A DNA stretch of 64,000 nucleotides from an uncultured Clostridia bacterium (lineage in GTDB: Bacteria > Bacillota > Clostridia > Christensenellales > UBA1242), in the NCBI GenBank assembly GCA_944383405.1, contig CALWPL010000001.1:196004-260003 (forward strand). The letters are read 5' to 3'. Both the position numbers and the translations under genes were made by a program. The notes under the pieces are model-generated. The model was not told the DNA's origin, made no database searches, and saw nothing but the letters and a program-made list of their open reading frames with translations. Each line of letters opens with the position of its first letter. The first letter of the stretch is position 1. Shown here piece by piece: positions 1-64,000 of the stretch.

Positions 1-342
1 AATGGCGGTAAAATATATTCAAATGTGGGGCGTGCTTCTGGGGGTGGAGTATATGTAGATAATGGTGGACAGTTAATTATAGGCGGTTGTATTATTGAGA
101 AAAACTACTCCTTTAATGGCACAAATGGTATAGGTTATGACGAAACTGGAAGTATTATTGTTGATACGGCTGGATTTAGTCTAGTTGGAGAAGGATTAAA
201 CTTAATAGAAAGTAAAAATTTAGATGTTTCTATAAATAACGAAAATAATATTTTTAATTATATTTTACCTATTCTTGTTGTTGTAAGTTTTATGTTGTTT
301 TTTATGTGTATTATAGTTAACAAAAGACAAAGAAAAAGATAA
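1..342 (+). CDS. C-terminal end of a beta-helix (polymorphic-membrane-protein-repeat-like) surface protein; 5' part lies outside the window; C-terminal TM anchor
   Basis: Frame 1 is open from base 1 (NGGKIYSNVGRASGGGVYVDNGGQLIIGGCIIEKN...), so the ORF-track GTG at 25 is internal. The GGxxY coil motifs match those of the next gene. It ends with the hydrophobic helix ILPILVVVSFMLFFMCIIV, then NKRQRKR and TAA at 340-342. Confidence 0.75.
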   Translation, partial: NGGKIYSNVGRASGGGVYVDNGGQLIIGGCIIEKNYSFNGTNGIGYDETGSIIVDTAGFSLVGEGLNLIESKNLDVSINNENNIFNYILPILVVVSFMLFFMCIIVNKRQRKR

Positions 343-348
343 AAAAAT

Positions 349-375
349 AAGGCACAATTAGTGCCTTGTTTTTTT
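349..375 (+). terminator. Rho-independent terminator
   Basis: AAGGCAC-AATTA-GTGCCTT hairpin (349-367) followed by GTTTTTTT (368-375), 7 nt after the stop codon. Confidence 0.8.
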
Positions 376-610
376 AGTGAAAAAAATAATAAAAATTTTT
401 AAGCAGGTACAATTTCTTAGTAGTTTAATAAGCAAATGCAAATACAATAATTATTAGATTAAACGCAATATGTAGAGATTTTTTATTATAAATTATCTTT
501 TAAGATTATTGACGGGAATTTTAACATATAACAGATTTTATATCTTTAAAAATTTAATTAAAAATTATAAAAAATAATAATAAAAAAAATAAAAAAATAT
601 TGCAAATTAT

Positions 611-639
611 TTGGCGAAAAATTACTTATAATATATAAT
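611..639 (+). promoter_or_regulatory. Candidate sigma-A promoter for the giant ORF
   Basis: TTGGCG (611-616), 17-bp spacer, TATAAT (634-639). A better -35 (TTGCAA, 600-605) is 21 bp from the nearest TATAAT (627-632), so the assignment is uncertain. Confidence 0.35.
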
Positions 640-728
640 ATATTCTGTAATCTTATATGCTAGTTGGAGTGTGCCTAGTACTTGGATTACACAAAAGGAA
701 TTTCAAGTTCCTTCAAAGGAGAAAAATC

Positions 729-3700
729 ATGAGAATAAGAAAGGTCAATTTGTTAATTATTCTTTGCATGGCAATCTTTGGTTGCTTTTTTGGCGTTTGT
801 TCAAATTGGCAATCAAGCAAGGGTGTAAAGGCTGAAATGGTAGTGAATTCGACCGAACAGTCGGTTTTGGCAGAAATGTCCACAAACCGTGTATATGTAA
901 GTAATGGAGCAACAAATACAAACAATGGTCTTTCTGCTTCAACTCCTGTTGGGACTTTGTCAAGGGCTCTTGAAATTGTAGCAGCAAATGACAGCATTAA
1001 TACAATTGAATTTTTAAATACTATTGTTGTAAGTGGAACTGGTACAAATGGAGTTATAGAAAATAATACTGGTAAAGATGTTTATTTTGTGCTTTCACAA
1101 AACTATGTTGGGAATACGACATATCATAGTGCTATGATTGGTGTTGGGGAAAGTTCGGGAAGCGTTGTGCTTCATGGAGATGATGAAAGTACAGATACTA
1201 CTGAAAGATTTATTTTTGATGGCGAAAAAGATAAGAATAAAACTATATCTATGCAAGTTATTGGAATAGATATAACGAAAAATGCGCTTGTATCACTTGA
1301 TATTGATAGTGTTGTTTTTCAAAATTTTAGTAACCAAAGAGATTCGCAAGGTTTTATTTATACATATGGTGGTGTTACTGCAAATAATATTGAAATATTA
1401 AATAATGAAACTTCGCTTTTTTGTAATTATGCAGCAAATGGTTTTACATTTACAAATTTAGATAATAACGCCAATAACGCTAAAACTGAAAATGTTAAGT
1501 TATCAAATATTAGAATAAGTGGTAATATTGGGGGTAAAGTTTTAGATTTAAGAAATATAAAGAGAGTTGACTTAGAAAAAGTTGTCGTTGAAGACAATGA
1601 TTTTTCTTTGCAAAGTTTGGGGCTAAATTTTGAAAGAATAGGAGATAGTGCTACGGGAAATGATGGGCTTTATATAAATGGATTTACAGCCAGTGGTAAT
1701 AGTATGTCTTATTCTTCAGCCGCTTCTTTGTTTAGGGCTGTATCAACTATGAAAACAGATGCGGTTGATGTTAAGTATTATGATAATGAGATTGAAAACA
1801 AGTCGTCATTATTCTATCTTATATCGCAGATTATAGAAGTAGAGAATTTTGATTTTGTAGATAACTTTGGCGCAGGCATGGCATTTAATTTCACTAAATA
1901 TGGGGAAATAAATAATAGTAATGTTGACGCAACGCTAAAAAATGTTAATTTTGAAAATAATATTGTTACTGGAAACATCGTGCAAATTAATTCGTTTAAC
2001 AATTTATCTATTGAAAACTTAAATGTTACAGGGACTAAAACTGGAGAATCAGTAGCGCCTAATGTAATTTATGCGGCAAATAATGGAATAATAAAAATTT
2101 CTTCGTCAACTTTTGAGAATTTAAATGTTACTACTTCTATTATTTATTTTGGGAACTCTGAAAAAAATTTCCATTCACAAATAACTATTGAAGGTTGTAA
2201 ACTTTTAAATTGTACTAATGGTAGAGGAATTTACATTGCAACTGGGGGTACAAACAACCCAGAAAACGAAAGATATTATGATATGACTATTACTAATTCA
2301 GAATTTGCATATTTTACGGATAAAGATGGAAGAAAAGTATTTGATATAAGGGCGATTAGAAATTTTAGCATGACTGGGAGCAAGGTGCATGACAATGCAG
2401 GTACTTTAGACTTGCTTTTTAATACAGATATTGAAGATGAAAAGACTGCTAGTTTTACAGATTGTGAGTTTTATAATAATAAAGGTAGAGTACTTATTTC
2501 AGGTTCGCAAACTCCACTGATTGACGCAAAAGAAAGCGTTATTATGACAAATGTTGAGATTTATAACAACTCGGTACAAGATGATGTTTTTTATGTTGTA
2601 TATGTAGAAGATGTTACTTTTGATGATTGTAAAATATATAATAATGAGTCTCTTGGTCGAATTATAGATGTGAATGTTGCTAATGATGTAAAGGTGATAA
2701 ATAGTGATTTTTATAGTAACAGAATAACTGTAGCGAATGGAAATTATAACTTTGGTGGGGCTTTATATGTTAGAAGATGTAATGCATATGTTGAAAATTG
2801 TGATTTTACTCAAAATAAGATGCTTGGCACAAGCATTACTGGGGCGGGTTTAGCGGCAGTTGACTGTTCACTAGATTTAATAGATTGTGATTTTAGAGGT
2901 AATAATAATGAAAATGGAAGTGGTGGTGGAGTTGGTGTTACTTATACCGCTGAACTTGTAGACTTATTAGAAAAATTAGACAAAGAAATTAATATTAAAG
3001 GGTGTATATTTAATGACAATTTTGCACAAAATGGTGGTGGATTATATCTTTACAAGGGTGGTTCTTTAGGTGAAGAGCAGGGTGTTATTAAACTAAACAT
3101 AGGTTCAAGCGAAAATAGAAGAACTGAGTTTATAGAGAACGCTAGCAGAAATGATGGTGGGGCAATGACTGCAACTGTAGCAGGCGGAGAGTCATATCAA
3201 GTAAATTTATGCATAGAGATTGAAGGAGTATTATTTAATAGCAATGTATCAACAAATGGTGGTGGGGGTAGCGCATATCTTAGAGTGCATGAAGGGAAAA
3301 GCATTACAGTTAATAATTGTCAATTTATTGGGAATAAAGCACAGACATATGCTGCGGATATAATTTTTTATACACATTCAAAAAATGAAATTAATATAAC
3401 AAATTCAAGTTTTGAAGGTGGAACTACTGGCCCTAATGGATTTGCTTCAGTTTATTTTAATAATAGTTCCCAAGAACGAGAGCAAGGAAGTGTTGTTGTT
3501 GATAATTGTACTTTTAGAAATATGAAATCTACAGCAGTAGATAATTCTACTTTTAGGCCAAGTGGAATTTATGGGGCAAGGTTAAGTAGCGCAAAAATTT
3601 CAAATTCTACTTTTGATGGCTTATCAGGGGTAAATTGTGCTGCAGTTTATTTGACTTATACAAATGTTGAAATAGAACAAGTAAATTTTGTTAACAATGA

Positions 3701-6700
3701 GGTAATAGCAGGAGTTGGTGGTGCGGCAGTAATTGCTATAGAAAACTCCAATTTAAAAATTAAAGATGTAGATTTTACCAATAATATTGGTAGTGGTAGG
3801 ATTTTTAGATATAGTTTAAGTTCAAGTTCTGCTAGTGGGGAATATCAATTAGAATATATAGGCGGAAATATAACTGGAAATAAAATTATTGAAACAAGAA
3901 ACAAAGATTGTCGGGAATTAATTTCAATTTATAAATCTTCAGTAGATGCTAACTTGGCTATAAAATTACAAGATTTAAATATTTCAGGGAATGAGATTGA
4001 AATAGCCTCAGACTCTGAAATTAGCGGTGGTGGAGTCCTAATGGTGCAAGATGCGGCTAATAATGGAAATAGTATTTTAGAAATGGACAATTGTGTGGTA
4101 AGCAGAAACATAGTTAAGCAAGATAAAGTTATTTATGGCTTATTTGCTCAAATAACAGGTGTTGGAGAAACTTATATAAAAGACAGCACAATTGAGCAAA
4201 ACGCTTGTGAAGGTGGCAGTGTTTATATAGTTCTTAGGCTTTACAATCCATATACAACTTATTCTTCTCAGGTTTATTTAAATAATGTAAGTTTTAGAGG
4301 AAATAATATAACTGACGGAGATGGTGGGGTTGTTCAACTTCTTGGAAAAGTAAGAATGAATATGGAAAATGGCAGTTTTGAAGGGACAAAGACAAGAAAT
4401 CGTCTTATAATAGCCAATGATGAAAATTCTAGTTATGTACTTGATGGGGTTAAATTTATAAATAATTCTATTGAAAATAGGACAGGCAATGATAATGCTG
4501 GGTTAATTTTAATTGACAAAATAGACAACACTATTAGAAATTGTATTTTTGAGAACAACACAGCAAATGGGTATAATAGTGCAGGCATTTATTTTGAAGG
4601 GAGTAATTATAGTTATACACTTGAAGGGTGTAAGTTTATAAACAATAGTAGCAAAGAAGGAAGCGCAATTTATGTAAACAATGGCACAAGTAGTTCAAAC
4701 ATTCAATTAACATTTGTTGATTGTGTTTTTAATGGGAACAAAGCAGCAGGAGATGGTGGTGCTGTTAGGACTTTTGACAGGACAGAATTTATAAATTGTA
4801 AATTTTATCAAAATCAGGCACAGGGCAATGGTGGAGCGATAAGGGCGATAAACTTGATTCTAAGCGGTTGTGCATTTGATGGAAATATTGCAAGTGGGAA
4901 TGGTGGAGCGATTTATTTAAGTGGAATGACAGCAATCTCAAATAATGGGGCGTTTTTACTTATAGATAGAGATAGCGAATACAAGACGAGTTTTAAAAAT
5001 AACATATCTAGTGGGAATGGTGGAGCAATATATATTTATGAGGAGTCAACAGTTGCGGTTTATGGGAGTGAATTTGCATTAAATAGTGCTGGTAATGGAG
5101 AAATGGGCGGCGCTATATATAATCTTGGGACTCTTATTATAAATGGCGGAATATTTAATGAAAATGGTGCAGAAAGTGTTCTTGGTGGTGCGATTGCAAA
5201 TGAGGGAGATTTAACCATTAGCGGAGTTGAGGCAAGTGGAAATATTTCTCTTAGCGGTGGATTTTTATACAATAATATTTCGACACAAATTGTTATTCAA
5301 GATAGTGTTTTAAGTGATAACAGTGCAGTAGGAAGCAGTAGCGATAATAGTGGGAATGGTGGTGCTATATCTATAATTCTTGGAGAATTGCAGATAGAAA
5401 ATGTTGAGATGACAGATAACACTGCAAGGGACTATGGTGGAGCGTTATATTTAGCGAGTGGAAGAAATAACAACTTATTACTTATTGACTGTAATATAGA
5501 TTTAAACACAAGTGCATATGGCGGTGGTGTTTCAATTGGTGGAAATGGTAGTAGTAATTCAACTCAAACTATATTTATTGAAAATGTTTCATTTGACCAA
5601 AATGTTTCAAATGGGGCACTTTATGTAAGTAGTGGCAATGCTCAAATAATGGACATGAGCATAACAAACACTACTGGTTATGGAATGTATGTTGCAAGTG
5701 GTTCGGTTGAAATTTCAAGGGAAATCATCATTAGCAATAACACTTATAATGATGGAAATTCCAATCTTTATCTTATAGGCGAAAGTGGAATAACGATTTC
5801 ATCTCCACTTATTGGGCAGTCAAGCATTGGGGTAAGTGTAGAAAATGCAAGTGAAAGAGCGATTATAGAGAGCAATGGAAATTATATAATAAAGAGCAGT
5901 GATTTTGAAAAATTTTCAAGTGATAGGCAAGGACAAGCAATATATTTTAGAGTTGTTGATGAATTAGACGGCACTCAAAATGCAATTTTTGTTAAAGATG
6001 TTAGTGCAAATAGTGGAATAGTTTATGTAGTATCTGATTTTTACGGCGAAAATGGCGATTTAGGTGTACTTGAGAGAGCAACGATTAGAGTAGAAGTATT
6101 TTATCCAAGTGATAGCAGCGTTAGTTATTCTCTTACAGGTGGAGATGATTATACGAGTAGTCCAATAGTTGCTACAAGTGCAGGAGTTACAACTATTTAT
6201 TATAGGATTGAGACAGGTTCAGGGAGTGCTACTCAAACTGTAAACGGAAGCGGAAAAGTTGTTATTACAGAAACAAATTCACTTTATGTTTATACGCTAC
6301 CAAATGTAGAGAATGTTTATATTAATACTCCACTTAGCAATGCAGAAATTAATGGCGGAATTGCTATGTATAATGGGGTTAGGATTGCAGGTAATTTTAG
6401 TTTTGTTAATGGAGATTATGAGCCAAGCACTGCTGGTAAGCAAATTTTTGAAATGGTATTTACGCCAAAGAACACAGAAGTTTATGCGCCAGTGCAGTTT
6501 GAAATGCTTGTAGATGTTATAGGATACAATGTACTTTATTTTAAAGAATTTGTCTCATCTGGAAGTATGACAAATAATTTCTATTTAACAGAAGAAGATG
6601 CTAACAACGCAGTAAATGCAGTTGCTAGTTTATCTGCGTCATCAAGGACAGGATTTAGCGATATAATTAACATAATGACCGATGGTGGTGTTATTTACAT

Positions 6701-9700
6701 GATGAGTGGGCTTTCAAGTGGGGCGGACATATATGTTAATGATAGTAAGACGATAACACTTAGAAGGTATAGCAATTTTAGTGCACCTATGTTTTCTGCT
6801 TATGACAACACGACCATAATTTTTGGTTCATCTAACATGAGTGGAAATTTAATTTTGGATGGAAATAATATTGAAAGTGATTATCCTATTATTGAATATA
6901 GAAGGGGTATGACAGGCAGTGCGACTCAAATTATTTATGATGGGGTAAGTGTTGTAAACCACATAGGTCTTAATGTTCCAGCGATTGGGGTTGTAGGAAA
7001 TGTATCTCTTGTAATTTATAATTTAAATGCTGAAAATTGTCATTACATAGATGAGTCTGAAACATCAGGCGAAAGTTATAATGTTCCTGCAAATTTAACA
7101 ACTGGTGGCAATATAAAATATAGTGGTGGTGGTGTTTTAAGTACGAGAAATGGGGAAAGCAGTAGTGTCGGAGAGGTTGTCCCAACAATCAATATTTATA
7201 ATATGGTGGCAAACAATTGTAGTTCAGAGACTTATGGAGGTGTTATAAGTTTTTCATCAGATGGGTCAAGAAATCCAAGTTCGCTTATTGTTATTACAAA
7301 TATGGAAATTAGTAATTCCAGTGCTGAGTATGGTGGTGGTATTGCAACAACTATTTTTAATAACTTGACAATTTATAATATGACTTTAAGTAGCAATAGT
7401 GCAACAAATGGTGGTGGTATTTACTTAACAGATATGGAAAGTATTTATCAGGCTACAATAGAAGGAAATTCGGCTACTTATGGTGGCGGTATGTATCTTG
7501 CTGGCAGGGGGTTTAGTGCTAGTGTAGTTGGTCAAAATTCAGAGAATTTGATAAAAATTATCAACAATGAAGCGACAATTAATGGTGGTGGTATTTTTGC
7601 CCTAAATCCTTTTGCTATGAGTTATGCCATGATTAGTGGAAATACAATTAGGTCGACATCTGATAGTTCAAAACTTGTGTATGGGGCTGGTATTTCTGGT
7701 GCGGGAATATTTGTTGACGAACTTTCATCGTCAAGTGATGCTTTATTAATTAACAATTCAACAATAAGTTCTAATACTATTATAAGTTCTGATACCACAT
7801 ATTCTGTTTATGGAGCAGGTATATATTCAAAGAGAGTTAATTTAAATCAAGTTGAAATATTTAATAATGGAATTATACTTTCAACAAGTCAAGAACTTAT
7901 GAATTCCATGTTTCTTATGGGTGCTGGGTTATGTTTATACTCAATAGCAGGAGAGTCAGTTATTACAAATTCTAACATCCATAATAATTTTATAATGTCT
8001 CACAACGGGAAGTCATTTAGTGGTGGGGCTGGGATTGCGTTAATTGGAAGTGTTAATAGTGTAAGCGGACCTCAAAATGTTAATTTGACTAATTCAGAAG
8101 TTATGAACAATTATATTAGTTCAGTAGAATACAGTTCTGATACGGCTGAGAATTTTGACAATAGTTTATACGACCAAATTTTAATTCAATTTGCCTATAA
8201 TACTATGGGAGTTTCTGATAATGTTTATTTAAATATAAATGGTTCAGTAGTATCTTCTTCGTCAACAGAACCTGGCATAGGCAGTATTGGGTTTAATAAT
8301 TTAAGTTTTATTGATACGATTAAATCAATAAGCAGTATCTTTATTACAGGTGAAAGTTATATACTGGCACCAATTGAAGTTAATATGACAAATAGTTATA
8401 ATGCGACAAGTCCAATAACCATTCTTGAAGGATTAAGCGAAGAATCAATTATAAATATTTACTTATCTGGAACAAGTGTCGTTTTATATTCACAAGGAGA
8501 GACGAGTGTTCCTTCCACTATCATAAAATATGAAGAAGAATATTTAACGACTATTAGAAATGAAGTTGAAGCAGGTCTTGAGAGTGATTCTGGCGAAGAA
8601 GCATTGCAAGAAGATATAGATGCTGGGGTAATTGAAATATTGAATGGGGTATTTCAGGATGTTTTCATTTTAACAGATGGGACAGGTCAAAACAGGAGGA
8701 TAACATTAACTCCTTATACCAATTCTACAATTGATCAATTAGTAAATAGATATACTCTTGTTCCTACCTTATATGGAAGTCAGCCGCTTGCAGTTGTTTA
8801 TTGGAATCCACAGGCAACAAGTAGTGGCAATGGGAATAGTGAACAAACGGCAGTTAGAACGCTTGATGAAGCATTAAGTCGTGTTCAGAAAGGCGGAGAA
8901 ATTAGATTAGTAAACACATGGATAATAGAAGAAGACACGGTTGCTACGGCAAGTGATGCTGTTATTAGTAGATATAATGCATCGGCAAATATAATTGTTA
9001 GAAATGGGGCGACTCTTGAATTGTCAAATATTATATTTGATGGTAATTCAGATGAATTTGAAAATTCAATGATTGTAGTTGAAAAAGGTGGAGAACTTAT
9101 TTTGAGTGATGGAGTTGTTATAAGAAATAATACTTTATCAGTTCAAAATATTGGAACAAATGAAAGCGGAAGCGTAATTCATAATGAAGGTAGAGTAACT
9201 ATAAATGGTGGTAGTTATTATTCTAACTCTGTTCTTGGATATGTTGACCAAGGTGGATTTATGTATTCATCAGGAGAGGTTTATATAAATGGTGGCATTT
9301 TCCATTCGAACTTTGCAAGGTATGGTGGTGCTATATATGTTGATGGTGGTGTTGTTGAAATAAGCAATGGAACATTTGCAAATAATAGTGCAGTTACAAG
9401 TAATGCTATAAATGATATAGGGCTTGCAGGTGGGGCAATTTATGTAACAAAAGATGCAAGACTTGTTATTTCTGATGGTGTATTTTCTGGGAACAATTCT
9501 GTTTATGGTGGGGCTATTTACTCTAAGGGAGAAGTCGAAATTAGTGGTGGAAGATTTATTAATAATATAGCAGTTGATGCTCTTCTTCCATCTACAAGTC
9601 AAGGAAGTCTTAATTCTGTTTATGTGGGTGGCGAAGGTGGAGCAATCTTCGTTTCTGATGGGACAATAAATATAACAGGGGGTGCTTTTTATAGTAATGA

Positions 9701-12700
9701 AGCAACTCTTGGTGGAGCGGTTGTAGTTGGTGGGAACATTTTACCTGAAAATGTATCTAATAATAACAGGATTAGCGCAAGTATTACAGGGAATGTACTT
9801 ATTATTGATAATTATGCAAGGGCGTTTGATGTTACGACTAGTGTATATGCAACACAATCTCAAATCAGTGCATCTGCAACAGTAGCGGCAGATATGATTA
9901 ATGATAACCATTCTTACGAGAATGGTGGTGGAAGAGGCGGTGCTATATTTATTAGTGCATTTTCAAAACTTGAAATAAAAAATGGTAATATAGGCAGTAA
10001 TAAGGCGGCGAGATCAGGTGGTGCGATTTACGCTGATGGTGGTGTTTTACTCATTAGTGGTGGTGCTATATTTGACAATATGGCTGGTTTTTATTCTACT
10101 CAAAGTGCAGATGTTGCTGTTACACAAGTTTCAAGTATGGGTGGAGCAATATACTACAATGGTAAAATTGTTGAAGGATATGGTTCGTTTGGAGAGGCAA
10201 ACAAGGGAGATATTTTAGATAATACTGATACTGGTATAAAGGTTAATAGTTTACAAGAAAGCAACTTTATAATCAGTGGTGGGTTAATAGAAGGCAATTT
10301 TGCAAATAATGGTGCAGCCATATTTATTACAGGAACATTAAATCCAACAGCACTTATTATTTCTGGTGGAAAAATAAATGCTAATGGTTCGTATGATAAT
10401 GCAAACAATGTTATGGTAAGTAATGCAAGCGCAAGTACGCTTGGTGGAGCGCTTTATTTATCAGAAAATGCTTTTGTTGAAATAAGAGATGGTGCTTTTA
10501 TTACTAATAACAAGGCAAATGATGGTGGAGCAATTTACACTAACACTGGGAGTCGTCTTTTAGTAAGCGGTGGGGAGATAACTGGAAATTCTGTTGTTGA
10601 CCCATTATCAAATGGTAATTTAGAAGTAAATAGTTCTACAAGTGCAACTGCTATTGCTGTTACAAGTGGAGAAGTCGTTTTATATGGTGGAATAATTTCT
10701 GATAACTATTCAACAGGTGTTGTAGCAGGTGCTGTTGTGGTAGCCGCATCGACAATGGATAGGTTCCTTTTTGTAGGTGGAAGTGTTTATATTTATGACA
10801 ATATAATTAATACGGAAGCCACACTTGAATATGAAAGAAATAGAGCAAGGAATATTTACATTGGTCAAAATGGAATGAATACTGCTTTATTTGAAGTGTT
10901 TGATGAGTTTACGCAAGATGCAAAACTTGGGGTTTATTATCAAAACATGCCAATGTCAACTCAGAAAATTCAAGTGGCTATTGTAAATCAAAATGTTAAG
11001 ACTACAAGCATAAGAGATAACTTTGTTTCGGACAATGAAAATGGAACAATATATATTGATGAAGATTTAAATCAGACGCAAATTTCAGCAAGTGGGGTAA
11101 TAGGTCGTGGTTTGTTTGTTGGCGCTCAATACTTAACTATGAATATGTCGTATACGGCATCAGATTACATAGCAGAATATGATGGAGACGAACATAGTAT
11201 ATATATTGATGTCGTCCCAGACTATATTATTGTCCAATATGCGGTTAGGACTGAAAGAGGGCTAGAATATGATGACATACTTGAAGGGGAGTGGACAAGT
11301 ACAGTTCCTTATATAAGTACTGGCTTATGGTATGTCTATTTTAGGTTTATAGGTCAAAATGGGTTACCTATATTAATTACTGATCAATTAGGAGATCAGG
11401 TTAACTATTGCGATTGCAGAATGATTAATATTGAGGCAAGACAAGCCACTGTTGAGGAACTTCCAACAGTTTCATCAGTTGTCTTGTATAATACTGAGTA
11501 TTCAGAAGACCTTGGGAACATGCCTACACTTACTGGTGGACTAGTTATGGACGGAGATAACATCGTTTATGGTAGTTTTAGATGGGCAGAAGAATATATG
11601 AGATTTGATACAATTGGAACTGTTTCGGCGACGGTTATATTTGAGCCAGATGAACAAAGAAGTCCTATTTATTCTAGTATGTCTCTTACAATTCAGGTTG
11701 ATGTTTTGACAAATACAATGTATTATGACAAGACTAAGACCCAAAGTCCTTTCTATCTTGAAAACGATGTAACGACAAATATTTCTACAATGCAAAGTGC
11801 ATTAACTTATATGAACAATAATGGTACAATATATATTTACAATGGTGGTTATGTGCTTCAAGGGAATGAAACATGGACTGTTGAAGATAGAGCAGTTACA
11901 ATTAAAAAAGGAAATACTTTTGCAGGCGATTTAATCACTCTTGGGAATGAAAGTTTCCAAAGCAGACTTGAAATAAGTGCTTTGAGTACAAAAGGTAGAA
12001 TAACTATTGATGGTGGTGCTGTTTGGATAGATAGCAATGGCAATACTTCTGACCCTTATAGAATTGACCTTAGGACAGGCAGTAGTTATCAATCGCCAAA
12101 TGGAATACAATCAACTGGTTCTTTAATTAATGTTCTTGAAGGCTCGAACTTGGTATTAGAAGGAAATGTTGTTTTAACAAATAATGAAAATAATACAGGA
12201 ACTGATACGGCGTCTTATGGTGGGGCGATTATATCTTATGGAGAAGTTACTATTGGTCCTAATGTAAGTATAACAAGGAACATGGCAACAAATGGTGGTG
12301 GGATTGCTATTATGTCGGGAAGGCTTACAATGGGGCTTTCCGATGATGGTTCTTCTTCTGGAAAAGTTTCACTAACTGCAAATTCAACTCTTCTTTCAGG
12401 TAATGGTGGTGCAATTTATATTGCTTCTCCAAATCTTGAAGATGGGCTTTCAGACCAAGTTTCAATTATTGCTGCTACAATTCAAACAAATAAGGCATAC
12501 TCAAATGGTGGGGCTATTTATATAGGTGCAAATGTTGACTTTGAGATTTCAACAAGTGAAAATCAAGGGGTTTTAATATCAAGTAATACAACTTATGGAG
12601 ATGGTACAATCTATTCATATAGTTTGGTAAAAGTTAATAGCGTTAATATTGAAAACAACACTGTTACTGGCGAAGGAAGTGTTATGTATTTAGATAATAA

Positions 12701-15700
12701 CGCAAGTTCAAGTAGTGATAGTTTAGGAATAGATGGGATACTTGTTTTACAAGGAACAAATAGTTTTACAAGCACAATTATTGGGCAAATTGTATTAGAT
12801 GGTAATGGGTTTATTGCTGATTATGGTAATTTGACAATTGATAGTAATGTTGAAATTCTAAGAAAGAAAGAAAATGAAAATAGTTATACAATTGCAGATA
12901 CTGTTGTCGCTTTTGCTTCAACTAGTGATGTTCAGGGGTATATTGACATTTATTCGCTTTATGATGGGTATCGTGAAAACAATCAAGATTGGAGTTTAGC
13001 ACATATTACAACTCATAATGATAGCAGTGTTATTGGAGAGTCGGGTGTATTTATAGACCCAAATGCTTCAAGAGAATATAGTGCAAGTAATTCAAACTGG
13101 GTAACTGATTTATTACAACTTGCAACTGAGTTTGAAATTACCGTATATGAAAGAGAGAACATGGAGGTTGCATATAACATTAATGTTATGTATGGCGACA
13201 CTTACTCAGAACATATTAGAGGAGCAGAACTTGGTGGAGAAACAGGAAGTGTAATAAGTACAGTTAATGGCAAAATTGAAAATGGGAAAGCGACTTTGTA
13301 TTATGCTGGATATAGTGTAAGTGAATTTTATTTAATACAAGACAATGGTTATCTTGCAATGGGTAATTTTGGCTATAATGATACCACAACTCAAATATAT
13401 TTTGACAAAGATATTTTTGCGGCATGGACACCAGCAGCACCAGAAGTTATCGTCAAGGTTTACAAAGGAGTTATAAATGAACAAGGGGAAGTTTCAGTTG
13501 ATGAAGATGGAAATTATGTGCTAGGAGAAGAAGTAGAACAAACTGTAATTGACGATAGAAAGGAAGTTTCATTTACTTATGGGGAGCCAGTTATTTTAAA
13601 ACTAGAGATTACAAATCGTGGAGAGACTGGTTTTACTTACACATATAATTGGTACGAAAATTATTTAGCAGGTGGCGGTGGTACTTTTGTTGGTGGTGAA
13701 GATACAATTTTATTAACTGAAGCATCAAACAATTCCTACAGTGCATATGTAACTTCACAGGTAACAGGAATATCTGGTACTATGAGCAATCAAGCGAGAA
13801 TAGAAGAAGCAACTGTTGTTGTAAATATTTCTCAGGCAAAACTATCAATAGGAATAGTTAATAGTGAGTTTACTTACGAAGGAGAAGATATTTATGTTAC
13901 AACCCAAGATGGCAACTTAACTTATGGAGAAAATGGATTACCAAATATCGATAACTTCTATATTGAAGATAGAACTCCACTTAAATATACTGATGAAATA
14001 GGAGATTTAGGACTTGAAGTAGTAAACAGCGAAACAAGTATAGGTATTGCTAAAAATGTTGGGACATACACATTTAATTTTTCGCTTTCAAATACAAATT
14101 ATGTGATTGAAACTGGTACTTTAAACTGGGAGATTGTTCCATTAGAACTTGAAATTGATTATTGGATAGATATTGGACTTGATGGTGTTACTGGAACAAA
14201 TTATTATAACGAATACACAAGTGCTTTTGAATCAATCGTTGATACAAGCCATATTCTCATACCACATTTTAGTAATGTAAAAAATGAGGATAGAGTCAAT
14301 GTTGAACTTAGTTATTATGTTAATGGTTCTTCAAGTGTTGATAAAACAATGTTCCTTGCATTTACAAATGCTAGACATGAAAGTGCAAGTCCTTATATTA
14401 TTCCAAGACTTGATTATATAGGTAATACTGAATATGCTGATTACACAGGATATACAAGTTCGTCAACAATTCGTACAATAATTGCAAATATTTATAACGA
14501 ATATGACAACTATATTTTATCAGATGATATTACAAATAATGAAATTGAGTGGAGCATTACAGGAACACAGGCTTTTGTTAATCTTTGGGCAGTTGAAACT
14601 GGAATGACAATAAGTAGTTATATTAATTCTGATGAAATGGAAGTCAGAGATAATATGTATATTTTGGAAAGGGCATATACTCCTGGCGGATATAATATAA
14701 CATTTAATCTTAAAGATAGCTCTGGCGGTACAATACCAACAGGAGCAAGAGTAAATCTTTCTGTTAATGGGGTTGAAGAAGATGGAACTGGTATTCAAAA
14801 TACTATAACATTTGATATAGATAGATTTAATGGTTCAAATCTTCAATTTGCAACTGACTCTGCTTATTTGAATTATCTAAATATTGTAAATGCTGGTGTT
14901 TATCAAATAACCGTTAGTATTGATGAAGAATCAAGTAATTATTTTGAATCTCCAACAGCAATTTACACTATGGAATTTACAATTCACAAAGCAACATTGT
15001 CTCTTGAATGGGGAGTTATGAGACAAGCCGATCAGGCTCCTATGGAAACAGAAGAAGTAAGTGTACAAGCAGAACTTCCAGATGGAACATTTACATTACT
15101 TAATGGACTTGCAGTTACATATAATAATATATTCTATGTTCCTTATGTAACAGGCTGTGCGGAAAATATTGCACTCACAGTTGAATATTCGGAAGATAAC
15201 CAAAGTTATTATTCTTTTGCTGAAAGTTTAAATAGATTATATAAGAGAAATGCGGGAACTTATGTATTCTTTGCTCGTCTTGCAGATCCTAATTTGGAAA
15301 AAAATTATATAATAGAAGAAAATGGTATTTTTGCATTTGTAATTGAAAGGATTGCTCTTTCAGTTAGTTGGCCTGCGTCAGAATTTGAGTGGACTTCAAA
15401 TGAAATAACATGCGAGCCAGTAATAACAGGAGTTTTACCTGGAGATGCTAGCGGGTCGGGGTTATGGACAATAACCGGCAACAAAGCAACTGATATAGGT
15501 AGCGGATATGTTTGTGAAATTTTGCCTAGCGAGACAATGCTTAGCGGAGAAAATTGCAACTACACATTCGACAATCCAGAAAATCAACCAAGTTTAACTC
15601 ATTCATGGAGTATTGTTCAAAGGACTCTTGGGGTAACATGGTTCGCATACACTTATAGTGATAGCGAATATACTCCTTTATATGAACAAGTTTTCCCAAA

Positions 15701-18700
15701 TGGGACTATAAGTGCTAAGATATTTACTTATAACAATATAGGATATGTACTAATTCCACAACTTACAAACATTGTTGATAGATTGGCTGATTTTAGTGAT
15801 GTACAAGCGACTTTTGTAGATACAGTAACTAGTCAATACAATCAAGACGCAACATGGACAGACGCTGGAAGATATAGGAGAGAGGTAACAGGGCTTACGG
15901 GAACTTCTATGGGTTATTATAGACTGCCAGCATCAACAGATGTTCAAATGTCTATTGTCTGGGAAGTTGGTGCAAAACCTATTCAGGTAAGTTGGAGCAC
16001 TCCAACAACTTTTGAGTTTGACGGGGAAATTCATGGAATTACAGCAAGTGTAGTGCCATCATCACTTGCCGAAGGCGATGACGAAAACTCAATTGTTTTC
16101 ACATATTCACTTGAAGGAGTAAATGTTAGAGAAGCGGTTGAAGTTGGTACTTATTATGCTACAATTATAGATACTGGAAATCCTAATTATACAGTAGAAG
16201 ATGGCAGTGTTAGAGAATGGACTATAACTAAAAGAGAATTACAACTTAACTGGTCATGGTTTAGTGATGAAGGTGGCGATGAACTCACTGATGAAAACAA
16301 CAGGAGAGCAAAAACTTATAGTGGAACTCCACTTTATTTGACAATTAATGAAAATTCTTCTGCAAGTATTATTGGTAGAGTTGAGTCAAGACCTAATGTT
16401 CATGTAAGTATAGCCTATACCAATTCATTGAATGCCTCAATTACAGGAGACAGGGCGATAAATGTTGGTGTTTATAGGGCTGTTGCTACATTAACAGGAG
16501 ATGATTCTGATTGTTACACAATAAGAAGTGGGGATGAACAAATTGAATGGTCAATTGTTCAAAGAACGCTTGAATTTGATTGGCTTGCGTATTCAGATTA
16601 TAATCAGGTTGAATTACAAACTACAAATGCGACAAGAGTGCTTATAAATGTTGTAAATAGAGCACAATATTTTATGTTTTCACCTACTAATGTGGTCGCA
16701 GGAGATTCATTGTCATTTACCGTTATAAGAACAGGTGGTGGACTTACAAGCGATTCGGTTGATAGTAGACTAACTGTTAATTTGCAAGATGCTTCAAGTC
16801 TTTCAGACTTTGTTTCAAGGCTAAGTACATGGGCAATAAATGCTGGGAGTTACGAAATTGAAATTTCTGGTATTTCTGGAGATGCGATGAGTAATTATAG
16901 ATTGCCAGATGACAAATTGGATAGGTCTCAAATTTGGAGATTAAATCCGGTTGAACTTAATGTGGATAGAGCAATAAGAATAAGTTATAATGGCTCTCAG
17001 ACACCATTTACATATAATGGACAAAATCAAACTGTAACAATAAGGGTTTATGATGCATGGTCTAATCTTGATGAAAGTTTAGAAAACGCTTTCTTAATAC
17101 AAGATACTGATTTTGTGTTAGAAGGGATAACCCAAAGAAATGTTGCGGCAACCGATAATTATACTTGGGTAGCAACTGTTACTTTAATTAATCCTAACTT
17201 TACCTTCACAGATGGAGAGTATAACTCAGAAACCAATCAAGTTGAAGGTGCAACTATACTTTCTCAAAGTTATTGGGATGTTGAATGGATTATTAATCCA
17301 CTTATTGCCGAACTTTCATGGAGTAGTTCAGAAGAAGGGTTTAGTTATGATGGCATAACAAAAATTGTTATTGCAGAAGTAAGCAATGTTATTGAAGGGG
17401 ATACCGTTCGTGTTACAAGATATTCGACAGATGCTATTGACCCAAATTCTGAATATTATGATTATGTAACAGCAAATGAAGATGGAAATAAATATTATGT
17501 TTATTCAGCAACAAATGTAGGAGTTTACTGTGCTAGGGCAATTCAACTTAGCAATAGAAATTACACTCTTATAAACTGTTCAACTGCTGAGAATTTATGG
17601 AAGATAAATCAAAAGACTTTAACAGTAACATGGGGTTCACAGGGAACGATAAGCATTGTTGATGGCGTGTCTACTGCGGTTTATGCAAAATCGGCAATTT
17701 ATTACATTCCACAAGTTTCTGGCATTATAGCAGGAGATGAAAGTGGAGTTGAAGTTTCTATTACTTATAAATATAGAGAAAGTAGTGATGTGCCTTGGGA
17801 TTCTGCACAAAATATTGAAGCATCAAATTGTATTACTGTTGGGGAGTATAGATGTGAAATTTCTATAACAAATGGTGGGGATAAATATGTATTGTCTTCT
17901 GATGATATGTATAGGACATGGACTATTGTGCCAAGGACCCTATCATTTAACTGGCGAGAACTATCCGCCACCTATACAGGGCAGGCACTTAGTCCACAGG
18001 TAACAATGGTTGGTCAAATGAGTGGAGACCAAGTAAGTGTAGGAGAGTATAGATATACAAATGCTAGTGGAGAAACTTTAACGAGTGTATCTGCAGTTGG
18101 TAGTTATACTGTTGAAGTTTTATCACTAACGGGTAATGATAGCAAGAATTATACCATTGAAGGGAGTAGTAATAGAACAGCAACATTTAATATTGTGCCA
18201 ATAAGAGTGTCTTTTGAATTTACTCCAAGTACTAATGATTGGACATATAATGGACAGCCTAAATATTATGAACCAACAGGGTTAAAAGGTATTCTTAGTG
18301 GAGAGCAGGTTTCATTTAACTTAACTTATACTTATAGAAATGTAGCAGGAGTATTGAGTAGTACTCCACCAAGTGGACCAAATTATTGTGTTAATGCAGG
18401 TACTTATACTGTAACTGTAAGTTTAACAGGAAATAATGCCGGTAATTATAGCCTAGAAGATTATAGTGTTGAAGCATTGACTAGAACATGGACAATTCAG
18501 CAAAGAGTTGTAACTTTTACATGGGGAAATGTTGGCGACACTGTTGTAGGTGGCGTATATAGATATCAGTATACAGGGGAGTCAATAAGAATTGAAGCCG
18601 CTGTTGTAAATAATGGTGGGCCACAAGAAGATAATGTAACAGTTGGGGAGTATGCACTTAATGAATTTGTAAGTTGTGGAAATTATGTTGCAAGAGTTGT

Positions 18701-21700
18701 TAGCCTTGACGCAGCAAATAGTAATAACTATACATTTGATACTGCAGCAGCAAGTACTCAGCAAGCATGGGCGATTGTTGCAAAAGAACTTGCAATTCAA
18801 GATATTTCATGGCAATACAATGGGGGATTGACTTCAACAACTTTGGAGCACGAATATTCGGGAGAAGAAATAAGTATTATACCTAGTATTTTATCAAGCA
18901 GTTTAGTTGAAGTTGATAGAGATAGAGTTTATTTGCAATATAGTATTACAAGAAATGATGTTGGCGTTTCAGAATGTATTGATGTGGGTACTTATACTGT
19001 AACTATTACTGGCATTGGTGGCGAGAGTGCAGGAAATTATTCTATTAATAATTTACAAGAGCAAGAAACTGGGCTTTCTATGAGTTGGCAAATAACCCAA
19101 AGAGAGATTTATTATACTTATGATAAATCAACTGCTGGGAGTAGTATTTCAGGAAATAGTCTTGTTGCAACTTATTCAGGTAGTGCAATAAGATTTGGAG
19201 TTTTATTACAAAATACTATTGCAAGTGATAATGTTTACCCATTATATAGTTATACAGCAGGCGGAGAACAACAATCGAACTTAGTTATTTGTTCACTTAC
19301 ACAAGCAGGAAATTATACTGCGAACTTAACTCTTGGCGGAAGCGATGCTAGTAATTATGTTTTAGCACAAGATTATACTCAGGCATTATTTAGAGTTTTG
19401 CAAGTAGAACTTACTTTAAGTGGAGATTGGACTCCAACAAGTTTTAGTTATACTGGTGAAAATCAATATCCAACAATTACTATAAATGGTGTTCAACCAG
19501 GAGACATGCCTTATGAATATGCTTATAGGGTTGAAACTGCAAGCGGTTCATTTACAGATATGACTGCAAATACAGTTCCTTCTCGTGCAGGTAGTTATCA
19601 AATTGAATTAAGGCTAACACAAGATGGGCAAATTAACTATGCTTGGGCAAGTGATGTTACAATAGACATGCGTACCTTTGAATTCCAGATTAATCCTATT
19701 GATGTGAACTATGAAGTTATTCCTTTACAAATGGGGAGTTCAGACACTGAGGCAAGTGTAGAAGATAGGACAACAACTGTACTTGTAGTATTGTATGGGG
19801 CTAACGGACAAGGTGCGTCTAGACCAACTGGCAATATTTGGTTCTATAATGGTGAAAATGGAACTCAACTTTATACAGGCAAACTTTTAACTTCGTATAC
19901 AGTAGGCACTTATCCAAATTATGAGAATATTATAAGTGCAAGGCTTGTTGGAAATTATGCTTATGCAATTTTTAGTTATACAGAAGCAAATTCATCAAGA
20001 TATTTACCAGCATTATCATTTACATCAGATTCTAATGATTTGCAAGGAACATTGTATACTAATTACAATTCATTTACTAATCAGGCTATTGTTGACGATA
20101 TTGAGGACAGCCAATTTATTCCATCTGGACAAACACAAAACCCTCTTTATATGTATTATCTAGACCCAACTTCTGTTGAAGGTAGTCCAAGTTATATAAT
20201 TGCAAACGGACAACTTATTGAAAGTTCTTATGTATATGGAGACACAATGATTCTATTTATTGTTGGCGGTTCTAGAATAGGTTCAACAAGTAATCCAAAT
20301 GATGGATTTAGGCTATCAATGGGGAATTTAGGTGTAATATCAGCAGGACAGCAAATTACTCAGATAGGTAATGGTGTTGCTCCTTGTGAAGTTACTTATG
20401 TAACAGGTTCAAGCGATAGTCAACTTAGTGCGTTTATTGAATATTATAAGAATAATAACAGTTTGACAGATGACAATTTCCCAGGGGCTATAAAGGTAAC
20501 AATTAGATTCTTAAGACCAACCGGAACATCTGCAGGAAATGAGATTAGTATAAGTGGTTATAAAGATGGTGGAACATATGGTGGTAGTAATTATTCTTCT
20601 ACATATTCAAATTCACTTAACATTTATGTAGGAAAGAAAACTATCAATGCAAACATTCCAGATGCGACACAGACTTATAATACAAATAATGTTACATTTG
20701 TTTCTGATATCGTAAATGGTCAAGTTGTATATTACACATTAGACAAAGAAGAAGTAGTTAATGTATTTGAAGGACAAACAGAGATTCAAGAAGGCGACTT
20801 TGACGAATTACTTTCTCAAATATCTCCTACATTCCGAGTCTCAGGTGAGGATTGGAGTACTTATAGAGTTGGAGAATACGAAGGGGTTATAACATCTGTT
20901 TTTGATAGTATATATTATAATGTTGTCGTTGATATTAATGCTAATAATAGGTTTGGAACTTTAAGGGTTTCAGGTAGACATTTAACAGAAGACGATGTTG
21001 TTATTACTGTTAATGATGATAGTCTTGTATATGATGGCAGTGCAAAACAGCCAAGTTTAACAGTTAGATTAATAGAAGATGATGGTTCACTATCACCAAT
21101 AGATTCAAGTGATTATGGTATATCATATTTTAACAATGTTAATGCTGGAAGTTCGGCGTATGCAAGAATAACATTTACTGGAAGTCAGCAAGGAGTTCAA
21201 ACAGATTATAGATATTCAGGTATTATAGATGCATACTTTACTATTCAAAAATTAGATATAAGCGGTTCAAACTTACCTACAAATAGACAAATAGTAATTG
21301 ATTCTGCTATCACAAGTGATGAAATCTATACAGGTAGTACAATAACTAAGAATTTCTTTGATACTCAAAATCGTTCAAGAATTTACATTACAGAAAATGG
21401 CGTTTCAAATCCTATTGCCTATATAACTCAGGATACAGATTTTATTGTTTCCTATTCAAATAATATTAATAGAACTGACAATGCAACTATTACTCTTACT
21501 GGTAGGGGAACAAATGTTACTGGAACGAGAACAATAACTTTCAAAATTCTTCCTATGACAATAACAACTGAAATGATTGGGGATAATTATGGTTTAAGTT
21601 CTGGGAAAGAAGTAATGTATTCAGGACTAAATAATACTCCAAGTGTAGATTATTTGAGATTGCAAGATGGCTCTGTTTCGTTTGTTTATGACCGTGAAAC

Positions 21701-24700
21701 TATTGCTTATTATTCATATAATGCTCAAAATCAACAATATACTCAATTAAGAGAAAGAGATACTATTGAATGTGGTGTGTATTATGTTGGTGTTACAATT
21801 ACACAGGCTGTGAATTCATTATTCTTTAACTATACGGGAACAGTTTATTTAAGATATGAGGTTGTCCCGCTTAGTATTACAAATAATGATGACATTATAG
21901 TTGAAATTCAAAATGATCCTACATTAAATCCAGATGGAACCTTCTATTTTATGGCAGAACCTATTTTACCTAAAATAAAGGTATATTGGAATGCTCCAGT
22001 TGTAAGTTTTGAAGAAAATGGAGATGTAATATTCGAAGGCAAATATCAAAAAACTCTTTTAGCAGAAGATGTGCAGTTTAATATTTCTCCTGTAACAAAT
22101 CAGAATGGGGACCCTATTCTTGGGGACGATGGTAGGTATATTAACTTCTATGCAGGCGATGGGACAATTACTATAAATGGAATGGATAATTTTACCGATT
22201 CGCATGTTACGCATTTTACAATTGAAAGAAGAACTCTAACTTCTATTCCACAAGGCGACCTTATTATCTTATTTGAAGATTATGTTTATACTGGAAGACA
22301 AATACTTCCAACTAAAGAAAATATTACATTAACTTATAATAATTATCCTGTTGAATATGATATAACTGGATATGGAAACAATGTTAATGTAAGTGATGGT
22401 GGAAGCGTAACAATTGTTGGCAATAGCAACTTTACAGGAGAAAGAACATTTACTTTCTCAATTGACCCATTAAATCTTGATGATAATAATCAACAATTAG
22501 TGATTGAACTTTTAAATGACACATTTATTTACACGGGGGAACAAATAAGGCCTAAAATCGCAGGTGTATATTATAATGGTATAAAATTGATTGAAGGAGA
22601 GGATTACAATACACCTACTTATGGCACAAATACAAATGTTAGCGAAGGTGGAACTATTTCAATACTCTTTACTATGAGTGGCGGAAATGGAAACTTTACA
22701 GGAAATGTAACAAAAAGTTTCTCAATTAGTAGAAGACCACTTGATGATACTAATTTTGTTATAACTGACTATGAACTTGATGAAAATGCGACTGCGGTTC
22801 AAGAATTAACTCCAGTAACATATACTGGGTCTGACATTACTAAAAATATTTATGTATATGTAATAAGAGTTGAAGGCGGAATTAAAAGATATGAAAAATT
22901 GACTAACAATTCTGATTATCAGACAACTATTACAAATAACAGAAATGTGGGAGACGGGATTGTAACTGTAGAAGGTTTAGGAAATTATACTTCTTCAATT
23001 TCTGTTCCATTTGAAATTTTACCGCTTAATATAAGTAGCGCTATAACAAATAGAAGTCTAACTATTGCAGAACTTAAACAAGAAGAAGGGAATTTAACAT
23101 ATCTCGTAGACCAATATTATAGTAGTTCAATTATTATTCCAAGTCTAACAATTAGTTATAGCGGTTCAAGATTATCTCAAGGAATAGACTATGTACTTGA
23201 AGCAGTTATTGATGGCGATAGTAGATATGGAGACAATATAAGTGTTGGAAAAAATAATAGAGTTAGGTTAACAGGGCGGGGTAATTTTACTGGCACATAT
23301 ATGTTGTATTATGATATTCTTCCAAAAGATTTAGATAATAATCCAACAATTTCTACTAATATCTCAGCGATACCAGATCAAGAGTATACAGGAGAAGAAA
23401 TAACGCCAAGTGCAAGTGTTATAGTTTATGATGGAGATTATATATTAATTCAAGGTCAAGATTATGAGATTTCATATATTAACAATATTAAAGTAGGTAG
23501 AGCAAGTATTAGAGTTAGTGGACTTGGGGATTATACTGGAAACATTGATGCAACATTTAATATTGTGGCAAGAGATATTTCAAATCATGTAAGTGAATTT
23601 AGATTTGAAACAAAAGGACTTATCTACACTGGTTCACAAATCACATTGGGTGGACATAATGTTAACAACTTTGATTTCTATTACAAAAATACACGACTTG
23701 AATATATAACAGATTTCTCTTTCTCTGATTCCTATCAAAACAATGTGAATGTTGGAGTAGCATCAGTTTTAATTACTGGAAGCGGTAATTTTACAGGTTC
23801 TGCAAGATTTGAATTTAATATTGAACCACAAGAGTTTGACTCAAATACATGGGAAATAATTCTTGATGAGATTTATAGATATACAGGAAATCCTGTTATG
23901 CCAATTCCACTTATATATGATGCTAATGATAATATGGTTGAAAGTGATAGTTATCAAATAAGTTATGCTAATAACCAATCACAATCACATAGAAATAACA
24001 ATGGGGCATGGACCCAAATTGGTGGGTCAACTGCACAGTTGCCAAGAGTTATTTTAACTTTCACAGGTAATTATTCGGGTTCTACACAAAAAACATTTGG
24101 TATAGGACAGATAGAAATAACCTTAGATGACTTAAATACCGATTATTTACTTCATAATGTTTACTATAGTGGCAGTGAAATACATTTAACACTTGATGAC
24201 TTAGAATTAAGATTGAAGAGCGATGAAGCAAAGTCAAATCCAAATGTTACCGAAGTTGATGAATACATTTTAACACAGGGAGATATTGAATCTATAACAA
24301 ACTATAATGTTTCGCCTTATGATAATAGAAATGCGGGGACTGGAGCAATTAGAGTAGTATTTGGTGGAGCAAGGAGTGTTTATACTGGCGAAGTTATACT
24401 TGAATACGAAATCGAGAGACTAGACTTAGGTAGTGATCTTGGTAGGCAATTATTAAATATTGCTGAAAGTGTTTTAACAAGTGAAATGTATACGGGTTCT
24501 GAAATTCGAAAAAATTTAACTAATAAGTTAAGTATTGGAGATACAACTCTTGTAGAAGGAATGCCATCTGATTTTGTTGCAAGTTTCTCATCAAATACAG
24601 AAGTTGGAATAGCAACAATAACTCTCACTGGTTATAACAATTTAACTGGTAGTAGGCAAATTACTTTTGAAATTATTCCAAGGCAATTTACAGACTCTGA

Positions 24701-27700
24701 TATGTTTGTAGTTTCTGACATTAGAAACATTACATATTTATATGGAACACCTATTTATGTTGATAATGAATTTACGGTTAGTTACCTTGTGAATGGAGAA
24801 AGTAAAATACTAAGATCTGGTGTAGATTATTTCATTAGTAGCTACGATAACAATATAAATGCAGGTGTAGCAACAGTTTATATTGAAGGTAGTGGTAATT
24901 TTAGTGGAACACTTTCAAAAGAATTTACTATTTCAAAACGAAGCATTGTTACTGCAAACATAGGATTAGCAAATGGAGATGTAGAATACTACACAGGAGA
25001 AGAAATTCTTATAGTAGATGGCGTTGATGAAAATGGTAGTTATTTTGAAGTTCTAGTTAGTGGAGAAGAGGGTGGTAAATCATATAGCGAAGTAATTAAA
25101 GTTTATAATGATGAAGTTATTGCAAAATATTATGAGGATCCTACTTACGGATATAAAAATAATTTAGTTGTTAGTGATACTGGGGCTAGAATAATATTTG
25201 CACTTAATGATAATTATGTCGGAGATAATTTAATATTAGTATTTGAAATTAGACCTCGAGTTTATAACGATACAGAATTTAAAGTTCCAAATATTTATAA
25301 TCAAACTTGGACTGGTTCTCAAATTAGACCAACATTTGACGGAGATGTTTATACTAGTGGACCAATAACATTTACAAATGAAAATGGCACAGAAATTGAA
25401 CTTAAATATGGTAAAGATTATACACTTGATTATGGAACCAATAAAAATTTTAATACAACAGGTACAGTTACTGTTACATTTATCGGAAACTATACAGGAG
25501 ATGTAATAAAGAGATTCCAGATTATGAAGGCGGTGCCAAGTGTTGAAGAATTTATGGAAGTATTTAAAAATGCATATGTTGTTCCGTATTCCGCTACAAG
25601 TATTGACATGCTTATTAGATACGGAGAAGTTGAAACGCTTGCTGACTTGAAAATAGTTGATGCTTTAAATAATGTAATCTCAAGTATTACATGGGCAAAC
25701 GAAGGTTTCCAAATTGGGACCGTAGGTACTTATGAAGTATATGTGAGGTACAATCCAGATAGAGAAATTTATGATGATCTAGTAACAACAATTGAGATTG
25801 TGGTACACAAGGGTTTATTTAGTGCAGAAGATATAAACATCTATGAAGGGCAAGAAAATAATTATTTCGCAAGTGAGTATCATGCTCATATTGTACTTAA
25901 TGACATTACACTTCCTGAGGGATATTCTTGGCAGTATCAAGAGGTTATTGCATCAGATATTGTAGTAGGAAACACATATTATGTTATTGAAAACGGAGAA
26001 TATGTTGAAAAGTATATTGGCAGTCAATCTGATTATGACCCTACTTTGACTTACTATGAGTCAGTAACAAATCTTGATAAAGACGAGCCAGAATACATAA
26101 TCGGTTCTGATAGGGATTATATAGAATTTACATTTATGGCAAAGTATAATTCAAATCCTATGCTTTATGAAGATTACATAGATATTCCTGTTACAATTAG
26201 AATTTACAAAGGCAATTTGAATGCGTCTACATTTAGGTATAGAGATATAACAAGAACTTATACTCCAACGCTTACTGCTTCTTCAATTTCAATTTCTAGG
26301 TCTTCTCCATGGAGTTGGATTGAAGATCAGGAGAATTTTAGAACTTTGCTTGAAGCAAGAGAAGACCCTTATGTTTTCTATATGTTATACAATCCAATGA
26401 ACGCAAGTGATACTGGTTCTCCAATAGATGGCGGTTTCCCAAAGAGCGTTTATGGTAAAAAAGAGAACTATAATACGGTTGTTGTTGAAGTTTATGTTTA
26501 TGTAACTCGAGCAACTTATACTCAAAGTCAAGTGCTTGCAGAATTATCATATTATATGCCTCCAACCTTCACTTATAAAGAGAACTTAACTACAGCAAAC
26601 ATAAACTTGAATTTACCAGAAGGGTTTAGTTTAAGAGATGTTTCTACAAGATTATATTACGGGAAAAATCAGATTTTCCTTGTATATAATAGAGATTCTT
26701 CTATTAATTCAAATTACAATTCTTATGGTGAAAGTTTGTCAGAAAGAGTGCAACTTACTATAAATGTTGTTTCTCCAACACTTCAAGGTTCTCTTAGTAC
26801 AGACAGGGATACTTATAGGGAAGTAGAGGCGACTCCATCAAATGGACTAGTTATTATAAGAGAGTATGGAGATACGGTTGCTAATAATAGACCTACAATA
26901 CCTTATATTGTTACATATTATGACCCATATTCAGATACTTGGGCAGAAGTTTCTGGAAGAGCAGAGTGGGTAGATGGGAGTGAAAGGCTTTTAACTGTTG
27001 GGTATATTTCACGACAACTTAGGTTCTATCCTGATGATAAAAATTATGTTTCAAATCAGGATTATACAACTTTTGATGTTGCTGTGAAAATAGACCAGGT
27101 CCCAGTAGATACAAGTCAAGTAACTTTCCCAAGCGACAAACAATATATAGTCTATGACAATTCTCCAACATTAAATCGTTTTGATAAGATTATTGTAAGT
27201 GAGTCGTCGCCATTTAATAATTTAGATGCTTTAAAAGATGTATATTATACTTATAAACAAGTGTTATTGAATCCAGATGGTTCAATTATTGAAGAAAGTT
27301 TGAATGGAGAAGAAAGAGAACTTAGAATTTCAACTATTCTTAATGCTGGTGGAGACGGAGAATTGTACGGATCTGCATATATTATTACTGCTCACTTTGA
27401 TAGGGGACAATGTGTGTATTATGATTTTGGTGATTATGAGCCAAGTATGATGTTGTACATTGCAAGGGCAGACCTAGAAATTTCGATTGAAGATGTTACA
27501 AAAACTTATGGAGATGTAAGCATTTCAAGTGGTATTGAGAATTTTACAATTTATGGGCTTGGTCAATTAAATCAAACAGATTATGTCTTTGGAATATATG
27601 ACCAAGATAATAATAGGGTAACTCTTAGATACAATTCAAATGTAGGCGAATATAGAATTATACTTACATTAAATGAAAGTCTGCGTACAAACTTTAATTA

Positions 27701-28247
27701 TGGGGAATCGCAAGTTGTTGCAACTTATACAATAACTCAAAAGGAAATTACACAATTTGAAATTAGAATTGATGGTGGTATCCTTAGAGAAAATGGAACA
27801 GTTCTTAATGATAAGATTAGCATTGAGTTCAACGCAGGGCAATTTGTTGATGGTAAAATACCTGAATATGAAGTTCATTTTACAAGAGATGGAACGAGTG
27901 TAAGCAGTGTAATTTCAGAAGGAACATACTATGTAACAATTGTTTTTGTTGATGGTAACTACAATGTAACTGCTACAAGATCGTTTATTGTATATGAAGC
28001 ACAAAGTTATTTGACATTAATTATTGTAGTTGGCGTCATAGTTGGTATAATTATTATCGTACTTATAGTTGTTTTAACTATTAGGATAAATAGAAGAAGA
28101 AATAGAAGAAATCTTCAAAAAGAACAACTAAAAGAGATTGAAAAGAAAATAAAATCTCAAAGCGATTCAAAGCATCAATTTAATCATTATTCAGATAATA
28201 CAAACAAAAATGGTGGAGATAAAACAGATAAACCGCTAGATAGTTAA
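729..28247 (+). CDS. Giant (9,172-aa) modular surface protein: signal peptide, four parallel-beta-helix cassettes, more than 40 Ig-like (MBG/YDG-type) repeats, C-terminal TM + polybasic anchor
   Basis: The frame is uninterrupted in AT-rich DNA; the largest competing ORF inside it is 110 aa. AAGGAG at 716-721 sits 7 nt before ATG 729, and the ORF-track start at 657 has no RBS. The N-terminus is hydrophobic (LLIILCMAIFGCFFGVC). The N-half has dozens of ~22-25-aa coils with [ILV]xNCxFxxN and GGA[ILV]Y motifs (PbH1 / Pmp-type beta-helix). The C-half consists of Ig-like repeats. The C-terminus is LTLIIVVGVIVGIIIIVLIVVLTI + RINRRRNRRN (about nt 28012-28113), ending in TAA at 28245-28247. Confidence 0.9.
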   Translation: MRIRKVNLLIILCMAIFGCFFGVCSNWQSSKGVKAEMVVNSTEQSVLAEMSTNRVYVSNGATNTNNGLSASTPVGTLSRALEIVAANDSINTIEFLNTIVVSGTGTNGVIENNTGKDVYFVLSQNYVGNTTYHSAMIGVGESSGSVVLHGDDESTDTTERFIFDGEKDKNKTISMQVIGIDITKNALVSLDIDSVVFQNFSNQRDSQGFIYTYGGVTANNIEILNNETSLFCNYAANGFTFTNLDNNANNAKTENVKLSNIRISGNIGGKVLDLRNIKRVDLEKVVVEDNDFSLQSLGLNFERIGDSATGNDGLYINGFTASGNSMSYSSAASLFRAVSTMKTDAVDVKYYDNEIENKSSLFYLISQIIEVENFDFVDNFGAGMAFNFTKYGEINNSNVDATLKNVNFENNIVTGNIVQINSFNNLSIENLNVTGTKTGESVAPNVIYAANNGIIKISSSTFENLNVTTSIIYFGNSEKNFHSQITIEGCKLLNCTNGRGIYIATGGTNNPENERYYDMTITNSEFAYFTDKDGRKVFDIRAIRNFSMTGSKVHDNAGTLDLLFNTDIEDEKTASFTDCEFYNNKGRVLISGSQTPLIDAKESVIMTNVEIYNNSVQDDVFYVVYVEDVTFDDCKIYNNESLGRIIDVNVANDVKVINSDFYSNRITVANGNYNFGGALYVRRCNAYVENCDFTQNKMLGTSITGAGLAAVDCSLDLIDCDFRGNNNENGSGGGVGVTYTAELVDLLEKLDKEINIKGCIFNDNFAQNGGGLYLYKGGSLGEEQGVIKLNIGSSENRRTEFIENASRNDGGAMTATVAGGESYQVNLCIEIEGVLFNSNVSTNGGGGSAYLRVHEGKSITVNNCQFIGNKAQTYAADIIFYTHSKNEINITNSSFEGGTTGPNGFASVYFNNSSQEREQGSVVVDNCTFRNMKSTAVDNSTFRPSGIYGARLSSAKISNSTFDGLSGVNCAAVYLTYTNVEIEQVNFVNNEVIAGVGGAAVIAIENSNLKIKDVDFTNNIGSGRIFRYSLSSSSASGEYQLEYIGGNITGNKIIETRNKDCRELISIYKSSVDANLAIKLQDLNISGNEIEIASDSEISGGGVLMVQDAANNGNSILEMDNCVVSRNIVKQDKVIYGLFAQITGVGETYIKDSTIEQNACEGGSVYIVLRLYNPYTTYSSQVYLNNVSFRGNNITDGDGGVVQLLGKVRMNMENGSFEGTKTRNRLIIANDENSSYVLDGVKFINNSIENRTGNDNAGLILIDKIDNTIRNCIFENNTANGYNSAGIYFEGSNYSYTLEGCKFINNSSKEGSAIYVNNGTSSSNIQLTFVDCVFNGNKAAGDGGAVRTFDRTEFINCKFYQNQAQGNGGAIRAINLILSGCAFDGNIASGNGGAIYLSGMTAISNNGAFLLIDRDSEYKTSFKNNISSGNGGAIYIYEESTVAVYGSEFALNSAGNGEMGGAIYNLGTLIINGGIFNENGAESVLGGAIANEGDLTISGVEASGNISLSGGFLYNNISTQIVIQDSVLSDNSAVGSSSDNSGNGGAISIILGELQIENVEMTDNTARDYGGALYLASGRNNNLLLIDCNIDLNTSAYGGGVSIGGNGSSNSTQTIFIENVSFDQNVSNGALYVSSGNAQIMDMSITNTTGYGMYVASGSVEISREIIISNNTYNDGNSNLYLIGESGITISSPLIGQSSIGVSVENASERAIIESNGNYIIKSSDFEKFSSDRQGQAIYFRVVDELDGTQNAIFVKDVSANSGIVYVVSDFYGENGDLGVLERATIRVEVFYPSDSSVSYSLTGGDDYTSSPIVATSAGVTTIYYRIETGSGSATQTVNGSGKVVITETNSLYVYTLPNVENVYINTPLSNAEINGGIAMYNGVRIAGNFSFVNGDYEPSTAGKQIFEMVFTPKNTEVYAPVQFEMLVDVIGYNVLYFKEFVSSGSMTNNFYLTEEDANNAVNAVASLSASSRTGFSDIINIMTDGGVIYMMSGLSSGADIYVNDSKTITLRRYSNFSAPMFSAYDNTTIIFGSSNMSGNLILDGNNIESDYPIIEYRRGMTGSATQIIYDGVSVVNHIGLNVPAIGVVGNVSLVIYNLNAENCHYIDESETSGESYNVPANLTTGGNIKYSGGGVLSTRNGESSSVGEVVPTINIYNMVANNCSSETYGGVISFSSDGSRNPSSLIVITNMEISNSSAEYGGGIATTIFNNLTIYNMTLSSNSATNGGGIYLTDMESIYQATIEGNSATYGGGMYLAGRGFSASVVGQNSENLIKIINNEATINGGGIFALNPFAMSYAMISGNTIRSTSDSSKLVYGAGISGAGIFVDELSSSSDALLINNSTISSNTIISSDTTYSVYGAGIYSKRVNLNQVEIFNNGIILSTSQELMNSMFLMGAGLCLYSIAGESVITNSNIHNNFIMSHNGKSFSGGAGIALIGSVNSVSGPQNVNLTNSEVMNNYISSVEYSSDTAENFDNSLYDQILIQFAYNTMGVSDNVYLNINGSVVSSSSTEPGIGSIGFNNLSFIDTIKSISSIFITGESYILAPIEVNMTNSYNATSPITILEGLSEESIINIYLSGTSVVLYSQGETSVPSTIIKYEEEYLTTIRNEVEAGLESDSGEEALQEDIDAGVIEILNGVFQDVFILTDGTGQNRRITLTPYTNSTIDQLVNRYTLVPTLYGSQPLAVVYWNPQATSSGNGNSEQTAVRTLDEALSRVQKGGEIRLVNTWIIEEDTVATASDAVISRYNASANIIVRNGATLELSNIIFDGNSDEFENSMIVVEKGGELILSDGVVIRNNTLSVQNIGTNESGSVIHNEGRVTINGGSYYSNSVLGYVDQGGFMYSSGEVYINGGIFHSNFARYGGAIYVDGGVVEISNGTFANNSAVTSNAINDIGLAGGAIYVTKDARLVISDGVFSGNNSVYGGAIYSKGEVEISGGRFINNIAVDALLPSTSQGSLNSVYVGGEGGAIFVSDGTINITGGAFYSNEATLGGAVVVGGNILPENVSNNNRISASITGNVLIIDNYARAFDVTTSVYATQSQISASATVAADMINDNHSYENGGGRGGAIFISAFSKLEIKNGNIGSNKAARSGGAIYADGGVLLISGGAIFDNMAGFYSTQSADVAVTQVSSMGGAIYYNGKIVEGYGSFGEANKGDILDNTDTGIKVNSLQESNFIISGGLIEGNFANNGAAIFITGTLNPTALIISGGKINANGSYDNANNVMVSNASASTLGGALYLSENAFVEIRDGAFITNNKANDGGAIYTNTGSRLLVSGGEITGNSVVDPLSNGNLEVNSSTSATAIAVTSGEVVLYGGIISDNYSTGVVAGAVVVAASTMDRFLFVGGSVYIYDNIINTEATLEYERNRARNIYIGQNGMNTALFEVFDEFTQDAKLGVYYQNMPMSTQKIQVAIVNQNVKTTSIRDNFVSDNENGTIYIDEDLNQTQISASGVIGRGLFVGAQYLTMNMSYTASDYIAEYDGDEHSIYIDVVPDYIIVQYAVRTERGLEYDDILEGEWTSTVPYISTGLWYVYFRFIGQNGLPILITDQLGDQVNYCDCRMINIEARQATVEELPTVSSVVLYNTEYSEDLGNMPTLTGGLVMDGDNIVYGSFRWAEEYMRFDTIGTVSATVIFEPDEQRSPIYSSMSLTIQVDVLTNTMYYDKTKTQSPFYLENDVTTNISTMQSALTYMNNNGTIYIYNGGYVLQGNETWTVEDRAVTIKKGNTFAGDLITLGNESFQSRLEISALSTKGRITIDGGAVWIDSNGNTSDPYRIDLRTGSSYQSPNGIQSTGSLINVLEGSNLVLEGNVVLTNNENNTGTDTASYGGAIISYGEVTIGPNVSITRNMATNGGGIAIMSGRLTMGLSDDGSSSGKVSLTANSTLLSGNGGAIYIASPNLEDGLSDQVSIIAATIQTNKAYSNGGAIYIGANVDFEISTSENQGVLISSNTTYGDGTIYSYSLVKVNSVNIENNTVTGEGSVMYLDNNASSSSDSLGIDGILVLQGTNSFTSTIIGQIVLDGNGFIADYGNLTIDSNVEILRKKENENSYTIADTVVAFASTSDVQGYIDIYSLYDGYRENNQDWSLAHITTHNDSSVIGESGVFIDPNASREYSASNSNWVTDLLQLATEFEITVYERENMEVAYNINVMYGDTYSEHIRGAELGGETGSVISTVNGKIENGKATLYYAGYSVSEFYLIQDNGYLAMGNFGYNDTTTQIYFDKDIFAAWTPAAPEVIVKVYKGVINEQGEVSVDEDGNYVLGEEVEQTVIDDRKEVSFTYGEPVILKLEITNRGETGFTYTYNWYENYLAGGGGTFVGGEDTILLTEASNNSYSAYVTSQVTGISGTMSNQARIEEATVVVNISQAKLSIGIVNSEFTYEGEDIYVTTQDGNLTYGENGLPNIDNFYIEDRTPLKYTDEIGDLGLEVVNSETSIGIAKNVGTYTFNFSLSNTNYVIETGTLNWEIVPLELEIDYWIDIGLDGVTGTNYYNEYTSAFESIVDTSHILIPHFSNVKNEDRVNVELSYYVNGSSSVDKTMFLAFTNARHESASPYIIPRLDYIGNTEYADYTGYTSSSTIRTIIANIYNEYDNYILSDDITNNEIEWSITGTQAFVNLWAVETGMTISSYINSDEMEVRDNMYILERAYTPGGYNITFNLKDSSGGTIPTGARVNLSVNGVEEDGTGIQNTITFDIDRFNGSNLQFATDSAYLNYLNIVNAGVYQITVSIDEESSNYFESPTAIYTMEFTIHKATLSLEWGVMRQADQAPMETEEVSVQAELPDGTFTLLNGLAVTYNNIFYVPYVTGCAENIALTVEYSEDNQSYYSFAESLNRLYKRNAGTYVFFARLADPNLEKNYIIEENGIFAFVIERIALSVSWPASEFEWTSNEITCEPVITGVLPGDASGSGLWTITGNKATDIGSGYVCEILPSETMLSGENCNYTFDNPENQPSLTHSWSIVQRTLGVTWFAYTYSDSEYTPLYEQVFPNGTISAKIFTYNNIGYVLIPQLTNIVDRLADFSDVQATFVDTVTSQYNQDATWTDAGRYRREVTGLTGTSMGYYRLPASTDVQMSIVWEVGAKPIQVSWSTPTTFEFDGEIHGITASVVPSSLAEGDDENSIVFTYSLEGVNVREAVEVGTYYATIIDTGNPNYTVEDGSVREWTITKRELQLNWSWFSDEGGDELTDENNRRAKTYSGTPLYLTINENSSASIIGRVESRPNVHVSIAYTNSLNASITGDRAINVGVYRAVATLTGDDSDCYTIRSGDEQIEWSIVQRTLEFDWLAYSDYNQVELQTTNATRVLINVVNRAQYFMFSPTNVVAGDSLSFTVIRTGGGLTSDSVDSRLTVNLQDASSLSDFVSRLSTWAINAGSYEIEISGISGDAMSNYRLPDDKLDRSQIWRLNPVELNVDRAIRISYNGSQTPFTYNGQNQTVTIRVYDAWSNLDESLENAFLIQDTDFVLEGITQRNVAATDNYTWVATVTLINPNFTFTDGEYNSETNQVEGATILSQSYWDVEWIINPLIAELSWSSSEEGFSYDGITKIVIAEVSNVIEGDTVRVTRYSTDAIDPNSEYYDYVTANEDGNKYYVYSATNVGVYCARAIQLSNRNYTLINCSTAENLWKINQKTLTVTWGSQGTISIVDGVSTAVYAKSAIYYIPQVSGIIAGDESGVEVSITYKYRESSDVPWDSAQNIEASNCITVGEYRCEISITNGGDKYVLSSDDMYRTWTIVPRTLSFNWRELSATYTGQALSPQVTMVGQMSGDQVSVGEYRYTNASGETLTSVSAVGSYTVEVLSLTGNDSKNYTIEGSSNRTATFNIVPIRVSFEFTPSTNDWTYNGQPKYYEPTGLKGILSGEQVSFNLTYTYRNVAGVLSSTPPSGPNYCVNAGTYTVTVSLTGNNAGNYSLEDYSVEALTRTWTIQQRVVTFTWGNVGDTVVGGVYRYQYTGESIRIEAAVVNNGGPQEDNVTVGEYALNEFVSCGNYVARVVSLDAANSNNYTFDTAAASTQQAWAIVAKELAIQDISWQYNGGLTSTTLEHEYSGEEISIIPSILSSSLVEVDRDRVYLQYSITRNDVGVSECIDVGTYTVTITGIGGESAGNYSINNLQEQETGLSMSWQITQREIYYTYDKSTAGSSISGNSLVATYSGSAIRFGVLLQNTIASDNVYPLYSYTAGGEQQSNLVICSLTQAGNYTANLTLGGSDASNYVLAQDYTQALFRVLQVELTLSGDWTPTSFSYTGENQYPTITINGVQPGDMPYEYAYRVETASGSFTDMTANTVPSRAGSYQIELRLTQDGQINYAWASDVTIDMRTFEFQINPIDVNYEVIPLQMGSSDTEASVEDRTTTVLVVLYGANGQGASRPTGNIWFYNGENGTQLYTGKLLTSYTVGTYPNYENIISARLVGNYAYAIFSYTEANSSRYLPALSFTSDSNDLQGTLYTNYNSFTNQAIVDDIEDSQFIPSGQTQNPLYMYYLDPTSVEGSPSYIIANGQLIESSYVYGDTMILFIVGGSRIGSTSNPNDGFRLSMGNLGVISAGQQITQIGNGVAPCEVTYVTGSSDSQLSAFIEYYKNNNSLTDDNFPGAIKVTIRFLRPTGTSAGNEISISGYKDGGTYGGSNYSSTYSNSLNIYVGKKTINANIPDATQTYNTNNVTFVSDIVNGQVVYYTLDKEEVVNVFEGQTEIQEGDFDELLSQISPTFRVSGEDWSTYRVGEYEGVITSVFDSIYYNVVVDINANNRFGTLRVSGRHLTEDDVVITVNDDSLVYDGSAKQPSLTVRLIEDDGSLSPIDSSDYGISYFNNVNAGSSAYARITFTGSQQGVQTDYRYSGIIDAYFTIQKLDISGSNLPTNRQIVIDSAITSDEIYTGSTITKNFFDTQNRSRIYITENGVSNPIAYITQDTDFIVSYSNNINRTDNATITLTGRGTNVTGTRTITFKILPMTITTEMIGDNYGLSSGKEVMYSGLNNTPSVDYLRLQDGSVSFVYDRETIAYYSYNAQNQQYTQLRERDTIECGVYYVGVTITQAVNSLFFNYTGTVYLRYEVVPLSITNNDDIIVEIQNDPTLNPDGTFYFMAEPILPKIKVYWNAPVVSFEENGDVIFEGKYQKTLLAEDVQFNISPVTNQNGDPILGDDGRYINFYAGDGTITINGMDNFTDSHVTHFTIERRTLTSIPQGDLIILFEDYVYTGRQILPTKENITLTYNNYPVEYDITGYGNNVNVSDGGSVTIVGNSNFTGERTFTFSIDPLNLDDNNQQLVIELLNDTFIYTGEQIRPKIAGVYYNGIKLIEGEDYNTPTYGTNTNVSEGGTISILFTMSGGNGNFTGNVTKSFSISRRPLDDTNFVITDYELDENATAVQELTPVTYTGSDITKNIYVYVIRVEGGIKRYEKLTNNSDYQTTITNNRNVGDGIVTVEGLGNYTSSISVPFEILPLNISSAITNRSLTIAELKQEEGNLTYLVDQYYSSSIIIPSLTISYSGSRLSQGIDYVLEAVIDGDSRYGDNISVGKNNRVRLTGRGNFTGTYMLYYDILPKDLDNNPTISTNISAIPDQEYTGEEITPSASVIVYDGDYILIQGQDYEISYINNIKVGRASIRVSGLGDYTGNIDATFNIVARDISNHVSEFRFETKGLIYTGSQITLGGHNVNNFDFYYKNTRLEYITDFSFSDSYQNNVNVGVASVLITGSGNFTGSARFEFNIEPQEFDSNTWEIILDEIYRYTGNPVMPIPLIYDANDNMVESDSYQISYANNQSQSHRNNNGAWTQIGGSTAQLPRVILTFTGNYSGSTQKTFGIGQIEITLDDLNTDYLLHNVYYSGSEIHLTLDDLELRLKSDEAKSNPNVTEVDEYILTQGDIESITNYNVSPYDNRNAGTGAIRVVFGGARSVYTGEVILEYEIERLDLGSDLGRQLLNIAESVLTSEMYTGSEIRKNLTNKLSIGDTTLVEGMPSDFVASFSSNTEVGIATITLTGYNNLTGSRQITFEIIPRQFTDSDMFVVSDIRNITYLYGTPIYVDNEFTVSYLVNGESKILRSGVDYFISSYDNNINAGVATVYIEGSGNFSGTLSKEFTISKRSIVTANIGLANGDVEYYTGEEILIVDGVDENGSYFEVLVSGEEGGKSYSEVIKVYNDEVIAKYYEDPTYGYKNNLVVSDTGARIIFALNDNYVGDNLILVFEIRPRVYNDTEFKVPNIYNQTWTGSQIRPTFDGDVYTSGPITFTNENGTEIELKYGKDYTLDYGTNKNFNTTGTVTVTFIGNYTGDVIKRFQIMKAVPSVEEFMEVFKNAYVVPYSATSIDMLIRYGEVETLADLKIVDALNNVISSITWANEGFQIGTVGTYEVYVRYNPDREIYDDLVTTIEIVVHKGLFSAEDINIYEGQENNYFASEYHAHIVLNDITLPEGYSWQYQEVIASDIVVGNTYYVIENGEYVEKYIGSQSDYDPTLTYYESVTNLDKDEPEYIIGSDRDYIEFTFMAKYNSNPMLYEDYIDIPVTIRIYKGNLNASTFRYRDITRTYTPTLTASSISISRSSPWSWIEDQENFRTLLEAREDPYVFYMLYNPMNASDTGSPIDGGFPKSVYGKKENYNTVVVEVYVYVTRATYTQSQVLAELSYYMPPTFTYKENLTTANINLNLPEGFSLRDVSTRLYYGKNQIFLVYNRDSSINSNYNSYGESLSERVQLTINVVSPTLQGSLSTDRDTYREVEATPSNGLVIIREYGDTVANNRPTIPYIVTYYDPYSDTWAEVSGRAEWVDGSERLLTVGYISRQLRFYPDDKNYVSNQDYTTFDVAVKIDQVPVDTSQVTFPSDKQYIVYDNSPTLNRFDKIIVSESSPFNNLDALKDVYYTYKQVLLNPDGSIIEESLNGEERELRISTILNAGGDGELYGSAYIITAHFDRGQCVYYDFGDYEPSMMLYIARADLEISIEDVTKTYGDVSISSGIENFTIYGLGQLNQTDYVFGIYDQDNNRVTLRYNSNVGEYRIILTLNESLRTNFNYGESQVVATYTITQKEITQFEIRIDGGILRENGTVLNDKISIEFNAGQFVDGKIPEYEVHFTRDGTSVSSVISEGTYYVTIVFVDGNYNVTATRSFIVYEAQSYLTLIIVVGVIVGIIIIVLIVVLTIRINRRRNRRNLQKEQLKEIEKKIKSQSDSKHQFNHYSDNTNKNGGDKTDKPLDS
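885..12900 (+). repeat. Protein-level repeat region: four parallel-beta-helix cassettes (about 885-6000, 6520-8780, 8780-11100, 11710-12900) separated by Ig-like spacer pairs (about 6000-6520, 11100-11705)
   Basis: Coil motifs recur, e.g. ENCDFTQN, IDCDFRGN, KGCIFNDN, NNCQFIGN, INCKFYQNQAQGNGGAIRA, SGCAFDGNIASGNGGAIYL, YGGAIYVDGG, RSGGAIYADGG, GNGGAIYIASP. Each cassette opens with a cap-like segment (NRVYVSNGATNTNNGLSASTPVGTLSRALEIV / AVVYWNPQATSSGNGNSEQTAVRTLDEALSRV / NTMYYDKTKTQSPFYLENDVTTNISTMQSALTYM). Boundaries are approximate, read by eye. Confidence 0.7.
13830..19720 (+). repeat. Tandem Ig-like repeat array A (about 18 units of ~85-100 aa)
   Basis: The unit ends recur, e.g. LNWEIVPLELEI, HSWSIVQRTLGVTW, REWTITKRELQLNW, IEWSIVQRTLEFDW, NLWKINQKTLTVTW, RTWTIVPRTLSFNW, RTWTIQQRVVTFTW, MSWQITQREIYYTY. 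Each is preceded by [FY]xY[DNT]G..., [NV]AG[TS]Y and NY motifs (MBG/YDG-type). Boundaries are approximate. Confidence 0.7.
20950..25540 (+). repeat. Tandem Ig-like repeat array B (about 16 units of ~90 aa), a different subfamily from array A
   Basis: The recurring unit is ...YTG/YDG-x-x-[IQ]-x-P ... DY-x-[IV]-x-Y-x-NN-x-N-x-G-x-A ... G-x-GN[FY][TS]G ... F-x-I-x-P. Examples: GNSNFTGERTFTFSIDP, GRGNFTGTYMLYYDILP, GSGNFTGSARFEFNIEP, GLGDYTGNIDATFNIVA, GSGNFSGTLSKEFTISK, FIGNYTGDVIKRFQIMK. Boundaries are approximate. Confidence 0.7.
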
Positions 28248-28251
28248 TAGG

Positions 28252-28293
28252 TATAACTACTGTACTATTTAAGAGTGCAGTAGTTATATTTTT
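28252..28293 (+). terminator. Rho-independent terminator of the giant ORF
   Basis: TATAACTACTG (28252-28262) pairs with CAGTAGTTATA (28278-28288), followed by TTTTT (28289-28293). It begins 5 nt after the stop. Confidence 0.8.
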
Positions 28294-28480
28294 AATTTTT
28301 AGCAAAATTTAGGATTATTCCTATGTAAAATTACTATTTTTGCAGAAACTAAGTTGTGTAGAAATAATGGATTTAGCAAAAAGTCATTTTATAAGCATAA
28401 ATCATTATGTAATAATTTAATCATATTTAAAGTATTTATTAGTTTTTATATGTGAAAAATGCCAAAAAAAATTATGAATA

Positions 28481-28509
28481 TTGACATGTTTGCGTTTGTA
28501 GAGTATAAT
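28481..28509 (+). promoter_or_regulatory. Consensus sigma-A promoter for the GLUG-protein gene
   Basis: TTGACA (28481-28486), exactly 17 bp, TATAAT (28504-28509). Confidence 0.6.
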
Positions 28510-28540
28510 ATGGACAATAGAAATAGGGGGTATGCAAAGA

Positions 28541-31500
28541 ATGAAAAAGTTCTTATTATTTTTAGTAATAGCGATTTCAGCAATTAGCATAGGTCTTACA
28601 ATTTATTATTTTTCTACTGATAATGAAGTTATTTACATAAGAAGTTCCTTTCTTGTTGTAGAAAAAGGAGACACCATTGCAACTGATGGTTTGCTTGATT
28701 TTAGATATAGAGATGAGAACACAACATTATCTTTTGGAGTTAGTCAAGATGAAGAGAGTAATGTTTTGTCTTATAGCAGTGGCGATGAATATTTTATGGC
28801 AAATGAAGGTGGAGAGAGCCAAATTGTTATAAATACAAGTAACAGGAATTATCCTCAACTTGTAATTAATGTTCTTGTTTGTGATGGGAGTGAGGAATTT
28901 CCTTATATTATAACATCAGAAGAAGCATTAAATAGAATTGGTAGAGATGAGACGAATAGATATATGTTAAATTCTCACTATCAATTAGGGAGCAACATTA
29001 CATTAACAGAAAAAGAAGGTGGAAATTGGACGCCAATTTCTAATTTTAGTGGCGTATTTGATGGCAATTATTATACAATTTCAAACATTTCAATTACAGA
29101 TGAAACAATAGGTACTACCCAAAATTCAGCAGGTTTTATTTCAAATCTAGCAAGTGGGGGCGTTGTTAAAAATTTATTTTTAAACAATCTTTCAATAAAT
29201 TTAAGTAATGTAACAAATATTGGTGGTGTTGTTGGAACTAGTAATGGTATAGTTCAGACAGTTGAAGTAAGTGGCGAAATAGTAAGCACAAATGAAGATT
29301 TTACTTATGTTGGTGGGATTGTTGGTGTAAGTAGTTATGAAAGTGAAAAGCCAGTTATTGACAGATGTGGGTTTGAAGGAAAAATTTCTCTTATTGGAGA
29401 AAGTGGAAATCAAATGGCTGGCGGTGTTGTAGGTTACAATAGAAGTGGTAGTGTAAGTGAATGTTATTATAGAGGAAATGAAACTTTAACACTTGAAAAT
29501 GGGACTTCTAAATTTGGTGGAATTGTCGGAATTAACGAGGGTAATAGTAATACTGCAAGCATTTATGATAGTTATTTTTATCTTGAAAGTGTTGTAGATA
29601 CTACTAATTTCACTCAAATTGGCGGAGTTGTTTATGAAGATAGAAATCAAATAGGCAGCAACATTGTTACTGGTAACTATTATGGCGGAGTATTTGATAT
29701 AGTTACTATTTCAAATCAAAGTTCTGTTGAAGGCAGTGAAATAAGTTCAAGGACAAATGGATACTTAACACAAAGCGATTTTGCAAGTCTTAAAGATGAT
29801 GGTTCAAGTGAATTTATAACCTATATTTATAGCAACGGAGATATTAGAACTTGGGATTTTAATTCTGTTTGGCAAATGGGAGATAGTTATCCACTACTTA
29901 ACATATATTCAGCGATGGGCTCTACATATCCAACTGATTTTACTGATATTATAGGCGACAATGCGATTTTATCTGCTGATGAATTATATGAAGCATTAAA
30001 GAATCCTGATGAAAATGCTTCTTACACAATAATTGGTCAAAATAATGGTAATGGGTATGAAATTAATTTTGAAGGGCTTGATTGGAAATGGGGAGATAGT
30101 GAACATAAGATACCTGAACAATTTAATGGAACTCTTACTTGCGAAAATGGCTGTGTTATAAGGGGACTTAAAATTTATAGTGCAGGAGTTGAAGAAGGGG
30201 CTAATTTAGAAGATATAGGACTTGTTAAAACTCTTGGAGTAAATGCAAAGATTTCAGGACTTACTTTTGAAGATGTAGAAATAACAGGAGAAAATGCTAG
30301 ATATGTTGGACTACTTGCAGGTGTTAATGATGGGGCGGATATTTACAATATTTCAATAAGGAATTTAAATGTTAATGTTGATGGGCTTGCATTTGGTTCA
30401 CTATTTGGCTGGAATGAAGAAAGGACAGATAGATACATTCAATTAGTAAATATTAGAAATGTTGACGCAAGTAATTCTTATTTTGCTTATTCAGGTGGGG
30501 TTGTTGGATACAATCTTGGTAGCATAACAGCACAGAGAAGTTCAGTCGATTTTGAATATAACTACATTAATAATATCAGACTTTATGGTAATTATGTTGG
30601 TGGCGTGGCAGGAAGAAATGATGGGGATATAAGTTATATTGATGCAAGTGAAGTGTACTTTAATGCTTCAAAAAATGCGGCAAGACAAGATGCTTACACT
30701 AGTGGTTATGATTTTGCTGTTGGCGGAATTGCTGGGTTAAATAATGGGGCAATATCAGAAGTTTATTCAAATATTTATATGCAGGCAATAGCAGGTAGTG
30801 AATATTTCTTAACTCTTGGTGGAATTGTTGGAGATAATGCAGGCGATATTACAAGGGCTTATGCTTCTGGAAACACTATTACAGTTACAAATAGTTATTT
30901 GGTGTATGCTGGCGGACTTGTTGGTAGTAACTATGGCGGAAGAATTTCGAGAAGTGTTGTAGAAGGCGGAAGTATTATTACAGAAACAACAGTTAGAGCA
31001 AGTAGTATAAGAGACATTAGTAATTGCTCAATAGTTGGTGGGCTAGTTGGATTTGATGGGAATACATCTAGCACATATTCAATTAGTGAATCTGCTTCCA
31101 GAATAAATTCTATTCAAGGTTGTTATGCAGGTGGACTTGTTGGAATTGCTTATGGTAAGATTGAAAGATGTTATGTAGGTTCGCAAAGTAAACAAGTAAA
31201 TATTAAAGGATATTTTGCAGGCGGACTATGTGCAACAATTTCAGGAAGTGTCGTTGATTGTTATTCAGTTTGCAGACTTTCAGGAATATATACAAATGAG
31301 ACTTATAATGATGTTAATTCGCTTATAAATATGAAAGTTAGTGCAACTGCAGGGCTTGCTGTTATGTTGCTTACAGGCGGAGAGATAAAGGGTTGCTATA
31401 CAGTTGCAGAATTTGTTGATGGCGGCGTTAGATTTAGTACTTGTGCAGATATTTCCTCAATGTATAACAGTGGAAAGATTACGGGCTGTGTTTATACGAC

Positions 31501-31696
31501 AGAAGGAAGTGCAAACATGAATTTCTATGGAACTTTGCTTTCTTATCAGGATTTAAATGGTGGAACAGATAGTTATAAAAAGTTCTTCGACAGTATTGGT
31601 TCTGATGATACTAAGGTTTGGGCTGCCGAAGGCGGAAGATACCCAGTATTATATCAACTTGATGAAAAGCTTCCACAGCCAAGAATAAGTGAATAA
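28541..31696 (+). CDS. GLUG-motif repeat surface protein with N-terminal signal anchor
   Basis: At least 13 G-G-[IVL]-[VA]-G motifs lie ~20-30 aa apart (IGGVVGTSNG, VGGIVGVSSY, AGGVVGYNRSG, FGGIVGINEGN, SGGVVGYNLGS, VGGVAGRNDGD, VGGIAGLNNGA, LGGIVGDNAGD, AGGLVGSNYGG, VGGLVGFDGN, AGGLVGIAYGK...), the GLUG-domain signature. The N-terminus is MKKFLLFLVIAISAISIGLTIYYF. I prefer ATG 28541 because GGGGG at 28526-28530 is 10 nt upstream, whereas the track start at 28532 abuts the SD. Confidence 0.8.
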   Translation: MKKFLLFLVIAISAISIGLTIYYFSTDNEVIYIRSSFLVVEKGDTIATDGLLDFRYRDENTTLSFGVSQDEESNVLSYSSGDEYFMANEGGESQIVINTSNRNYPQLVINVLVCDGSEEFPYIITSEEALNRIGRDETNRYMLNSHYQLGSNITLTEKEGGNWTPISNFSGVFDGNYYTISNISITDETIGTTQNSAGFISNLASGGVVKNLFLNNLSINLSNVTNIGGVVGTSNGIVQTVEVSGEIVSTNEDFTYVGGIVGVSSYESEKPVIDRCGFEGKISLIGESGNQMAGGVVGYNRSGSVSECYYRGNETLTLENGTSKFGGIVGINEGNSNTASIYDSYFYLESVVDTTNFTQIGGVVYEDRNQIGSNIVTGNYYGGVFDIVTISNQSSVEGSEISSRTNGYLTQSDFASLKDDGSSEFITYIYSNGDIRTWDFNSVWQMGDSYPLLNIYSAMGSTYPTDFTDIIGDNAILSADELYEALKNPDENASYTIIGQNNGNGYEINFEGLDWKWGDSEHKIPEQFNGTLTCENGCVIRGLKIYSAGVEEGANLEDIGLVKTLGVNAKISGLTFEDVEITGENARYVGLLAGVNDGADIYNISIRNLNVNVDGLAFGSLFGWNEERTDRYIQLVNIRNVDASNSYFAYSGGVVGYNLGSITAQRSSVDFEYNYINNIRLYGNYVGGVAGRNDGDISYIDASEVYFNASKNAARQDAYTSGYDFAVGGIAGLNNGAISEVYSNIYMQAIAGSEYFLTLGGIVGDNAGDITRAYASGNTITVTNSYLVYAGGLVGSNYGGRISRSVVEGGSIITETTVRASSIRDISNCSIVGGLVGFDGNTSSTYSISESASRINSIQGCYAGGLVGIAYGKIERCYVGSQSKQVNIKGYFAGGLCATISGSVVDCYSVCRLSGIYTNETYNDVNSLINMKVSATAGLAVMLLTGGEIKGCYTVAEFVDGGVRFSTCADISSMYNSGKITGCVYTTEGSANMNFYGTLLSYQDLNGGTDSYKKFFDSIGSDDTKVWAAEGGRYPVLYQLDEKLPQPRISE

Positions 31697-31705
31697 TTAA
31701 AAAAA

Positions 31706-31730
31706 GGCACATTAACAATGTGTCTTTTTT
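31706..31730 (+). terminator. Rho-independent terminator
   Basis: GGCACAT-TAACA-ATGTGTC hairpin (one G-U pair) followed by TTTTTT (31725-31730). Confidence 0.65.
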
Positions 31731-31892
31731 ATAAAAGAGAAGTGAAAATAAAAAAGAAGACTTTCAATAAAGCCTTCTTTTTTTTGAATACAAGAACTAG
31801 TAGCAAAATAAATTATTTGAGTTAAATTAAAAATAAGTCTATCTCAATATATTAAATTGCCCAATCGCACCAATAATAAGTAAAATTATATA

Positions 31893-32162
31893 TTACTCTG
31901 CTTCTTTTTGTGCTTTTTCAAATTCTGCTAAAATTGCAGTTCTAATTTGTTCTCTTGTTTCAGTGTTGAGTGGATGAACAATATCTTTGTATTCTCCGTC
32001 CAAAGTTTTTCTACTTGGCATAGCGATGAAATAACCTTGCCCACCTTCGATAACTTTGATGTCATGAACAACAAAACAGTCATCAATTGTTAATGAAGCA
32101 ACTGCCTTTAATTTGTTGTCGTCCTTTTTGATAATTCTTACTCTAATGTCTGAAATCTTCAA
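31893..32162 (-). CDS. spoVG: Septation/sporulation regulator SpoVG
   Basis: The full-length SpoVG pattern is present: [13 protein letters not shown]...[52 protein letters not shown]. The start codon is TTG, with AGGTAGGTG upstream. Confidence 0.9.
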
Positions 32163-32187
32163 AGTACTACACCTACCTTTTCTTTTT

Positions 32188-32205
32188 GTTAAGGTTCACC
32201 TTAAC
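32188..32205. promoter_or_regulatory. Perfect 8+2+8 palindrome in the spoVG-murC divergent intergenic region
   Basis: GTTAAGGT-TC-ACCTTAAC. It lies 26 nt upstream of the spoVG start, inside or next to its leader. Operator or leader hairpin; function unknown. Confidence 0.3.
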
Positions 32206-32275
32206 TTATCATAAGTTTATATTAATATTGATAAAAAAGCAAACAATTTAAACAACTTTTTCATATAAAATTAAT

Positions 32276-33631
32276 ATGAAAAGTTTTTTTAATTATAGTA
32301 AAATTTTTTTCATTGGAATTGGCGGAATTAGCATGAGTGCATTAGCACTTCTTTTGAAAAGTGATGGATATGAAGTTTTAGGAAGTGATATTTCAAAAAA
32401 TGAGATAGTAAACAAACTTAGAAAAAACAACATTAAAGTATATAACTCTCATAGGGCAGGACATGTGAAGGGTTGTGATTTGGTAGTTTTTAGCGGAGCA
32501 ATAAAAGAAGATAATCCTCAGATTATTTATGCTAAAAAAAATAACATAGAGGTAATGGAGCGTTCAAAACTTCTTGGGATAATTTCTAAGAGATATAAAA
32601 AAGTTATTGCGATTTCAGGAACTCATGGTAAGACAACTACAACTGCAATGCTTGGATATATTTTTTTAATTGCTGGACTTAATCCCACGATTCATATTGG
32701 TGGAGATTTCCCACAAATTAATGGCAACATACATATTGGAGGAAAAGATTTTTTTATTACAGAAGCATGTGAATTTAGAGATAGTTTTTTAGAGCTTAAT
32801 CCAAATGTTTCTGTTGTTACAAATATTGAGCCTGAGCATTTAGATTACTTTAAAACTTTTGAAAATGAAGTCATGTCGTTTAATAAATTTGTGGAAAGAA
32901 CAAAGGAAATTGCTTTTATTGATTTAAACTACAAAGAGTTGTTTAGAGATGACCTACCTATTATGTATTTTAATGGAAAAAAATTATCGGCTAAGAATTT
33001 AATATTAAATGATGACGGCAAATATAGTTTTGACTGTTATAAGGATAAAAAACTAATTGGAAATTTTAAACTTAATAGTTTTGGCAAACATAATGTTTAT
33101 AATGCACTTGCAGTAATAAGTGTTTGTATGTATTTTAATATTAGTGTAAAGGTTATTCAGATAGGGCTAGAAACCTTTCGTAATGTAAAACGAAGATTTG
33201 AAATTGTTGGAAATATTATGACAAACATTGTAATTCATGATTATGCCCATCATCCGAGTGAGATACAAAAAAGTATCAAAACTTGTAAAGAAATTTTTGA
33301 TAAAAGAGTAATTTGTATTTTTCAGCCACATACATATTCGAGAACAAAATTTCTTATAAATGAGTTTATTTTCAGTTTTGATAAAGCAGACGAATTATAT
33401 CTAGTTGAAAGTTATTCGGCTAGGGAAAAATATGAATATCTTGGAAGTGTTGAGTATTTAAAGGATAGAATTTTATCAAAAAATCCTTGTAAAATAATTA
33501 AAGGGGTGTTTAAAAAAGAAGAAATTAATAAAATATTACTTAGCAATGGATATAAGAATTGTATTTTTTTATTTCTAGGTGCAGGGGATATAGATTTAAT
33601 GGCAAATCAAATTGTAAATAAAAAGAGATAG
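32276..33631 (+). CDS. murC: UDP-N-acetylmuramate--L-alanine ligase
   Basis: N-terminal FFIGIGGISMSALA, Mur-ligase P-loop ISGTHGKTTTTAM, and HDYAHHPSEI with a C-terminal FQPHTYSRT block, all typical of MurC. Confidence 0.9.
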   Translation: MKSFFNYSKIFFIGIGGISMSALALLLKSDGYEVLGSDISKNEIVNKLRKNNIKVYNSHRAGHVKGCDLVVFSGAIKEDNPQIIYAKKNNIEVMERSKLLGIISKRYKKVIAISGTHGKTTTTAMLGYIFLIAGLNPTIHIGGDFPQINGNIHIGGKDFFITEACEFRDSFLELNPNVSVVTNIEPEHLDYFKTFENEVMSFNKFVERTKEIAFIDLNYKELFRDDLPIMYFNGKKLSAKNLILNDDGKYSFDCYKDKKLIGNFKLNSFGKHNVYNALAVISVCMYFNISVKVIQIGLETFRNVKRRFEIVGNIMTNIVIHDYAHHPSEIQKSIKTCKEIFDKRVICIFQPHTYSRTKFLINEFIFSFDKADELYLVESYSAREKYEYLGSVEYLKDRILSKNPCKIIKGVFKKEEINKILLSNGYKNCIFLFLGAGDIDLMANQIVNKKR

Positions 33632-33650
33632 AAAAAATCTATCTCTTTTT
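33624..33650. terminator. Bidirectional terminator between murC and rpmE
   Basis: AGAGATAG (33624-33631) pairs with CTATCTCT (33639-33646), flanked by A-run and T-run. It overlaps the murC TAG stop. Confidence 0.65.
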
Positions 33651-33668
33651 GATAATATACTTTTAAAA

Positions 33669-33872
33669 TTACAAATTATATTTCTTTTGAAATTTTTCAA
33701 CTTTACCACTAGCGTCAACAATTTTTTGCTTTCCTGTAAAGAAAGGATGACATTTACTACAAATATCAATTTTCAAAACATCACCAGGCTTTGTTGATTT
33801 TGTCTTAAACTTTTCACCACAAGCGCATATGACTTCAACTTCATGGTAGTCAGGTTGTATTTCTTTATTCAT
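33669..33872 (-). CDS. rpmE: 50S ribosomal protein L31
   Basis: 67 aa: [27 protein letters not shown]...[31 protein letters not shown], the canonical L31 pattern. GGAGG RBS. Confidence 0.92.
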
Positions 33873-33921
33873 TTCTTGCCTCCTATTTCACAAAAGTAAC
33901 TTAAAATTTTATTCTAAAAAA

Positions 33922-33950
33922 AGTATAGAACAATTTAATGAATAAGTCAA
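33922..33950 (-). promoter_or_regulatory. Candidate sigma-A promoter for rpmE
   Basis: On the minus strand: TTGACT (33950-33945), 17 bp, TATACT (33927-33922). Confidence 0.5.
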
Positions 33951-33981
33951 TATATTTTTATTGTAATTGTCAATACTTTAT

Positions 33982-34011
33982 TTGACTTTTATACCAATAA
34001 ACAATTATAAT
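33982..34011 (+). promoter_or_regulatory. Candidate sigma-A promoter for the 34133-37424 gene pair
   Basis: TTGACT (33982-33987), 18 bp, TATAAT (34006-34011). Confidence 0.5.
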
Positions 34012-34132
34012 ATTGTCAGGAAAAGTTATATTTTATTAAACAATCTTAATTTGTTGCGAATTTTTTATTTTTATTTAGACTTTTTCTTAAATTATTTATT
34101 ATAAGTTGTTATTAAAATTTTAAGGAGTAAGA

Positions 34133-35050
34133 ATGAAAAAAGGATCTGTAAGGGCAAGTGGAATAATTACAATAATCTTTTCAATTATATTTATTGTTTT
34201 TGCGTTTTTATTTATTGGAAATGCTCTGCAACTTTCGTTTGTCCAAAACATAATTTCGCAAGGAGTTGCTTCAACTATTTTTTTTGTGGGGCAAGTTATC
34301 TTTATTTCGCCTTTATTATATTTACTTAGTGTGCTTGGGGTTGAAAGTAGTAGCAATATTATATTAATAATAAGCATAGTTTTTGCTGTTTTTAGTTTAT
34401 TGGCATTTTTTTGGGGAATAAAAGAAACGAGCATAGCAAAAAAAGATGATGAAAATTTCAGAAAATGTAAAAAAACATGTGGGTTTGCAAATTTTATAAA
34501 GTTTATGTTTTTTGCTTATTTTCTAGCACTTATTATAATTTCTTTTATTGACAATGGTTTAAAAGACATGTTTGATATCGTATCTTTTATTATAGGTGTA
34601 AACTTTATTACTCAAATAATTTTAGCGATACTTGCTCTTCTTTCTTTTATTTGTTTTTTACTACCTGTTATTGCGTATAATCAAAAAATCGAAAATGAAT
34701 TAAAATCTGAAGATTTACAAGGAGAAGCAGGAGAAAACCCATCGTATAATCAAGAGATGGGGGCTCAAAATGAAGGTTATCAACAAGAGAGTTATCAAAA
34801 TCAGTTTTATAATAATAATAATAATAATCAGCAACAAACAACGCCGATTGATCCATACGACCTAGTGCATGCAGGAGAGACTGAAGAAGAACCTAGGATT
34901 GTTCCTGGGAAAGACGGGATTCCAATTAACATTACGCAAAAGGGGCTTGATGACTTGGCAAGACTTGAAAGACTTAGGGCAAGTGGTGCAATAGATGAAA
35001 AAAATTATGTTATTTTAAAACAAAAAATTTGTTCAACAAATTTATCATAA
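34133..35050 (+). CDS. Polytopic membrane protein with an N/Q-rich linker and a C-terminal SHOCT-like domain
   Basis: AAGGAG RBS. There are about five or six hydrophobic helices. The low-complexity stretch is QNQFYNNNNNNQQQT. The C-terminus, LDDLARLERLRASGAIDEKNYVILKQKI, matches the SHOCT pattern (L..L..L...G.I.e.eY...K.k). Confidence 0.7.
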   Translation: MKKGSVRASGIITIIFSIIFIVFAFLFIGNALQLSFVQNIISQGVASTIFFVGQVIFISPLLYLLSVLGVESSSNIILIISIVFAVFSLLAFFWGIKETSIAKKDDENFRKCKKTCGFANFIKFMFFAYFLALIIISFIDNGLKDMFDIVSFIIGVNFITQIILAILALLSFICFLLPVIAYNQKIENELKSEDLQGEAGENPSYNQEMGAQNEGYQQESYQNQFYNNNNNNQQQTTPIDPYDLVHAGETEEEPRIVPGKDGIPINITQKGLDDLARLERLRASGAIDEKNYVILKQKICSTNLS

Positions 35051-35072
35051 AGTTATTAACAAAGGAGAAGAT

Positions 35073-37424
35073 ATGAGAAATACTAGAAGTAGACAAAATT
35101 TTATATTATTACTATTTAGTTTTGTATTGTTTTTTTTACTCTTTTCTTTTGTTGTAATTGATAAAACATATAGTGCATTTGCGGCAGATAGTGAAAATAT
35201 AGGGGAAATTTCTGTATTGGCTGAAAACGGATTGTCTTTTTCTTTTCAAGAGACTACAACGGGAGAAACTTTAAGTCAGGATAATTCATTTATGTTTACG
35301 GCCGGGTACAAAGGACAAAATTATGAGATAGAGGCAGTGGTAGATACTGATTTAGTAGAAATTAATGGGGAGTTATCTTACAGGTGGTTTTATTCTGCAA
35401 CTAATGCTGGAAATGTGGATTTGTCTTTATATAAAGAGATAGAAAATTTACAAGAGCCTATTCTCTCTGTTAAGGATTGTAAAGATACTGGTTTTTATAT
35501 TTTGGCTGTTTATGACGCAGACGGACTTGTTGGGAATAGTCAGGTAATAGGGGTAACTATAAATAAGACGAATTTAATAATTACAAAAGGGACTCCTATA
35601 AAAAAAGAGTTTGATGGTTCAACTCTTATTCAGTTTGATGTAGAACAAACAGGCTTTGTTGACGAAAATGAGAGTGTTATTGTTACGGGGCATGTTTCGT
35701 CAGCAGATGTTGGGGATGGAAAATTAGTTTCAAATATTGATGTTGGTTTTACAAATAGTAATCTTGAAGATAATTATGAAGTTCAGGTTAATTTTAATAC
35801 GAATAATTTAGTTGTAGATATTACAAAGAAAAAAGTTTTAATGAATTGGAATATTACAGAAGGCGCTGTATATAACGGTAAAAGCCATAGGGATAAAATT
35901 TCTCCTTATTATAAAGATATAAGTGGGTCAAGGCAATTTTTAAATTATTCAGTAACAGGTAATAATTTTTTTGGACAGCCAATAAATAATAGCGATCTTA
36001 TTTTAGCAGGATATTATACTTTAACTCTTGCGCCACTAGAAAAAGATAAAAATTATGACTTTTACACGAGTTTAGAGCCTGAGACCAAGGCCAATCAATT
36101 TTCTTTTGAAATTGCTAGGGCTCAACCTGAATTCCTGTATACAAAAACAAATTTTGTGTATACAGGAATTGAACAAGATATTAAGGATTATGTATATATA
36201 AATAATAGTGAACAAATTTTATCTTTTTTTCCTGATAATACGACATTTACAACAGTTGAAGAAGCCCAAAATCTAGTAGGTAAAATAGAAATTAGAGTTA
36301 GTAGAAGTGCAAATTATGCAGAATGGAAAGAATATTTTCCACTAACTATTGAAAAGGCTGTTCCAGTTGTTGATATGTCAAATGTAAAGACAGATTATAT
36401 TTATAACGGAGAGATTCAAAGTTTTGATAATAGCAGCATAATAATAAATAATAACGAACAAGTTGTGGTGTCAAGCGTTGAAAATTTTCAAGATGTAGGC
36501 TCGTACATAGTAAAATTACAAATTAATGAATCGGCAAATTATCAAGCACTTGCCCTTAGTGATTTAACAATTAATATGTTAAAGAAAAGTATTGATGTGT
36601 CTAATTTTACTTGGAGAGATACAGGCACTTTATTTTACGAACAAAATGTTGTACATACTGTTTCATTGCTTACAAGTAGTGCATATGTAAAGCCTATTTA
36701 TTCTGGGACATATTCTGCAAGTGATGCAGGTACATATATAGCAAGTGTGTCTTATGAATTATATGATAGTAAAAATTATGAGGTAGTGGGTAGGACGCAA
36801 GATTTAATATGGACAATTAATAAAAGAATAATTAACATTCCGTCAGTTTTACCAGAGCAAGAGTTTGTTTATGACGGAACAGAAAAAATTGTTAATTTTA
36901 CAAATTCAAATAGTAGTTATTTTACCATCTTAGGAAACAGAGCCACAAACGCAGGAGAATATACTATAACTATAAAGTTAAATGATACTGCAAATACTAT
37001 TTGGAGTAATGGAAATACAAATCCTATTGAATATAATTGGCAAATTAATAAAGCAAGTGTTCAAGTCCCAAATTTTTCTACGAGAATTCACTATACAGGG
37101 AATGTTGTTAGTTTAGATGTTGAAGAAAATGAACTATATTTAGTTTCAAATAATAGTGGGGTTGTGCCAGGTGATTATACGGCAATTTTAATGTTAAAAG
37201 ACCCTTATAATTATAAATGGGAAAGGACTGATTCCCCATACATTGAAATTAATTGGAGTATTGGTGGGAATGTAGAAGAAGGAGACCCAGTACCTATTCT
37301 TGCTATTGTTATAAGTGTAATAGTCATTGTTGTAATAGCAATATTTATTACTTTACAATTTACAGTTGTTAAAAAGAAAAAGAAGACAAGCAATAAACCA
37401 GAAGAAAAAAATAGTAAATTATAA
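35073..37424 (+). CDS. Tail-anchored surface protein with MBG/YDG-type Ig-like repeats
   Basis: RBS AAAGGAG. Signal peptide FILLLFSFVLFFLLFSFVVIDKTYSAFA. Repeats carry KKEFDGST..., VYNGKSH, FVYTGIEQ, YIYNGEIQ, FVYDGTEK and NYE/NYQ/NYK motifs. The C-terminus is a TM helix ILAIVISVIVIVVIAIFITLQFTVV followed by KKKKKTSNK. It starts 22 nt after the previous gene, so it is a probable operon partner. Confidence 0.8.
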   Translation: MRNTRSRQNFILLLFSFVLFFLLFSFVVIDKTYSAFAADSENIGEISVLAENGLSFSFQETTTGETLSQDNSFMFTAGYKGQNYEIEAVVDTDLVEINGELSYRWFYSATNAGNVDLSLYKEIENLQEPILSVKDCKDTGFYILAVYDADGLVGNSQVIGVTINKTNLIITKGTPIKKEFDGSTLIQFDVEQTGFVDENESVIVTGHVSSADVGDGKLVSNIDVGFTNSNLEDNYEVQVNFNTNNLVVDITKKKVLMNWNITEGAVYNGKSHRDKISPYYKDISGSRQFLNYSVTGNNFFGQPINNSDLILAGYYTLTLAPLEKDKNYDFYTSLEPETKANQFSFEIARAQPEFLYTKTNFVYTGIEQDIKDYVYINNSEQILSFFPDNTTFTTVEEAQNLVGKIEIRVSRSANYAEWKEYFPLTIEKAVPVVDMSNVKTDYIYNGEIQSFDNSSIIINNNEQVVVSSVENFQDVGSYIVKLQINESANYQALALSDLTINMLKKSIDVSNFTWRDTGTLFYEQNVVHTVSLLTSSAYVKPIYSGTYSASDAGTYIASVSYELYDSKNYEVVGRTQDLIWTINKRIINIPSVLPEQEFVYDGTEKIVNFTNSNSSYFTILGNRATNAGEYTITIKLNDTANTIWSNGNTNPIEYNWQINKASVQVPNFSTRIHYTGNVVSLDVEENELYLVSNNSGVVPGDYTAILMLKDPYNYKWERTDSPYIEINWSIGGNVEEGDPVPILAIVISVIVIVVIAIFITLQFTVVKKKKKTSNKPEEKNSKL

Positions 37425-37557
37425 TATTTGTTAAGGCACTTAAATTTTATTTGTTAAAATTATTTGCTTAATTGCAATTTATATTTTTATATAAAATTGT
37501 ATAGTATTATATCTTTGAAAATTTTAATTTTAAGTAATAAAATTATTTGGAGAAAAG

Positions 37558-39561
37558 ATGCAAAAGAAAAGAATACTTATGACATATATGGAGTCTGGCT
37601 TTGGGCACATTACTTCTATTAAATCAATAGCAGATAATTTAAAAAATTTGTATAATGACAAACTTGAAATTATTGAAAGTTATATCATGCAGGAAGATAA
37701 TGACCCGGTGCTTAAAAAATGGGAAAATTTTATTATAAGCCAAACAAAAAAAACCAACCAAGTAAAAGGATATGGAAATTTTATTTTTGCCTTTTTAAAA
37801 ATTATGGGTGGTCCTAAATTTATGCGTCTTTTGCATAGAAGTATATTTAAAAAATATGTTAAGCATACTCTTGAAGCATTTAAAAGGAGAGACCCTGATG
37901 TAATAGTGAGTACGCATTATTTTATGACCTTTTGTGCACTTGAATATAGAAAAAATATAAATAAAAATGTTAAGGTTATAACTTATAATCCTGACAATAA
38001 TGTACATGAATGGTGGGACAATAGAGAGCATTTATTTATTGTTAATAATGAAAAAGCCTTTTACGATGCAATAGGTAAAAAAGGTTTTAATCCTGCTACT
38101 GTCAAGCAAGTATTTTTTACCGCACGAAATGAATTACTAAATGCAAATTTAACAAGGGAAGAATACAGAGAGAAGTTAAATATACCAAAGGATAAATTTT
38201 GCGTTATTGTTGCAGATGGGGCGTACGCATGTGCAAAATCAAAAAAGGTAACAGATGAACTGTTGAAGACTAAAAAAGATTTAACTATTATTATGCTTGC
38301 AGGTAAAAATGAAAAATTGTTAAATTATTATAAGGATTTGGTGAAAAATAACAAGATTAGTCCCAATATAACTTTAATTCCACTACCTTTTCAAAAAGAA
38401 ATATATGAATATTATTGTGCAAGCGATGTTTTTATTACAAAAGCAGGACCTAATTCTGTTTTAGATTCTGTGTTTATGCATACTCCTGTTATTATAGACT
38501 ATTATGCTCATCCAATAGAGAAGTCGACAAAAGAATTGTTTGTTGACGATTACGGTATGGGGAAAGCAATATACAAGCCAAAAAAGATAAGAGAGCAAAT
38601 TGAAGCGTGGATTGATGACCCAGTTGACCTTCTTGTGTATAGAGAAAATACTTATAGGATTGATAAGTTTAATAATGGTGGGAAGAAAACAGCAGAACTT
38701 ATATATGAAGATATACAAAGAAAAAATCTTTTTGTGTCAAAAGATGATTATACTAATTTCTTATATGAACTTGCAAGGGATGAAAAATATGACACCTTTA
38801 CAACTCCTATTAATTTTAACAACCAAAAGAAAAATTATGATTATAAGGAGATTGAAAAAAGGGGAGTTGTTTCTACTGCGTATAAATGGATTATAAATGG
38901 TTTTTTGAGAATTTTTGGACCAATAGTCGATTATTTAGGGTTTAATATACGAATAGAAGGGAGAAAGAATTTAAAAGGTGTAAAAAGAGGTATAACAATA
39001 TCTAACCATGTTCACTATTTAGATAGTTTGTGGAATTTACAAGCATTGTCTTTTAGAAATAATGTTTATATAACAGGAGCACCGCATAATCTAAAAAAAG
39101 GTTTTTTTGGGGCAACCTTAAAAGCAGGTGGTTTTATTCCTATTGCGTCAACATTTAGTCAAAATAAAGAGTTTGATAAATATATTAAAAGCATACTTGA
39201 TAAAGGTGGGTTTGTGCATTTTTATCCAGAAACGGCATTGTGGCTTAGATACGAACAATCAAGACCGCTGAAAAAAGGTGCGTTTTATTATGCAAGTAAA
39301 AACAATGTGCCTATAATTCCTATTATAATTTTATTTAGAAAAAGATTGTTTAGAAAGAAAAAGGCAGTTACTGTTAAGATATGTAAGCCGATTTACCCTG
39401 ACCCAAATCTTAGTGCTCAACAAAATTGTGAGATGTTAAGACTTGAGACACAAAAAGTATATGATAATGTTATTATTAACTTTTATAATTATGACAAGGA
39501 TAGTTATGCAATGAATAAAGTTGCTAAAAAAGTCAAACTAAAAAAACATTCAAAAGATTAA
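37558..39561 (+). CDS. Fusion protein: UgtP/MGDG-synthase-like (GT28) diacylglycerol glycosyltransferase + PlsC-type (LPLAT) acyltransferase
   Basis: N-half: ILMTYMESGFGHITSIKSI, DPDVIVSTHYFM, ASDVFITKAGPNSVLDSVFMHTPVI and EKSTKELFVDDYGMGKAI parallel the B. subtilis UgtP blocks. C-half: HX4D box NHVHYLD (H at 39007, D at 39022-39024), FYPETAL, KKGAFYYA and VPIIPI, which are acyltransferase motifs I-IV. Confidence 0.8.
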   Translation: MQKKRILMTYMESGFGHITSIKSIADNLKNLYNDKLEIIESYIMQEDNDPVLKKWENFIISQTKKTNQVKGYGNFIFAFLKIMGGPKFMRLLHRSIFKKYVKHTLEAFKRRDPDVIVSTHYFMTFCALEYRKNINKNVKVITYNPDNNVHEWWDNREHLFIVNNEKAFYDAIGKKGFNPATVKQVFFTARNELLNANLTREEYREKLNIPKDKFCVIVADGAYACAKSKKVTDELLKTKKDLTIIMLAGKNEKLLNYYKDLVKNNKISPNITLIPLPFQKEIYEYYCASDVFITKAGPNSVLDSVFMHTPVIIDYYAHPIEKSTKELFVDDYGMGKAIYKPKKIREQIEAWIDDPVDLLVYRENTYRIDKFNNGGKKTAELIYEDIQRKNLFVSKDDYTNFLYELARDEKYDTFTTPINFNNQKKNYDYKEIEKRGVVSTAYKWIINGFLRIFGPIVDYLGFNIRIEGRKNLKGVKRGITISNHVHYLDSLWNLQALSFRNNVYITGAPHNLKKGFFGATLKAGGFIPIASTFSQNKEFDKYIKSILDKGGFVHFYPETALWLRYEQSRPLKKGAFYYASKNNVPIIPIIILFRKRLFRKKKAVTVKICKPIYPDPNLSAQQNCEMLRLETQKVYDNVIINFYNYDKDSYAMNKVAKKVKLKKHSKD

Positions 39562-39578
39562 TTATTTTTTGAAAATAA

Positions 39579-39633
39579 AAAAGGAGTTCTTAGTAACCCG
39601 TTAGGGTTATAATATAACTCCTTTTAATTTTTT
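39579..39633. terminator. Bidirectional terminator between convergent genes
   Basis: AAAAGGAGTT (39579-39588) pairs with AACTCCTTTT (39616-39625). There is an inner AACCC-GTTA-GGGTT hairpin and T-runs on both sides. Confidence 0.7.
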
Positions 39634-39758
39634 ATAGTTTCAAAGCAAGTTGTATTTAAATATAATTTTATCATTTAAGTTAATAAAGTAATATAGTTTT
39701 ATTTATACTTGCTTTTATAAAAAATAGAGCAAAATATTTAATAAAATTAAAATAGTAA

Positions 39759-40223
39759 TTATTTATCATAAAGTCCAAATAGTTGGGCACTAGCAATAAC
39801 TTTTCCTTTCATTTCTTGTTCTAATTGTTCTAATGTAAAATTACCTGTCAAATTTAGGTCTTGATTTAAAGCATAAACAGTAAGCCTATAATTGTGAGTT
39901 TTATCTGGTGGGCAAGGACCCCCATAACAATTATCATTCCATGTGTTTTTCCCTTGAACAAAGTCAAAAGCACTTTCACTTTCTCCTTCTTCAACTTTTG
40001 TCCTATGTAGATTGGCAATTAGCCAATGAATCCAAACAACATTACTTACATTTAGTGAATCTGGGTCATCAAAGACTACTGCGAAACTTTTTGTTTCTTT
40101 TGGGGCGTCATGGATTTCAAAAGGAATAGAAAGTGTTGGCATACCAAATTTCATTTTTGTGCCACGCTTTCCATATTTGTCTAAAATATGAGAATTTACA
40201 ATTCCTGAACTTGTTATTTGCAT
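39759..40223 (-). CDS. YbhB/YbcL-family PEBP (Raf-kinase-inhibitor-like) protein
   Basis: Motifs SFAVVFDDPD, WIHWLIANL and GPCPPDKTHNYRLTVYAL (the PEBP signature GPxPPxxxHxY). AGGAG RBS. Confidence 0.85.
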   Translation of the reverse strand: MQITSSGIVNSHILDKYGKRGTKMKFGMPTLSIPFEIHDAPKETKSFAVVFDDPDSLNVSNVVWIHWLIANLHRTKVEEGESESAFDFVQGKNTWNDNCYGGPCPPDKTHNYRLTVYALNQDLNLTGNFTLEQLEQEMKGKVIASAQLFGLYDK

Positions 40224-40446
40224 TTTTAAACTCCTTTATTTATTTTATCACTAATTTTAAATAATAGATAGTAAAATTTTAGTTATTTTGCTTTTTAAAA
40301 AATTAATTTAAATGTATAATAATTATATTGTTTTTTAAAAAATTGTTATAATTTTTAAGCAAAAATGATTTTAAAGTTAAAGTAGAAAGTAAAATTTTCA
40401 AAATTTTATAATTACTTTTGATATTTTGAGTATAATAGGAGAAAGA

Positions 40447-41604
40447 ATGGAAAGTAAAGAGAGTACAAATATTATAAAAAGAAAGATAAATGATGTTGAA
40501 CAAGTTTTAGAACACCTTCGAAAAAAGGACAAGCGTATGATTGTTGCTATGGCGCCATCAGTGAGAGTTTCTCTTGGAGAAGGGTTTGGATGTAAAATTG
40601 GGGAAAATGTTGAAGGCAAGATTATTACAGCGTTTCGAAAACTCGGATTTGATGATGTTTTTGATGTTGACTTTGGGGCAGACCTTACGGTCGTTGAAGA
40701 AGCAAACGAATTTGTGAATAGATTTTTAAATAGTGATAGGCTCCCAATGTTCACATCTTGTTGTCCTGCATGGGTAAAATTTGTTGAAACAATGTATCCA
40801 GAATTTATTTCACATATTTCAACTTGCAAGTCGCCACAACAAATGCTTGCGGGTGTTGTCAAGACTTTTTATGCAGAAAAACTCAAGGTAAAACCAAGTG
40901 ATTTGTACTTTGTAACTGTCATGCCTTGTATTGCAAAAAAGTCGGAAAGACTAAGACCTGGGATGTCTGCTGGGAAGTGCGGTCCTGACACAGATGCTGT
41001 TTTGACTGTTAGAGAAATGATAGGTATTATAAAGTCAAAGAATATTGATTTTATGAATCTTGAAGATGGTGAATTTGATAAAATACTTGGGCTTTCATCT
41101 GGTTCAGGAGTCATCTTTGGGACAACTGGTGGAGTAATGGAAGCAAGCCTAAGAACGCTTATGGATAGATTATCAAGAAAAGATATTAAAAATGTTGAAT
41201 ATTTAATAGTAAGAGGTTTGGGCGGTATAAAAGAAGGCAGTATAAAAGTTGGAGATAGAGAAATAAGGGTTGCAGTTGTAAGTGGGCTTAACAATGCAAA
41301 AATTTTGCTTGATGAAATAAAGGAAGGAAAGAAAAATTTTGATTTTGTTGAAGTTATGGCTTGCCCGGGTGGGTGTTCTAATGGTACAGGCATGCCAATG
41401 TATTCAAAAAACCAAGCGGAAAATACAAAAATTGCTGAAATAAGAGCAAAAGGGCTATATAAAACGGATAAAAAGAAAAACGCAAGAAAATCGCATAAAA
41501 ATCCAGCCATAAAAAAATTATATAAAGATTACTTAGGGGAGATAGGCGGAGAAAGAGCAAAAGAGATTTTGCATACAAAATACAAAAGAGTAAAAATGAA
41601 ATAA
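40447..41604 (+). CDS. hydA: [FeFe]-hydrogenase, catalytic H-domain only (no N-terminal ferredoxin-like domains)
   Basis: All three H-cluster motifs are present: FTSCCPAW (40753-40773), VMPCIAKKSE and VEVMACPGGCSNGTG. The C-terminus is small-subunit-like (IRAKGLYKTDKK...KKLYKDYLG). I prefer ATG 40447 because AGGAG at 40437-40441 precedes it; the track start at 40426 is TTG. Confidence 0.85.
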   Translation: MESKESTNIIKRKINDVEQVLEHLRKKDKRMIVAMAPSVRVSLGEGFGCKIGENVEGKIITAFRKLGFDDVFDVDFGADLTVVEEANEFVNRFLNSDRLPMFTSCCPAWVKFVETMYPEFISHISTCKSPQQMLAGVVKTFYAEKLKVKPSDLYFVTVMPCIAKKSERLRPGMSAGKCGPDTDAVLTVREMIGIIKSKNIDFMNLEDGEFDKILGLSSGSGVIFGTTGGVMEASLRTLMDRLSRKDIKNVEYLIVRGLGGIKEGSIKVGDREIRVAVVSGLNNAKILLDEIKEGKKNFDFVEVMACPGGCSNGTGMPMYSKNQAENTKIAEIRAKGLYKTDKKKNARKSHKNPAIKKLYKDYLGEIGGERAKEILHTKYKRVKMK

Positions 41605-41650
41605 TAACAATAAATAAATATAATAACAATAAAGAAATATAATAATAACA

Positions 41651-41685
41651 AAGAAATACAAGTGTGGTTTTGTATTTCTTTTTTT
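41651..41685 (+). terminator. Rho-independent terminator of the hydrogenase gene
   Basis: AAGAAATACAA (41651-41661) pairs with TTGTATTTCTT (41670-41680), followed by TTTTT. Confidence 0.8.
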
Positions 41686-41799
41686 AAGCTAAAAACTTCA
41701 ATTCTAGAAATTAAGTTTTTTCACAATTATTAACAAATTGTGGAAAAGTAATTGACAAAATTGCGGAGAGGGTAAAATACCTCCGAAGGATGTATACAA

Positions 41800-42057
41800 A
41801 TGAGTAAGGTAAGTCGAAATGTCAAAAGTACTGAAGAATTAGAGTAAGTAATTGATGTCTATTATAGTAATGGATTTCAACTTAAAACAAAGGATGAAAC
41901 AGGGGCTACACTTATAAAAAGAACTAAGAGCAAAAAATATAAGTGGAATTTAATTACTTTGGTAATTGCTTTTTGTACGCTTTTTGTTGCTCCAATTGTT
42001 TATAATGTGCTTAATACTAAGAAGCAAACAGTACAAATTAATTTAGTTAATAACTAA
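41800..42057 (+). pseudogene. Small (85-codon) membrane-protein ORF interrupted by an in-frame TAA at codon 16
   Basis: AAGGA lies 9 nt before ATG 41800. The translation is MSKVSRNVKSTEELE-TAA(41845-41847)-VIDVYYSNGFQLKTKDETGATLIKRTKSKKYKWNLITLVIAFCTLFVAPIVYNVLNTKKQTVQINLVNN-TAA. The 69 codons after the stop stay open and contain a clear TM helix, but no ATG/GTG/TTG start follows the stop. A candidate promoter is TTGACA 41752-41757 with TAAAAT 41773-41778 (15-bp spacer). Confidence 0.45.
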
Positions 42058-42146
42058 GAATTTAAGATTATCAACCTTTGAAACTATTGAAATGAAAGAA
42101 AACTAGTTTCAAAAGTAAGTAACTAAGAACTCTCTTTTTTATCTAT

Positions 42147-42213
42147 AAAATAACTCCCAGTAATAATGAAGTGAATTGTTAAAAAATTAATACTTCATTG
42201 TGGGAGTTATTTT
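42147..42213. terminator. Long compound hairpin downstream of metG (bidirectional terminator candidate)
   Basis: AAAATAACTCCCA (42147-42159) pairs with TGGGAGTTATTTT (42201-42213). The inner stem is AATGAAG/CTTCATT. Confidence 0.6.
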
Positions 42214-42218
42214 ATTTA

Positions 42219-43943
42219 TTATTTATTGAAATATTCCTTAATATCAAAAGGTGTTGACATGATAGTTTTGAATTTTTCAAGTTTTTCATTGTCGACTCTT
42301 TCAAAAATAGGGAAAACATCTTTTATTTTATGCCCTTTTTGAATGTTAAATTTACTTGCCTTATGCCAAATGCCATTTTGAGAAGGTGATTCTTGTAAGC
42401 CTATTTGGTCTTGCCATAAAATTTTTGTTTTATTTGGAATAATAGGAGATGCTACTATACACAAACTAGCACAAAGATTTAGTGATAAGGCAAGTACTTT
42501 TTCTGCTTCTTCTTTTTTATCTTGCTTCATTAGCGCCCAAGGAGCAGATTTCTCAATATATCCATTTCCGATTGTGGCATAGTTCATTATAAGTTTATAT
42601 GCATCTCTTAACTCCGCTTTTTCAAAAGATTGGGAAATTTTATTTGGCATAGTTTTTATGGCGTCAATAATTTCTTTGTCAAGGTCATTTATATTGTTTA
42701 GAGCATTTATATCTATATTTAATTGACCATTAAAATAATTTTTTATCATGTTTAGCGTTCTATTAAACAAATTACCAAATTTTCCAACAAGTTCAGAGTT
42801 AGTATTATTTTTATAATCTTCCCATCTATAATCTGTATCTTTATTTTCAGGAATAATAGTAGTTAAATATGCTCGCAATGTGTCAATATCAATTTCATCA
42901 TTATCTTCAAGTAATGCATTACAAAAAACGCCAATTTTTTTACTTTTACTAAATTTCTGACCTTCATAATTTAAAAAGTTAAGTCCAACGACATTATAAG
43001 CAAGATTATATTTTTTATGTTCAAGTAACATAGTAGGGAAAAATACGGCGTGGAATTGAATATTGTCTTTCCCAACGAAATTATAGATTTTTGCAGATTT
43101 ATTAATCCATAATTGTTCATATTTTTTTTCGTCTAATTCTTTTGTTAGAGATATATATCCAATAGGAGCGTCAAACCAAACATAGAAAACTTTATTTTCA
43201 TAACCTTTTAAAGGTATATTAAAGCCCCAAGTAATATCTCTTGAAATGCATCTATCTTTAAGACCTTCCTGTATCCACTTTTTTGCTTCGGCATAGACAT
43301 GTGGGCGCCAAATATTTTTCTTAGACTCAACCCATTCTTCAAGTTCTTTAACGCCTTTTGATAAAATCAAAAAAATATGTTTTGATTTTCTAAGTACTGC
43401 TTTTTGACCGCAAATTTTACATCTAGCGTCAATTAATTCGTTTGGCGAAAATAAACTATCACACTTTTCACATTGGTCGCCACTTGCTTCATTAAAGCCG
43501 CAATGTGGGCAAGTGCCTACTACATATCTGTCAGGCAAAAACATTTTATCATGTTCACAATAAAACATTTCAGTTTCGCCTTCACGAATATAGCCATTAT
43601 TATAAAGTTCCATAAAAAAATCTTTTGTAACTTGTTCGTGAATGTCAGTATGAGTATTTGAATAGATATCATAACTTATATTTAGTTTTTCATATATTTT
43701 TTTGTGAACTTTGTGAAGTTCTTCAGTTAATGTTTCAACAGGGATATTTAGTTCTTGCGCTGTCATTAAACTAGGCGTACCATGCATATCAGAGCCACCG
43801 ACAAAAGTGGTGTCGTACCCAAAACTTCTACAATATCTAGCGAAAATATCAGCAGGCAAATGACACCCTACAATATGCCCAACATGTGGGATATTATTTA
43901 CATATGTAAGGGCGGCAGTGATTAATCTTTTTTCATTTTTCAT
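42219..43943 (-). CDS. metG: Methionine--tRNA ligase (short form, no C-terminal tRNA-binding appendix)
   Basis: HIGH-type motif PHVGHIVG, KMSKS-type motif KFSKSK, and zinc knuckles CPHCGFNEASGDQCEKC / CKICG. GGAGAG RBS lies inside the dtd 3' end. Confidence 0.92.
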   Translation of the reverse strand: MKNEKRLITAALTYVNNIPHVGHIVGCHLPADIFARYCRSFGYDTTFVGGSDMHGTPSLMTAQELNIPVETLTEELHKVHKKIYEKLNISYDIYSNTHTDIHEQVTKDFFMELYNNGYIREGETEMFYCEHDKMFLPDRYVVGTCPHCGFNEASGDQCEKCDSLFSPNELIDARCKICGQKAVLRKSKHIFLILSKGVKELEEWVESKKNIWRPHVYAEAKKWIQEGLKDRCISRDITWGFNIPLKGYENKVFYVWFDAPIGYISLTKELDEKKYEQLWINKSAKIYNFVGKDNIQFHAVFFPTMLLEHKKYNLAYNVVGLNFLNYEGQKFSKSKKIGVFCNALLEDNDEIDIDTLRAYLTTIIPENKDTDYRWEDYKNNTNSELVGKFGNLFNRTLNMIKNYFNGQLNIDINALNNINDLDKEIIDAIKTMPNKISQSFEKAELRDAYKLIMNYATIGNGYIEKSAPWALMKQDKKEEAEKVLALSLNLCASLCIVASPIIPNKTKILWQDQIGLQESPSQNGIWHKASKFNIQKGHKIKDVFPIFERVDNEKLEKFKTIMSTPFDIKEYFNK

Positions 43944-44397
43944 TTTTTATTCTCTCCGTATCAAATATAATATTTACAGGTCCATCGTTTGAGACTATGA
44001 CATTCATATCAGCCCCAAAAACTCCTGAACAAATTTTGTTAAAAGCATTTTGTTTTTTACATTCGTCTATAAATTTATTTACATATTCTTCTGCCCTAAT
44101 GGGCATCATACTTTCTAGAAAGTCAGGTCTAAATCCATGGGTGGTATTTGCATATAATGTAAAATTACTTATTACGAGTAGATCGGCACCAACTGATTTT
44201 GGATTTAAATTCATTTTCTCATTTTGGTCTTCAAAAATTCTTAATCCACAAATTTTTTTTACAAGATAATTTAGGTCTTGCTCATTGTCATTTTTACCAA
44301 TACCAAGAAAGACCACAAAGCCATTATTAATTTCTCCAACTATTTTATTATTTACCTTTACTTGTGCATTAAGGCATCTTTGTAAGACTGCTCTCAT
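43933..44397 (-). CDS. dtd: D-aminoacyl-tRNA deacylase
   Basis: MRAVLQRCLNAQVKV...GFVVFLGIGKND, SNFTLYA, HGFRPDF, NDGPVNIIFD. AGGAG RBS. Its stop overlaps the metG start by 11 nt. Confidence 0.9.
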   Translation of the reverse strand: MRAVLQRCLNAQVKVNNKIVGEINNGFVVFLGIGKNDNEQDLNYLVKKICGLRIFEDQNEKMNLNPKSVGADLLVISNFTLYANTTHGFRPDFLESMMPIRAEEYVNKFIDECKKQNAFNKICSGVFGADMNVIVSNDGPVNIIFDTERIKNEK

Positions 44398-44490
44398 GGT
44401 TTCTCCTTTAAAAAATTATACACCAAATAATATAGTAAATCAAATAGAAATTAGTTATATAGCAATTTTAATTAAATTACATTTTTTGTT

Positions 44491-44518
44491 TTGAAAGAAA
44501 GATAATATATTATATAAT
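44491..44518 (+). promoter_or_regulatory. Candidate sigma-A promoter for the 2,132-aa surface protein gene
   Basis: TTGAAA (44491-44496), 16 bp, TATAAT (44513-44518). Several other AT-rich hexamers nearby make this tentative. Confidence 0.35.
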
Positions 44519-44587
44519 ACTAATACTAAATGTAATTGATTTTAATAAGGCAATATATTGATATAATTTATAGGAGCAAGAGATAAA

Positions 44588-47500
44588 ATGAAAAAATTAA
44601 CAAAATTTATAAGTCTTTTACCTATTTTGTTATTAAGCATAATATGTTTATGGGGTTGCTCATGTAGTCAGGATAGATTACAGAGAATTTCCCTTTCAAT
44701 TTCAAGTGAAGATGCTATATATGTAGGTGGGAATGAAGGTTATGTGATTGAATATACTAATGCACCTATCAAGATTCAAGTTGATATGTATCCAACAAGT
44801 TTTAGTGATGATAGTTTAATTTGGCAGAGTCAGTATACTAATGTAGCAAGAGTTAACAATGGTTACATTACTTGTGTAGGGGAAGGGACAACTGTTATAA
44901 CAGCAACTTATAGAAATAGTTCTCAGGAATTATCACAGAGAATTCTTGTAACTATCACAAGGGAAACCTTGCCAGAGTTCCCACAGTCCCAAGCGACATC
45001 TACTTATAGTGGGGTAGACCAAAAAAATGATTTTAAGGTAATAAATGTACCAGAGAATCAAGAAGAATATAGTTATCAATATTACAACTTGTCAACTGGG
45101 CAAGTAGTTAATGAAATAATAGATGTAGGTAGATATAGAATTACATATAATAGGAGAGTTACACAAGGGGAAGGGGAAGAAGCAACAACTGAGTTTATAG
45201 AGTACGCTTCAATGAATGTTGAAATTATTCCCTATGAAATTCTAATTAATGCGTCAAATGGGAGCAGTGTTTTTGGAGGAGACTTACAAGACGGATTTTT
45301 TAATGGAAATATAAGTGATGATGATTTAAATGAAGGAATTGATATAACACAGGGCGTAGGAAAAGATGCGGGTATTTCTATTGGAAAGTATATTTTTACT
45401 ACAACTGCTTCAAAAACAAGTTTAGTAGGTACTTATTCTACTGGAATAAATTATAGGTTAAATGATGAATTTGCAAAGAATTATAGGGTGTCTTACATCC
45501 CAGGGACTTATAGTGTTACTGCTAGACAAGTAATACTTGTAGTTGATGACCAAAACATAAGTTATGGAGCATCGGCAGCACTAAATAGGTTTAAGTTATA
45601 CGATTATAATGAATATGTTGAAAGTGGTAATAGATATGATAGAATAAATCCGCTTGACAATACAGCAATAAATTATTCTAGTCATATCTCAGTTTCTAAT
45701 TATACTTTTATGCAAAATGGAGAAATGGCCGCTCTTAATGCGTATGGATATCTTGATTCAGGAGCGTACACAATAGGGTACACAAATCCTACATCTGATA
45801 ATAATCTCTTAATTGTAGAATCATTTTTTGGGAATCTAACAGTTAGTAAAAGAAGCGTAATGATAACGCCTCATGATAATTTAGGTAAGGTTTATGGAAC
45901 GCCAGATGATTTATCTTTAATTACTTATGACCACTCAGGAATTATTAATATAAATGAAATTATTCCATTTATATCTATTGACTATGTTTCAAGTGTCGGT
46001 TCTGATTATAACTTAGGAGAGCAAAATAATAGAGCACCTGTTGGAACATATTATTATACTATTAACAATACATACAATAAAAATTATACTTTTACACTTG
46101 ATGAAAGGGCAATGTCTACATGGGACGATGCAGAATCTCAAATAGTTTTTACTGTTGAAAGAAGTAATATAATAATTCAATTTGAAAATTATGAAGGAAA
46201 TTATTCTTATCCTAAAAATAACAGTACGCATGTAGTTAGTTATTATAATAATTCAGATGCTGATTATATATTAAAATTAAGGTCTTTTAGAGTTAATAAT
46301 GTTGAGCAAATTGTTGATGGAGTGTTTGCTTGTCAGGGAGAAGACTTTGAAAACTTGGGAAACTTTTTATTAAGTACAGGCGAAGTTTTTAAGATAAATT
46401 TAAACTTAACTAGTATACAAACTGACCATTATGCTTCTTATCAAGTTACCTTTGATAGTAGTGAGTTTTCAACTGGCAGTGATAATAATTTTATTATTAC
46501 GGTTTTATCTTCAAGAATAGATTTGAATAAAATTACAGTAACTGTAACTCCAAATGCAAGTGTTGAAAATTCACATAAAACATACGATGGGACTCAAAAT
46601 TTACTTGGGCAGACAATAACAAACTTTTTAAATTCTTTTGTGCTATCGGATGAAATAGAAGACAACTTAGATATTTATGATATTATTGTTGAAGGGACAA
46701 GTCTCCTTAGTATGTCAAATGAAAGTGGGCTTTTTGTTAAAATAGATGAACAGGGTATAGAAACAGTTGTAAATAGTTTTAAGGATTGTGGCAGTTATAA
46801 AGTTTTTTTAAATAGCCAAATATCGTATAAAAAAGGAATGGAGTATTATGACTTTATTTTAGATAATAGTAAAAACTATCTTTTTACAATAGATAAGTAT
46901 CAAGTTAATATTATTCCAGTGGCAGATCAAAGCAAACTCTATGGAAGTTCCGACCCAGAAATTGAATATGATATTGATGAAAATACACAACTTGTTGATG
47001 ACAATGCAATGCGCACAGGTAATTTATCAAGAGAAAGTGGAGAAGATGTTGGATCATATACAATTAATCTTGGCTCTCTAAGTTTTGGAGACAATTATAG
47101 TTTAAATCTTGCTTCGCAAGTAGAATTTAAAATTGAAAAAAGGCAAGTCATTGTTGAGCCTTATTCTTATACGACAACTTATGGTAGTAGTAATCCGGTA
47201 ACAATATCTTATTATGTCAATATAGTTGAAGCATATGATGAAAATATTCTTGTGTTTCCTCAATTTACAGGCGATTTTGTTTTAACAAATGGAGATAATA
47301 TTGTCAGTAAAGTAGGAAATTACTATCCTGTTGCATATGACGAGAATAATAAAATTATAGATTATGTTATAAAACAGGGGTCATTTTCCTGTGAAGATGA
47401 AAACTTTGAACTTATAGTAAATGAAGAGTCAACTTATACTATCAATCCTAAGGAAATTACGCTTAATTTAATTGCAAGTACTTGGGAAAGAGAAGAAGGC

Positions 47501-50500
47501 GTTCCTGAGCCTGGGCTTGAGTTAAACTATGATACTACTTCTTTTGATGTTGTTGATAATCCGATAGTTAGTATAAAATCAATTACATTAACAGAAGGAA
47601 CTGGGACATACTATATTTCAAATTTGAATAATGTTGAAATTAGTATAACAAAAAACAATATAGATGTTAAAAATTGTTATAATATTTCACTTGGACAAAA
47701 TATTGTATATTATATTGATAGTCAGATAATTGATTTTAAACTAGTTTATAGCCAAGACTTATCATCTGCGACAGCAGAGTTAACTTATACGGGACAATCT
47801 ATGGCAAGTACTTTTAGGCTAATTTGTACAACTCCTGGGTTTGAATTTGCAGCAAATGCTAATGGAGAAAGTTCAAGTTATAGTATTGTTTATTCAACAA
47901 GTGAAGAAGATAATATAACTCCTATAAATGTTGGTGGATATAATGTCAATCTTGTTTTAGAAGAAGACAACAAGTTAATTCTTAAAAACAGTCAAGGACA
48001 AATTATAGAGTTAACTGAATTTGGTGTATCTCAAAATAGTTATATTGCTAGTTTGTCTCAAACAGGCTATTTAAATATTTTAAAGGCACAAATTCAGTAT
48101 AATGAAAACTTACTTAGTTTTGCTTCTAGTATCATATATGGACAAGGGCAAGAGAGTTTACCAAATATTATTGAAGTTCAAGAAGAACAACCTGTTTTTA
48201 CTGGTGTTAATGGCGAACAAATTACACTAAGAACATTTGATAATGGAAAGAATTATGAATATAGGACTTCTTCCTATCCAATAGAAATGCTAGGGGTAGC
48301 GGCGTCTCCACACGATATAACTATAATGGTACAGGCTGTTAAAGATGGGGCGGTTGATAATAACTATTTACCTTTAACAATTAATGTTCCACTTTCAGTT
48401 TCTCCTAAACCAATTACAATTAGCAGTGAAGGCGATTCTGCTCCTACAATTACAAGTCCTGATGGACTTACTAGTGTTGTTTATTCAGGCTCGTCAAGAT
48501 ATTTTACTTTAAATATGGAGACAGATGATGAAGGGAATAATTATAGCATTGCTTATGGATATATTTTGTTAAAAGCACAATACAATGGCTCAGGAACAGG
48601 GCTTCTAAAAAAGTATGCTTTTGATGGAAATAATGTTTCAGAAGTTCTTGAAAATGGGGAAGAAGTTTTAGTTTTAGTTGATGATATTACAACAGAAGCA
48701 ACAATTGATGTTTTTGTCCAAACTATTCGTGGAACTAACTATGTAATAGTTGATAATGGAAATGAGATAAAAGATTGTTATCAAGTTTCAAGCCTTGGCG
48801 ATGTTGTTCCTAGAAATGCAGGAATTTACTTATGTACAGCAGTCTGTACTTCTGGACAAAATTATGTTTTTAGTTATAAATCAGAGAATATGTCTGAGAT
48901 TGAATTTTATGAATTTTTTGAAATAGAAAAATCTCCAAATATTATAATTGATAATTGGAAAACTGATTTTTATTATGGAACAATTTTTAATATTAATAAT
49001 CCATCCGAACTCCCTTTTGAATATTCTATGACGCCAGATTTCAAAAATAGCGTTGAATATGTCGTAGAGAATATTGACCAGTGGGCTCAGGTAAATTATA
49101 TGTTAGATGTTAATAATGGCTATACTATTACTTTAGTTATAGATGAGCAAAATTACTATTTTGCTTCTGAACAAATTTTTAATGTAATAAGTTGTGAAGC
49201 GGAAATTTATTTTCCAGCGGTTAATCAGTTTGTTTATCTTGGAGAAAATCAGCCTGTAACTTCTTTCTTAAATGAAATTAGTGCGGTGTTGCTTAATGAA
49301 AATGGGGAAGCATTAGAAAGAGTTTATTATATAGATAACCCAAATATTTTCACTTTTGAATACTATAATTTAGCGGGTGATTTGCTTGATACGCCACCTT
49401 TTGAAGTAGGATTATATGTTTTAAAGGCAATTTATGGTTCAAAATCTGATTCTTATTTTGGAGAAGGTACTTTTGAATATGAAATAGCAAAAAGGGCTTA
49501 TTCTGGTACTGTTACAGTGTCCGACAGAAGGGCCCCTTATGACCCAACATATACAGCAAGTGAATTGTATGGAATTATGATTGATATGTTTGATTGTGAT
49601 GCTCAGGCAAGTGAATATACGCTTAAAATTGTAGACGACAACAACCCAGATATTGTTTATTCTGCAAATGATGAAAGTTGGGTTAATAGTGTTAATAGTT
49701 GTGCTTCGGCAAAAAGGCTTAGGTTTATAGTTTCTTTTACAGATGGTATAACTGCTGATAGAGAAGTAACTGCTTTGCTTACTTTTACTAGAATTGCAAT
49801 TACAGATGATAATTTAAGTCCAGTTAATTCAATTTATAATTTTTACTATACGGGGTATTCAGTATACAAAGAATTAGTATATAATTCAGTTAATTTGGCT
49901 CCTAGTGGCGAAGTTGGCACTACTCAAACTGTGGATGGCAATGATGGAAAATTTTCAATTTCTTATTTAGAAAATAATACTATTTCACTTTCAGATAATA
50001 TAGGAAATCTTATTTTTAGAATTAGGTACAATTATTATGTGCAAACTAATGAAGGGACAGACGAATATACTTTGCTTTCAAATCCACCTGTTGCTCCTAA
50101 TAATTTACAATATAAAGTTGAATATATTTTTGAAGAAATTGGTACAAATTATGTTAGGAATACGACTATTGATACTATTGAATATAAAATAAATAAAATT
50201 AACACTTTGTATATTAGTTTTGGTAATTTTACAGAAACATATACTGGTAAAGATTTTTCAAATAGTATTGAACAAGGGGATATTGTGGTCTCAAATAATG
50301 CTTCAAGTGAATTAAGCAATATGAAAATAACTTTACTTAGAAGCCCAACATCTTCAACAGCAACTAGATATTCAGACGAGAATGGTGTAAGCTTAGTTAT
50401 GAGATATATGAAAGACAATGAATATGTTAGCGAAATAAATAGTGCTGGTACTTATGAAATTGTTTTATCATTATTATATTCTTCTTCTTATGATTTAAGC

Positions 50501-50986
50501 AGATTTTTCAATAATATTTGTTTTAATGGTAGAAATACATATAGTGTTTCACAGTTTAGTAATACATCTGATAATTTGACATATACTTTACACATTACAT
50601 CTACCTTTACAGTTTTAAAACAGACTTGCCCATATTCACTTGAAAACTTAGACGAAGTTATAACTATAAGCGGCACAAATTATATTGAAATAGAAGAAGC
50701 AACTAATGACTCAATACTTTATATTGATGACACAAGCTCATTTACAATTAATGATGGGGTAAATTATTCTGTTGAAATTTATAGAGTGGTTGGGACTACT
50801 TATACTTTGATAGCAACTTCATTTGAAGAATTGCCACCAGTTGTTGTTGAAAATGAGGAAGATCCTCAATATGTTGAGTACGCATTATTACTTGTTGACA
50901 CTAGCGGAAATTATCAAGATAGTTTGTATTTAAGAATTAGAAAACTATATACTCCTAGTCAAGATAATCAAACACCAAATAGTTAA
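44588..50986 (+). CDS. 2,132-aa surface (possibly lipo-)protein with a Big_2-like domain and MBG (YGX-type) / Ig-like repeats
   Basis: The signal peptide ends LLLSIICLWGC (lipobox-like, atypical W at -2). The N-terminal domain is Big_2-like (...SLIWQSQYTNVARVNNGYITCVGEGTTVITATY). MBG units include KVYGTPDDLSLITYD, KLYGSSDPEIEYDI...GNLSRESGEDVGSYTINLG...NYSLNL...EFKIEKRQV and TTYGSSNPVTISYY. There is no C-terminal TM or LPXTG. Confidence 0.85.
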   Translation: MKKLTKFISLLPILLLSIICLWGCSCSQDRLQRISLSISSEDAIYVGGNEGYVIEYTNAPIKIQVDMYPTSFSDDSLIWQSQYTNVARVNNGYITCVGEGTTVITATYRNSSQELSQRILVTITRETLPEFPQSQATSTYSGVDQKNDFKVINVPENQEEYSYQYYNLSTGQVVNEIIDVGRYRITYNRRVTQGEGEEATTEFIEYASMNVEIIPYEILINASNGSSVFGGDLQDGFFNGNISDDDLNEGIDITQGVGKDAGISIGKYIFTTTASKTSLVGTYSTGINYRLNDEFAKNYRVSYIPGTYSVTARQVILVVDDQNISYGASAALNRFKLYDYNEYVESGNRYDRINPLDNTAINYSSHISVSNYTFMQNGEMAALNAYGYLDSGAYTIGYTNPTSDNNLLIVESFFGNLTVSKRSVMITPHDNLGKVYGTPDDLSLITYDHSGIININEIIPFISIDYVSSVGSDYNLGEQNNRAPVGTYYYTINNTYNKNYTFTLDERAMSTWDDAESQIVFTVERSNIIIQFENYEGNYSYPKNNSTHVVSYYNNSDADYILKLRSFRVNNVEQIVDGVFACQGEDFENLGNFLLSTGEVFKINLNLTSIQTDHYASYQVTFDSSEFSTGSDNNFIITVLSSRIDLNKITVTVTPNASVENSHKTYDGTQNLLGQTITNFLNSFVLSDEIEDNLDIYDIIVEGTSLLSMSNESGLFVKIDEQGIETVVNSFKDCGSYKVFLNSQISYKKGMEYYDFILDNSKNYLFTIDKYQVNIIPVADQSKLYGSSDPEIEYDIDENTQLVDDNAMRTGNLSRESGEDVGSYTINLGSLSFGDNYSLNLASQVEFKIEKRQVIVEPYSYTTTYGSSNPVTISYYVNIVEAYDENILVFPQFTGDFVLTNGDNIVSKVGNYYPVAYDENNKIIDYVIKQGSFSCEDENFELIVNEESTYTINPKEITLNLIASTWEREEGVPEPGLELNYDTTSFDVVDNPIVSIKSITLTEGTGTYYISNLNNVEISITKNNIDVKNCYNISLGQNIVYYIDSQIIDFKLVYSQDLSSATAELTYTGQSMASTFRLICTTPGFEFAANANGESSSYSIVYSTSEEDNITPINVGGYNVNLVLEEDNKLILKNSQGQIIELTEFGVSQNSYIASLSQTGYLNILKAQIQYNENLLSFASSIIYGQGQESLPNIIEVQEEQPVFTGVNGEQITLRTFDNGKNYEYRTSSYPIEMLGVAASPHDITIMVQAVKDGAVDNNYLPLTINVPLSVSPKPITISSEGDSAPTITSPDGLTSVVYSGSSRYFTLNMETDDEGNNYSIAYGYILLKAQYNGSGTGLLKKYAFDGNNVSEVLENGEEVLVLVDDITTEATIDVFVQTIRGTNYVIVDNGNEIKDCYQVSSLGDVVPRNAGIYLCTAVCTSGQNYVFSYKSENMSEIEFYEFFEIEKSPNIIIDNWKTDFYYGTIFNINNPSELPFEYSMTPDFKNSVEYVVENIDQWAQVNYMLDVNNGYTITLVIDEQNYYFASEQIFNVISCEAEIYFPAVNQFVYLGENQPVTSFLNEISAVLLNENGEALERVYYIDNPNIFTFEYYNLAGDLLDTPPFEVGLYVLKAIYGSKSDSYFGEGTFEYEIAKRAYSGTVTVSDRRAPYDPTYTASELYGIMIDMFDCDAQASEYTLKIVDDNNPDIVYSANDESWVNSVNSCASAKRLRFIVSFTDGITADREVTALLTFTRIAITDDNLSPVNSIYNFYYTGYSVYKELVYNSVNLAPSGEVGTTQTVDGNDGKFSISYLENNTISLSDNIGNLIFRIRYNYYVQTNEGTDEYTLLSNPPVAPNNLQYKVEYIFEEIGTNYVRNTTIDTIEYKINKINTLYISFGNFTETYTGKDFSNSIEQGDIVVSNNASSELSNMKITLLRSPTSSTATRYSDENGVSLVMRYMKDNEYVSEINSAGTYEIVLSLLYSSSYDLSRFFNNICFNGRNTYSVSQFSNTSDNLTYTLHITSTFTVLKQTCPYSLENLDEVITISGTNYIEIEEATNDSILYIDDTSSFTINDGVNYSVEIYRVVGTTYTLIATSFEELPPVVVENEEDPQYVEYALLLVDTSGNYQDSLYLRIRKLYTPSQDNQTPNS

Positions 50987-51042
50987 AATAACTAATAATG
51001 GTTTTATAATTTAATTAGTATGAAATCCTAAAAATAGAATTT

Positions 51043-51068
51043 AAAAAGGTATATTTGTCTACCTTTTT
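51043..51068 (+). terminator. Rho-independent terminator
   Basis: AAAAAGGTA (51043-51051), loop TATTTGTC, TACCTTTTT (51060-51068). It overlaps the TTG-extended ORF-track start of the next gene, which supports the later ATG. Confidence 0.65.
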
Positions 51069-51087
51069 AAATTTATTAAGGAGTATT

Positions 51088-51765
51088 ATGAATTACATAG
51101 AAAAGATATTTAAGAACAAAAATTGTTCTTTTTCAAAATTGAAAAAATATGGATTTGAGTTTGTTAACAATAAATTTACTTTTTCTACTCCAATATGTGA
51201 TAATCAATTTACTTTATATGTTTATATTTTACCAAATGAAGAAATTTCTACAAAAATTATAGATAATAATTTTAATGAAGAATACTCCCTTCATTTAGTT
51301 GATTATGCAACTGGCGAATTTGTTGTAAGCGTTAGAAATGAATATATTAGAGTATTAGAAGATATTTCATGTAAGTGTTTTTTCAAGCAAGTGTTTAAAT
51401 CCTTGCAAGCGAAGGAAATGATAGCCTATATTAATAATAAATATAATGATAATTTGGAATTTTTATGGGAAAAATTTGATGATAACGCAATTATTCGAAG
51501 GAAGGATAATAGAAAATGGTATTGTGTATTTATGAAAATTTCACGCAAAAAGTTCGGACAAGAAAGTGATGAAATTGTAGAGATAATTAATGTTAGATGT
51601 AATACAGATATTATTCAAAGTGTTATTGATTATAAAAGTTGTTTCCCAGCATACCACATGAATAAAAAGCATTGGATAAGCATAATTTTTGATAATAGTT
51701 TGGACATTAAAAAGATTCAGAAATTTATTGATAATAGTTTTATCTTGGCAGGAATTAAAAAATAG
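51088..51765 (+). CDS. MmcQ/YjbR-family DNA-binding protein
   Basis: AAGGAG (51078-51083) precedes ATG 51088. The C-terminal block LWEKFDDNAIIRRKDNRKWYCVFMKISRKKFG...EIINVRC...FPAYHMNKKHWISIIFD is characteristic of YjbR/MmcQ. Confidence 0.8.
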   Translation: MNYIEKIFKNKNCSFSKLKKYGFEFVNNKFTFSTPICDNQFTLYVYILPNEEISTKIIDNNFNEEYSLHLVDYATGEFVVSVRNEYIRVLEDISCKCFFKQVFKSLQAKEMIAYINNKYNDNLEFLWEKFDDNAIIRRKDNRKWYCVFMKISRKKFGQESDEIVEIINVRCNTDIIQSVIDYKSCFPAYHMNKKHWISIIFDNSLDIKKIQKFIDNSFILAGIKK

Positions 51766-51865
51766 CATTTTTAATTTTATATTATTTGAAACTAATCAAA
51801 AAATGTATTCTAAAAGTGTAGGGTTTAATTTCTTATTTATTATGCAAATTTCAAAGTTTATAGGA

Positions 51866-52423
51866 TTAATCATATTTTTTTATTATTTCTATTAATTCTG
51901 GTATTTCTTTAACTCCAGAAGTTGCTCCAAAATGTCCTTTATTTTTAAGAAAAATTTCTGTTGCTCCAGTTAATTCTGAGTATAAATGGATGTGCTCTTG
52001 TTTCCATATATGGTCATTATTACTATAAATATTGTAGACATGGGATACAAGTTGTCTAAATTTTTTAAATTCTTCTTTACTAGGGATAAAAGGTTCTAAA
52101 TAACCGAATTTTTCTCCCATGCGTGCTGTTGCAACGCCTCCTGCAACAGCAATAACAAGATTACAACTTATATTGTTTTTAACAAGGTATTTTACTATAA
52201 AGTTAGTACCTAAACTATAGCATATTATTACATCTGCTGCTTTTAAAGTATTTTTTATTTTATTTGTTTCACTAAACCAAGAATCAAGTGTTATTTGATT
52301 TTTAGTTGTATATAATGGCTCGATAATATTATAGCCATTATTTTTTAAATCTTCTTTTAATTTTTGCCCAAAACTAATATCTAAACTCCCACTCATTCCG
52401 TGTATAAGTATTGCTGTTTTCAT
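51866..52423 (-). CDS. Alpha/beta hydrolase, YdeN/RBBP9-like serine hydrolase
   Basis: 185 aa. It has N-terminal ILIHGMSGS, a nucleophile elbow ICYSLGT and C-terminal KGHFG, and its size and layout resemble YdeN. RBS AAAGGGG. Confidence 0.6.
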   Translation of the reverse strand: MKTAILIHGMSGSLDISFGQKLKEDLKNNGYNIIEPLYTTKNQITLDSWFSETNKIKNTLKAADVIICYSLGTNFIVKYLVKNNISCNLVIAVAGGVATARMGEKFGYLEPFIPSKEEFKKFRQLVSHVYNIYSNNDHIWKQEHIHLYSELTGATEIFLKNKGHFGATSGVKEIPELIEIIKKYD

Positions 52424-52773
52424 ATTGTTCCCCTTTGTGTAAAATATTTTATCACATAATGCGGATTGTCGAAAATAGTTTTTAAAACATTGTTTCTTTT
52501 TGCTTTGTTCAACTTTCTTGTTTATTTTTTTAGAACTTTATTGAATTTAATTTTTTTAATGAGTTTTTTAATGTGTTGTTTGCAAAATTTTATTTTTTTA
52601 TTGCAAGGTTGTTAACTTTATAGTAAACTATAAATAGAATTAAAAATTTAGTGTTTAATTTTCAAGATAACTAATTTTGGCTATACCTAAATTTTATTTA
52701 TTTTGTGCTAGATTTATTTTTTGTTCAACTTGTGTGGTTTTAGGAAGTTTATGTTTAAAAATTAGGGGTATAT

Positions 52774-53079
52774 ATGAGAATATCAATATTGATTTCAAGC
52801 GCAGATAATATTTTAAAAGTGTTTTTAGATGATGAAAACAGAACTTTTACTATAAATTCTAAGTATATTCAAGATGTCAATTTAGATGAATTTGCAAGTA
52901 AAGTGCTTAGAATAATTTCTTCATGGGAAAGTGAATATAAAAATACAAATGTTTTTGATGCGGAACAGTTTTGTGTAAAAGTTGAAAAGGATGGAAAAGA
53001 ATATAATTATAAGGGTTTTGGAAGTTATCCAGATAACTATATTTATTTAAAAAGTTTAATTTATGGGGTGGGTAGATAA
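52774..53079 (+). CDS. Hypothetical 101-aa protein, translationally coupled to the next gene
   Basis: RBS AGGGG. No motif recognised. Its TAA stop shares one base with the ATG of the downstream gene (TAATG at 53077-53081). Confidence 0.55.
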   Translation: MRISILISSADNILKVFLDDENRTFTINSKYIQDVNLDEFASKVLRIISSWESEYKNTNVFDAEQFCVKVEKDGKEYNYKGFGSYPDNYIYLKSLIYGVGR

Positions 53080-54764
53080 TGGACAAGTTTAAGATAAATG
53101 GAGTTGATATTTTTGACCCACTAGATAAGCAAACGCTAGATAGCATTATTGAGTGTTTTATTGAATATTTTGGAGAAGAATATAGAGAAAAAATAAGCAG
53201 TAAACTTCATAATGCAACATACTTGTTTTTAGGGTCAGAAACTCCTTTTTATTCAACTTCTAATAGTGTTGTTGATTATTACAATGAAAAATTAAATAAG
53301 ATAATTAGTAGATTTAATATTGAGAACGGATTACATAAGGACTTGGCTTTCAATGTTTTTTTTGATAAAAAGATACTTAAATATGTTTCAAAAAAGGGAA
53401 AGTTAAATAAATTTAAGTTATCAGAATCTCAATCGGATAGTCTTGTTGAATTTATTGAAAGCATATTGCATTGTAGTTGTGAAAAAGATTTTAAGGGAGA
53501 TAAAGAAAAATTTTTATCCACTATACTTTCTAAACAGTCAAAAGTCATTTCTAAAAATTTAAAACTTTGCTTAAAAAAGTGGAACAAAACTTGTAAAAAA
53601 GATTACAATAGTATTTATAAAATAGGAGTTAGAACAAGAGATAAGTTTGGAATTGTTGAGAGAAAGACAAAGAAGATTGTTGATGAGTATACTAGAAAAG
53701 AGAATAAGGTTATAGAAGATTATATTATTCAAAAGACGAAAATAAATCCTAGTTCTATATCAAAAAAAGAAATGGGAAAGTATGTAGATATTTTTAAAGA
53801 TATAATTGAAAAGCCAAATGACTTTGTTACTGGTTATGATATTAAAAATAGAATGGAACTCTTAACTTTTTTAAACTTAGATAAAGATAGGTCATATAAT
53901 GAGTGCTTTAAAGATAAAGAGATTATAGATTTTTTTATTAATGACGACATTTCAAATAAACTAAAAGGGCTTAGAATAGAGTCAAAGAAGCAGGTTTTAA
54001 AAACAAGTGATTATATAAAAATTGCCGCTAAAAAGTTGAAAAAAAATAATGTTTATAATGATTCAAAATTAGAAGATAAAATTTTTGATTTTGTTGTAAA
54101 TAATCAGGGAATAAGTGGGATGTTTGAAACTAATGTGTCTTCTGACAACAAGGTTTCTAATATTTGTTTTTTGAGACAAAACCTTGATTTATGCGTTGAT
54201 ACACTTATTCATGAGATGACTCATTTGGTTTCGTCTAATACTATTATTTATAAAGATAGTGGTAATAATTTAAAGCAATACCGCAAGGTTGGGTTTTATG
54301 AATATGGGAGTAAAAATGAATATAGTTTTTTAAATGAAATTATTAATGAGTATGTTTCACAAGAAATTTGCAAGATAGTCAAGCAAAAAAACATACGAAT
54401 AGGAGAAAAAAAGTCTCGTGAATGTTTGTATTCAAAAGCATTGCCTGTTGTTGAGCCTTTTTTTAATCAACATGAACCTGAAATAAAAAAGGGTCTTATG
54501 AGTGATAATTTTTCATATTTGCAAGATAAGTTTGGAGATAATATGGAATATCTTAATAGAATAATAAAAAAGTATTATGAGACAAGCGATTGGAATGTAA
54601 TGGAAGATGCAACACGACTTAATGCTTATAAAAGTGCGGTTGTAAAAGTAAATGAAAGGATAAAAGAGCGGGATTATAATAGGCAAAACTATAATTTAGA
54701 AGATAAATTTTCTTCTAGTTTTAAAGAAAAATCTAATAACAAAGATTTAGAACAAAATTTATAG
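53079..54764 (+). CDS. Hypothetical 561-aa Lys-rich protein with an HExxH (gluzincin-like) motif
   Basis: LIHEMTHLVSS (HEMTH at 54210-54224) is followed about 40 aa later by FLNEIINEYVSQE, a possible third-ligand Glu. No signal peptide or TM. No family recognised. Confidence 0.6.
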   Translation: MDKFKINGVDIFDPLDKQTLDSIIECFIEYFGEEYREKISSKLHNATYLFLGSETPFYSTSNSVVDYYNEKLNKIISRFNIENGLHKDLAFNVFFDKKILKYVSKKGKLNKFKLSESQSDSLVEFIESILHCSCEKDFKGDKEKFLSTILSKQSKVISKNLKLCLKKWNKTCKKDYNSIYKIGVRTRDKFGIVERKTKKIVDEYTRKENKVIEDYIIQKTKINPSSISKKEMGKYVDIFKDIIEKPNDFVTGYDIKNRMELLTFLNLDKDRSYNECFKDKEIIDFFINDDISNKLKGLRIESKKQVLKTSDYIKIAAKKLKKNNVYNDSKLEDKIFDFVVNNQGISGMFETNVSSDNKVSNICFLRQNLDLCVDTLIHEMTHLVSSNTIIYKDSGNNLKQYRKVGFYEYGSKNEYSFLNEIINEYVSQEICKIVKQKNIRIGEKKSRECLYSKALPVVEPFFNQHEPEIKKGLMSDNFSYLQDKFGDNMEYLNRIIKKYYETSDWNVMEDATRLNAYKSAVVKVNERIKERDYNRQNYNLEDKFSSSFKEKSNNKDLEQNL

Positions 54765-54770
54765 ATGAAT

Positions 54771-54800
54771 AAAAGGGGACTTATTTAGTTCCTTTTTATT
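54771..54800 (+). terminator. Rho-independent terminator
   Basis: AAAAGGGGAC-TTATTTA-GTTCCTTTTT (two G-U pairs) with a T-run. Confidence 0.6.
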
Positions 54801-55012
54801 TTAAGTAAAACATATTTGTTTAAAATGTGTTTATAAAAACAAAGGTTAAGGTAATAGTTTGTAAAAATATTTTTATCAAACTAATAAAATTTGACATATC
54901 TACATATCATATATATAAAGCCTAATTAGTATTTTGGACAAGATAATATTGTTGGTCTTTTTAATATTTCTTGTTTGGATACTGATAAGAGCATATTAAA
55001 AAGGAGGAGAAA

Positions 55013-55642
55013 ATGTCAAACATTCAAACAAAAGGAAAGAGAATTATTGTTAGTTTGCTGGTTGCTATCATGATTATTACTACTGCTTACTTATTACTTG
55101 CTTGTGGAGATCCTGGAAATAACAAGCCTGTTTATGAATATACAGTAGGCAAGTACACGGTTAATTTTGGTGGAAATCAAGAAGGAGAAAGTTACGACAC
55201 TGGGGCAACTACATGGAAAAAATCTGATGAAAAAGGCTTTGACGCTGTTTTTACATTAGAAGGAACTGTTCCATATAGCAAGGTAACAGGAGATGAAGTT
55301 TACGGGGGACTTGCATACAATATTGCACTTATTAGATTTACAAGTAGTGTAGAGAAGGTTGATTATGATGAGCAAACAGAAGAAGGGTTTTATGCAATAA
55401 TTTATAAAAACTATGGGACTCCGGAACAGACTGAAAGCATAAGGCATGGCTCGTTTACTACTGCAACTGGTGAAACTTCTGATAATACTTTTTTCCTTTA
55501 TAACCAAATTGATGATACTGTAAGGACAAAAGTTGTAAAAATTAGTTTTGATGGGACAGAAGAAAATTCAGCATTATTTAAGTTCGTTATTGACCCAGAA
55601 AACTACACTCTCGCACCTGCACCAGAAGTTGCGGCAGAGTAA
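55013..55642 (+). CDS. Lipoprotein of unknown function
   Basis: RBS AGGAGGAG. The signal peptide has a lipobox: VAIMIITTAYLLLAC-GDPG. No further motif recognised. Confidence 0.7.
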   Translation: MSNIQTKGKRIIVSLLVAIMIITTAYLLLACGDPGNNKPVYEYTVGKYTVNFGGNQEGESYDTGATTWKKSDEKGFDAVFTLEGTVPYSKVTGDEVYGGLAYNIALIRFTSSVEKVDYDEQTEEGFYAIIYKNYGTPEQTESIRHGSFTTATGETSDNTFFLYNQIDDTVRTKVVKISFDGTEENSALFKFVIDPENYTLAPAPEVAAE

Positions 55643-55696
55643 AAGTAAAAATTTCTGTAGGTTTAGAAGATTTTGAAACAATTAGAATAAATTTAG

Positions 55697-55748
55697 AAAA
55701 GGAACTTCACATAATGGGTGCACCCCAAAACAGTTAAGTTCCTTTTTA
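55697..55748. terminator. Long-stem terminator hairpin between convergent genes
   Basis: AAAAGGAACTT (55697-55707) pairs with AAGTTCCTTTT (55736-55746). The loop contains the palindrome GGGTGCACCC (55716-55725). Confidence 0.7.
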
Positions 55749-55859
55749 TATTAGTTTCAAAATTGCTTGTTTAAATTACAGGAATTTTTTAATGCAAAAA
55801 TTAAGTTTAGGAAGTTTTTAGTAAAAAATTTAATTTATTTTTGTGTGCTTTATAAAAAA

Positions 55860-56339
55860 TTAATTTTTATATATTTCATCAAAATTTTCAAACCATACAA
55901 ATTTTGAAAATGATACATTTGCTGAACTTGTTGACGGAAGGTAGATGAAGTTAACCTTAGGAAAAAATTTACTTGAAATAGAAAAACTAGTTTTACCATT
56001 ACAAAAAATAGTTTTTATGTTTTCATGTTTTTTTAAAAAGTTTTCTATGTTATTAATTTTAAAATTACCTTTTTCTAATTTATTATCACTTGAGCCTATA
56101 AGATTTGTTGTTTTAACAATGTCCCAAAGGGCTATATTATGGTTAAGTAAAAATTTAATTTTACTATTTATATTATCTTCTATTTTTTCATTAAAATATT
56201 CAGATAGGACTTTCCAGAATTTATTATTTTTATTACCATAATAAAATCCTTCTTTTAAACTTTTTTCACTAGGAAAACTCCCTAAAATTAAAATTTTGCT
56301 ATTTTTATCTGAAACAGGTTTAAAACAAATTTTATTCAT
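55860..56339 (-). CDS. DNA-deoxyinosine (hypoxanthine) glycosylase, UDG superfamily
   Basis: ILILGSFPSEKSLKEGFYYGNKNNKFWKVL, LWDIV, GSSDNKL, NGKTSF, LPSTSSAN, the typical motif order of this UDG-like family. GAGG RBS. Confidence 0.8.
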   Translation of the reverse strand: MNKICFKPVSDKNSKILILGSFPSEKSLKEGFYYGNKNNKFWKVLSEYFNEKIEDNINSKIKFLLNHNIALWDIVKTTNLIGSSDNKLEKGNFKINNIENFLKKHENIKTIFCNGKTSFSISSKFFPKVNFIYLPSTSSANVSFSKFVWFENFDEIYKN

Positions 56340-56394
56340 AAAAACCTCAATTAATGTGCATAAATTTATTTAGATGAGAATTAATTTTTAAGTT

Positions 56395-56428
56395 AAAAAA
56401 CTAATGATATTTTATCACTAGTTTTTTT
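56395..56428 (-). terminator. Terminator downstream of tRNA-Arg
   Basis: AAAAAACTAATGAT-ATTTT-ATCACTAGTTTTTTT; the stem has one G-U pair and U-runs in both orientations. Confidence 0.6.
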
Positions 56429-56472
56429 AATCACAAATTAAATTTTTAAAAATATTATTTTTAATGCATCTC

Positions 56473-56549
56473 TGGTGTGCCATGGGCGATTCGAACGCTC
56501 GACCTTCTGTTCCGTAGACAGACGCTCTATCCAGCTGAGCTAATGGCAC
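56473..56549 (-). tRNA. tRNA-Arg (anticodon ACG)
   Basis: The reverse complement folds as a cloverleaf: GTGCCAT-TA-GCTC-AGCTGGATA-GAGC-G-TCTGT-CTACGGA-ACAGA-AGGTC-GAGCG-TTCGAAT-CGCCC-ATGGCAC-A-CCA. The anticodon is ACG and CCA is encoded. There is one A-C mismatch in the T-stem (50:64). Confidence 0.9.
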
Positions 56550-56622
56550 ATATTAAAAGTTTATATATTTTTATATAAGTATAAGATTTGAGCTAATTGG
56601 AATAAAACTTATACTTACATAA

Positions 56623-56651
56623 AGTATATTGTTTAATAGACAAAAAGTCAA
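56623..56651 (-). promoter_or_regulatory. Candidate sigma-A promoter for tRNA-Arg
   Basis: On the minus strand: TTGACT (56651-56646), 17 bp, TATACT (56628-56623). It lies about 70 nt upstream of the mature tRNA 5' end. Confidence 0.5.
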
Positions 56652-56873
56652 GATGTTATGGGTTTTTTATAAGTATTTTTACAAGTAATTTATTTAAAAT
56701 AATGTAATTTTATATTGGGTAAACAATTAAAGATATTTTTGATTAATCTAGCCAAAACTTATAATAAAAATTAATTGTTTTTTCTGAAATATTTATTTAT
56801 AATTTAAACAAACATTCAATATTTTGCTTAAATTTAGATATAAATACAAATTAAAATTAAAAGGAAATTACAG

Positions 56874-57323
56874 ATGAAGATATGTGTAATTAGTGATAGC
56901 CATGGAAGAAAGGATAAACTTGAAGAATTATTGTCTACTCAAAGTTTTAATTATGTATTTTTTTTAGGAGATGGATTGTCGGACATAAGGGATGTCGAGA
57001 ATCAAAATATAAAAAAAGTGTGTGGAAATTGTGATATTTTTTCTAATGAAGCCCATACACAAATAATAAACATCTTAAATTTTAAGGTAATGATAACTCA
57101 TGGGCACGATTATAAAGTAAAACTCAATACTTTTCTTTTATTAAAATTTGCAAAAGAACATGGGATAAAGTTAGTATGCTATGGACATACACATAGAAAA
57201 AGTTTGCAGGTAATTGATGGCGTTATGTTATTAAATCCCGGGGCTTTTAAGGAAGGGGAATATGCGGTAGTAGAAATAGATAATAAGGGTGGAATTGGTA
57301 TTAATTTTGAGAGTTATCGTTAA
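56874..57323 (+). CDS. YfcE/MJ0936-family metallophosphoesterase
   Basis: Motif series VISDSHG, FLGDG, GNCD, ITHGH, GHTHR, LLNPG. Confidence 0.85.
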   Translation: MKICVISDSHGRKDKLEELLSTQSFNYVFFLGDGLSDIRDVENQNIKKVCGNCDIFSNEAHTQIINILNFKVMITHGHDYKVKLNTFLLLKFAKEHGIKLVCYGHTHRKSLQVIDGVMLLNPGAFKEGEYAVVEIDNKGGIGINFESYR

Positions 57324-58155
57324 TAAACATTATTCCTATTGCATTTGGCCCTATATGACTTGAAATAGTTCCACCTGTTTGCGTAATATAAATGTTTTTA
57401 AACCCTTTATTAATTAATTTATTTTTTAAATTGTCCAAATCTTTTTGTTCTGCGGTTGTATATACCAAAAACACATTTTCTAAATTTGGATTGCTATATC
57501 TCTGAACGACATCTTTAAAATATGGATTTATTACGCTATGAAACAGACCAAGAAATTTTTTTGCAGGTTTTGCTTCTCCTTTTTCGTAAACTATTTCAGG
57601 TTTGATTTTGAGTAAATTGGCGCCAAGATATTGCAATTTACTACATCTGCCGCCACGCTTCAAATATTCAAGGTTATTTGCAACAAAACTAATTGCAATC
57701 TTTTCCTTCTTTTTATTTAGGGTATTTACAATGTCGTTTATTTGTAAATTATTATCAATTAATTTTCTTGCGTAAATTGAGAGAAGTGCAATTCCACATG
57801 AAGCAGAGTATGAGTCAATAACTTTTATCTTATCCTCTCCAAGTTCTTTTGCAATAGTTGAGGCGTTCTGATATGCTGAACTAAGAGTTGAACTTATAGA
57901 AATATGCAGAATTATATCATTGGTTTCAAGCAATTTTTTAAAATATTCTCTATATTGCATTTGATTAACGGCTGATGTTTTAGGCAGTTCTTTTGTTTGT
58001 GATACAAAATCAAATATTTTTGGGGTAACTCCAATTTCGTCTTTTATAACTTTTTCCCCTAGAATGATTGAAAATGGTATTGTATTAATTTTAAATTTCT
58101 TTAATAATTCACTTGTTAAGTCTATTGCGGTTTCTGCTGATAAAGCGATTTTCAT
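57301..58155 (-). CDS. DegV-family fatty-acid-binding protein
   Basis: Full-length DegV pattern (TSAVN, ISISSTLSSAY, LEYLKRGGR, GGTISSHIGPNAIG). AGGAGAG RBS. Its 3' end overlaps the convergent yfcE-like gene by 23 nt. Confidence 0.88.
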   Translation of the reverse strand: MKIALSAETAIDLTSELLKKFKINTIPFSIILGEKVIKDEIGVTPKIFDFVSQTKELPKTSAVNQMQYREYFKKLLETNDIILHISISSTLSSAYQNASTIAKELGEDKIKVIDSYSASCGIALLSIYARKLIDNNLQINDIVNTLNKKKEKIAISFVANNLEYLKRGGRCSKLQYLGANLLKIKPEIVYEKGEAKPAKKFLGLFHSVINPYFKDVVQRYSNPNLENVFLVYTTAEQKDLDNLKNKLINKGFKNIYITQTGGTISSHIGPNAIGIMFINDNSQN

Positions 58156-58299
58156 TTTTTATTTCTCTCCTTTTTAATGTTTTGGATGAAGCTTTTTACT
58201 TCACGCATTTATTTTATTGAGTTTGTAGCAAAAATTTTATCTAAAAATTTAAGTTTATTCTCCACATATTTTTTTATTATTGTAGAGTTTTATAGATTG

Positions 58300-58380
58300 C
58301 TCTACTTTGAGTAGAGTTTAATTTTATAACTCCACCCAAAGTGGAATTTCTAAAAAATAGACTCTAATTTGAGTAGAGTC
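58300..58380. promoter_or_regulatory. Cluster of inverted/direct repeats (operator candidates) in the degV-XRE divergent region
   Basis: IR1 is CTCTAC-TTTGA-GTAGAG (58300-58316). IR2 is TCCAC-CCAAA-GTGGA (58331-58345). IR3 is GACTCTA-ATTTGAG-TAGAGTC (58360-58380). A 12-nt direct repeat TTTGAGTAGAGT occurs at 58306-58317 and 58368-58379, with an extra half-site GTAGAGT at 58282-58288. Confidence 0.45.
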
Positions 58381-58403
58381 GACAAAATTTGCTGTTTTAT
58401 TGC

Positions 58404-58433
58404 TTGCCATGTGTTTGATAAATGAGTTATAAT
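58404..58433 (+). promoter_or_regulatory. Candidate promoter giving a leaderless mRNA for the XRE regulator
   Basis: TTGCCA (58404-58409), 18 bp, TATAAT (58428-58433). ATG 58441 lies 7 nt after the -10 element and no SD is present. Confidence 0.5.
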
Positions 58434-58440
58434 AAATATC

Positions 58441-59031
58441 ATGGATAATATAAATAGTGTAATTGCAAAAAATCTAATAACTCTTAGAAGGAAATCTAAC
58501 CTAACTCAATTACAACTCGCTGAAAAATTAAATTATTCAGATAGGGCTATTTCTAAATGGGAAAGGGGAGATGCTGTTCCAAGTATTAATGTGCTTATGA
58601 CAATTGCAGAGTTTTATGATGTAAAAATTCAAGATATTGTTTATGAGAATAAGGTTGTTGAGCCTAGAAAATCAAAAATGAGACTTAGAACTATACTAAC
58701 ACTTATGTCTAGTATGTTGGTATGGCTTATTGCGACAATTGCTTTTGTTGTTTTGACTTACATTCAAGATGTTGAGCATGCTTGGTATTCTTTTATTATT
58801 GCACTTCCTGTGTTTTTTGCTGTGGTTACAATTTTTGCTTTTGTTTGGAGAACTAATTTGTTTTCAAGTATTTTTGCATCTTGTTTTGTATGGTCAACTA
58901 TTCTAATGGTTAGTTTATTATTAAATACTTATGAAATTTGGATAGTATATTTAATAGGTTTGCCAATGCAAATTATAATAATTTTGGCGTCTCTTTTTGT
59001 ACATTTTAAGAATAAAAATAAAGCAAACTAA
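58441..59031 (+). CDS. XRE-family HTH regulator with four C-terminal transmembrane helices
   Basis: The N-terminus IAKNLITLRRKSNLTQLQLAEKLNYSDRAISKWERGDAVPSINVLMTIAEFYDV is a classic HTH_3/XRE domain. It is followed by four hydrophobic segments (ILTLMSSMLVWLIATIAFVVL, FIIALPVFFAVVTIFAFVW, IFASCFVWSTILMVSLLL, IVYLIGLPMQIIIILASLFV). Confidence 0.85.
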   Translation: MDNINSVIAKNLITLRRKSNLTQLQLAEKLNYSDRAISKWERGDAVPSINVLMTIAEFYDVKIQDIVYENKVVEPRKSKMRLRTILTLMSSMLVWLIATIAFVVLTYIQDVEHAWYSFIIALPVFFAVVTIFAFVWRTNLFSSIFASCFVWSTILMVSLLLNTYEIWIVYLIGLPMQIIIILASLFVHFKNKNKAN

Positions 59032-59250
59032 TTATTTTAAATTATAATTTCCTTCTTATAAAATTTGTAATATATTAATTAATTTGATTTTTAATGATAA
59101 TAGTAAATATTCTTATGATTACTTTTGTATTATAATTTATTAAAAATTTTTTTATTAGTTAAATTTGTAAGAATTTAATTATTTATAGCGTTATATTTAA
59201 ATCTTTTTAGATATAGAAGGATATAATCTAAACAAATCTCTAACTTTAAC

Positions 59251-59334
59251 AAAAAAGAACTTTACATAATGAAGTGAATTTCAAAAGTTCGACAACTTAG
59301 TGAAAATATCTTCAAAGTGTTAAGTTCTTTTTTT
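59251..59334. terminator. Long compound hairpin between convergent genes (bidirectional terminator candidate)
   Basis: AAAAAAGAACTT (59251-59262) pairs with AAGTTCTTTTTT (59322-59334). Inner palindromes are GAAG...CTTC and AAGTT-CGAC-AACTT. Confidence 0.6.
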
Positions 59335-59366
59335 AATTCCAAAACAAAATATAGACTTAATTTGTT

Positions 59367-60332
59367 TTATGACAATTCAATTTCTTTTATTAGTTTTTCT
59401 CTTTCTTTATCTATTCCATTGAAATCCATATTTGCGATATAGAATTTTTCAATTTTTTTGTGGTAGAATTTTGCTTTATAAATGTTTTCGCCTGCTTTTT
59501 TTATGAGAGTATTAATTAGTTTTTCATTTTTAAACATTTCTTCTTTATTATTAACAATTAAAATAGAAATGTTTGGAATATAAACTGCTTCAATTTCTTC
59601 GGGATTAAAAATAGATAAGAAACAAGTATGCGATATATTTTGTTGGGATAGGGTATTAGATAGTTCGCTAAGAACTTGAAAACCATCAAAATAATCTTTG
59701 CAACCTAAGTTGATAATATTTTTAAATTTGTTTTTATCAAGCAAAGAAGAAATTCCAGTTTGTGAAATAAATGATAAAAATAATTGTCTTTTTTCTCCTA
59801 CTTTTTCATTTTTTGTTAGTTTAAGGGTAGTAAGAAGTTGTGAAAAATTATACCTTGTATTTGATTTTATTCTTTCTATTTTTTTGACTTTTAGTAGGTC
59901 CCCAACGCATCTTAAGTATGCGTATGCGACAGAAAAATAGTGAGATTTTTTTTCTAGTAAATTTTCAATTTGTGATTTATGTTTCTTTATTTTAGAGTTG
60001 ATGTAAGTTCCTAAATTTATAATTTTTTCTTTAATTCCAGGCATGCTTGCTTCTGTTACATGCGGTGCGGTTCCATCAACAATTGAAATGTTTTTTTCGA
60101 TAATTCTTACACCATCAAGGCTATCAGAATCAGAGGAACAGTAAAAGTATTCGATGTTATATCCCTTTTCTTCAAAGTACTTTGAAATTTTTCTCATAAA
60201 TGTGCTTTTACCTGTACCTGGTCCACCTTTTAAAATATATGTCATTCCATTTTTTGCTGGATTTATAAATTGAAAACAGTTTTTAAAACCTTGGCAGGTG
60301 TTTGCAGAACCTAAATAAAAATATTTTTCCAT
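59367..60332 (-). CDS. Uncharacterised P-loop NTPase
   Basis: Walker A ILKGGPGTGKSTFM, and a downstream block YFYCSSDSDSLDGVRI...IVDGTAPHV that resembles conserved hypothetical Firmicute ATPases. No SD precedes the ATG. Confidence 0.6.
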   Translation of the reverse strand: MEKYFYLGSANTCQGFKNCFQFINPAKNGMTYILKGGPGTGKSTFMRKISKYFEEKGYNIEYFYCSSDSDSLDGVRIIEKNISIVDGTAPHVTEASMPGIKEKIINLGTYINSKIKKHKSQIENLLEKKSHYFSVAYAYLRCVGDLLKVKKIERIKSNTRYNFSQLLTTLKLTKNEKVGEKRQLFLSFISQTGISSLLDKNKFKNIINLGCKDYFDGFQVLSELSNTLSQQNISHTCFLSIFNPEEIEAVYIPNISILIVNNKEEMFKNEKLINTLIKKAGENIYKAKFYHKKIEKFYIANMDFNGIDKEREKLIKEIELS

Positions 60333-60426
60333 ACTTATATAATATTTTTGTTTTTTGAAAAATGTTAATTTTTATTTTAACACTTGATTTTATTTCTGCA
60401 TAAAGTGATTTGAAAAGGAAGGTAAT

Positions 60427-61185
60427 ATGGCAAATTTTTATTTAGACTTGCAAGATAGAAGAGTGCAAGAAGTTGCAAAACTTTTAAATAATAGGGGATA
60501 TAATGTCTTTGATTTTGAAGATAATTTAATTAATATATCTAATAATGATGTATGCATTGTTTCGCCTGCGTATAAATGGAAAAAAGAAATATTATTAAAA
60601 ATTAAATCTGGGGTATCAGTTTTTGGGCCAAAGTTGCAAGATGAATTAAAAAATTATTTTAATAACATTAACTATATCTCTTTAATGGATATAGAAGACT
60701 TTGTTATTGAAAATGCAAAGTTAACAGCAGAAGGCTTTTTGGCAGATTTGATTATTAATACCGATAAGTCTCTTTTTGAACAAAAAATTCTTATACTTGG
60801 GAATGGTAGAGTGGCAAAGGCTGTTTGGTATTTGCTTTATAAATTAGGAGTTAATTTTGATGTCTCAATGAGAAGAGAAAGCGAATTTAACTTATCTAAA
60901 CTTATTGCAAATAAAAGTTATTTAGGCGAATCTTATAAAGATTTTCTTTTACAATATGATATTGTTGTAAACACCATACCTGCAAAACTTTTTTCTTTGG
61001 AAGATGAAAAGTATTTTAAAAAAGGAAGTGTTTTATTTGAACTAGCGTCAAAGAAATGTTTAGAAGAAAATTTTGAAAAAATCAAATATGTTTTATGTCC
61101 TGCTTTGCCATCAAAGTATACACCAAAGAGTGCAGGCAAATTAATTTATAATGAAGTTATTAAATATTTAGAAGGAGAGAAATAA
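60427..61185 (+). CDS. dpaA: Dipicolinate synthase subunit A
   Basis: NAKLTAEG, Rossmann ILILGNGRVAKAV, VNTIPA and LCPALPSKYTPKSAGKLI parallel the SpoVFA blocks (NSIPTVEG, VLGLGRTG, INTIPS, LAPGLPGIVAPKTAGQIL). It lies directly upstream of dpaB. Confidence 0.8.
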   Translation: MANFYLDLQDRRVQEVAKLLNNRGYNVFDFEDNLINISNNDVCIVSPAYKWKKEILLKIKSGVSVFGPKLQDELKNYFNNINYISLMDIEDFVIENAKLTAEGFLADLIINTDKSLFEQKILILGNGRVAKAVWYLLYKLGVNFDVSMRRESEFNLSKLIANKSYLGESYKDFLLQYDIVVNTIPAKLFSLEDEKYFKKGSVLFELASKKCLEENFEKIKYVLCPALPSKYTPKSAGKLIYNEVIKYLEGEK

Positions 61186-61186
61186 A

Positions 61187-61753
61187 ATGAATATTGGTAT
61201 TGCAATTACAGGCTCATTTTGTACTTATAGTAAAATTTTAGATGAAATAAAAAAACTGGTTAATGAAGGGAACAATGTTATTCCAATTGTTTCAAAAGAA
61301 GTATACTCAATGGATACTCGCTTTGGTCAGGCAAAAGAATTTATTGCAAGTTTAAAGGAAATTACAAAGAATGATGTAATTCACACAATCGTAGATGCAG
61401 AGCCACTTGGACCAAAGGGCTTAATTGATGTTTTAGTTGTTGCTCCTTGTACTGGGAACACTCTTGCTAAACTTGCAAATGGGTTAAGTGATGATGCTGT
61501 TACTATGTCTGCAAAAGCACATATGAGAAATTATAAGCCTCTTGTTGTTTCTATTTCAAGCAACGATGCACTTGGATTTAACTTACAAAACATTGCAAAA
61601 CTAATGACCGCAAAAGGTGTTTATTTTGTGCCTTTTAGACAAGATGCTCCACAACAAAAGCCGAAATCAATGATTGGCGACTTAGATTTACTTGGAGAAA
61701 CAATAGCACTTGCATATCAAAATAAACAAATTCAGCCAATAATTCTAGGTTAA
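61187..61753 (+). CDS. dpaB: Dipicolinate synthase subunit B (flavoprotein family)
   Basis: IGIAITGSFCTY, VVAPCTGNTLAKLANGLSDDAVTMSAKAH and VSISSNDALG are the SpoVFB signature blocks. It starts 1 nt after the dpaA stop. Confidence 0.9.
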   Translation: MNIGIAITGSFCTYSKILDEIKKLVNEGNNVIPIVSKEVYSMDTRFGQAKEFIASLKEITKNDVIHTIVDAEPLGPKGLIDVLVVAPCTGNTLAKLANGLSDDAVTMSAKAHMRNYKPLVVSISSNDALGFNLQNIAKLMTAKGVYFVPFRQDAPQQKPKSMIGDLDLLGETIALAYQNKQIQPIILG

Positions 61754-61811
61754 TTTTGTTATAAAGATTAATTGTATTGCATATAATAATAAAAAACAAA
61801 GATAATTACTA

Positions 61812-61840
61812 TTGACAAATTCAAACAAAATTGGTATAAT
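61812..61840 (+). promoter_or_regulatory. Consensus extended -10 sigma-A promoter for the initiator tRNA
   Basis: TTGACA (61812-61817), 17 bp, TGgTATAAT (61832-61840). The tRNA 5' end is 17 nt downstream. Confidence 0.7.
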
Positions 61841-61856
61841 ATCTTTGTTTTTATAT

Positions 61857-61932
61857 CGCGGGGTGGAGCAGTTGGAAGCTCGCCGGGCTCATAACCCGGA
61901 GGTCATAGGTTCGAGTCCTTTCCCCGCAACCA
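61857..61932 (+). tRNA. Initiator tRNA-fMet (anticodon CAT)
   Basis: CGCGGGG-TG-GAGC-AGTTGGAA-GCTC-G-CCGGG-CTCATAA-CCCGG-AGGTC-ATAGG-TTCGAGT-CCTTT-CCCCGCA-A-CCA. It has the C1:A72 mismatch and three G:C pairs closing the anticodon stem, both initiator hallmarks. There is one U-U mismatch in the T-stem. Confidence 0.9.
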
Positions 61933-61987
61933 ATATAAATACACAATATATTGTAATATATTATCATATAAATCACAATATATTGTG
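61933..61987 (+). repeat. Two direct copies of ATATAAAT-(A)-CACAATATATTGT, each containing a palindrome, in the tRNA trailer
   Basis: Copy 1 is at 61933-61954 and copy 2 at 61966-61987. Copy 2 contains the perfect 14-bp palindrome CACAATATATTGTG (61974-61987). The copies are offset by 33 bp. Confidence 0.6.
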
Positions 61988-61991
61988 GTGT

Positions 61992-62024
61992 GAAGATTGA
62001 ATATTTTTCAATCTTCTTTTTTTT
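61992..62024 (+). terminator. Rho-independent terminator of the tRNA-fMet unit
   Basis: GAAGATTGA (61992-62000), loop ATATTTT, TCAATCTTC (62008-62016), then T8 (62017-62024). Confidence 0.85.
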
Positions 62025-62044
62025 GAGTAGAAATTGAGTAGAAA
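62023..62044 (+). repeat. Perfect tandem duplication TTGAGTAGAAA x2
   Basis: Copies at 62023-62033 and 62034-62044. The core TTGAGTAGA is shared with the repeats at 58307 and 58369. A third ATTGAGT is at 62074-62080. Confidence 0.6.
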
Positions 62045-62201
62045 TTTTTTATTATATTTATTTTTTGAAGGAGATTGAGTGATGTCAATTTTTTCTTTTA
62101 TATAAAAGTGCAGTTTTAATAATGACTTTTAAAAAATTCTTGTCAGTGAAAGTTGAAAAACGATATTTGTATACTATATTATTGCAGGCAAGGAGAAAGT
62201 T

Positions 62202-63941
62202 ATGAATAAAGTTGATTATTTAATGGAAAAAAATTCGCAAATATTTGCAGAACTTCAAAATGTAAGAAAGGTATATTCGGATATTGACCATATGTATTCA
62301 CAGTTGGAAGATATTTCTCAGGATAATGCTAAACTAAATGATGATTTAGAAAGTTTGTCAAACAAGGCAAATAGTTTAACAGAAGTTGTAGGAGAAGTGT
62401 CGGAAAATGTTTCAAGTATGTCTTCATCTTTAAATCAAACAAATGTAAATGTAAATGCGTTAAGTTCAGATTTACAGGATTTAGCGACATTCGCTCAGGG
62501 GGTATCAAGCACTACAAACAATCTTGTTTTACAAACAAATACTATGTCAAGTACAATAAATACTTTAACAGATGGGATAGACTCTTTAAATGAAGATGTT
62601 GAAGATTTGTCAGAGAATATTTCAGGATTGCAAACAAATTATACTAGTCTATCAAACTCTTTAACAAGTAATATTGATACAATTAATGAAAGTATAGGGG
62701 ATTTATCAACTGAAGTTGAGACAATTAATAGCGGGATAGGAGATATATCACAAAATGTTTCAGGGCTTCAAAACAACTATTCAACGCTATCAAGTTCTCT
62801 TAGTACGCTTAATGAAGAAGTAGATGATATCTCAACTGATATTGATACAATTAATAGTAATATTTCATCTTTAACAACAGAAGTAAACAAAGCAAATGTT
62901 TATATTACTGCAATGAACACAGATATTGAATCAATAGTAACATTTTCTCAGGGTTTATCAACAACTGTAAATGATTTGACGCTAACAACAAATGATTTAT
63001 CGACTCAAATTGAAACAGTTGAAGAAAATGTGGATAGTTTAAGTGATAATGTTTCTACTTTAAGTAGTAGTATGGACTCCATATCAACTACTATTGCAAG
63101 TTTGCAAGGAGTAGGGGGTACAAGAAATTATTTAATTAATTCAGATTTTAGAGTCAATCAACGGGGAGAGACAACTTATAATAATAGTAATGCAGGATTG
63201 AAAAAATATACTGTTGATAGACTTATGCATGCGGATAGCACAAACTATTCTTTATCTCAGATTGAAAATGGTGGGATATCCATTCAGAATTTATCAAGTA
63301 GCGAGCAGGTTAGGTTTGAGCAAATAATAGAAGATGGGGCAAAATTACTAGGGAATAAAGAGATTTCTCTTTCAATTAGCATAAATAATGTTGTTTCAAA
63401 AATTGAGGGCAAGACTTTAAATATAGGAAATTCTCAATCTAAAACATATAATGGAGTAACTTTTGGGGTTGAATACTCAAATGATGGAAAATTTCGATGT
63501 TATTTCATTTTAAATTCAGGGCTAACAAGAAATATTAATTGGTGGAAACTTGAAATTTCCCCTAATTCAACTCAATTTGAGCCAAGACTATATGTGGAAG
63601 AACTTAGTTTGTGCCAAAGATATTACCAGATTTTTAGGGCTAAAAGTTCTTTCTCTGGGTTCGGTTTTGGTTTTCTTAAATCTGATTCAACAAAGGGCTT
63701 TTTGTATATTAATTTTCACACTGAAATGAGAGCAATTCCTACATTAAAGGCGTCTGGGAGTTTTAGGGGATATTTTAATTATACAGTTACAATAAATAGA
63801 TTGGAAATGGACCAAGGCTCAACGCATGGGACAAACTTAGCATTTTATGTTTCGTCAGCACAATCAAGTTTTTTATGTGGTATTGTTTCAGCAAATAATA
63901 ACTCTTCGACATATATTGCTTTTGATGCGGAGATTTATTAA
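62202..63941 (+). CDS. Coiled-coil repeat protein with a beta-rich C-terminal domain (phage tail-fibre-like)
   Basis: RBS AAGGAG. There is no signal peptide. About 300 aa are Ser/Asn/Thr/Leu-rich heptad-like repeats (DLESLSNKANSLTEVVGEVSENVSSMSSSL..., NEDVEDLSENISGLQTNYTSLSNSL, IGDISQNVSGLQNNYSTLSSSL) with an internal duplication. This is followed by GGTRNYLINSDFRVNQRGE and a non-repetitive C-terminal domain. As I recall it, the N-x-[IL]-[IL]-N-x-x-F-x-x-x-QRG junction occurs in phage tail-fibre proteins. Confidence 0.55.
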   Translation: MNKVDYLMEKNSQIFAELQNVRKVYSDIDHMYSQLEDISQDNAKLNDDLESLSNKANSLTEVVGEVSENVSSMSSSLNQTNVNVNALSSDLQDLATFAQGVSSTTNNLVLQTNTMSSTINTLTDGIDSLNEDVEDLSENISGLQTNYTSLSNSLTSNIDTINESIGDLSTEVETINSGIGDISQNVSGLQNNYSTLSSSLSTLNEEVDDISTDIDTINSNISSLTTEVNKANVYITAMNTDIESIVTFSQGLSTTVNDLTLTTNDLSTQIETVEENVDSLSDNVSTLSSSMDSISTTIASLQGVGGTRNYLINSDFRVNQRGETTYNNSNAGLKKYTVDRLMHADSTNYSLSQIENGGISIQNLSSSEQVRFEQIIEDGAKLLGNKEISLSISINNVVSKIEGKTLNIGNSQSKTYNGVTFGVEYSNDGKFRCYFILNSGLTRNINWWKLEISPNSTQFEPRLYVEELSLCQRYYQIFRAKSSFSGFGFGFLKSDSTKGFLYINFHTEMRAIPTLKASGSFRGYFNYTVTINRLEMDQGSTHGTNLAFYVSSAQSSFLCGIVSANNNSSTYIAFDAEIY

Positions 63942-64000
63942 TTAAATTATTAAAAAAGTTAGTAAAGTTAAGATTTTAAATAAAATTTTGAAATTTATTA

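Follow-up and report, generated by a model that had tools for sequence, protein, structure and literature searches.

Among the giant genes of bacteria, two classes are classical, and one of them encodes giant surface proteins that combine beta-helix heads with Ig-like stalks. The chlamydial Pmps, which contain beta-helices, have a role as adhesins. In the fibrillar adhesins of Firmicutes, the dominant layout is an N-terminal adhesive part, followed by a stalk and a C-terminal anchor (PMC8286594). Ebh, a protein of 1.1 MDa, has its C-terminus anchored in the membrane (PMC4856396), and the commonest layout of the adhesin-like proteins (ALPs) of methanogens is a series of beta-helix repeats, then beta-sandwich repeats, plus a transmembrane (TM) helix (PMC11532034).

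The protein described here is an unusually large example of this already known kind of protein. Its gene lies in a 64-kb window (the whole stretch of DNA that was analysed) from a low-GC, uncultured bacterium of the Clostridia, close to the Christensenellales, which probably lives in the gut. The original prediction did not recognise the order of head, stalk and anchor from any characterised adhesin; the layouts cited above (PMC8286594, PMC4856396, PMC11532034) are precedents for it. Taken as a whole, the evidence makes it likely that an intact gene of the expressed type at this locus encodes a fibrillar protein of 1.0 MDa on the cell surface, with a mechanism of the kind set out below. The gene and its flanking signals are as follows.

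611..639, plus strand: candidate sigma-70-like promoter, TTGGCG-17-TATAAT, with 10/12 matches
716..721, plus strand: Shine-Dalgarno sequence AAGGAG, read from the sequence, 7 nt before the ATG at 729
729..28247, plus strand: coding sequence for 9,172 amino acids (1,002 kDa, pI 4.3) plus a TAA stop; the public gene call has equal length
28249..28301, plus strand: intrinsic-terminator-like hairpin of 18 pairs (28249-28291), followed by a T-run

The coding sequence is a single open reading frame (ORF) of 27,519 nt, consisting of 9,172 sense codons and the TAA. With a stop frequency of ~0.075 per codon at the local base composition, the chance of an open run of this length is ~1e-309. In the other five frames, the longest start-to-stop ORF has 110 codons and the longest stop-to-stop stretch 156 codons; the two figures originally given (9,172 codons open, at most 110 elsewhere) were reproduced exactly. 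The GC content at codon positions 1/2/3 is 43/39/18%, and GC3 stays at 15-21% in each 500-codon bin (n=18). The ORF statistics and this uniform codon-position bias support coding along the whole length of the ORF. An alternative genetic code was rejected, as there are no in-frame TGA or TAG codons across 729..28247 and Trp is encoded by 62 TGG codons.

The Shine-Dalgarno sequence, the ATG at 729 and the hydrophobic N-terminus are all present as predicted, and orthologous N-terminal fragments align with the giant protein starting at residue 1. The ATG at 657 was rejected as a start, because it has no Shine-Dalgarno sequence and 729 is the start used in the public gene call as well as in the orthologues. 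A promoter of the gene's own had been proposed at 611-639: the site is there, but promoter-like sites in this AT-rich spacer are no more numerous than in shuffled sequence. The strong terminator proposed for the 3′ side was recovered, with one terminator-like hairpin found after the ORF versus 0.0 expected in shuffles, and the view of a real, monocistronic-looking gene was borne out. The neighbouring GLUG gene has a recorded start at 28541 and its first ATG at 28532.

The source is a short-read metagenome scaffold and giant repetitive genes misassemble readily, which would be the grounds for regarding the ORF as an artefact or pseudogene, i.e., a chimeric or repeat-collapsed assembly, or a decaying gene that is still open. 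This is extremely improbable and effectively refuted by the presence of the gene in three assemblies from different samples, with matching neighbours and products of 9,172, 9,187 and 9,194 aa. The orthologue of 9,194 aa (Logan SRR25052237) has 88% nucleotide identity, and no stop has arisen in it despite ~12% nucleotide divergence; that of 9,187 aa (ENA ERZ16268139) has 96% amino acid identity; both adjoin the same GLUG, SpoVG and MurC genes. Frameshifts, stops or collapsed repeats in an independent assembly had been named as what would speak against the gene, and the other assemblies gave these two intact products instead. No tandem repeat was found inside 729-28247. As DNA repeats within the ORF reach at most 47 nt and at most 87% identity, and internal protein repeats are only 22-50% identical (local BLASTP alignments), repeat collapse is no concern. 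The dN/dS ratio is 0.093 over the last 3,209 codons (0.05-0.08 in the membrane-proximal region, aa 8276-9094), compared with 0.088 for MurC; values near 0.09 and the uniform codon bias also argue against an artefact. The gene is intact and under purifying selection.

Beyond these orthologues, a relative with 44% identity, which bears the label "uncultured Christensenella sp.", shows collinearity for 4,200 aa or more (aa 5000-9160). A word-indexed homology search with aa 1-918 gave no match, and a full HMMER search with aa 1-1200 against 1.84 billion representatives gave 18 matches only, i.e., three short orthologous fragments and generic PMP repeats. The proteins listed by word-indexed searches were never longer than ~1,350 aa; since, in addition, the giant itself was returned from neither library, the absence of full-length homologues there is uninformative. 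A scan of JGI metagenomes with the N-terminus yielded one weak beta-helix match (27%).

There are only two hydrophobic segments in the protein, aa 3-27 and aa 9086-9123, which belong to the following features.

729..833, plus strand: N-terminal signal sequence (aa 1-35) with MRIRK, an 18-aa hydrophobic core, and VKA before E at the predicted cleavage site
28011..28082, plus strand: single TM helix (aa 9095-9118, LTLIIVVGVIVGIIIIVLIVVLTI)
28083..28244, plus strand: cytoplasmic tail of 54 aa (aa 9119-9172), with a RINRRRNRRN stop-transfer sequence, an LQKEQLKE motif and a variable end

The orthologous fragments P0005 and P0007 begin with MRVRKFNF, continue with a hydrophobic core, and have ANA before DE or AQA before EE at the matching position. 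Cleavage by a signal peptidase is therefore predicted at this point. The surroundings of Cys19 could be taken for a PROSITE-like lipobox, but this Cys is absent from the orthologues, and a lipoprotein was rejected. The hydrophobic core is 18-23 aa long in the protein and its orthologues, and the AxA-like site follows ~11 residues further on, features which would also suit an uncleaved signal-anchor; with both ends membrane-embedded, the protein would then be a hairpin or arch of ~1 MDa rather than a free fibre, and some methanogen ALPs are indeed membrane-anchored at both termini (PMC11532034). Such a doubly anchored loop is very unlikely, as the A/V-x-A site and an acidic residue occur at a fixed position in three orthologues, which fits signal peptidase I, and long signal peptides of Gram-positive bacteria typically have this n-h-c organisation.

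The C-terminal TM helix has a Kyte-Doolittle maximum of 3.8, is helical in the model and is kept in all relatives; the tail motif NR[RK]..[RK]..[IL]Q[KQ]EQ[LY][KN] persists in relatives with identities as low as 37%. Because the positive charges come after the TM helix, the part of ~9,000 aa in front of it is placed outside the cell. Judged from these sequence features, the protein spans the membrane once and is of type I. The prediction of one TM helix at the C-terminus, with an Arg-rich stop-transfer sequence and a tail of about 50 residues, agrees with what was found; "tail-anchored" was the wrong term, since in its strict sense it requires the absence of an N-terminal signal sequence, and here a Sec-type signal sequence is conserved.

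Other modes of anchoring or action were rejected. The motif LP.T[GAN] is absent from all 9,172 aa and from the other surface proteins of the window, and with a tail as long as 54 aa the protein is not a sortase-anchored LPxTG protein. Nor is it a type V autotransporter, as the PF03797 barrel was matched in no Pfam tile and the C-terminus consists of an alpha-helical TM segment and a cytoplasmic tail, or a contact-dependent toxin, as the C-terminus is the anchor and carries no toxin domain. The other surface proteins in the window likewise have a signal peptide, a C-terminal TM segment and a basic tail.

The N-terminal part of the protein, up to aa 4086, contains four beta-helix modules.

891..6038, plus strand: beta-helix module 1 (aa ~55-1770), from Pfam, TIGR01376, PMP profile and N-cap
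6039..6578, plus strand: linker 1 (aa ~1771-1950), beta-rich, without a Pfam match
6579..8576, plus strand: beta-helix module 2 (aa ~1951-2616), from PMP profile, motifs and N-cap
8769..11078, plus strand: beta-helix module 3 (aa 2681-3450), from homologues, AlphaFold2 and Foldseek
11079..11753, plus strand: linker 3 (aa ~3451-3675), without a family match
11754..12986, plus strand: beta-helix module 4 (aa ~3676-4086), from PMP profile and N-cap

Module 1 matches Pfam Beta_helix PF13229 (50.2 bits, cut-off 25.9) and Chlam_PMP PF02415 (42.2 bits, cut-off 20.6) in aa 919-1836, and its match to the PMP profile is continuous over aa 564-1769; aa 55-560 match no model, and were assigned to the beta-helix from the sequence pattern. 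Matches to TIGR01376 scored 34 and 24.5 bits (cut-off 15), and weak Chlam_PMP and TIGR01376 matches were also present in the tile of aa 2755-3672. For modules 2 and 4 the profile match is to the home-made PMP profile only: it is weak in module 2 (aa 1996-2616, E 1e-5), where GG[AG][ILVMF] motifs are present, and covers aa 3629-4086 in module 4 (E 1.5e-15 for aa 3788-4086). Module 3 has 314 homologues with PF13229 or PF02415 (consensus FxxNxAxxxGGAI), whose names include "right-handed parallel beta-helix repeat-containing protein" and "adhesin-like protein". A single-coil HMM found 11 coils only and was replaced by the module 3 family profile, whose matches fall into four separate regions, none of them beyond aa 4086. 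The N-cap can be aligned across all four modules, and the 24 GGA[ILV] motifs of the protein all lie within aa 500-4000. Searches of PDB sequences with aa 1-918, 919-2690 and 3440-4995 gave no match. In the AlphaFold2 model of module 3 (pLDDT 71, pTM 0.77), regular three-strand coils come after a cap helix. Most of the 50 Foldseek matches listed for this model are beta-helix proteins, the top ones being right-handed beta-helices (PL6 lyases, Ag43, pertactin, PfbA and tailspikes); the TM-scores are low (0.1-0.36) and the E-values marginal. The analysis as a whole establishes a beta-helix fold for module 3 and PMP repeats for modules 1-4. Four beta-helix cassettes in the N-terminal half had been predicted, with a search of Pfam Beta_helix and TIGR01376 as the check; that search gave matches above cut-off in this region, and Pfam, TIGR01376, the home-made profile and the module 3 model agree.

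Right-handed beta-helices are a common carbohydrate-active scaffold, and the top Foldseek matches of module 3 include PL6 alginate/chondroitin lyases, other lyases and phage tailspike depolymerases, so that the protein could be seen as a surface-tethered array of polysaccharide-active enzymes, in which at least one module would be a lyase or glycosidase degrading host, dietary or microbial glycans some way out from the cell. The chance of this is slight: TM-scores to the lyases of 0.13-0.22 indicate similarity at the level of the fold only, the relatives at the sequence level are PMP-repeat proteins rather than CAZyme families, and no tile matched a lyase or glycosidase family of Pfam or NCBIfam.

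Between the heads and the anchor are the repeats of the stalk.

13860..19703, plus strand: array 1 (aa 4378-6325), ~16 YDG/MBG-like beta-sandwich units, from iterated HMM
19704..20999, plus strand: inter-array region (aa 6326-6757), beta-rich, without a family match
21000..25553, plus strand: array 2 (aa 6758-8275), 16 units of ~75-145 aa, from iterated HMM
25554..28010, plus strand: membrane-proximal region (aa 8276-9094), ~8 beta-rich units, the best-conserved part among relatives

The 16 units of array 1 found by iterated HMM have the consensus Y.G...P...G.Y.V..L.G..NY......W.I....L. Among the stalk-domain families of Pfam considered (PF18657, PF17883 and PF18676, i.e., YDG/MBG), YDG matched 4/13 units (best E 1.9e-4, 22 bits versus a cut-off of 25 bits), and MBG and MBG_2 matched 2 units each. 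The profile of array 1 matches PDB 4ng0, a repeat of the adhesin LAR_0958, over the whole domain (E 7.9e-4). Array 2 has the consensus YTG..I.P...L..G.DY..SY.NN.NVG.A.V.ITG.GNYTG.....F.I.P; it had no Pfam match, searches of the PDB gave only chance-level matches to nanobodies, and its HMM did not match the MBG/YDG regions of the other proteins in the window. Its sole link to array 1 is an hhalign alignment (probability 76%, E 2.4e-5). As this is the only relationship found and there is no significant Pfam or PDB match, an Ig-like beta-sandwich fold is suggested, rather than established, for array 2.

The membrane-proximal region has 35-55% identity to the relatives P0001-P0004 and L004. An AlphaFold2 model of aa 8084-9172, built with 4 homologues, is nearly all beta-strand; with a pLDDT of 45 it was used for secondary-structure content and as a weak hint of fold only. 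Foldseek matched it to chains of tandem beta-sandwiches, e.g. the Sap S-layer protein, cadherins and SiiE, which is consistent with a beta-sandwich fold for the last 800 aa. The original prediction of an Ig-like/MBG stalk is plausible for array 1, in view of its matches to YDG (below the cut-off), MBG and 4ng0; it could not be upheld with confidence for array 2 and the last ~800 aa, for which there was no Pfam match and, in the AlphaFold model, this low pLDDT. Its "about 34" Ig-like units are indeed beta-rich repeats of ~95 aa, of which each array was found to have 16. Ten segments, either linkers or unclassified, gave nothing usable when scanned with Pfam. No Pfam, NCBIfam or PDB family matches aa 36-560, the linkers, aa 4087-4377, aa 6326-6757, array 2 or aa 8276-9094, which add up to about half of the protein.

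Two of the features by which fibrillar adhesins are recognised (Monzon & Bateman) can be identified: for secretion and surface anchoring, the conserved signal-type sequence and the TM helix with its basic flank; and for a tandemly repeated stalk, 16 + 16 units of ~95 aa plus flanking units. Candidates for the third, an adhesive domain, are the four PMP-type beta-helix modules, N-terminal and distal to the anchor, which may bind a ligand. The protein would work as follows. The N-terminal Sec signal sequence would start co-translational export, and the threading out of the chain would be stopped by the C-terminal hydrophobic helix and its Arg/Lys-rich flank, giving a type I protein with the 54-aa tail in the cytoplasm. 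Outside the cell, ~45-50 tandem beta-sandwich domains (two ~16-unit YDG/MBG-like arrays plus flanking units) would form a stalk of ~200 nm, at roughly 4 nm per domain. This stalk would cross the wall and carry at its far end the four consecutive right-handed beta-helix modules, which would add roughly 60 nm, at ~0.5 nm per coil of ~25 aa. These lengths are estimates, and an adhesive function is suggested by the nature of the heads.

A different role would be that of an envelope-organising or shielding rod similar to Ebh, i.e., a structural spacer that sets properties of the envelope or cell size, or masks surface molecules, without a specific ligand. Ebh has the same topology and size class, with a C-terminal membrane anchor, is "of unknown function", and sterically hinders clumping (PMC4856396); it is also reported to influence cell size (cited in PMC5031765). 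The strong purifying selection acts along the whole stalk and not at the heads alone, and the conserved cytoplasmic juxtamembrane motif hints at an intracellular partner, both of which would suit a spacer. This role is nevertheless unlikely: four distal heads are hard to square with a pure spacer, and no Ebh-type repeats were found in the Pfam tiles. As far as is known, the PMP-type beta-helices of Chlamydia Pmps bind ligands or adhere wherever they have been studied. The same applies to those of the ALPs (PMC11532034).

The reading as a fibrillar adhesin could be taken further. Perhaps the protein is a lineage-specific, multi-headed cell-to-cell tether, with up to 4 binding specificities per fibre of ~250 nm, which holds an H2-producing bacterium of the Christensenellales type to partners, e.g. 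methanogens, while the LQKEQLK motif links it to a partner inside the cell, for positioning or outside-in signalling. The support is circumstantial: the flocs of Christensenella species are colonised by Methanobrevibacter (PMC7002349), the named homologues of module 3 are enriched in adhesin-like proteins of Methanobacteriales, the tail motif is retained at identities as low as 37%, and an [FeFe]-hydrogenase gene is present in the same 64-kb window. This extension is highly speculative and improbable.

The giant protein overturns nothing already established. Counted over all life, ~41,754 proteins in UniProtKB have 5,000 aa or more, and most of these are eukaryotic (PMC11573180); at 1.0 MDa the protein is among the larger bacterial ones, and a gene of 27.5 kb is a large investment for any bacterial genome. 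A gene of such length has been stably kept, at 9,172-9,194 aa, among strains 12% apart in nucleotide sequence. It indicates that an uncultured lineage of Clostridia fixes large surface proteins via C-terminal TM helices and not by sortase. As about half of its sequence is without a family match, the protein offers stalk and linker domains that are new to description; it may also be one of the factors that govern how cells attach or aggregate in gut communities.

In comparison with known systems, the chlamydial Pmps (PF02415, TIGR01376) have the same GGA[ILV] and FxxN repeats, which form a parallel beta-helix. However, Pmps, being type V autotransporters, end in an outer-membrane beta-barrel, whereas the giant protein has no barrel, ends in an alpha-helical TM anchor, and belongs to a lineage with SpoVG and a Mur ligase. 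Giant1-4 of Apilactobacillus kunkeei (3,000-8,000 aa) are likewise proteins of Firmicutes with a Sec signal peptide, an N-terminal beta-solenoid and a long stalk of imperfect repeats, but they have no TM domain, their attachment is thought to be via C-terminal SH3b-like domains, and they have one solenoid versus four (PMC12863079); no homology between them and the giant protein was found. Ebh and Embp are also ~1-MDa proteins of Firmicutes, in which an N-terminal secretion signal and a long rod of repeats are combined with a C-terminal TM anchor in the cytoplasmic membrane, without LPxTG (PMC4856396, PMC5031765). Ebh differs in having alpha-helical FIVAR/GA-type repeats and no beta-helix heads, and has no sequence homology to the giant protein; as no FIVAR, GA or DUF1542 family of Pfam was matched in its tiles, topology alone is shared with Ebh/Embp.

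The sortase-anchored adhesins of Firmicutes (Monzon et al., PMC8286594, PMC9210967) have an N-terminal binding region, a stalk and a C-terminal anchor in the same order, and the repeat of LAR_0958 from Lactobacillus reuteri provides the full-length match to array 1 mentioned above. In contrast to these adhesins, whose adhesive domain is single and compact, the giant protein has a TM helix in place of LPxTG and sortase, is 5-10 times longer, and has four very large beta-helices as heads. ALPs from the gut methanogens Methanobrevibacter smithii and Methanosphaera stadtmanae resemble it in having right-handed beta-helix domains on the N-terminal side, often repeated, then tandem beta-sandwich repeats and a single TM anchor with adjacent basic residues (PMC11532034). 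Module 3 is 25-29% identical to "right-handed parallel beta-helix" and "adhesin-like" proteins of Methanobrevibacter and Methanobacterium, the homology found being at the level of the repeats only. Whereas ALPs are archaeal, mostly 1-3 thousand aa long, and have their TM segment usually at the N-terminus and sometimes at the C-terminus or both (PMC11532034), the giant protein is bacterial, 3-9 times longer, and presents four modules separated by linkers on a C-terminal anchor.

The giant gene is a single open reading frame of 27,519 nucleotides (window 729-28247, + strand), in which 9,172 sense codons, the number stated in the original prediction, precede a TAA stop, and the public gene call for the scaffold likewise gives 9,172 amino acids. 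At 33% G+C, where about 7.5% of random codons are stops, the probability of an open run of this length arising by chance is ~1e-309. In the other frames, the longest start-to-stop ORF has exactly 110 codons, the maximum that had been predicted for them, and the longest stop-to-stop stretch has 156 codons. The G+C content at codon positions 1, 2 and 3 is 43, 39 and 18%, respectively, and that at the third position is 15-21% in each 500-codon bin; this uniformity indicates that the same coding signature extends over the whole ORF. There is no in-frame TGA, thus the result is independent of the genetic code. The predicted Shine-Dalgarno sequence was also found, as AAGGAG lies 7 nucleotides 5′ of the ATG at 729. 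An ATG at 657, drawn from a mechanical ORF list, has no site of this type, unlike 729, and was rejected as the start. The signals flanking the gene are:

349-367, terminator of the upstream gene
611-639, + strand, candidate promoter TTGGCG-17-TATAAT (the frequency of such sites is no greater than in shuffled sequence)
28249-28291, + strand, hairpin of 18 pairs with a T-run (0.0 expected)
28481-28509, promoter of the downstream gene, perfect TTGACA-17-TATAAT

The gene looks monocistronic, as had been proposed, because the upstream gene has its own terminator, the downstream gene its own promoter, and the giant gene is followed by the hairpin. Just 5′ of the candidate -35 there is an A-rich, imperfect tandem repeat of 22 nucleotides with A7-A8 runs (548-596), which might modulate the strength of the promoter or differ in length among strains.

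The source of the window is a scaffold from a metagenome in ENA (235,583 bp). Within the giant ORF there are no tandem DNA repeats, and no dispersed DNA repeats longer than 47 nucleotides or more than 87% identical, and the repeats of the protein are 22-50% identical in local BLASTP alignments; therefore, repeat collapse is of no concern. Window 25331-33649 is matched at 100% identity by Logan contigs of other runs. Frameshifts, stops or collapsed repeats in independent assemblies would have spoken against the ORF, and what the assemblies of other samples contain is an intact gene at the same position. A Logan contig of run SRR25052237 (72,977 bp, 12% nucleotide divergence) has a gene for 9,194 amino acids, followed 3′ by the same genes for a GLUG protein, SpoVG, MurC and L31, and a third assembly (ENA ERZ16268139 scaffold_804, 47,258 bp) has one for 9,187 amino acids with 96% amino acid identity. 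Against the 88%-identical relative, dN/dS is 0.093 over the last 3,209 aligned codons, staying between 0.05 and 0.13 per 400-codon bin, and that of the neighbouring MurC gene is 0.088. A more distant relative is CASDOR010000009.1, from a metagenome-assembled genome labelled “uncultured Christensenella sp.”; here, a reading frame without stops extends over 4,194+ codons, starting at the edge of the locus analysed, and aligns collinearly with aa 5000-9160 (44% identity). GLUG and MurC genes are present on its 3′ side as well. The giant ORF is not an assembly artefact, and given the orthologues, the shortness of the DNA repeats and the low dN/dS, it is extremely improbable that it is an artefact or a pseudogene.

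The giant protein has only two hydrophobic segments. The first is at the N-terminus, where MRIRK-VNLLIILCMAIFGCFFGV-CSNWQSSKGVKA/E (the slash marks the putative cleavage site) is organised into n, h and c regions like a Sec signal peptide. In an exhaustive HMMER scan, two orthologous N-terminal fragments were found that begin MRVRKFNFVIFLC and have ANA/DE and AQA/EE at the matching position. From these sequences, the signal peptide would be cleaved. A lipobox reading of the N-terminus was rejected, as the orthologous fragments have no cysteine at the place corresponding to the lipobox. A doubly anchored loop, in which the signal sequence stays uncleaved and both hydrophobic segments hold the protein, is very unlikely. 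The second segment is a transmembrane helix, LTLIIVVGVIVGIIIIVLIVVLTI (aa 9095-9118), after which the chain continues with RINRRRNRRN and another 44 residues; the cytoplasmic tail peptide is RINRRRNRRNLQKEQLKEIEKKIK. Neither an LPxTG motif nor an autotransporter barrel was found in the protein. The basic residues C-terminal to the helix place the 9,000-residue part outside the cell and the 54-residue tail inside. Thus, the single C-terminal helix, the Arg-rich stop-transfer sequence and the tail of about 50 residues are as originally described, and the giant is a type I membrane protein. Tail-anchored proteins in the strict sense have no signal sequence, so the term “tail-anchored” that had been applied to the giant does not hold.

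The juxtamembrane part of the tail (window 28083-28160, aa 9119-9144) carries the motif NR[RK]..[RK]..[IL]Q[KQ]EQ[LY][KN], which is kept down to 37% overall identity in a comparison of six relatives, including L004 (the CASDOR010000009.1 locus), L009 (the 88%-identical relative) and P0001-P0003 (relatives of the C-terminal region). The distal part of the tail is free to vary, and in one relative it is a stretch of 130 amino acids rich in Pro, Asn and Gly. In the AlphaFold model the transmembrane helix continues through the motif. The conservation of this motif exceeds what a stop-transfer signal needs.

The N-terminal half consists largely of parallel beta-helix. All 24 GGA[ILV] motifs lie within aa 500-4000, and the profile searches that had been suggested gave, in this half, scores above thresholds for Pfam Beta_helix (50 bits) and Chlam_PMP (42 bits) at aa 919-1836, and for TIGR01376 in two tiles. 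For the third module (aa 2681-3450) there are 314 homologues, of which nearly all carry the annotation PF13229 or PF02415 and some have names such as “right-handed parallel beta-helix repeat-containing protein” (Methanobrevibacter and others), “adhesin-like protein” (Methanobacterium) and “predicted outer membrane repeat protein”, and the consensus of their alignment is a ladder of FxxNxAxxxGGAI. An AlphaFold2 model built from this alignment (pLDDT 71, pTM 0.77) opens with a short cap helix and continues as regular coils of three strands. Among the Foldseek matches listed for it in the PDB, most are right-handed beta-helices (PL6 lyases, Ag43, pertactin, PfbA, phage tailspikes), with marginal E-values and low TM-scores. 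This fold-level similarity to lyases is the only suggestion that the modules could be surface-tethered and degrade glycans, which is quite unlikely. The alignment profile matches four separate stretches (aa 564-1769, 1996-2616, 2681-3450 and 3629-4086) and nothing past aa 4086, and a related cap segment, VY...G.S...T..TL..AL..V..GG.I, opens all four. Thus, the four predicted beta-helix cassettes are recovered, the third being the one modelled in three dimensions. In family, homologue and PDB sequence searches, aa 36-560 matched no model, and in the Pfam scan the segments between modules (aa ~1771-1950, ~2617-2680 and ~3451-3675) matched no family.

The C-terminal half contains two repeat arrays, in which iterated HMM searches found 16 units each (aa 4378-6325 and aa 6758-8275), the two unit types cross-matching; about 34 Ig-like units had been predicted. 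Array 1 has the consensus Y.G...P...G.Y.V..L.G..NY....W.I....L. Some of its units match Pfam YDG (4/13) and MBG (2/13), all just below the gathering score, and its profile aligns from end to end with a repeat of known structure, that of the Lactobacillus reuteri adhesin LAR_0958 (4ng0, E 7.9e-4). Array 2, with the consensus YTG..I.P...L..G.DY..SY.NN.NVG.A.V.ITG.GNYTG.....F.I.P, has no Pfam or PDB sequence match and is connected with a known fold solely through its profile-profile match with array 1 (probability 76%, E 2.4e-5). The last ~800 extracellular residues are the best conserved in relatives (35-55% identity). A model of the C-terminal region from four homologues (pLDDT 45) is almost all beta-strand, and its Foldseek matches are beta-sandwich chains, e.g. 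the Sap S-layer protein, cadherins, pilins and SiiE, a weak hint that these residues may also form such a chain. In all, the stalk would comprise about 45-50 beta-sandwich domains, those of array 1 being well supported and the others predicted.

The giant is probably a surface fibre with distal beta-helix binding heads on a beta-sandwich stalk; the doubt is mostly about function, less about architecture. This reading combines the anatomy of the protein with established knowledge on its domain classes. The signal peptide would start Sec-dependent export, which the C-terminal helix and its Arg-rich flank would halt. About 50 beta-sandwich domains of roughly 4 nm would form a chain through the wall, on the order of 200 nm long, and at its far end the four beta-helix modules, with about 140 coils of ~0.5 nm, would add on the order of 60 nm in all and offer binding surfaces, whose most likely partners are glycans or other cells.

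The source organism belongs to the Bacillota and has a low G+C content (31%), and its closest named relative is placed in the Christensenellales, a loose label at 44-55% protein identity. The window also encodes SpoVG, a MurC-type ligase, MetRS and an [FeFe]-hydrogenase. GC skew is positive in all 2-kb bins of the window but one and most long genes are on the + strand, consistent with a position of the window on a leading strand. The gene that immediately precedes the giant gene, present with its 3′ end (1-342, + strand, GGGVYVDNGGQLIIGG), encodes another PMP-like beta-helix surface protein, with a C-terminal transmembrane helix and KRQRKR; thus, the giant belongs to a cluster of surface proteins with similar anchors. 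Further downstream, the same topology recurs in a protein of 783 amino acids (35073-37424, + strand), in which a signal peptide is combined with a C-terminal transmembrane helix and a KKKKK tail; the protein also contains a YDG domain (25.6 bits). LPxTG is absent from every surface protein of the window, and transmembrane anchoring, shared by these three proteins, seems to be a habit of the organism. A third large surface protein within the 64 kb (44588-50986, + strand; 2,132 amino acids) contains a Pfam MBG_2 domain (41 bits), and its N-terminus resembles a lipobox (LLLSIICLWGC).

Immediately 3′ of the giant gene, after the perfect promoter, is a gene for a GLUG-motif protein of 1,051 amino acids with an N-terminal transmembrane segment (28541-31696, + strand; recorded start 28541, versus a first ATG at 28532), which holds this place in all four lineages examined (the window, L009, L004 and a further locus, L010). 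A fusion of MGDG synthase/glycosyltransferase and acyltransferase (37558-39561, + strand; 667 amino acids) is called as two genes of 511 and 143 amino acids in L009 (19128-21118) and as one of 663 in another locus, L013. A protein of 579 amino acids (62202-63941, + strand), with dozens of coiled-coil-type Pfam matches (DUF948, EzrA-like, laminin and others) and a C-terminus that looks beta-rich, is probably a long coiled-coil.

Giant bacterial genes fall into two main classes, surface proteins and NRPS/PKS (PMC11573180), and metagenome-curated proteins of more than 30,000 amino acids exist (10.1101/2023.11.21.568195). In fibrillar adhesins of Firmicutes, the adhesive part is N-terminal and the stalk is C-terminal, beside the anchor (PMC8286594); thus, the order of head, stalk and anchor that had seemed unfamiliar is the standard one. 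The original observation is confirmed, and its architecture of a membrane-proximal stalk with several beta-helix heads is largely right; its terminology and claim of novelty need correction, and an adhesive function is suggested by anatomy. As it lacks a barrel, the giant is not a Pmp autotransporter, and as it lacks LPxTG, it is not a sortase substrate. Ebh is of comparable size and is also anchored by a C-terminal transmembrane domain without LPxTG (PMC4856396, PMC5031765), but the giant lacks the FIVAR and GA repeats and is therefore not a homologue of Ebh; a structural or shielding role like that of Ebh is unlikely. The commonest architecture of methanogen adhesin-like proteins is beta-helix repeats, then beta-sandwich repeats, with a transmembrane helix (PMC11532034), and the Giant proteins of Apilactobacillus kunkeei (3,000-8,000 amino acids) share with the giant a beta-solenoid head on a very long stalk (PMC12863079). 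In searches that under-report long proteins, the C-terminal region had only four relatives among 5.8 billion clustered proteins, the N-terminus three among 1.84 billion representatives (HMMER scan), and there was one locus among 185,579 species genomes. What is particular to the giant is its size, its series of four beta-helix modules with linkers between them, the motif conserved in its cytoplasmic tail and this narrow distribution.
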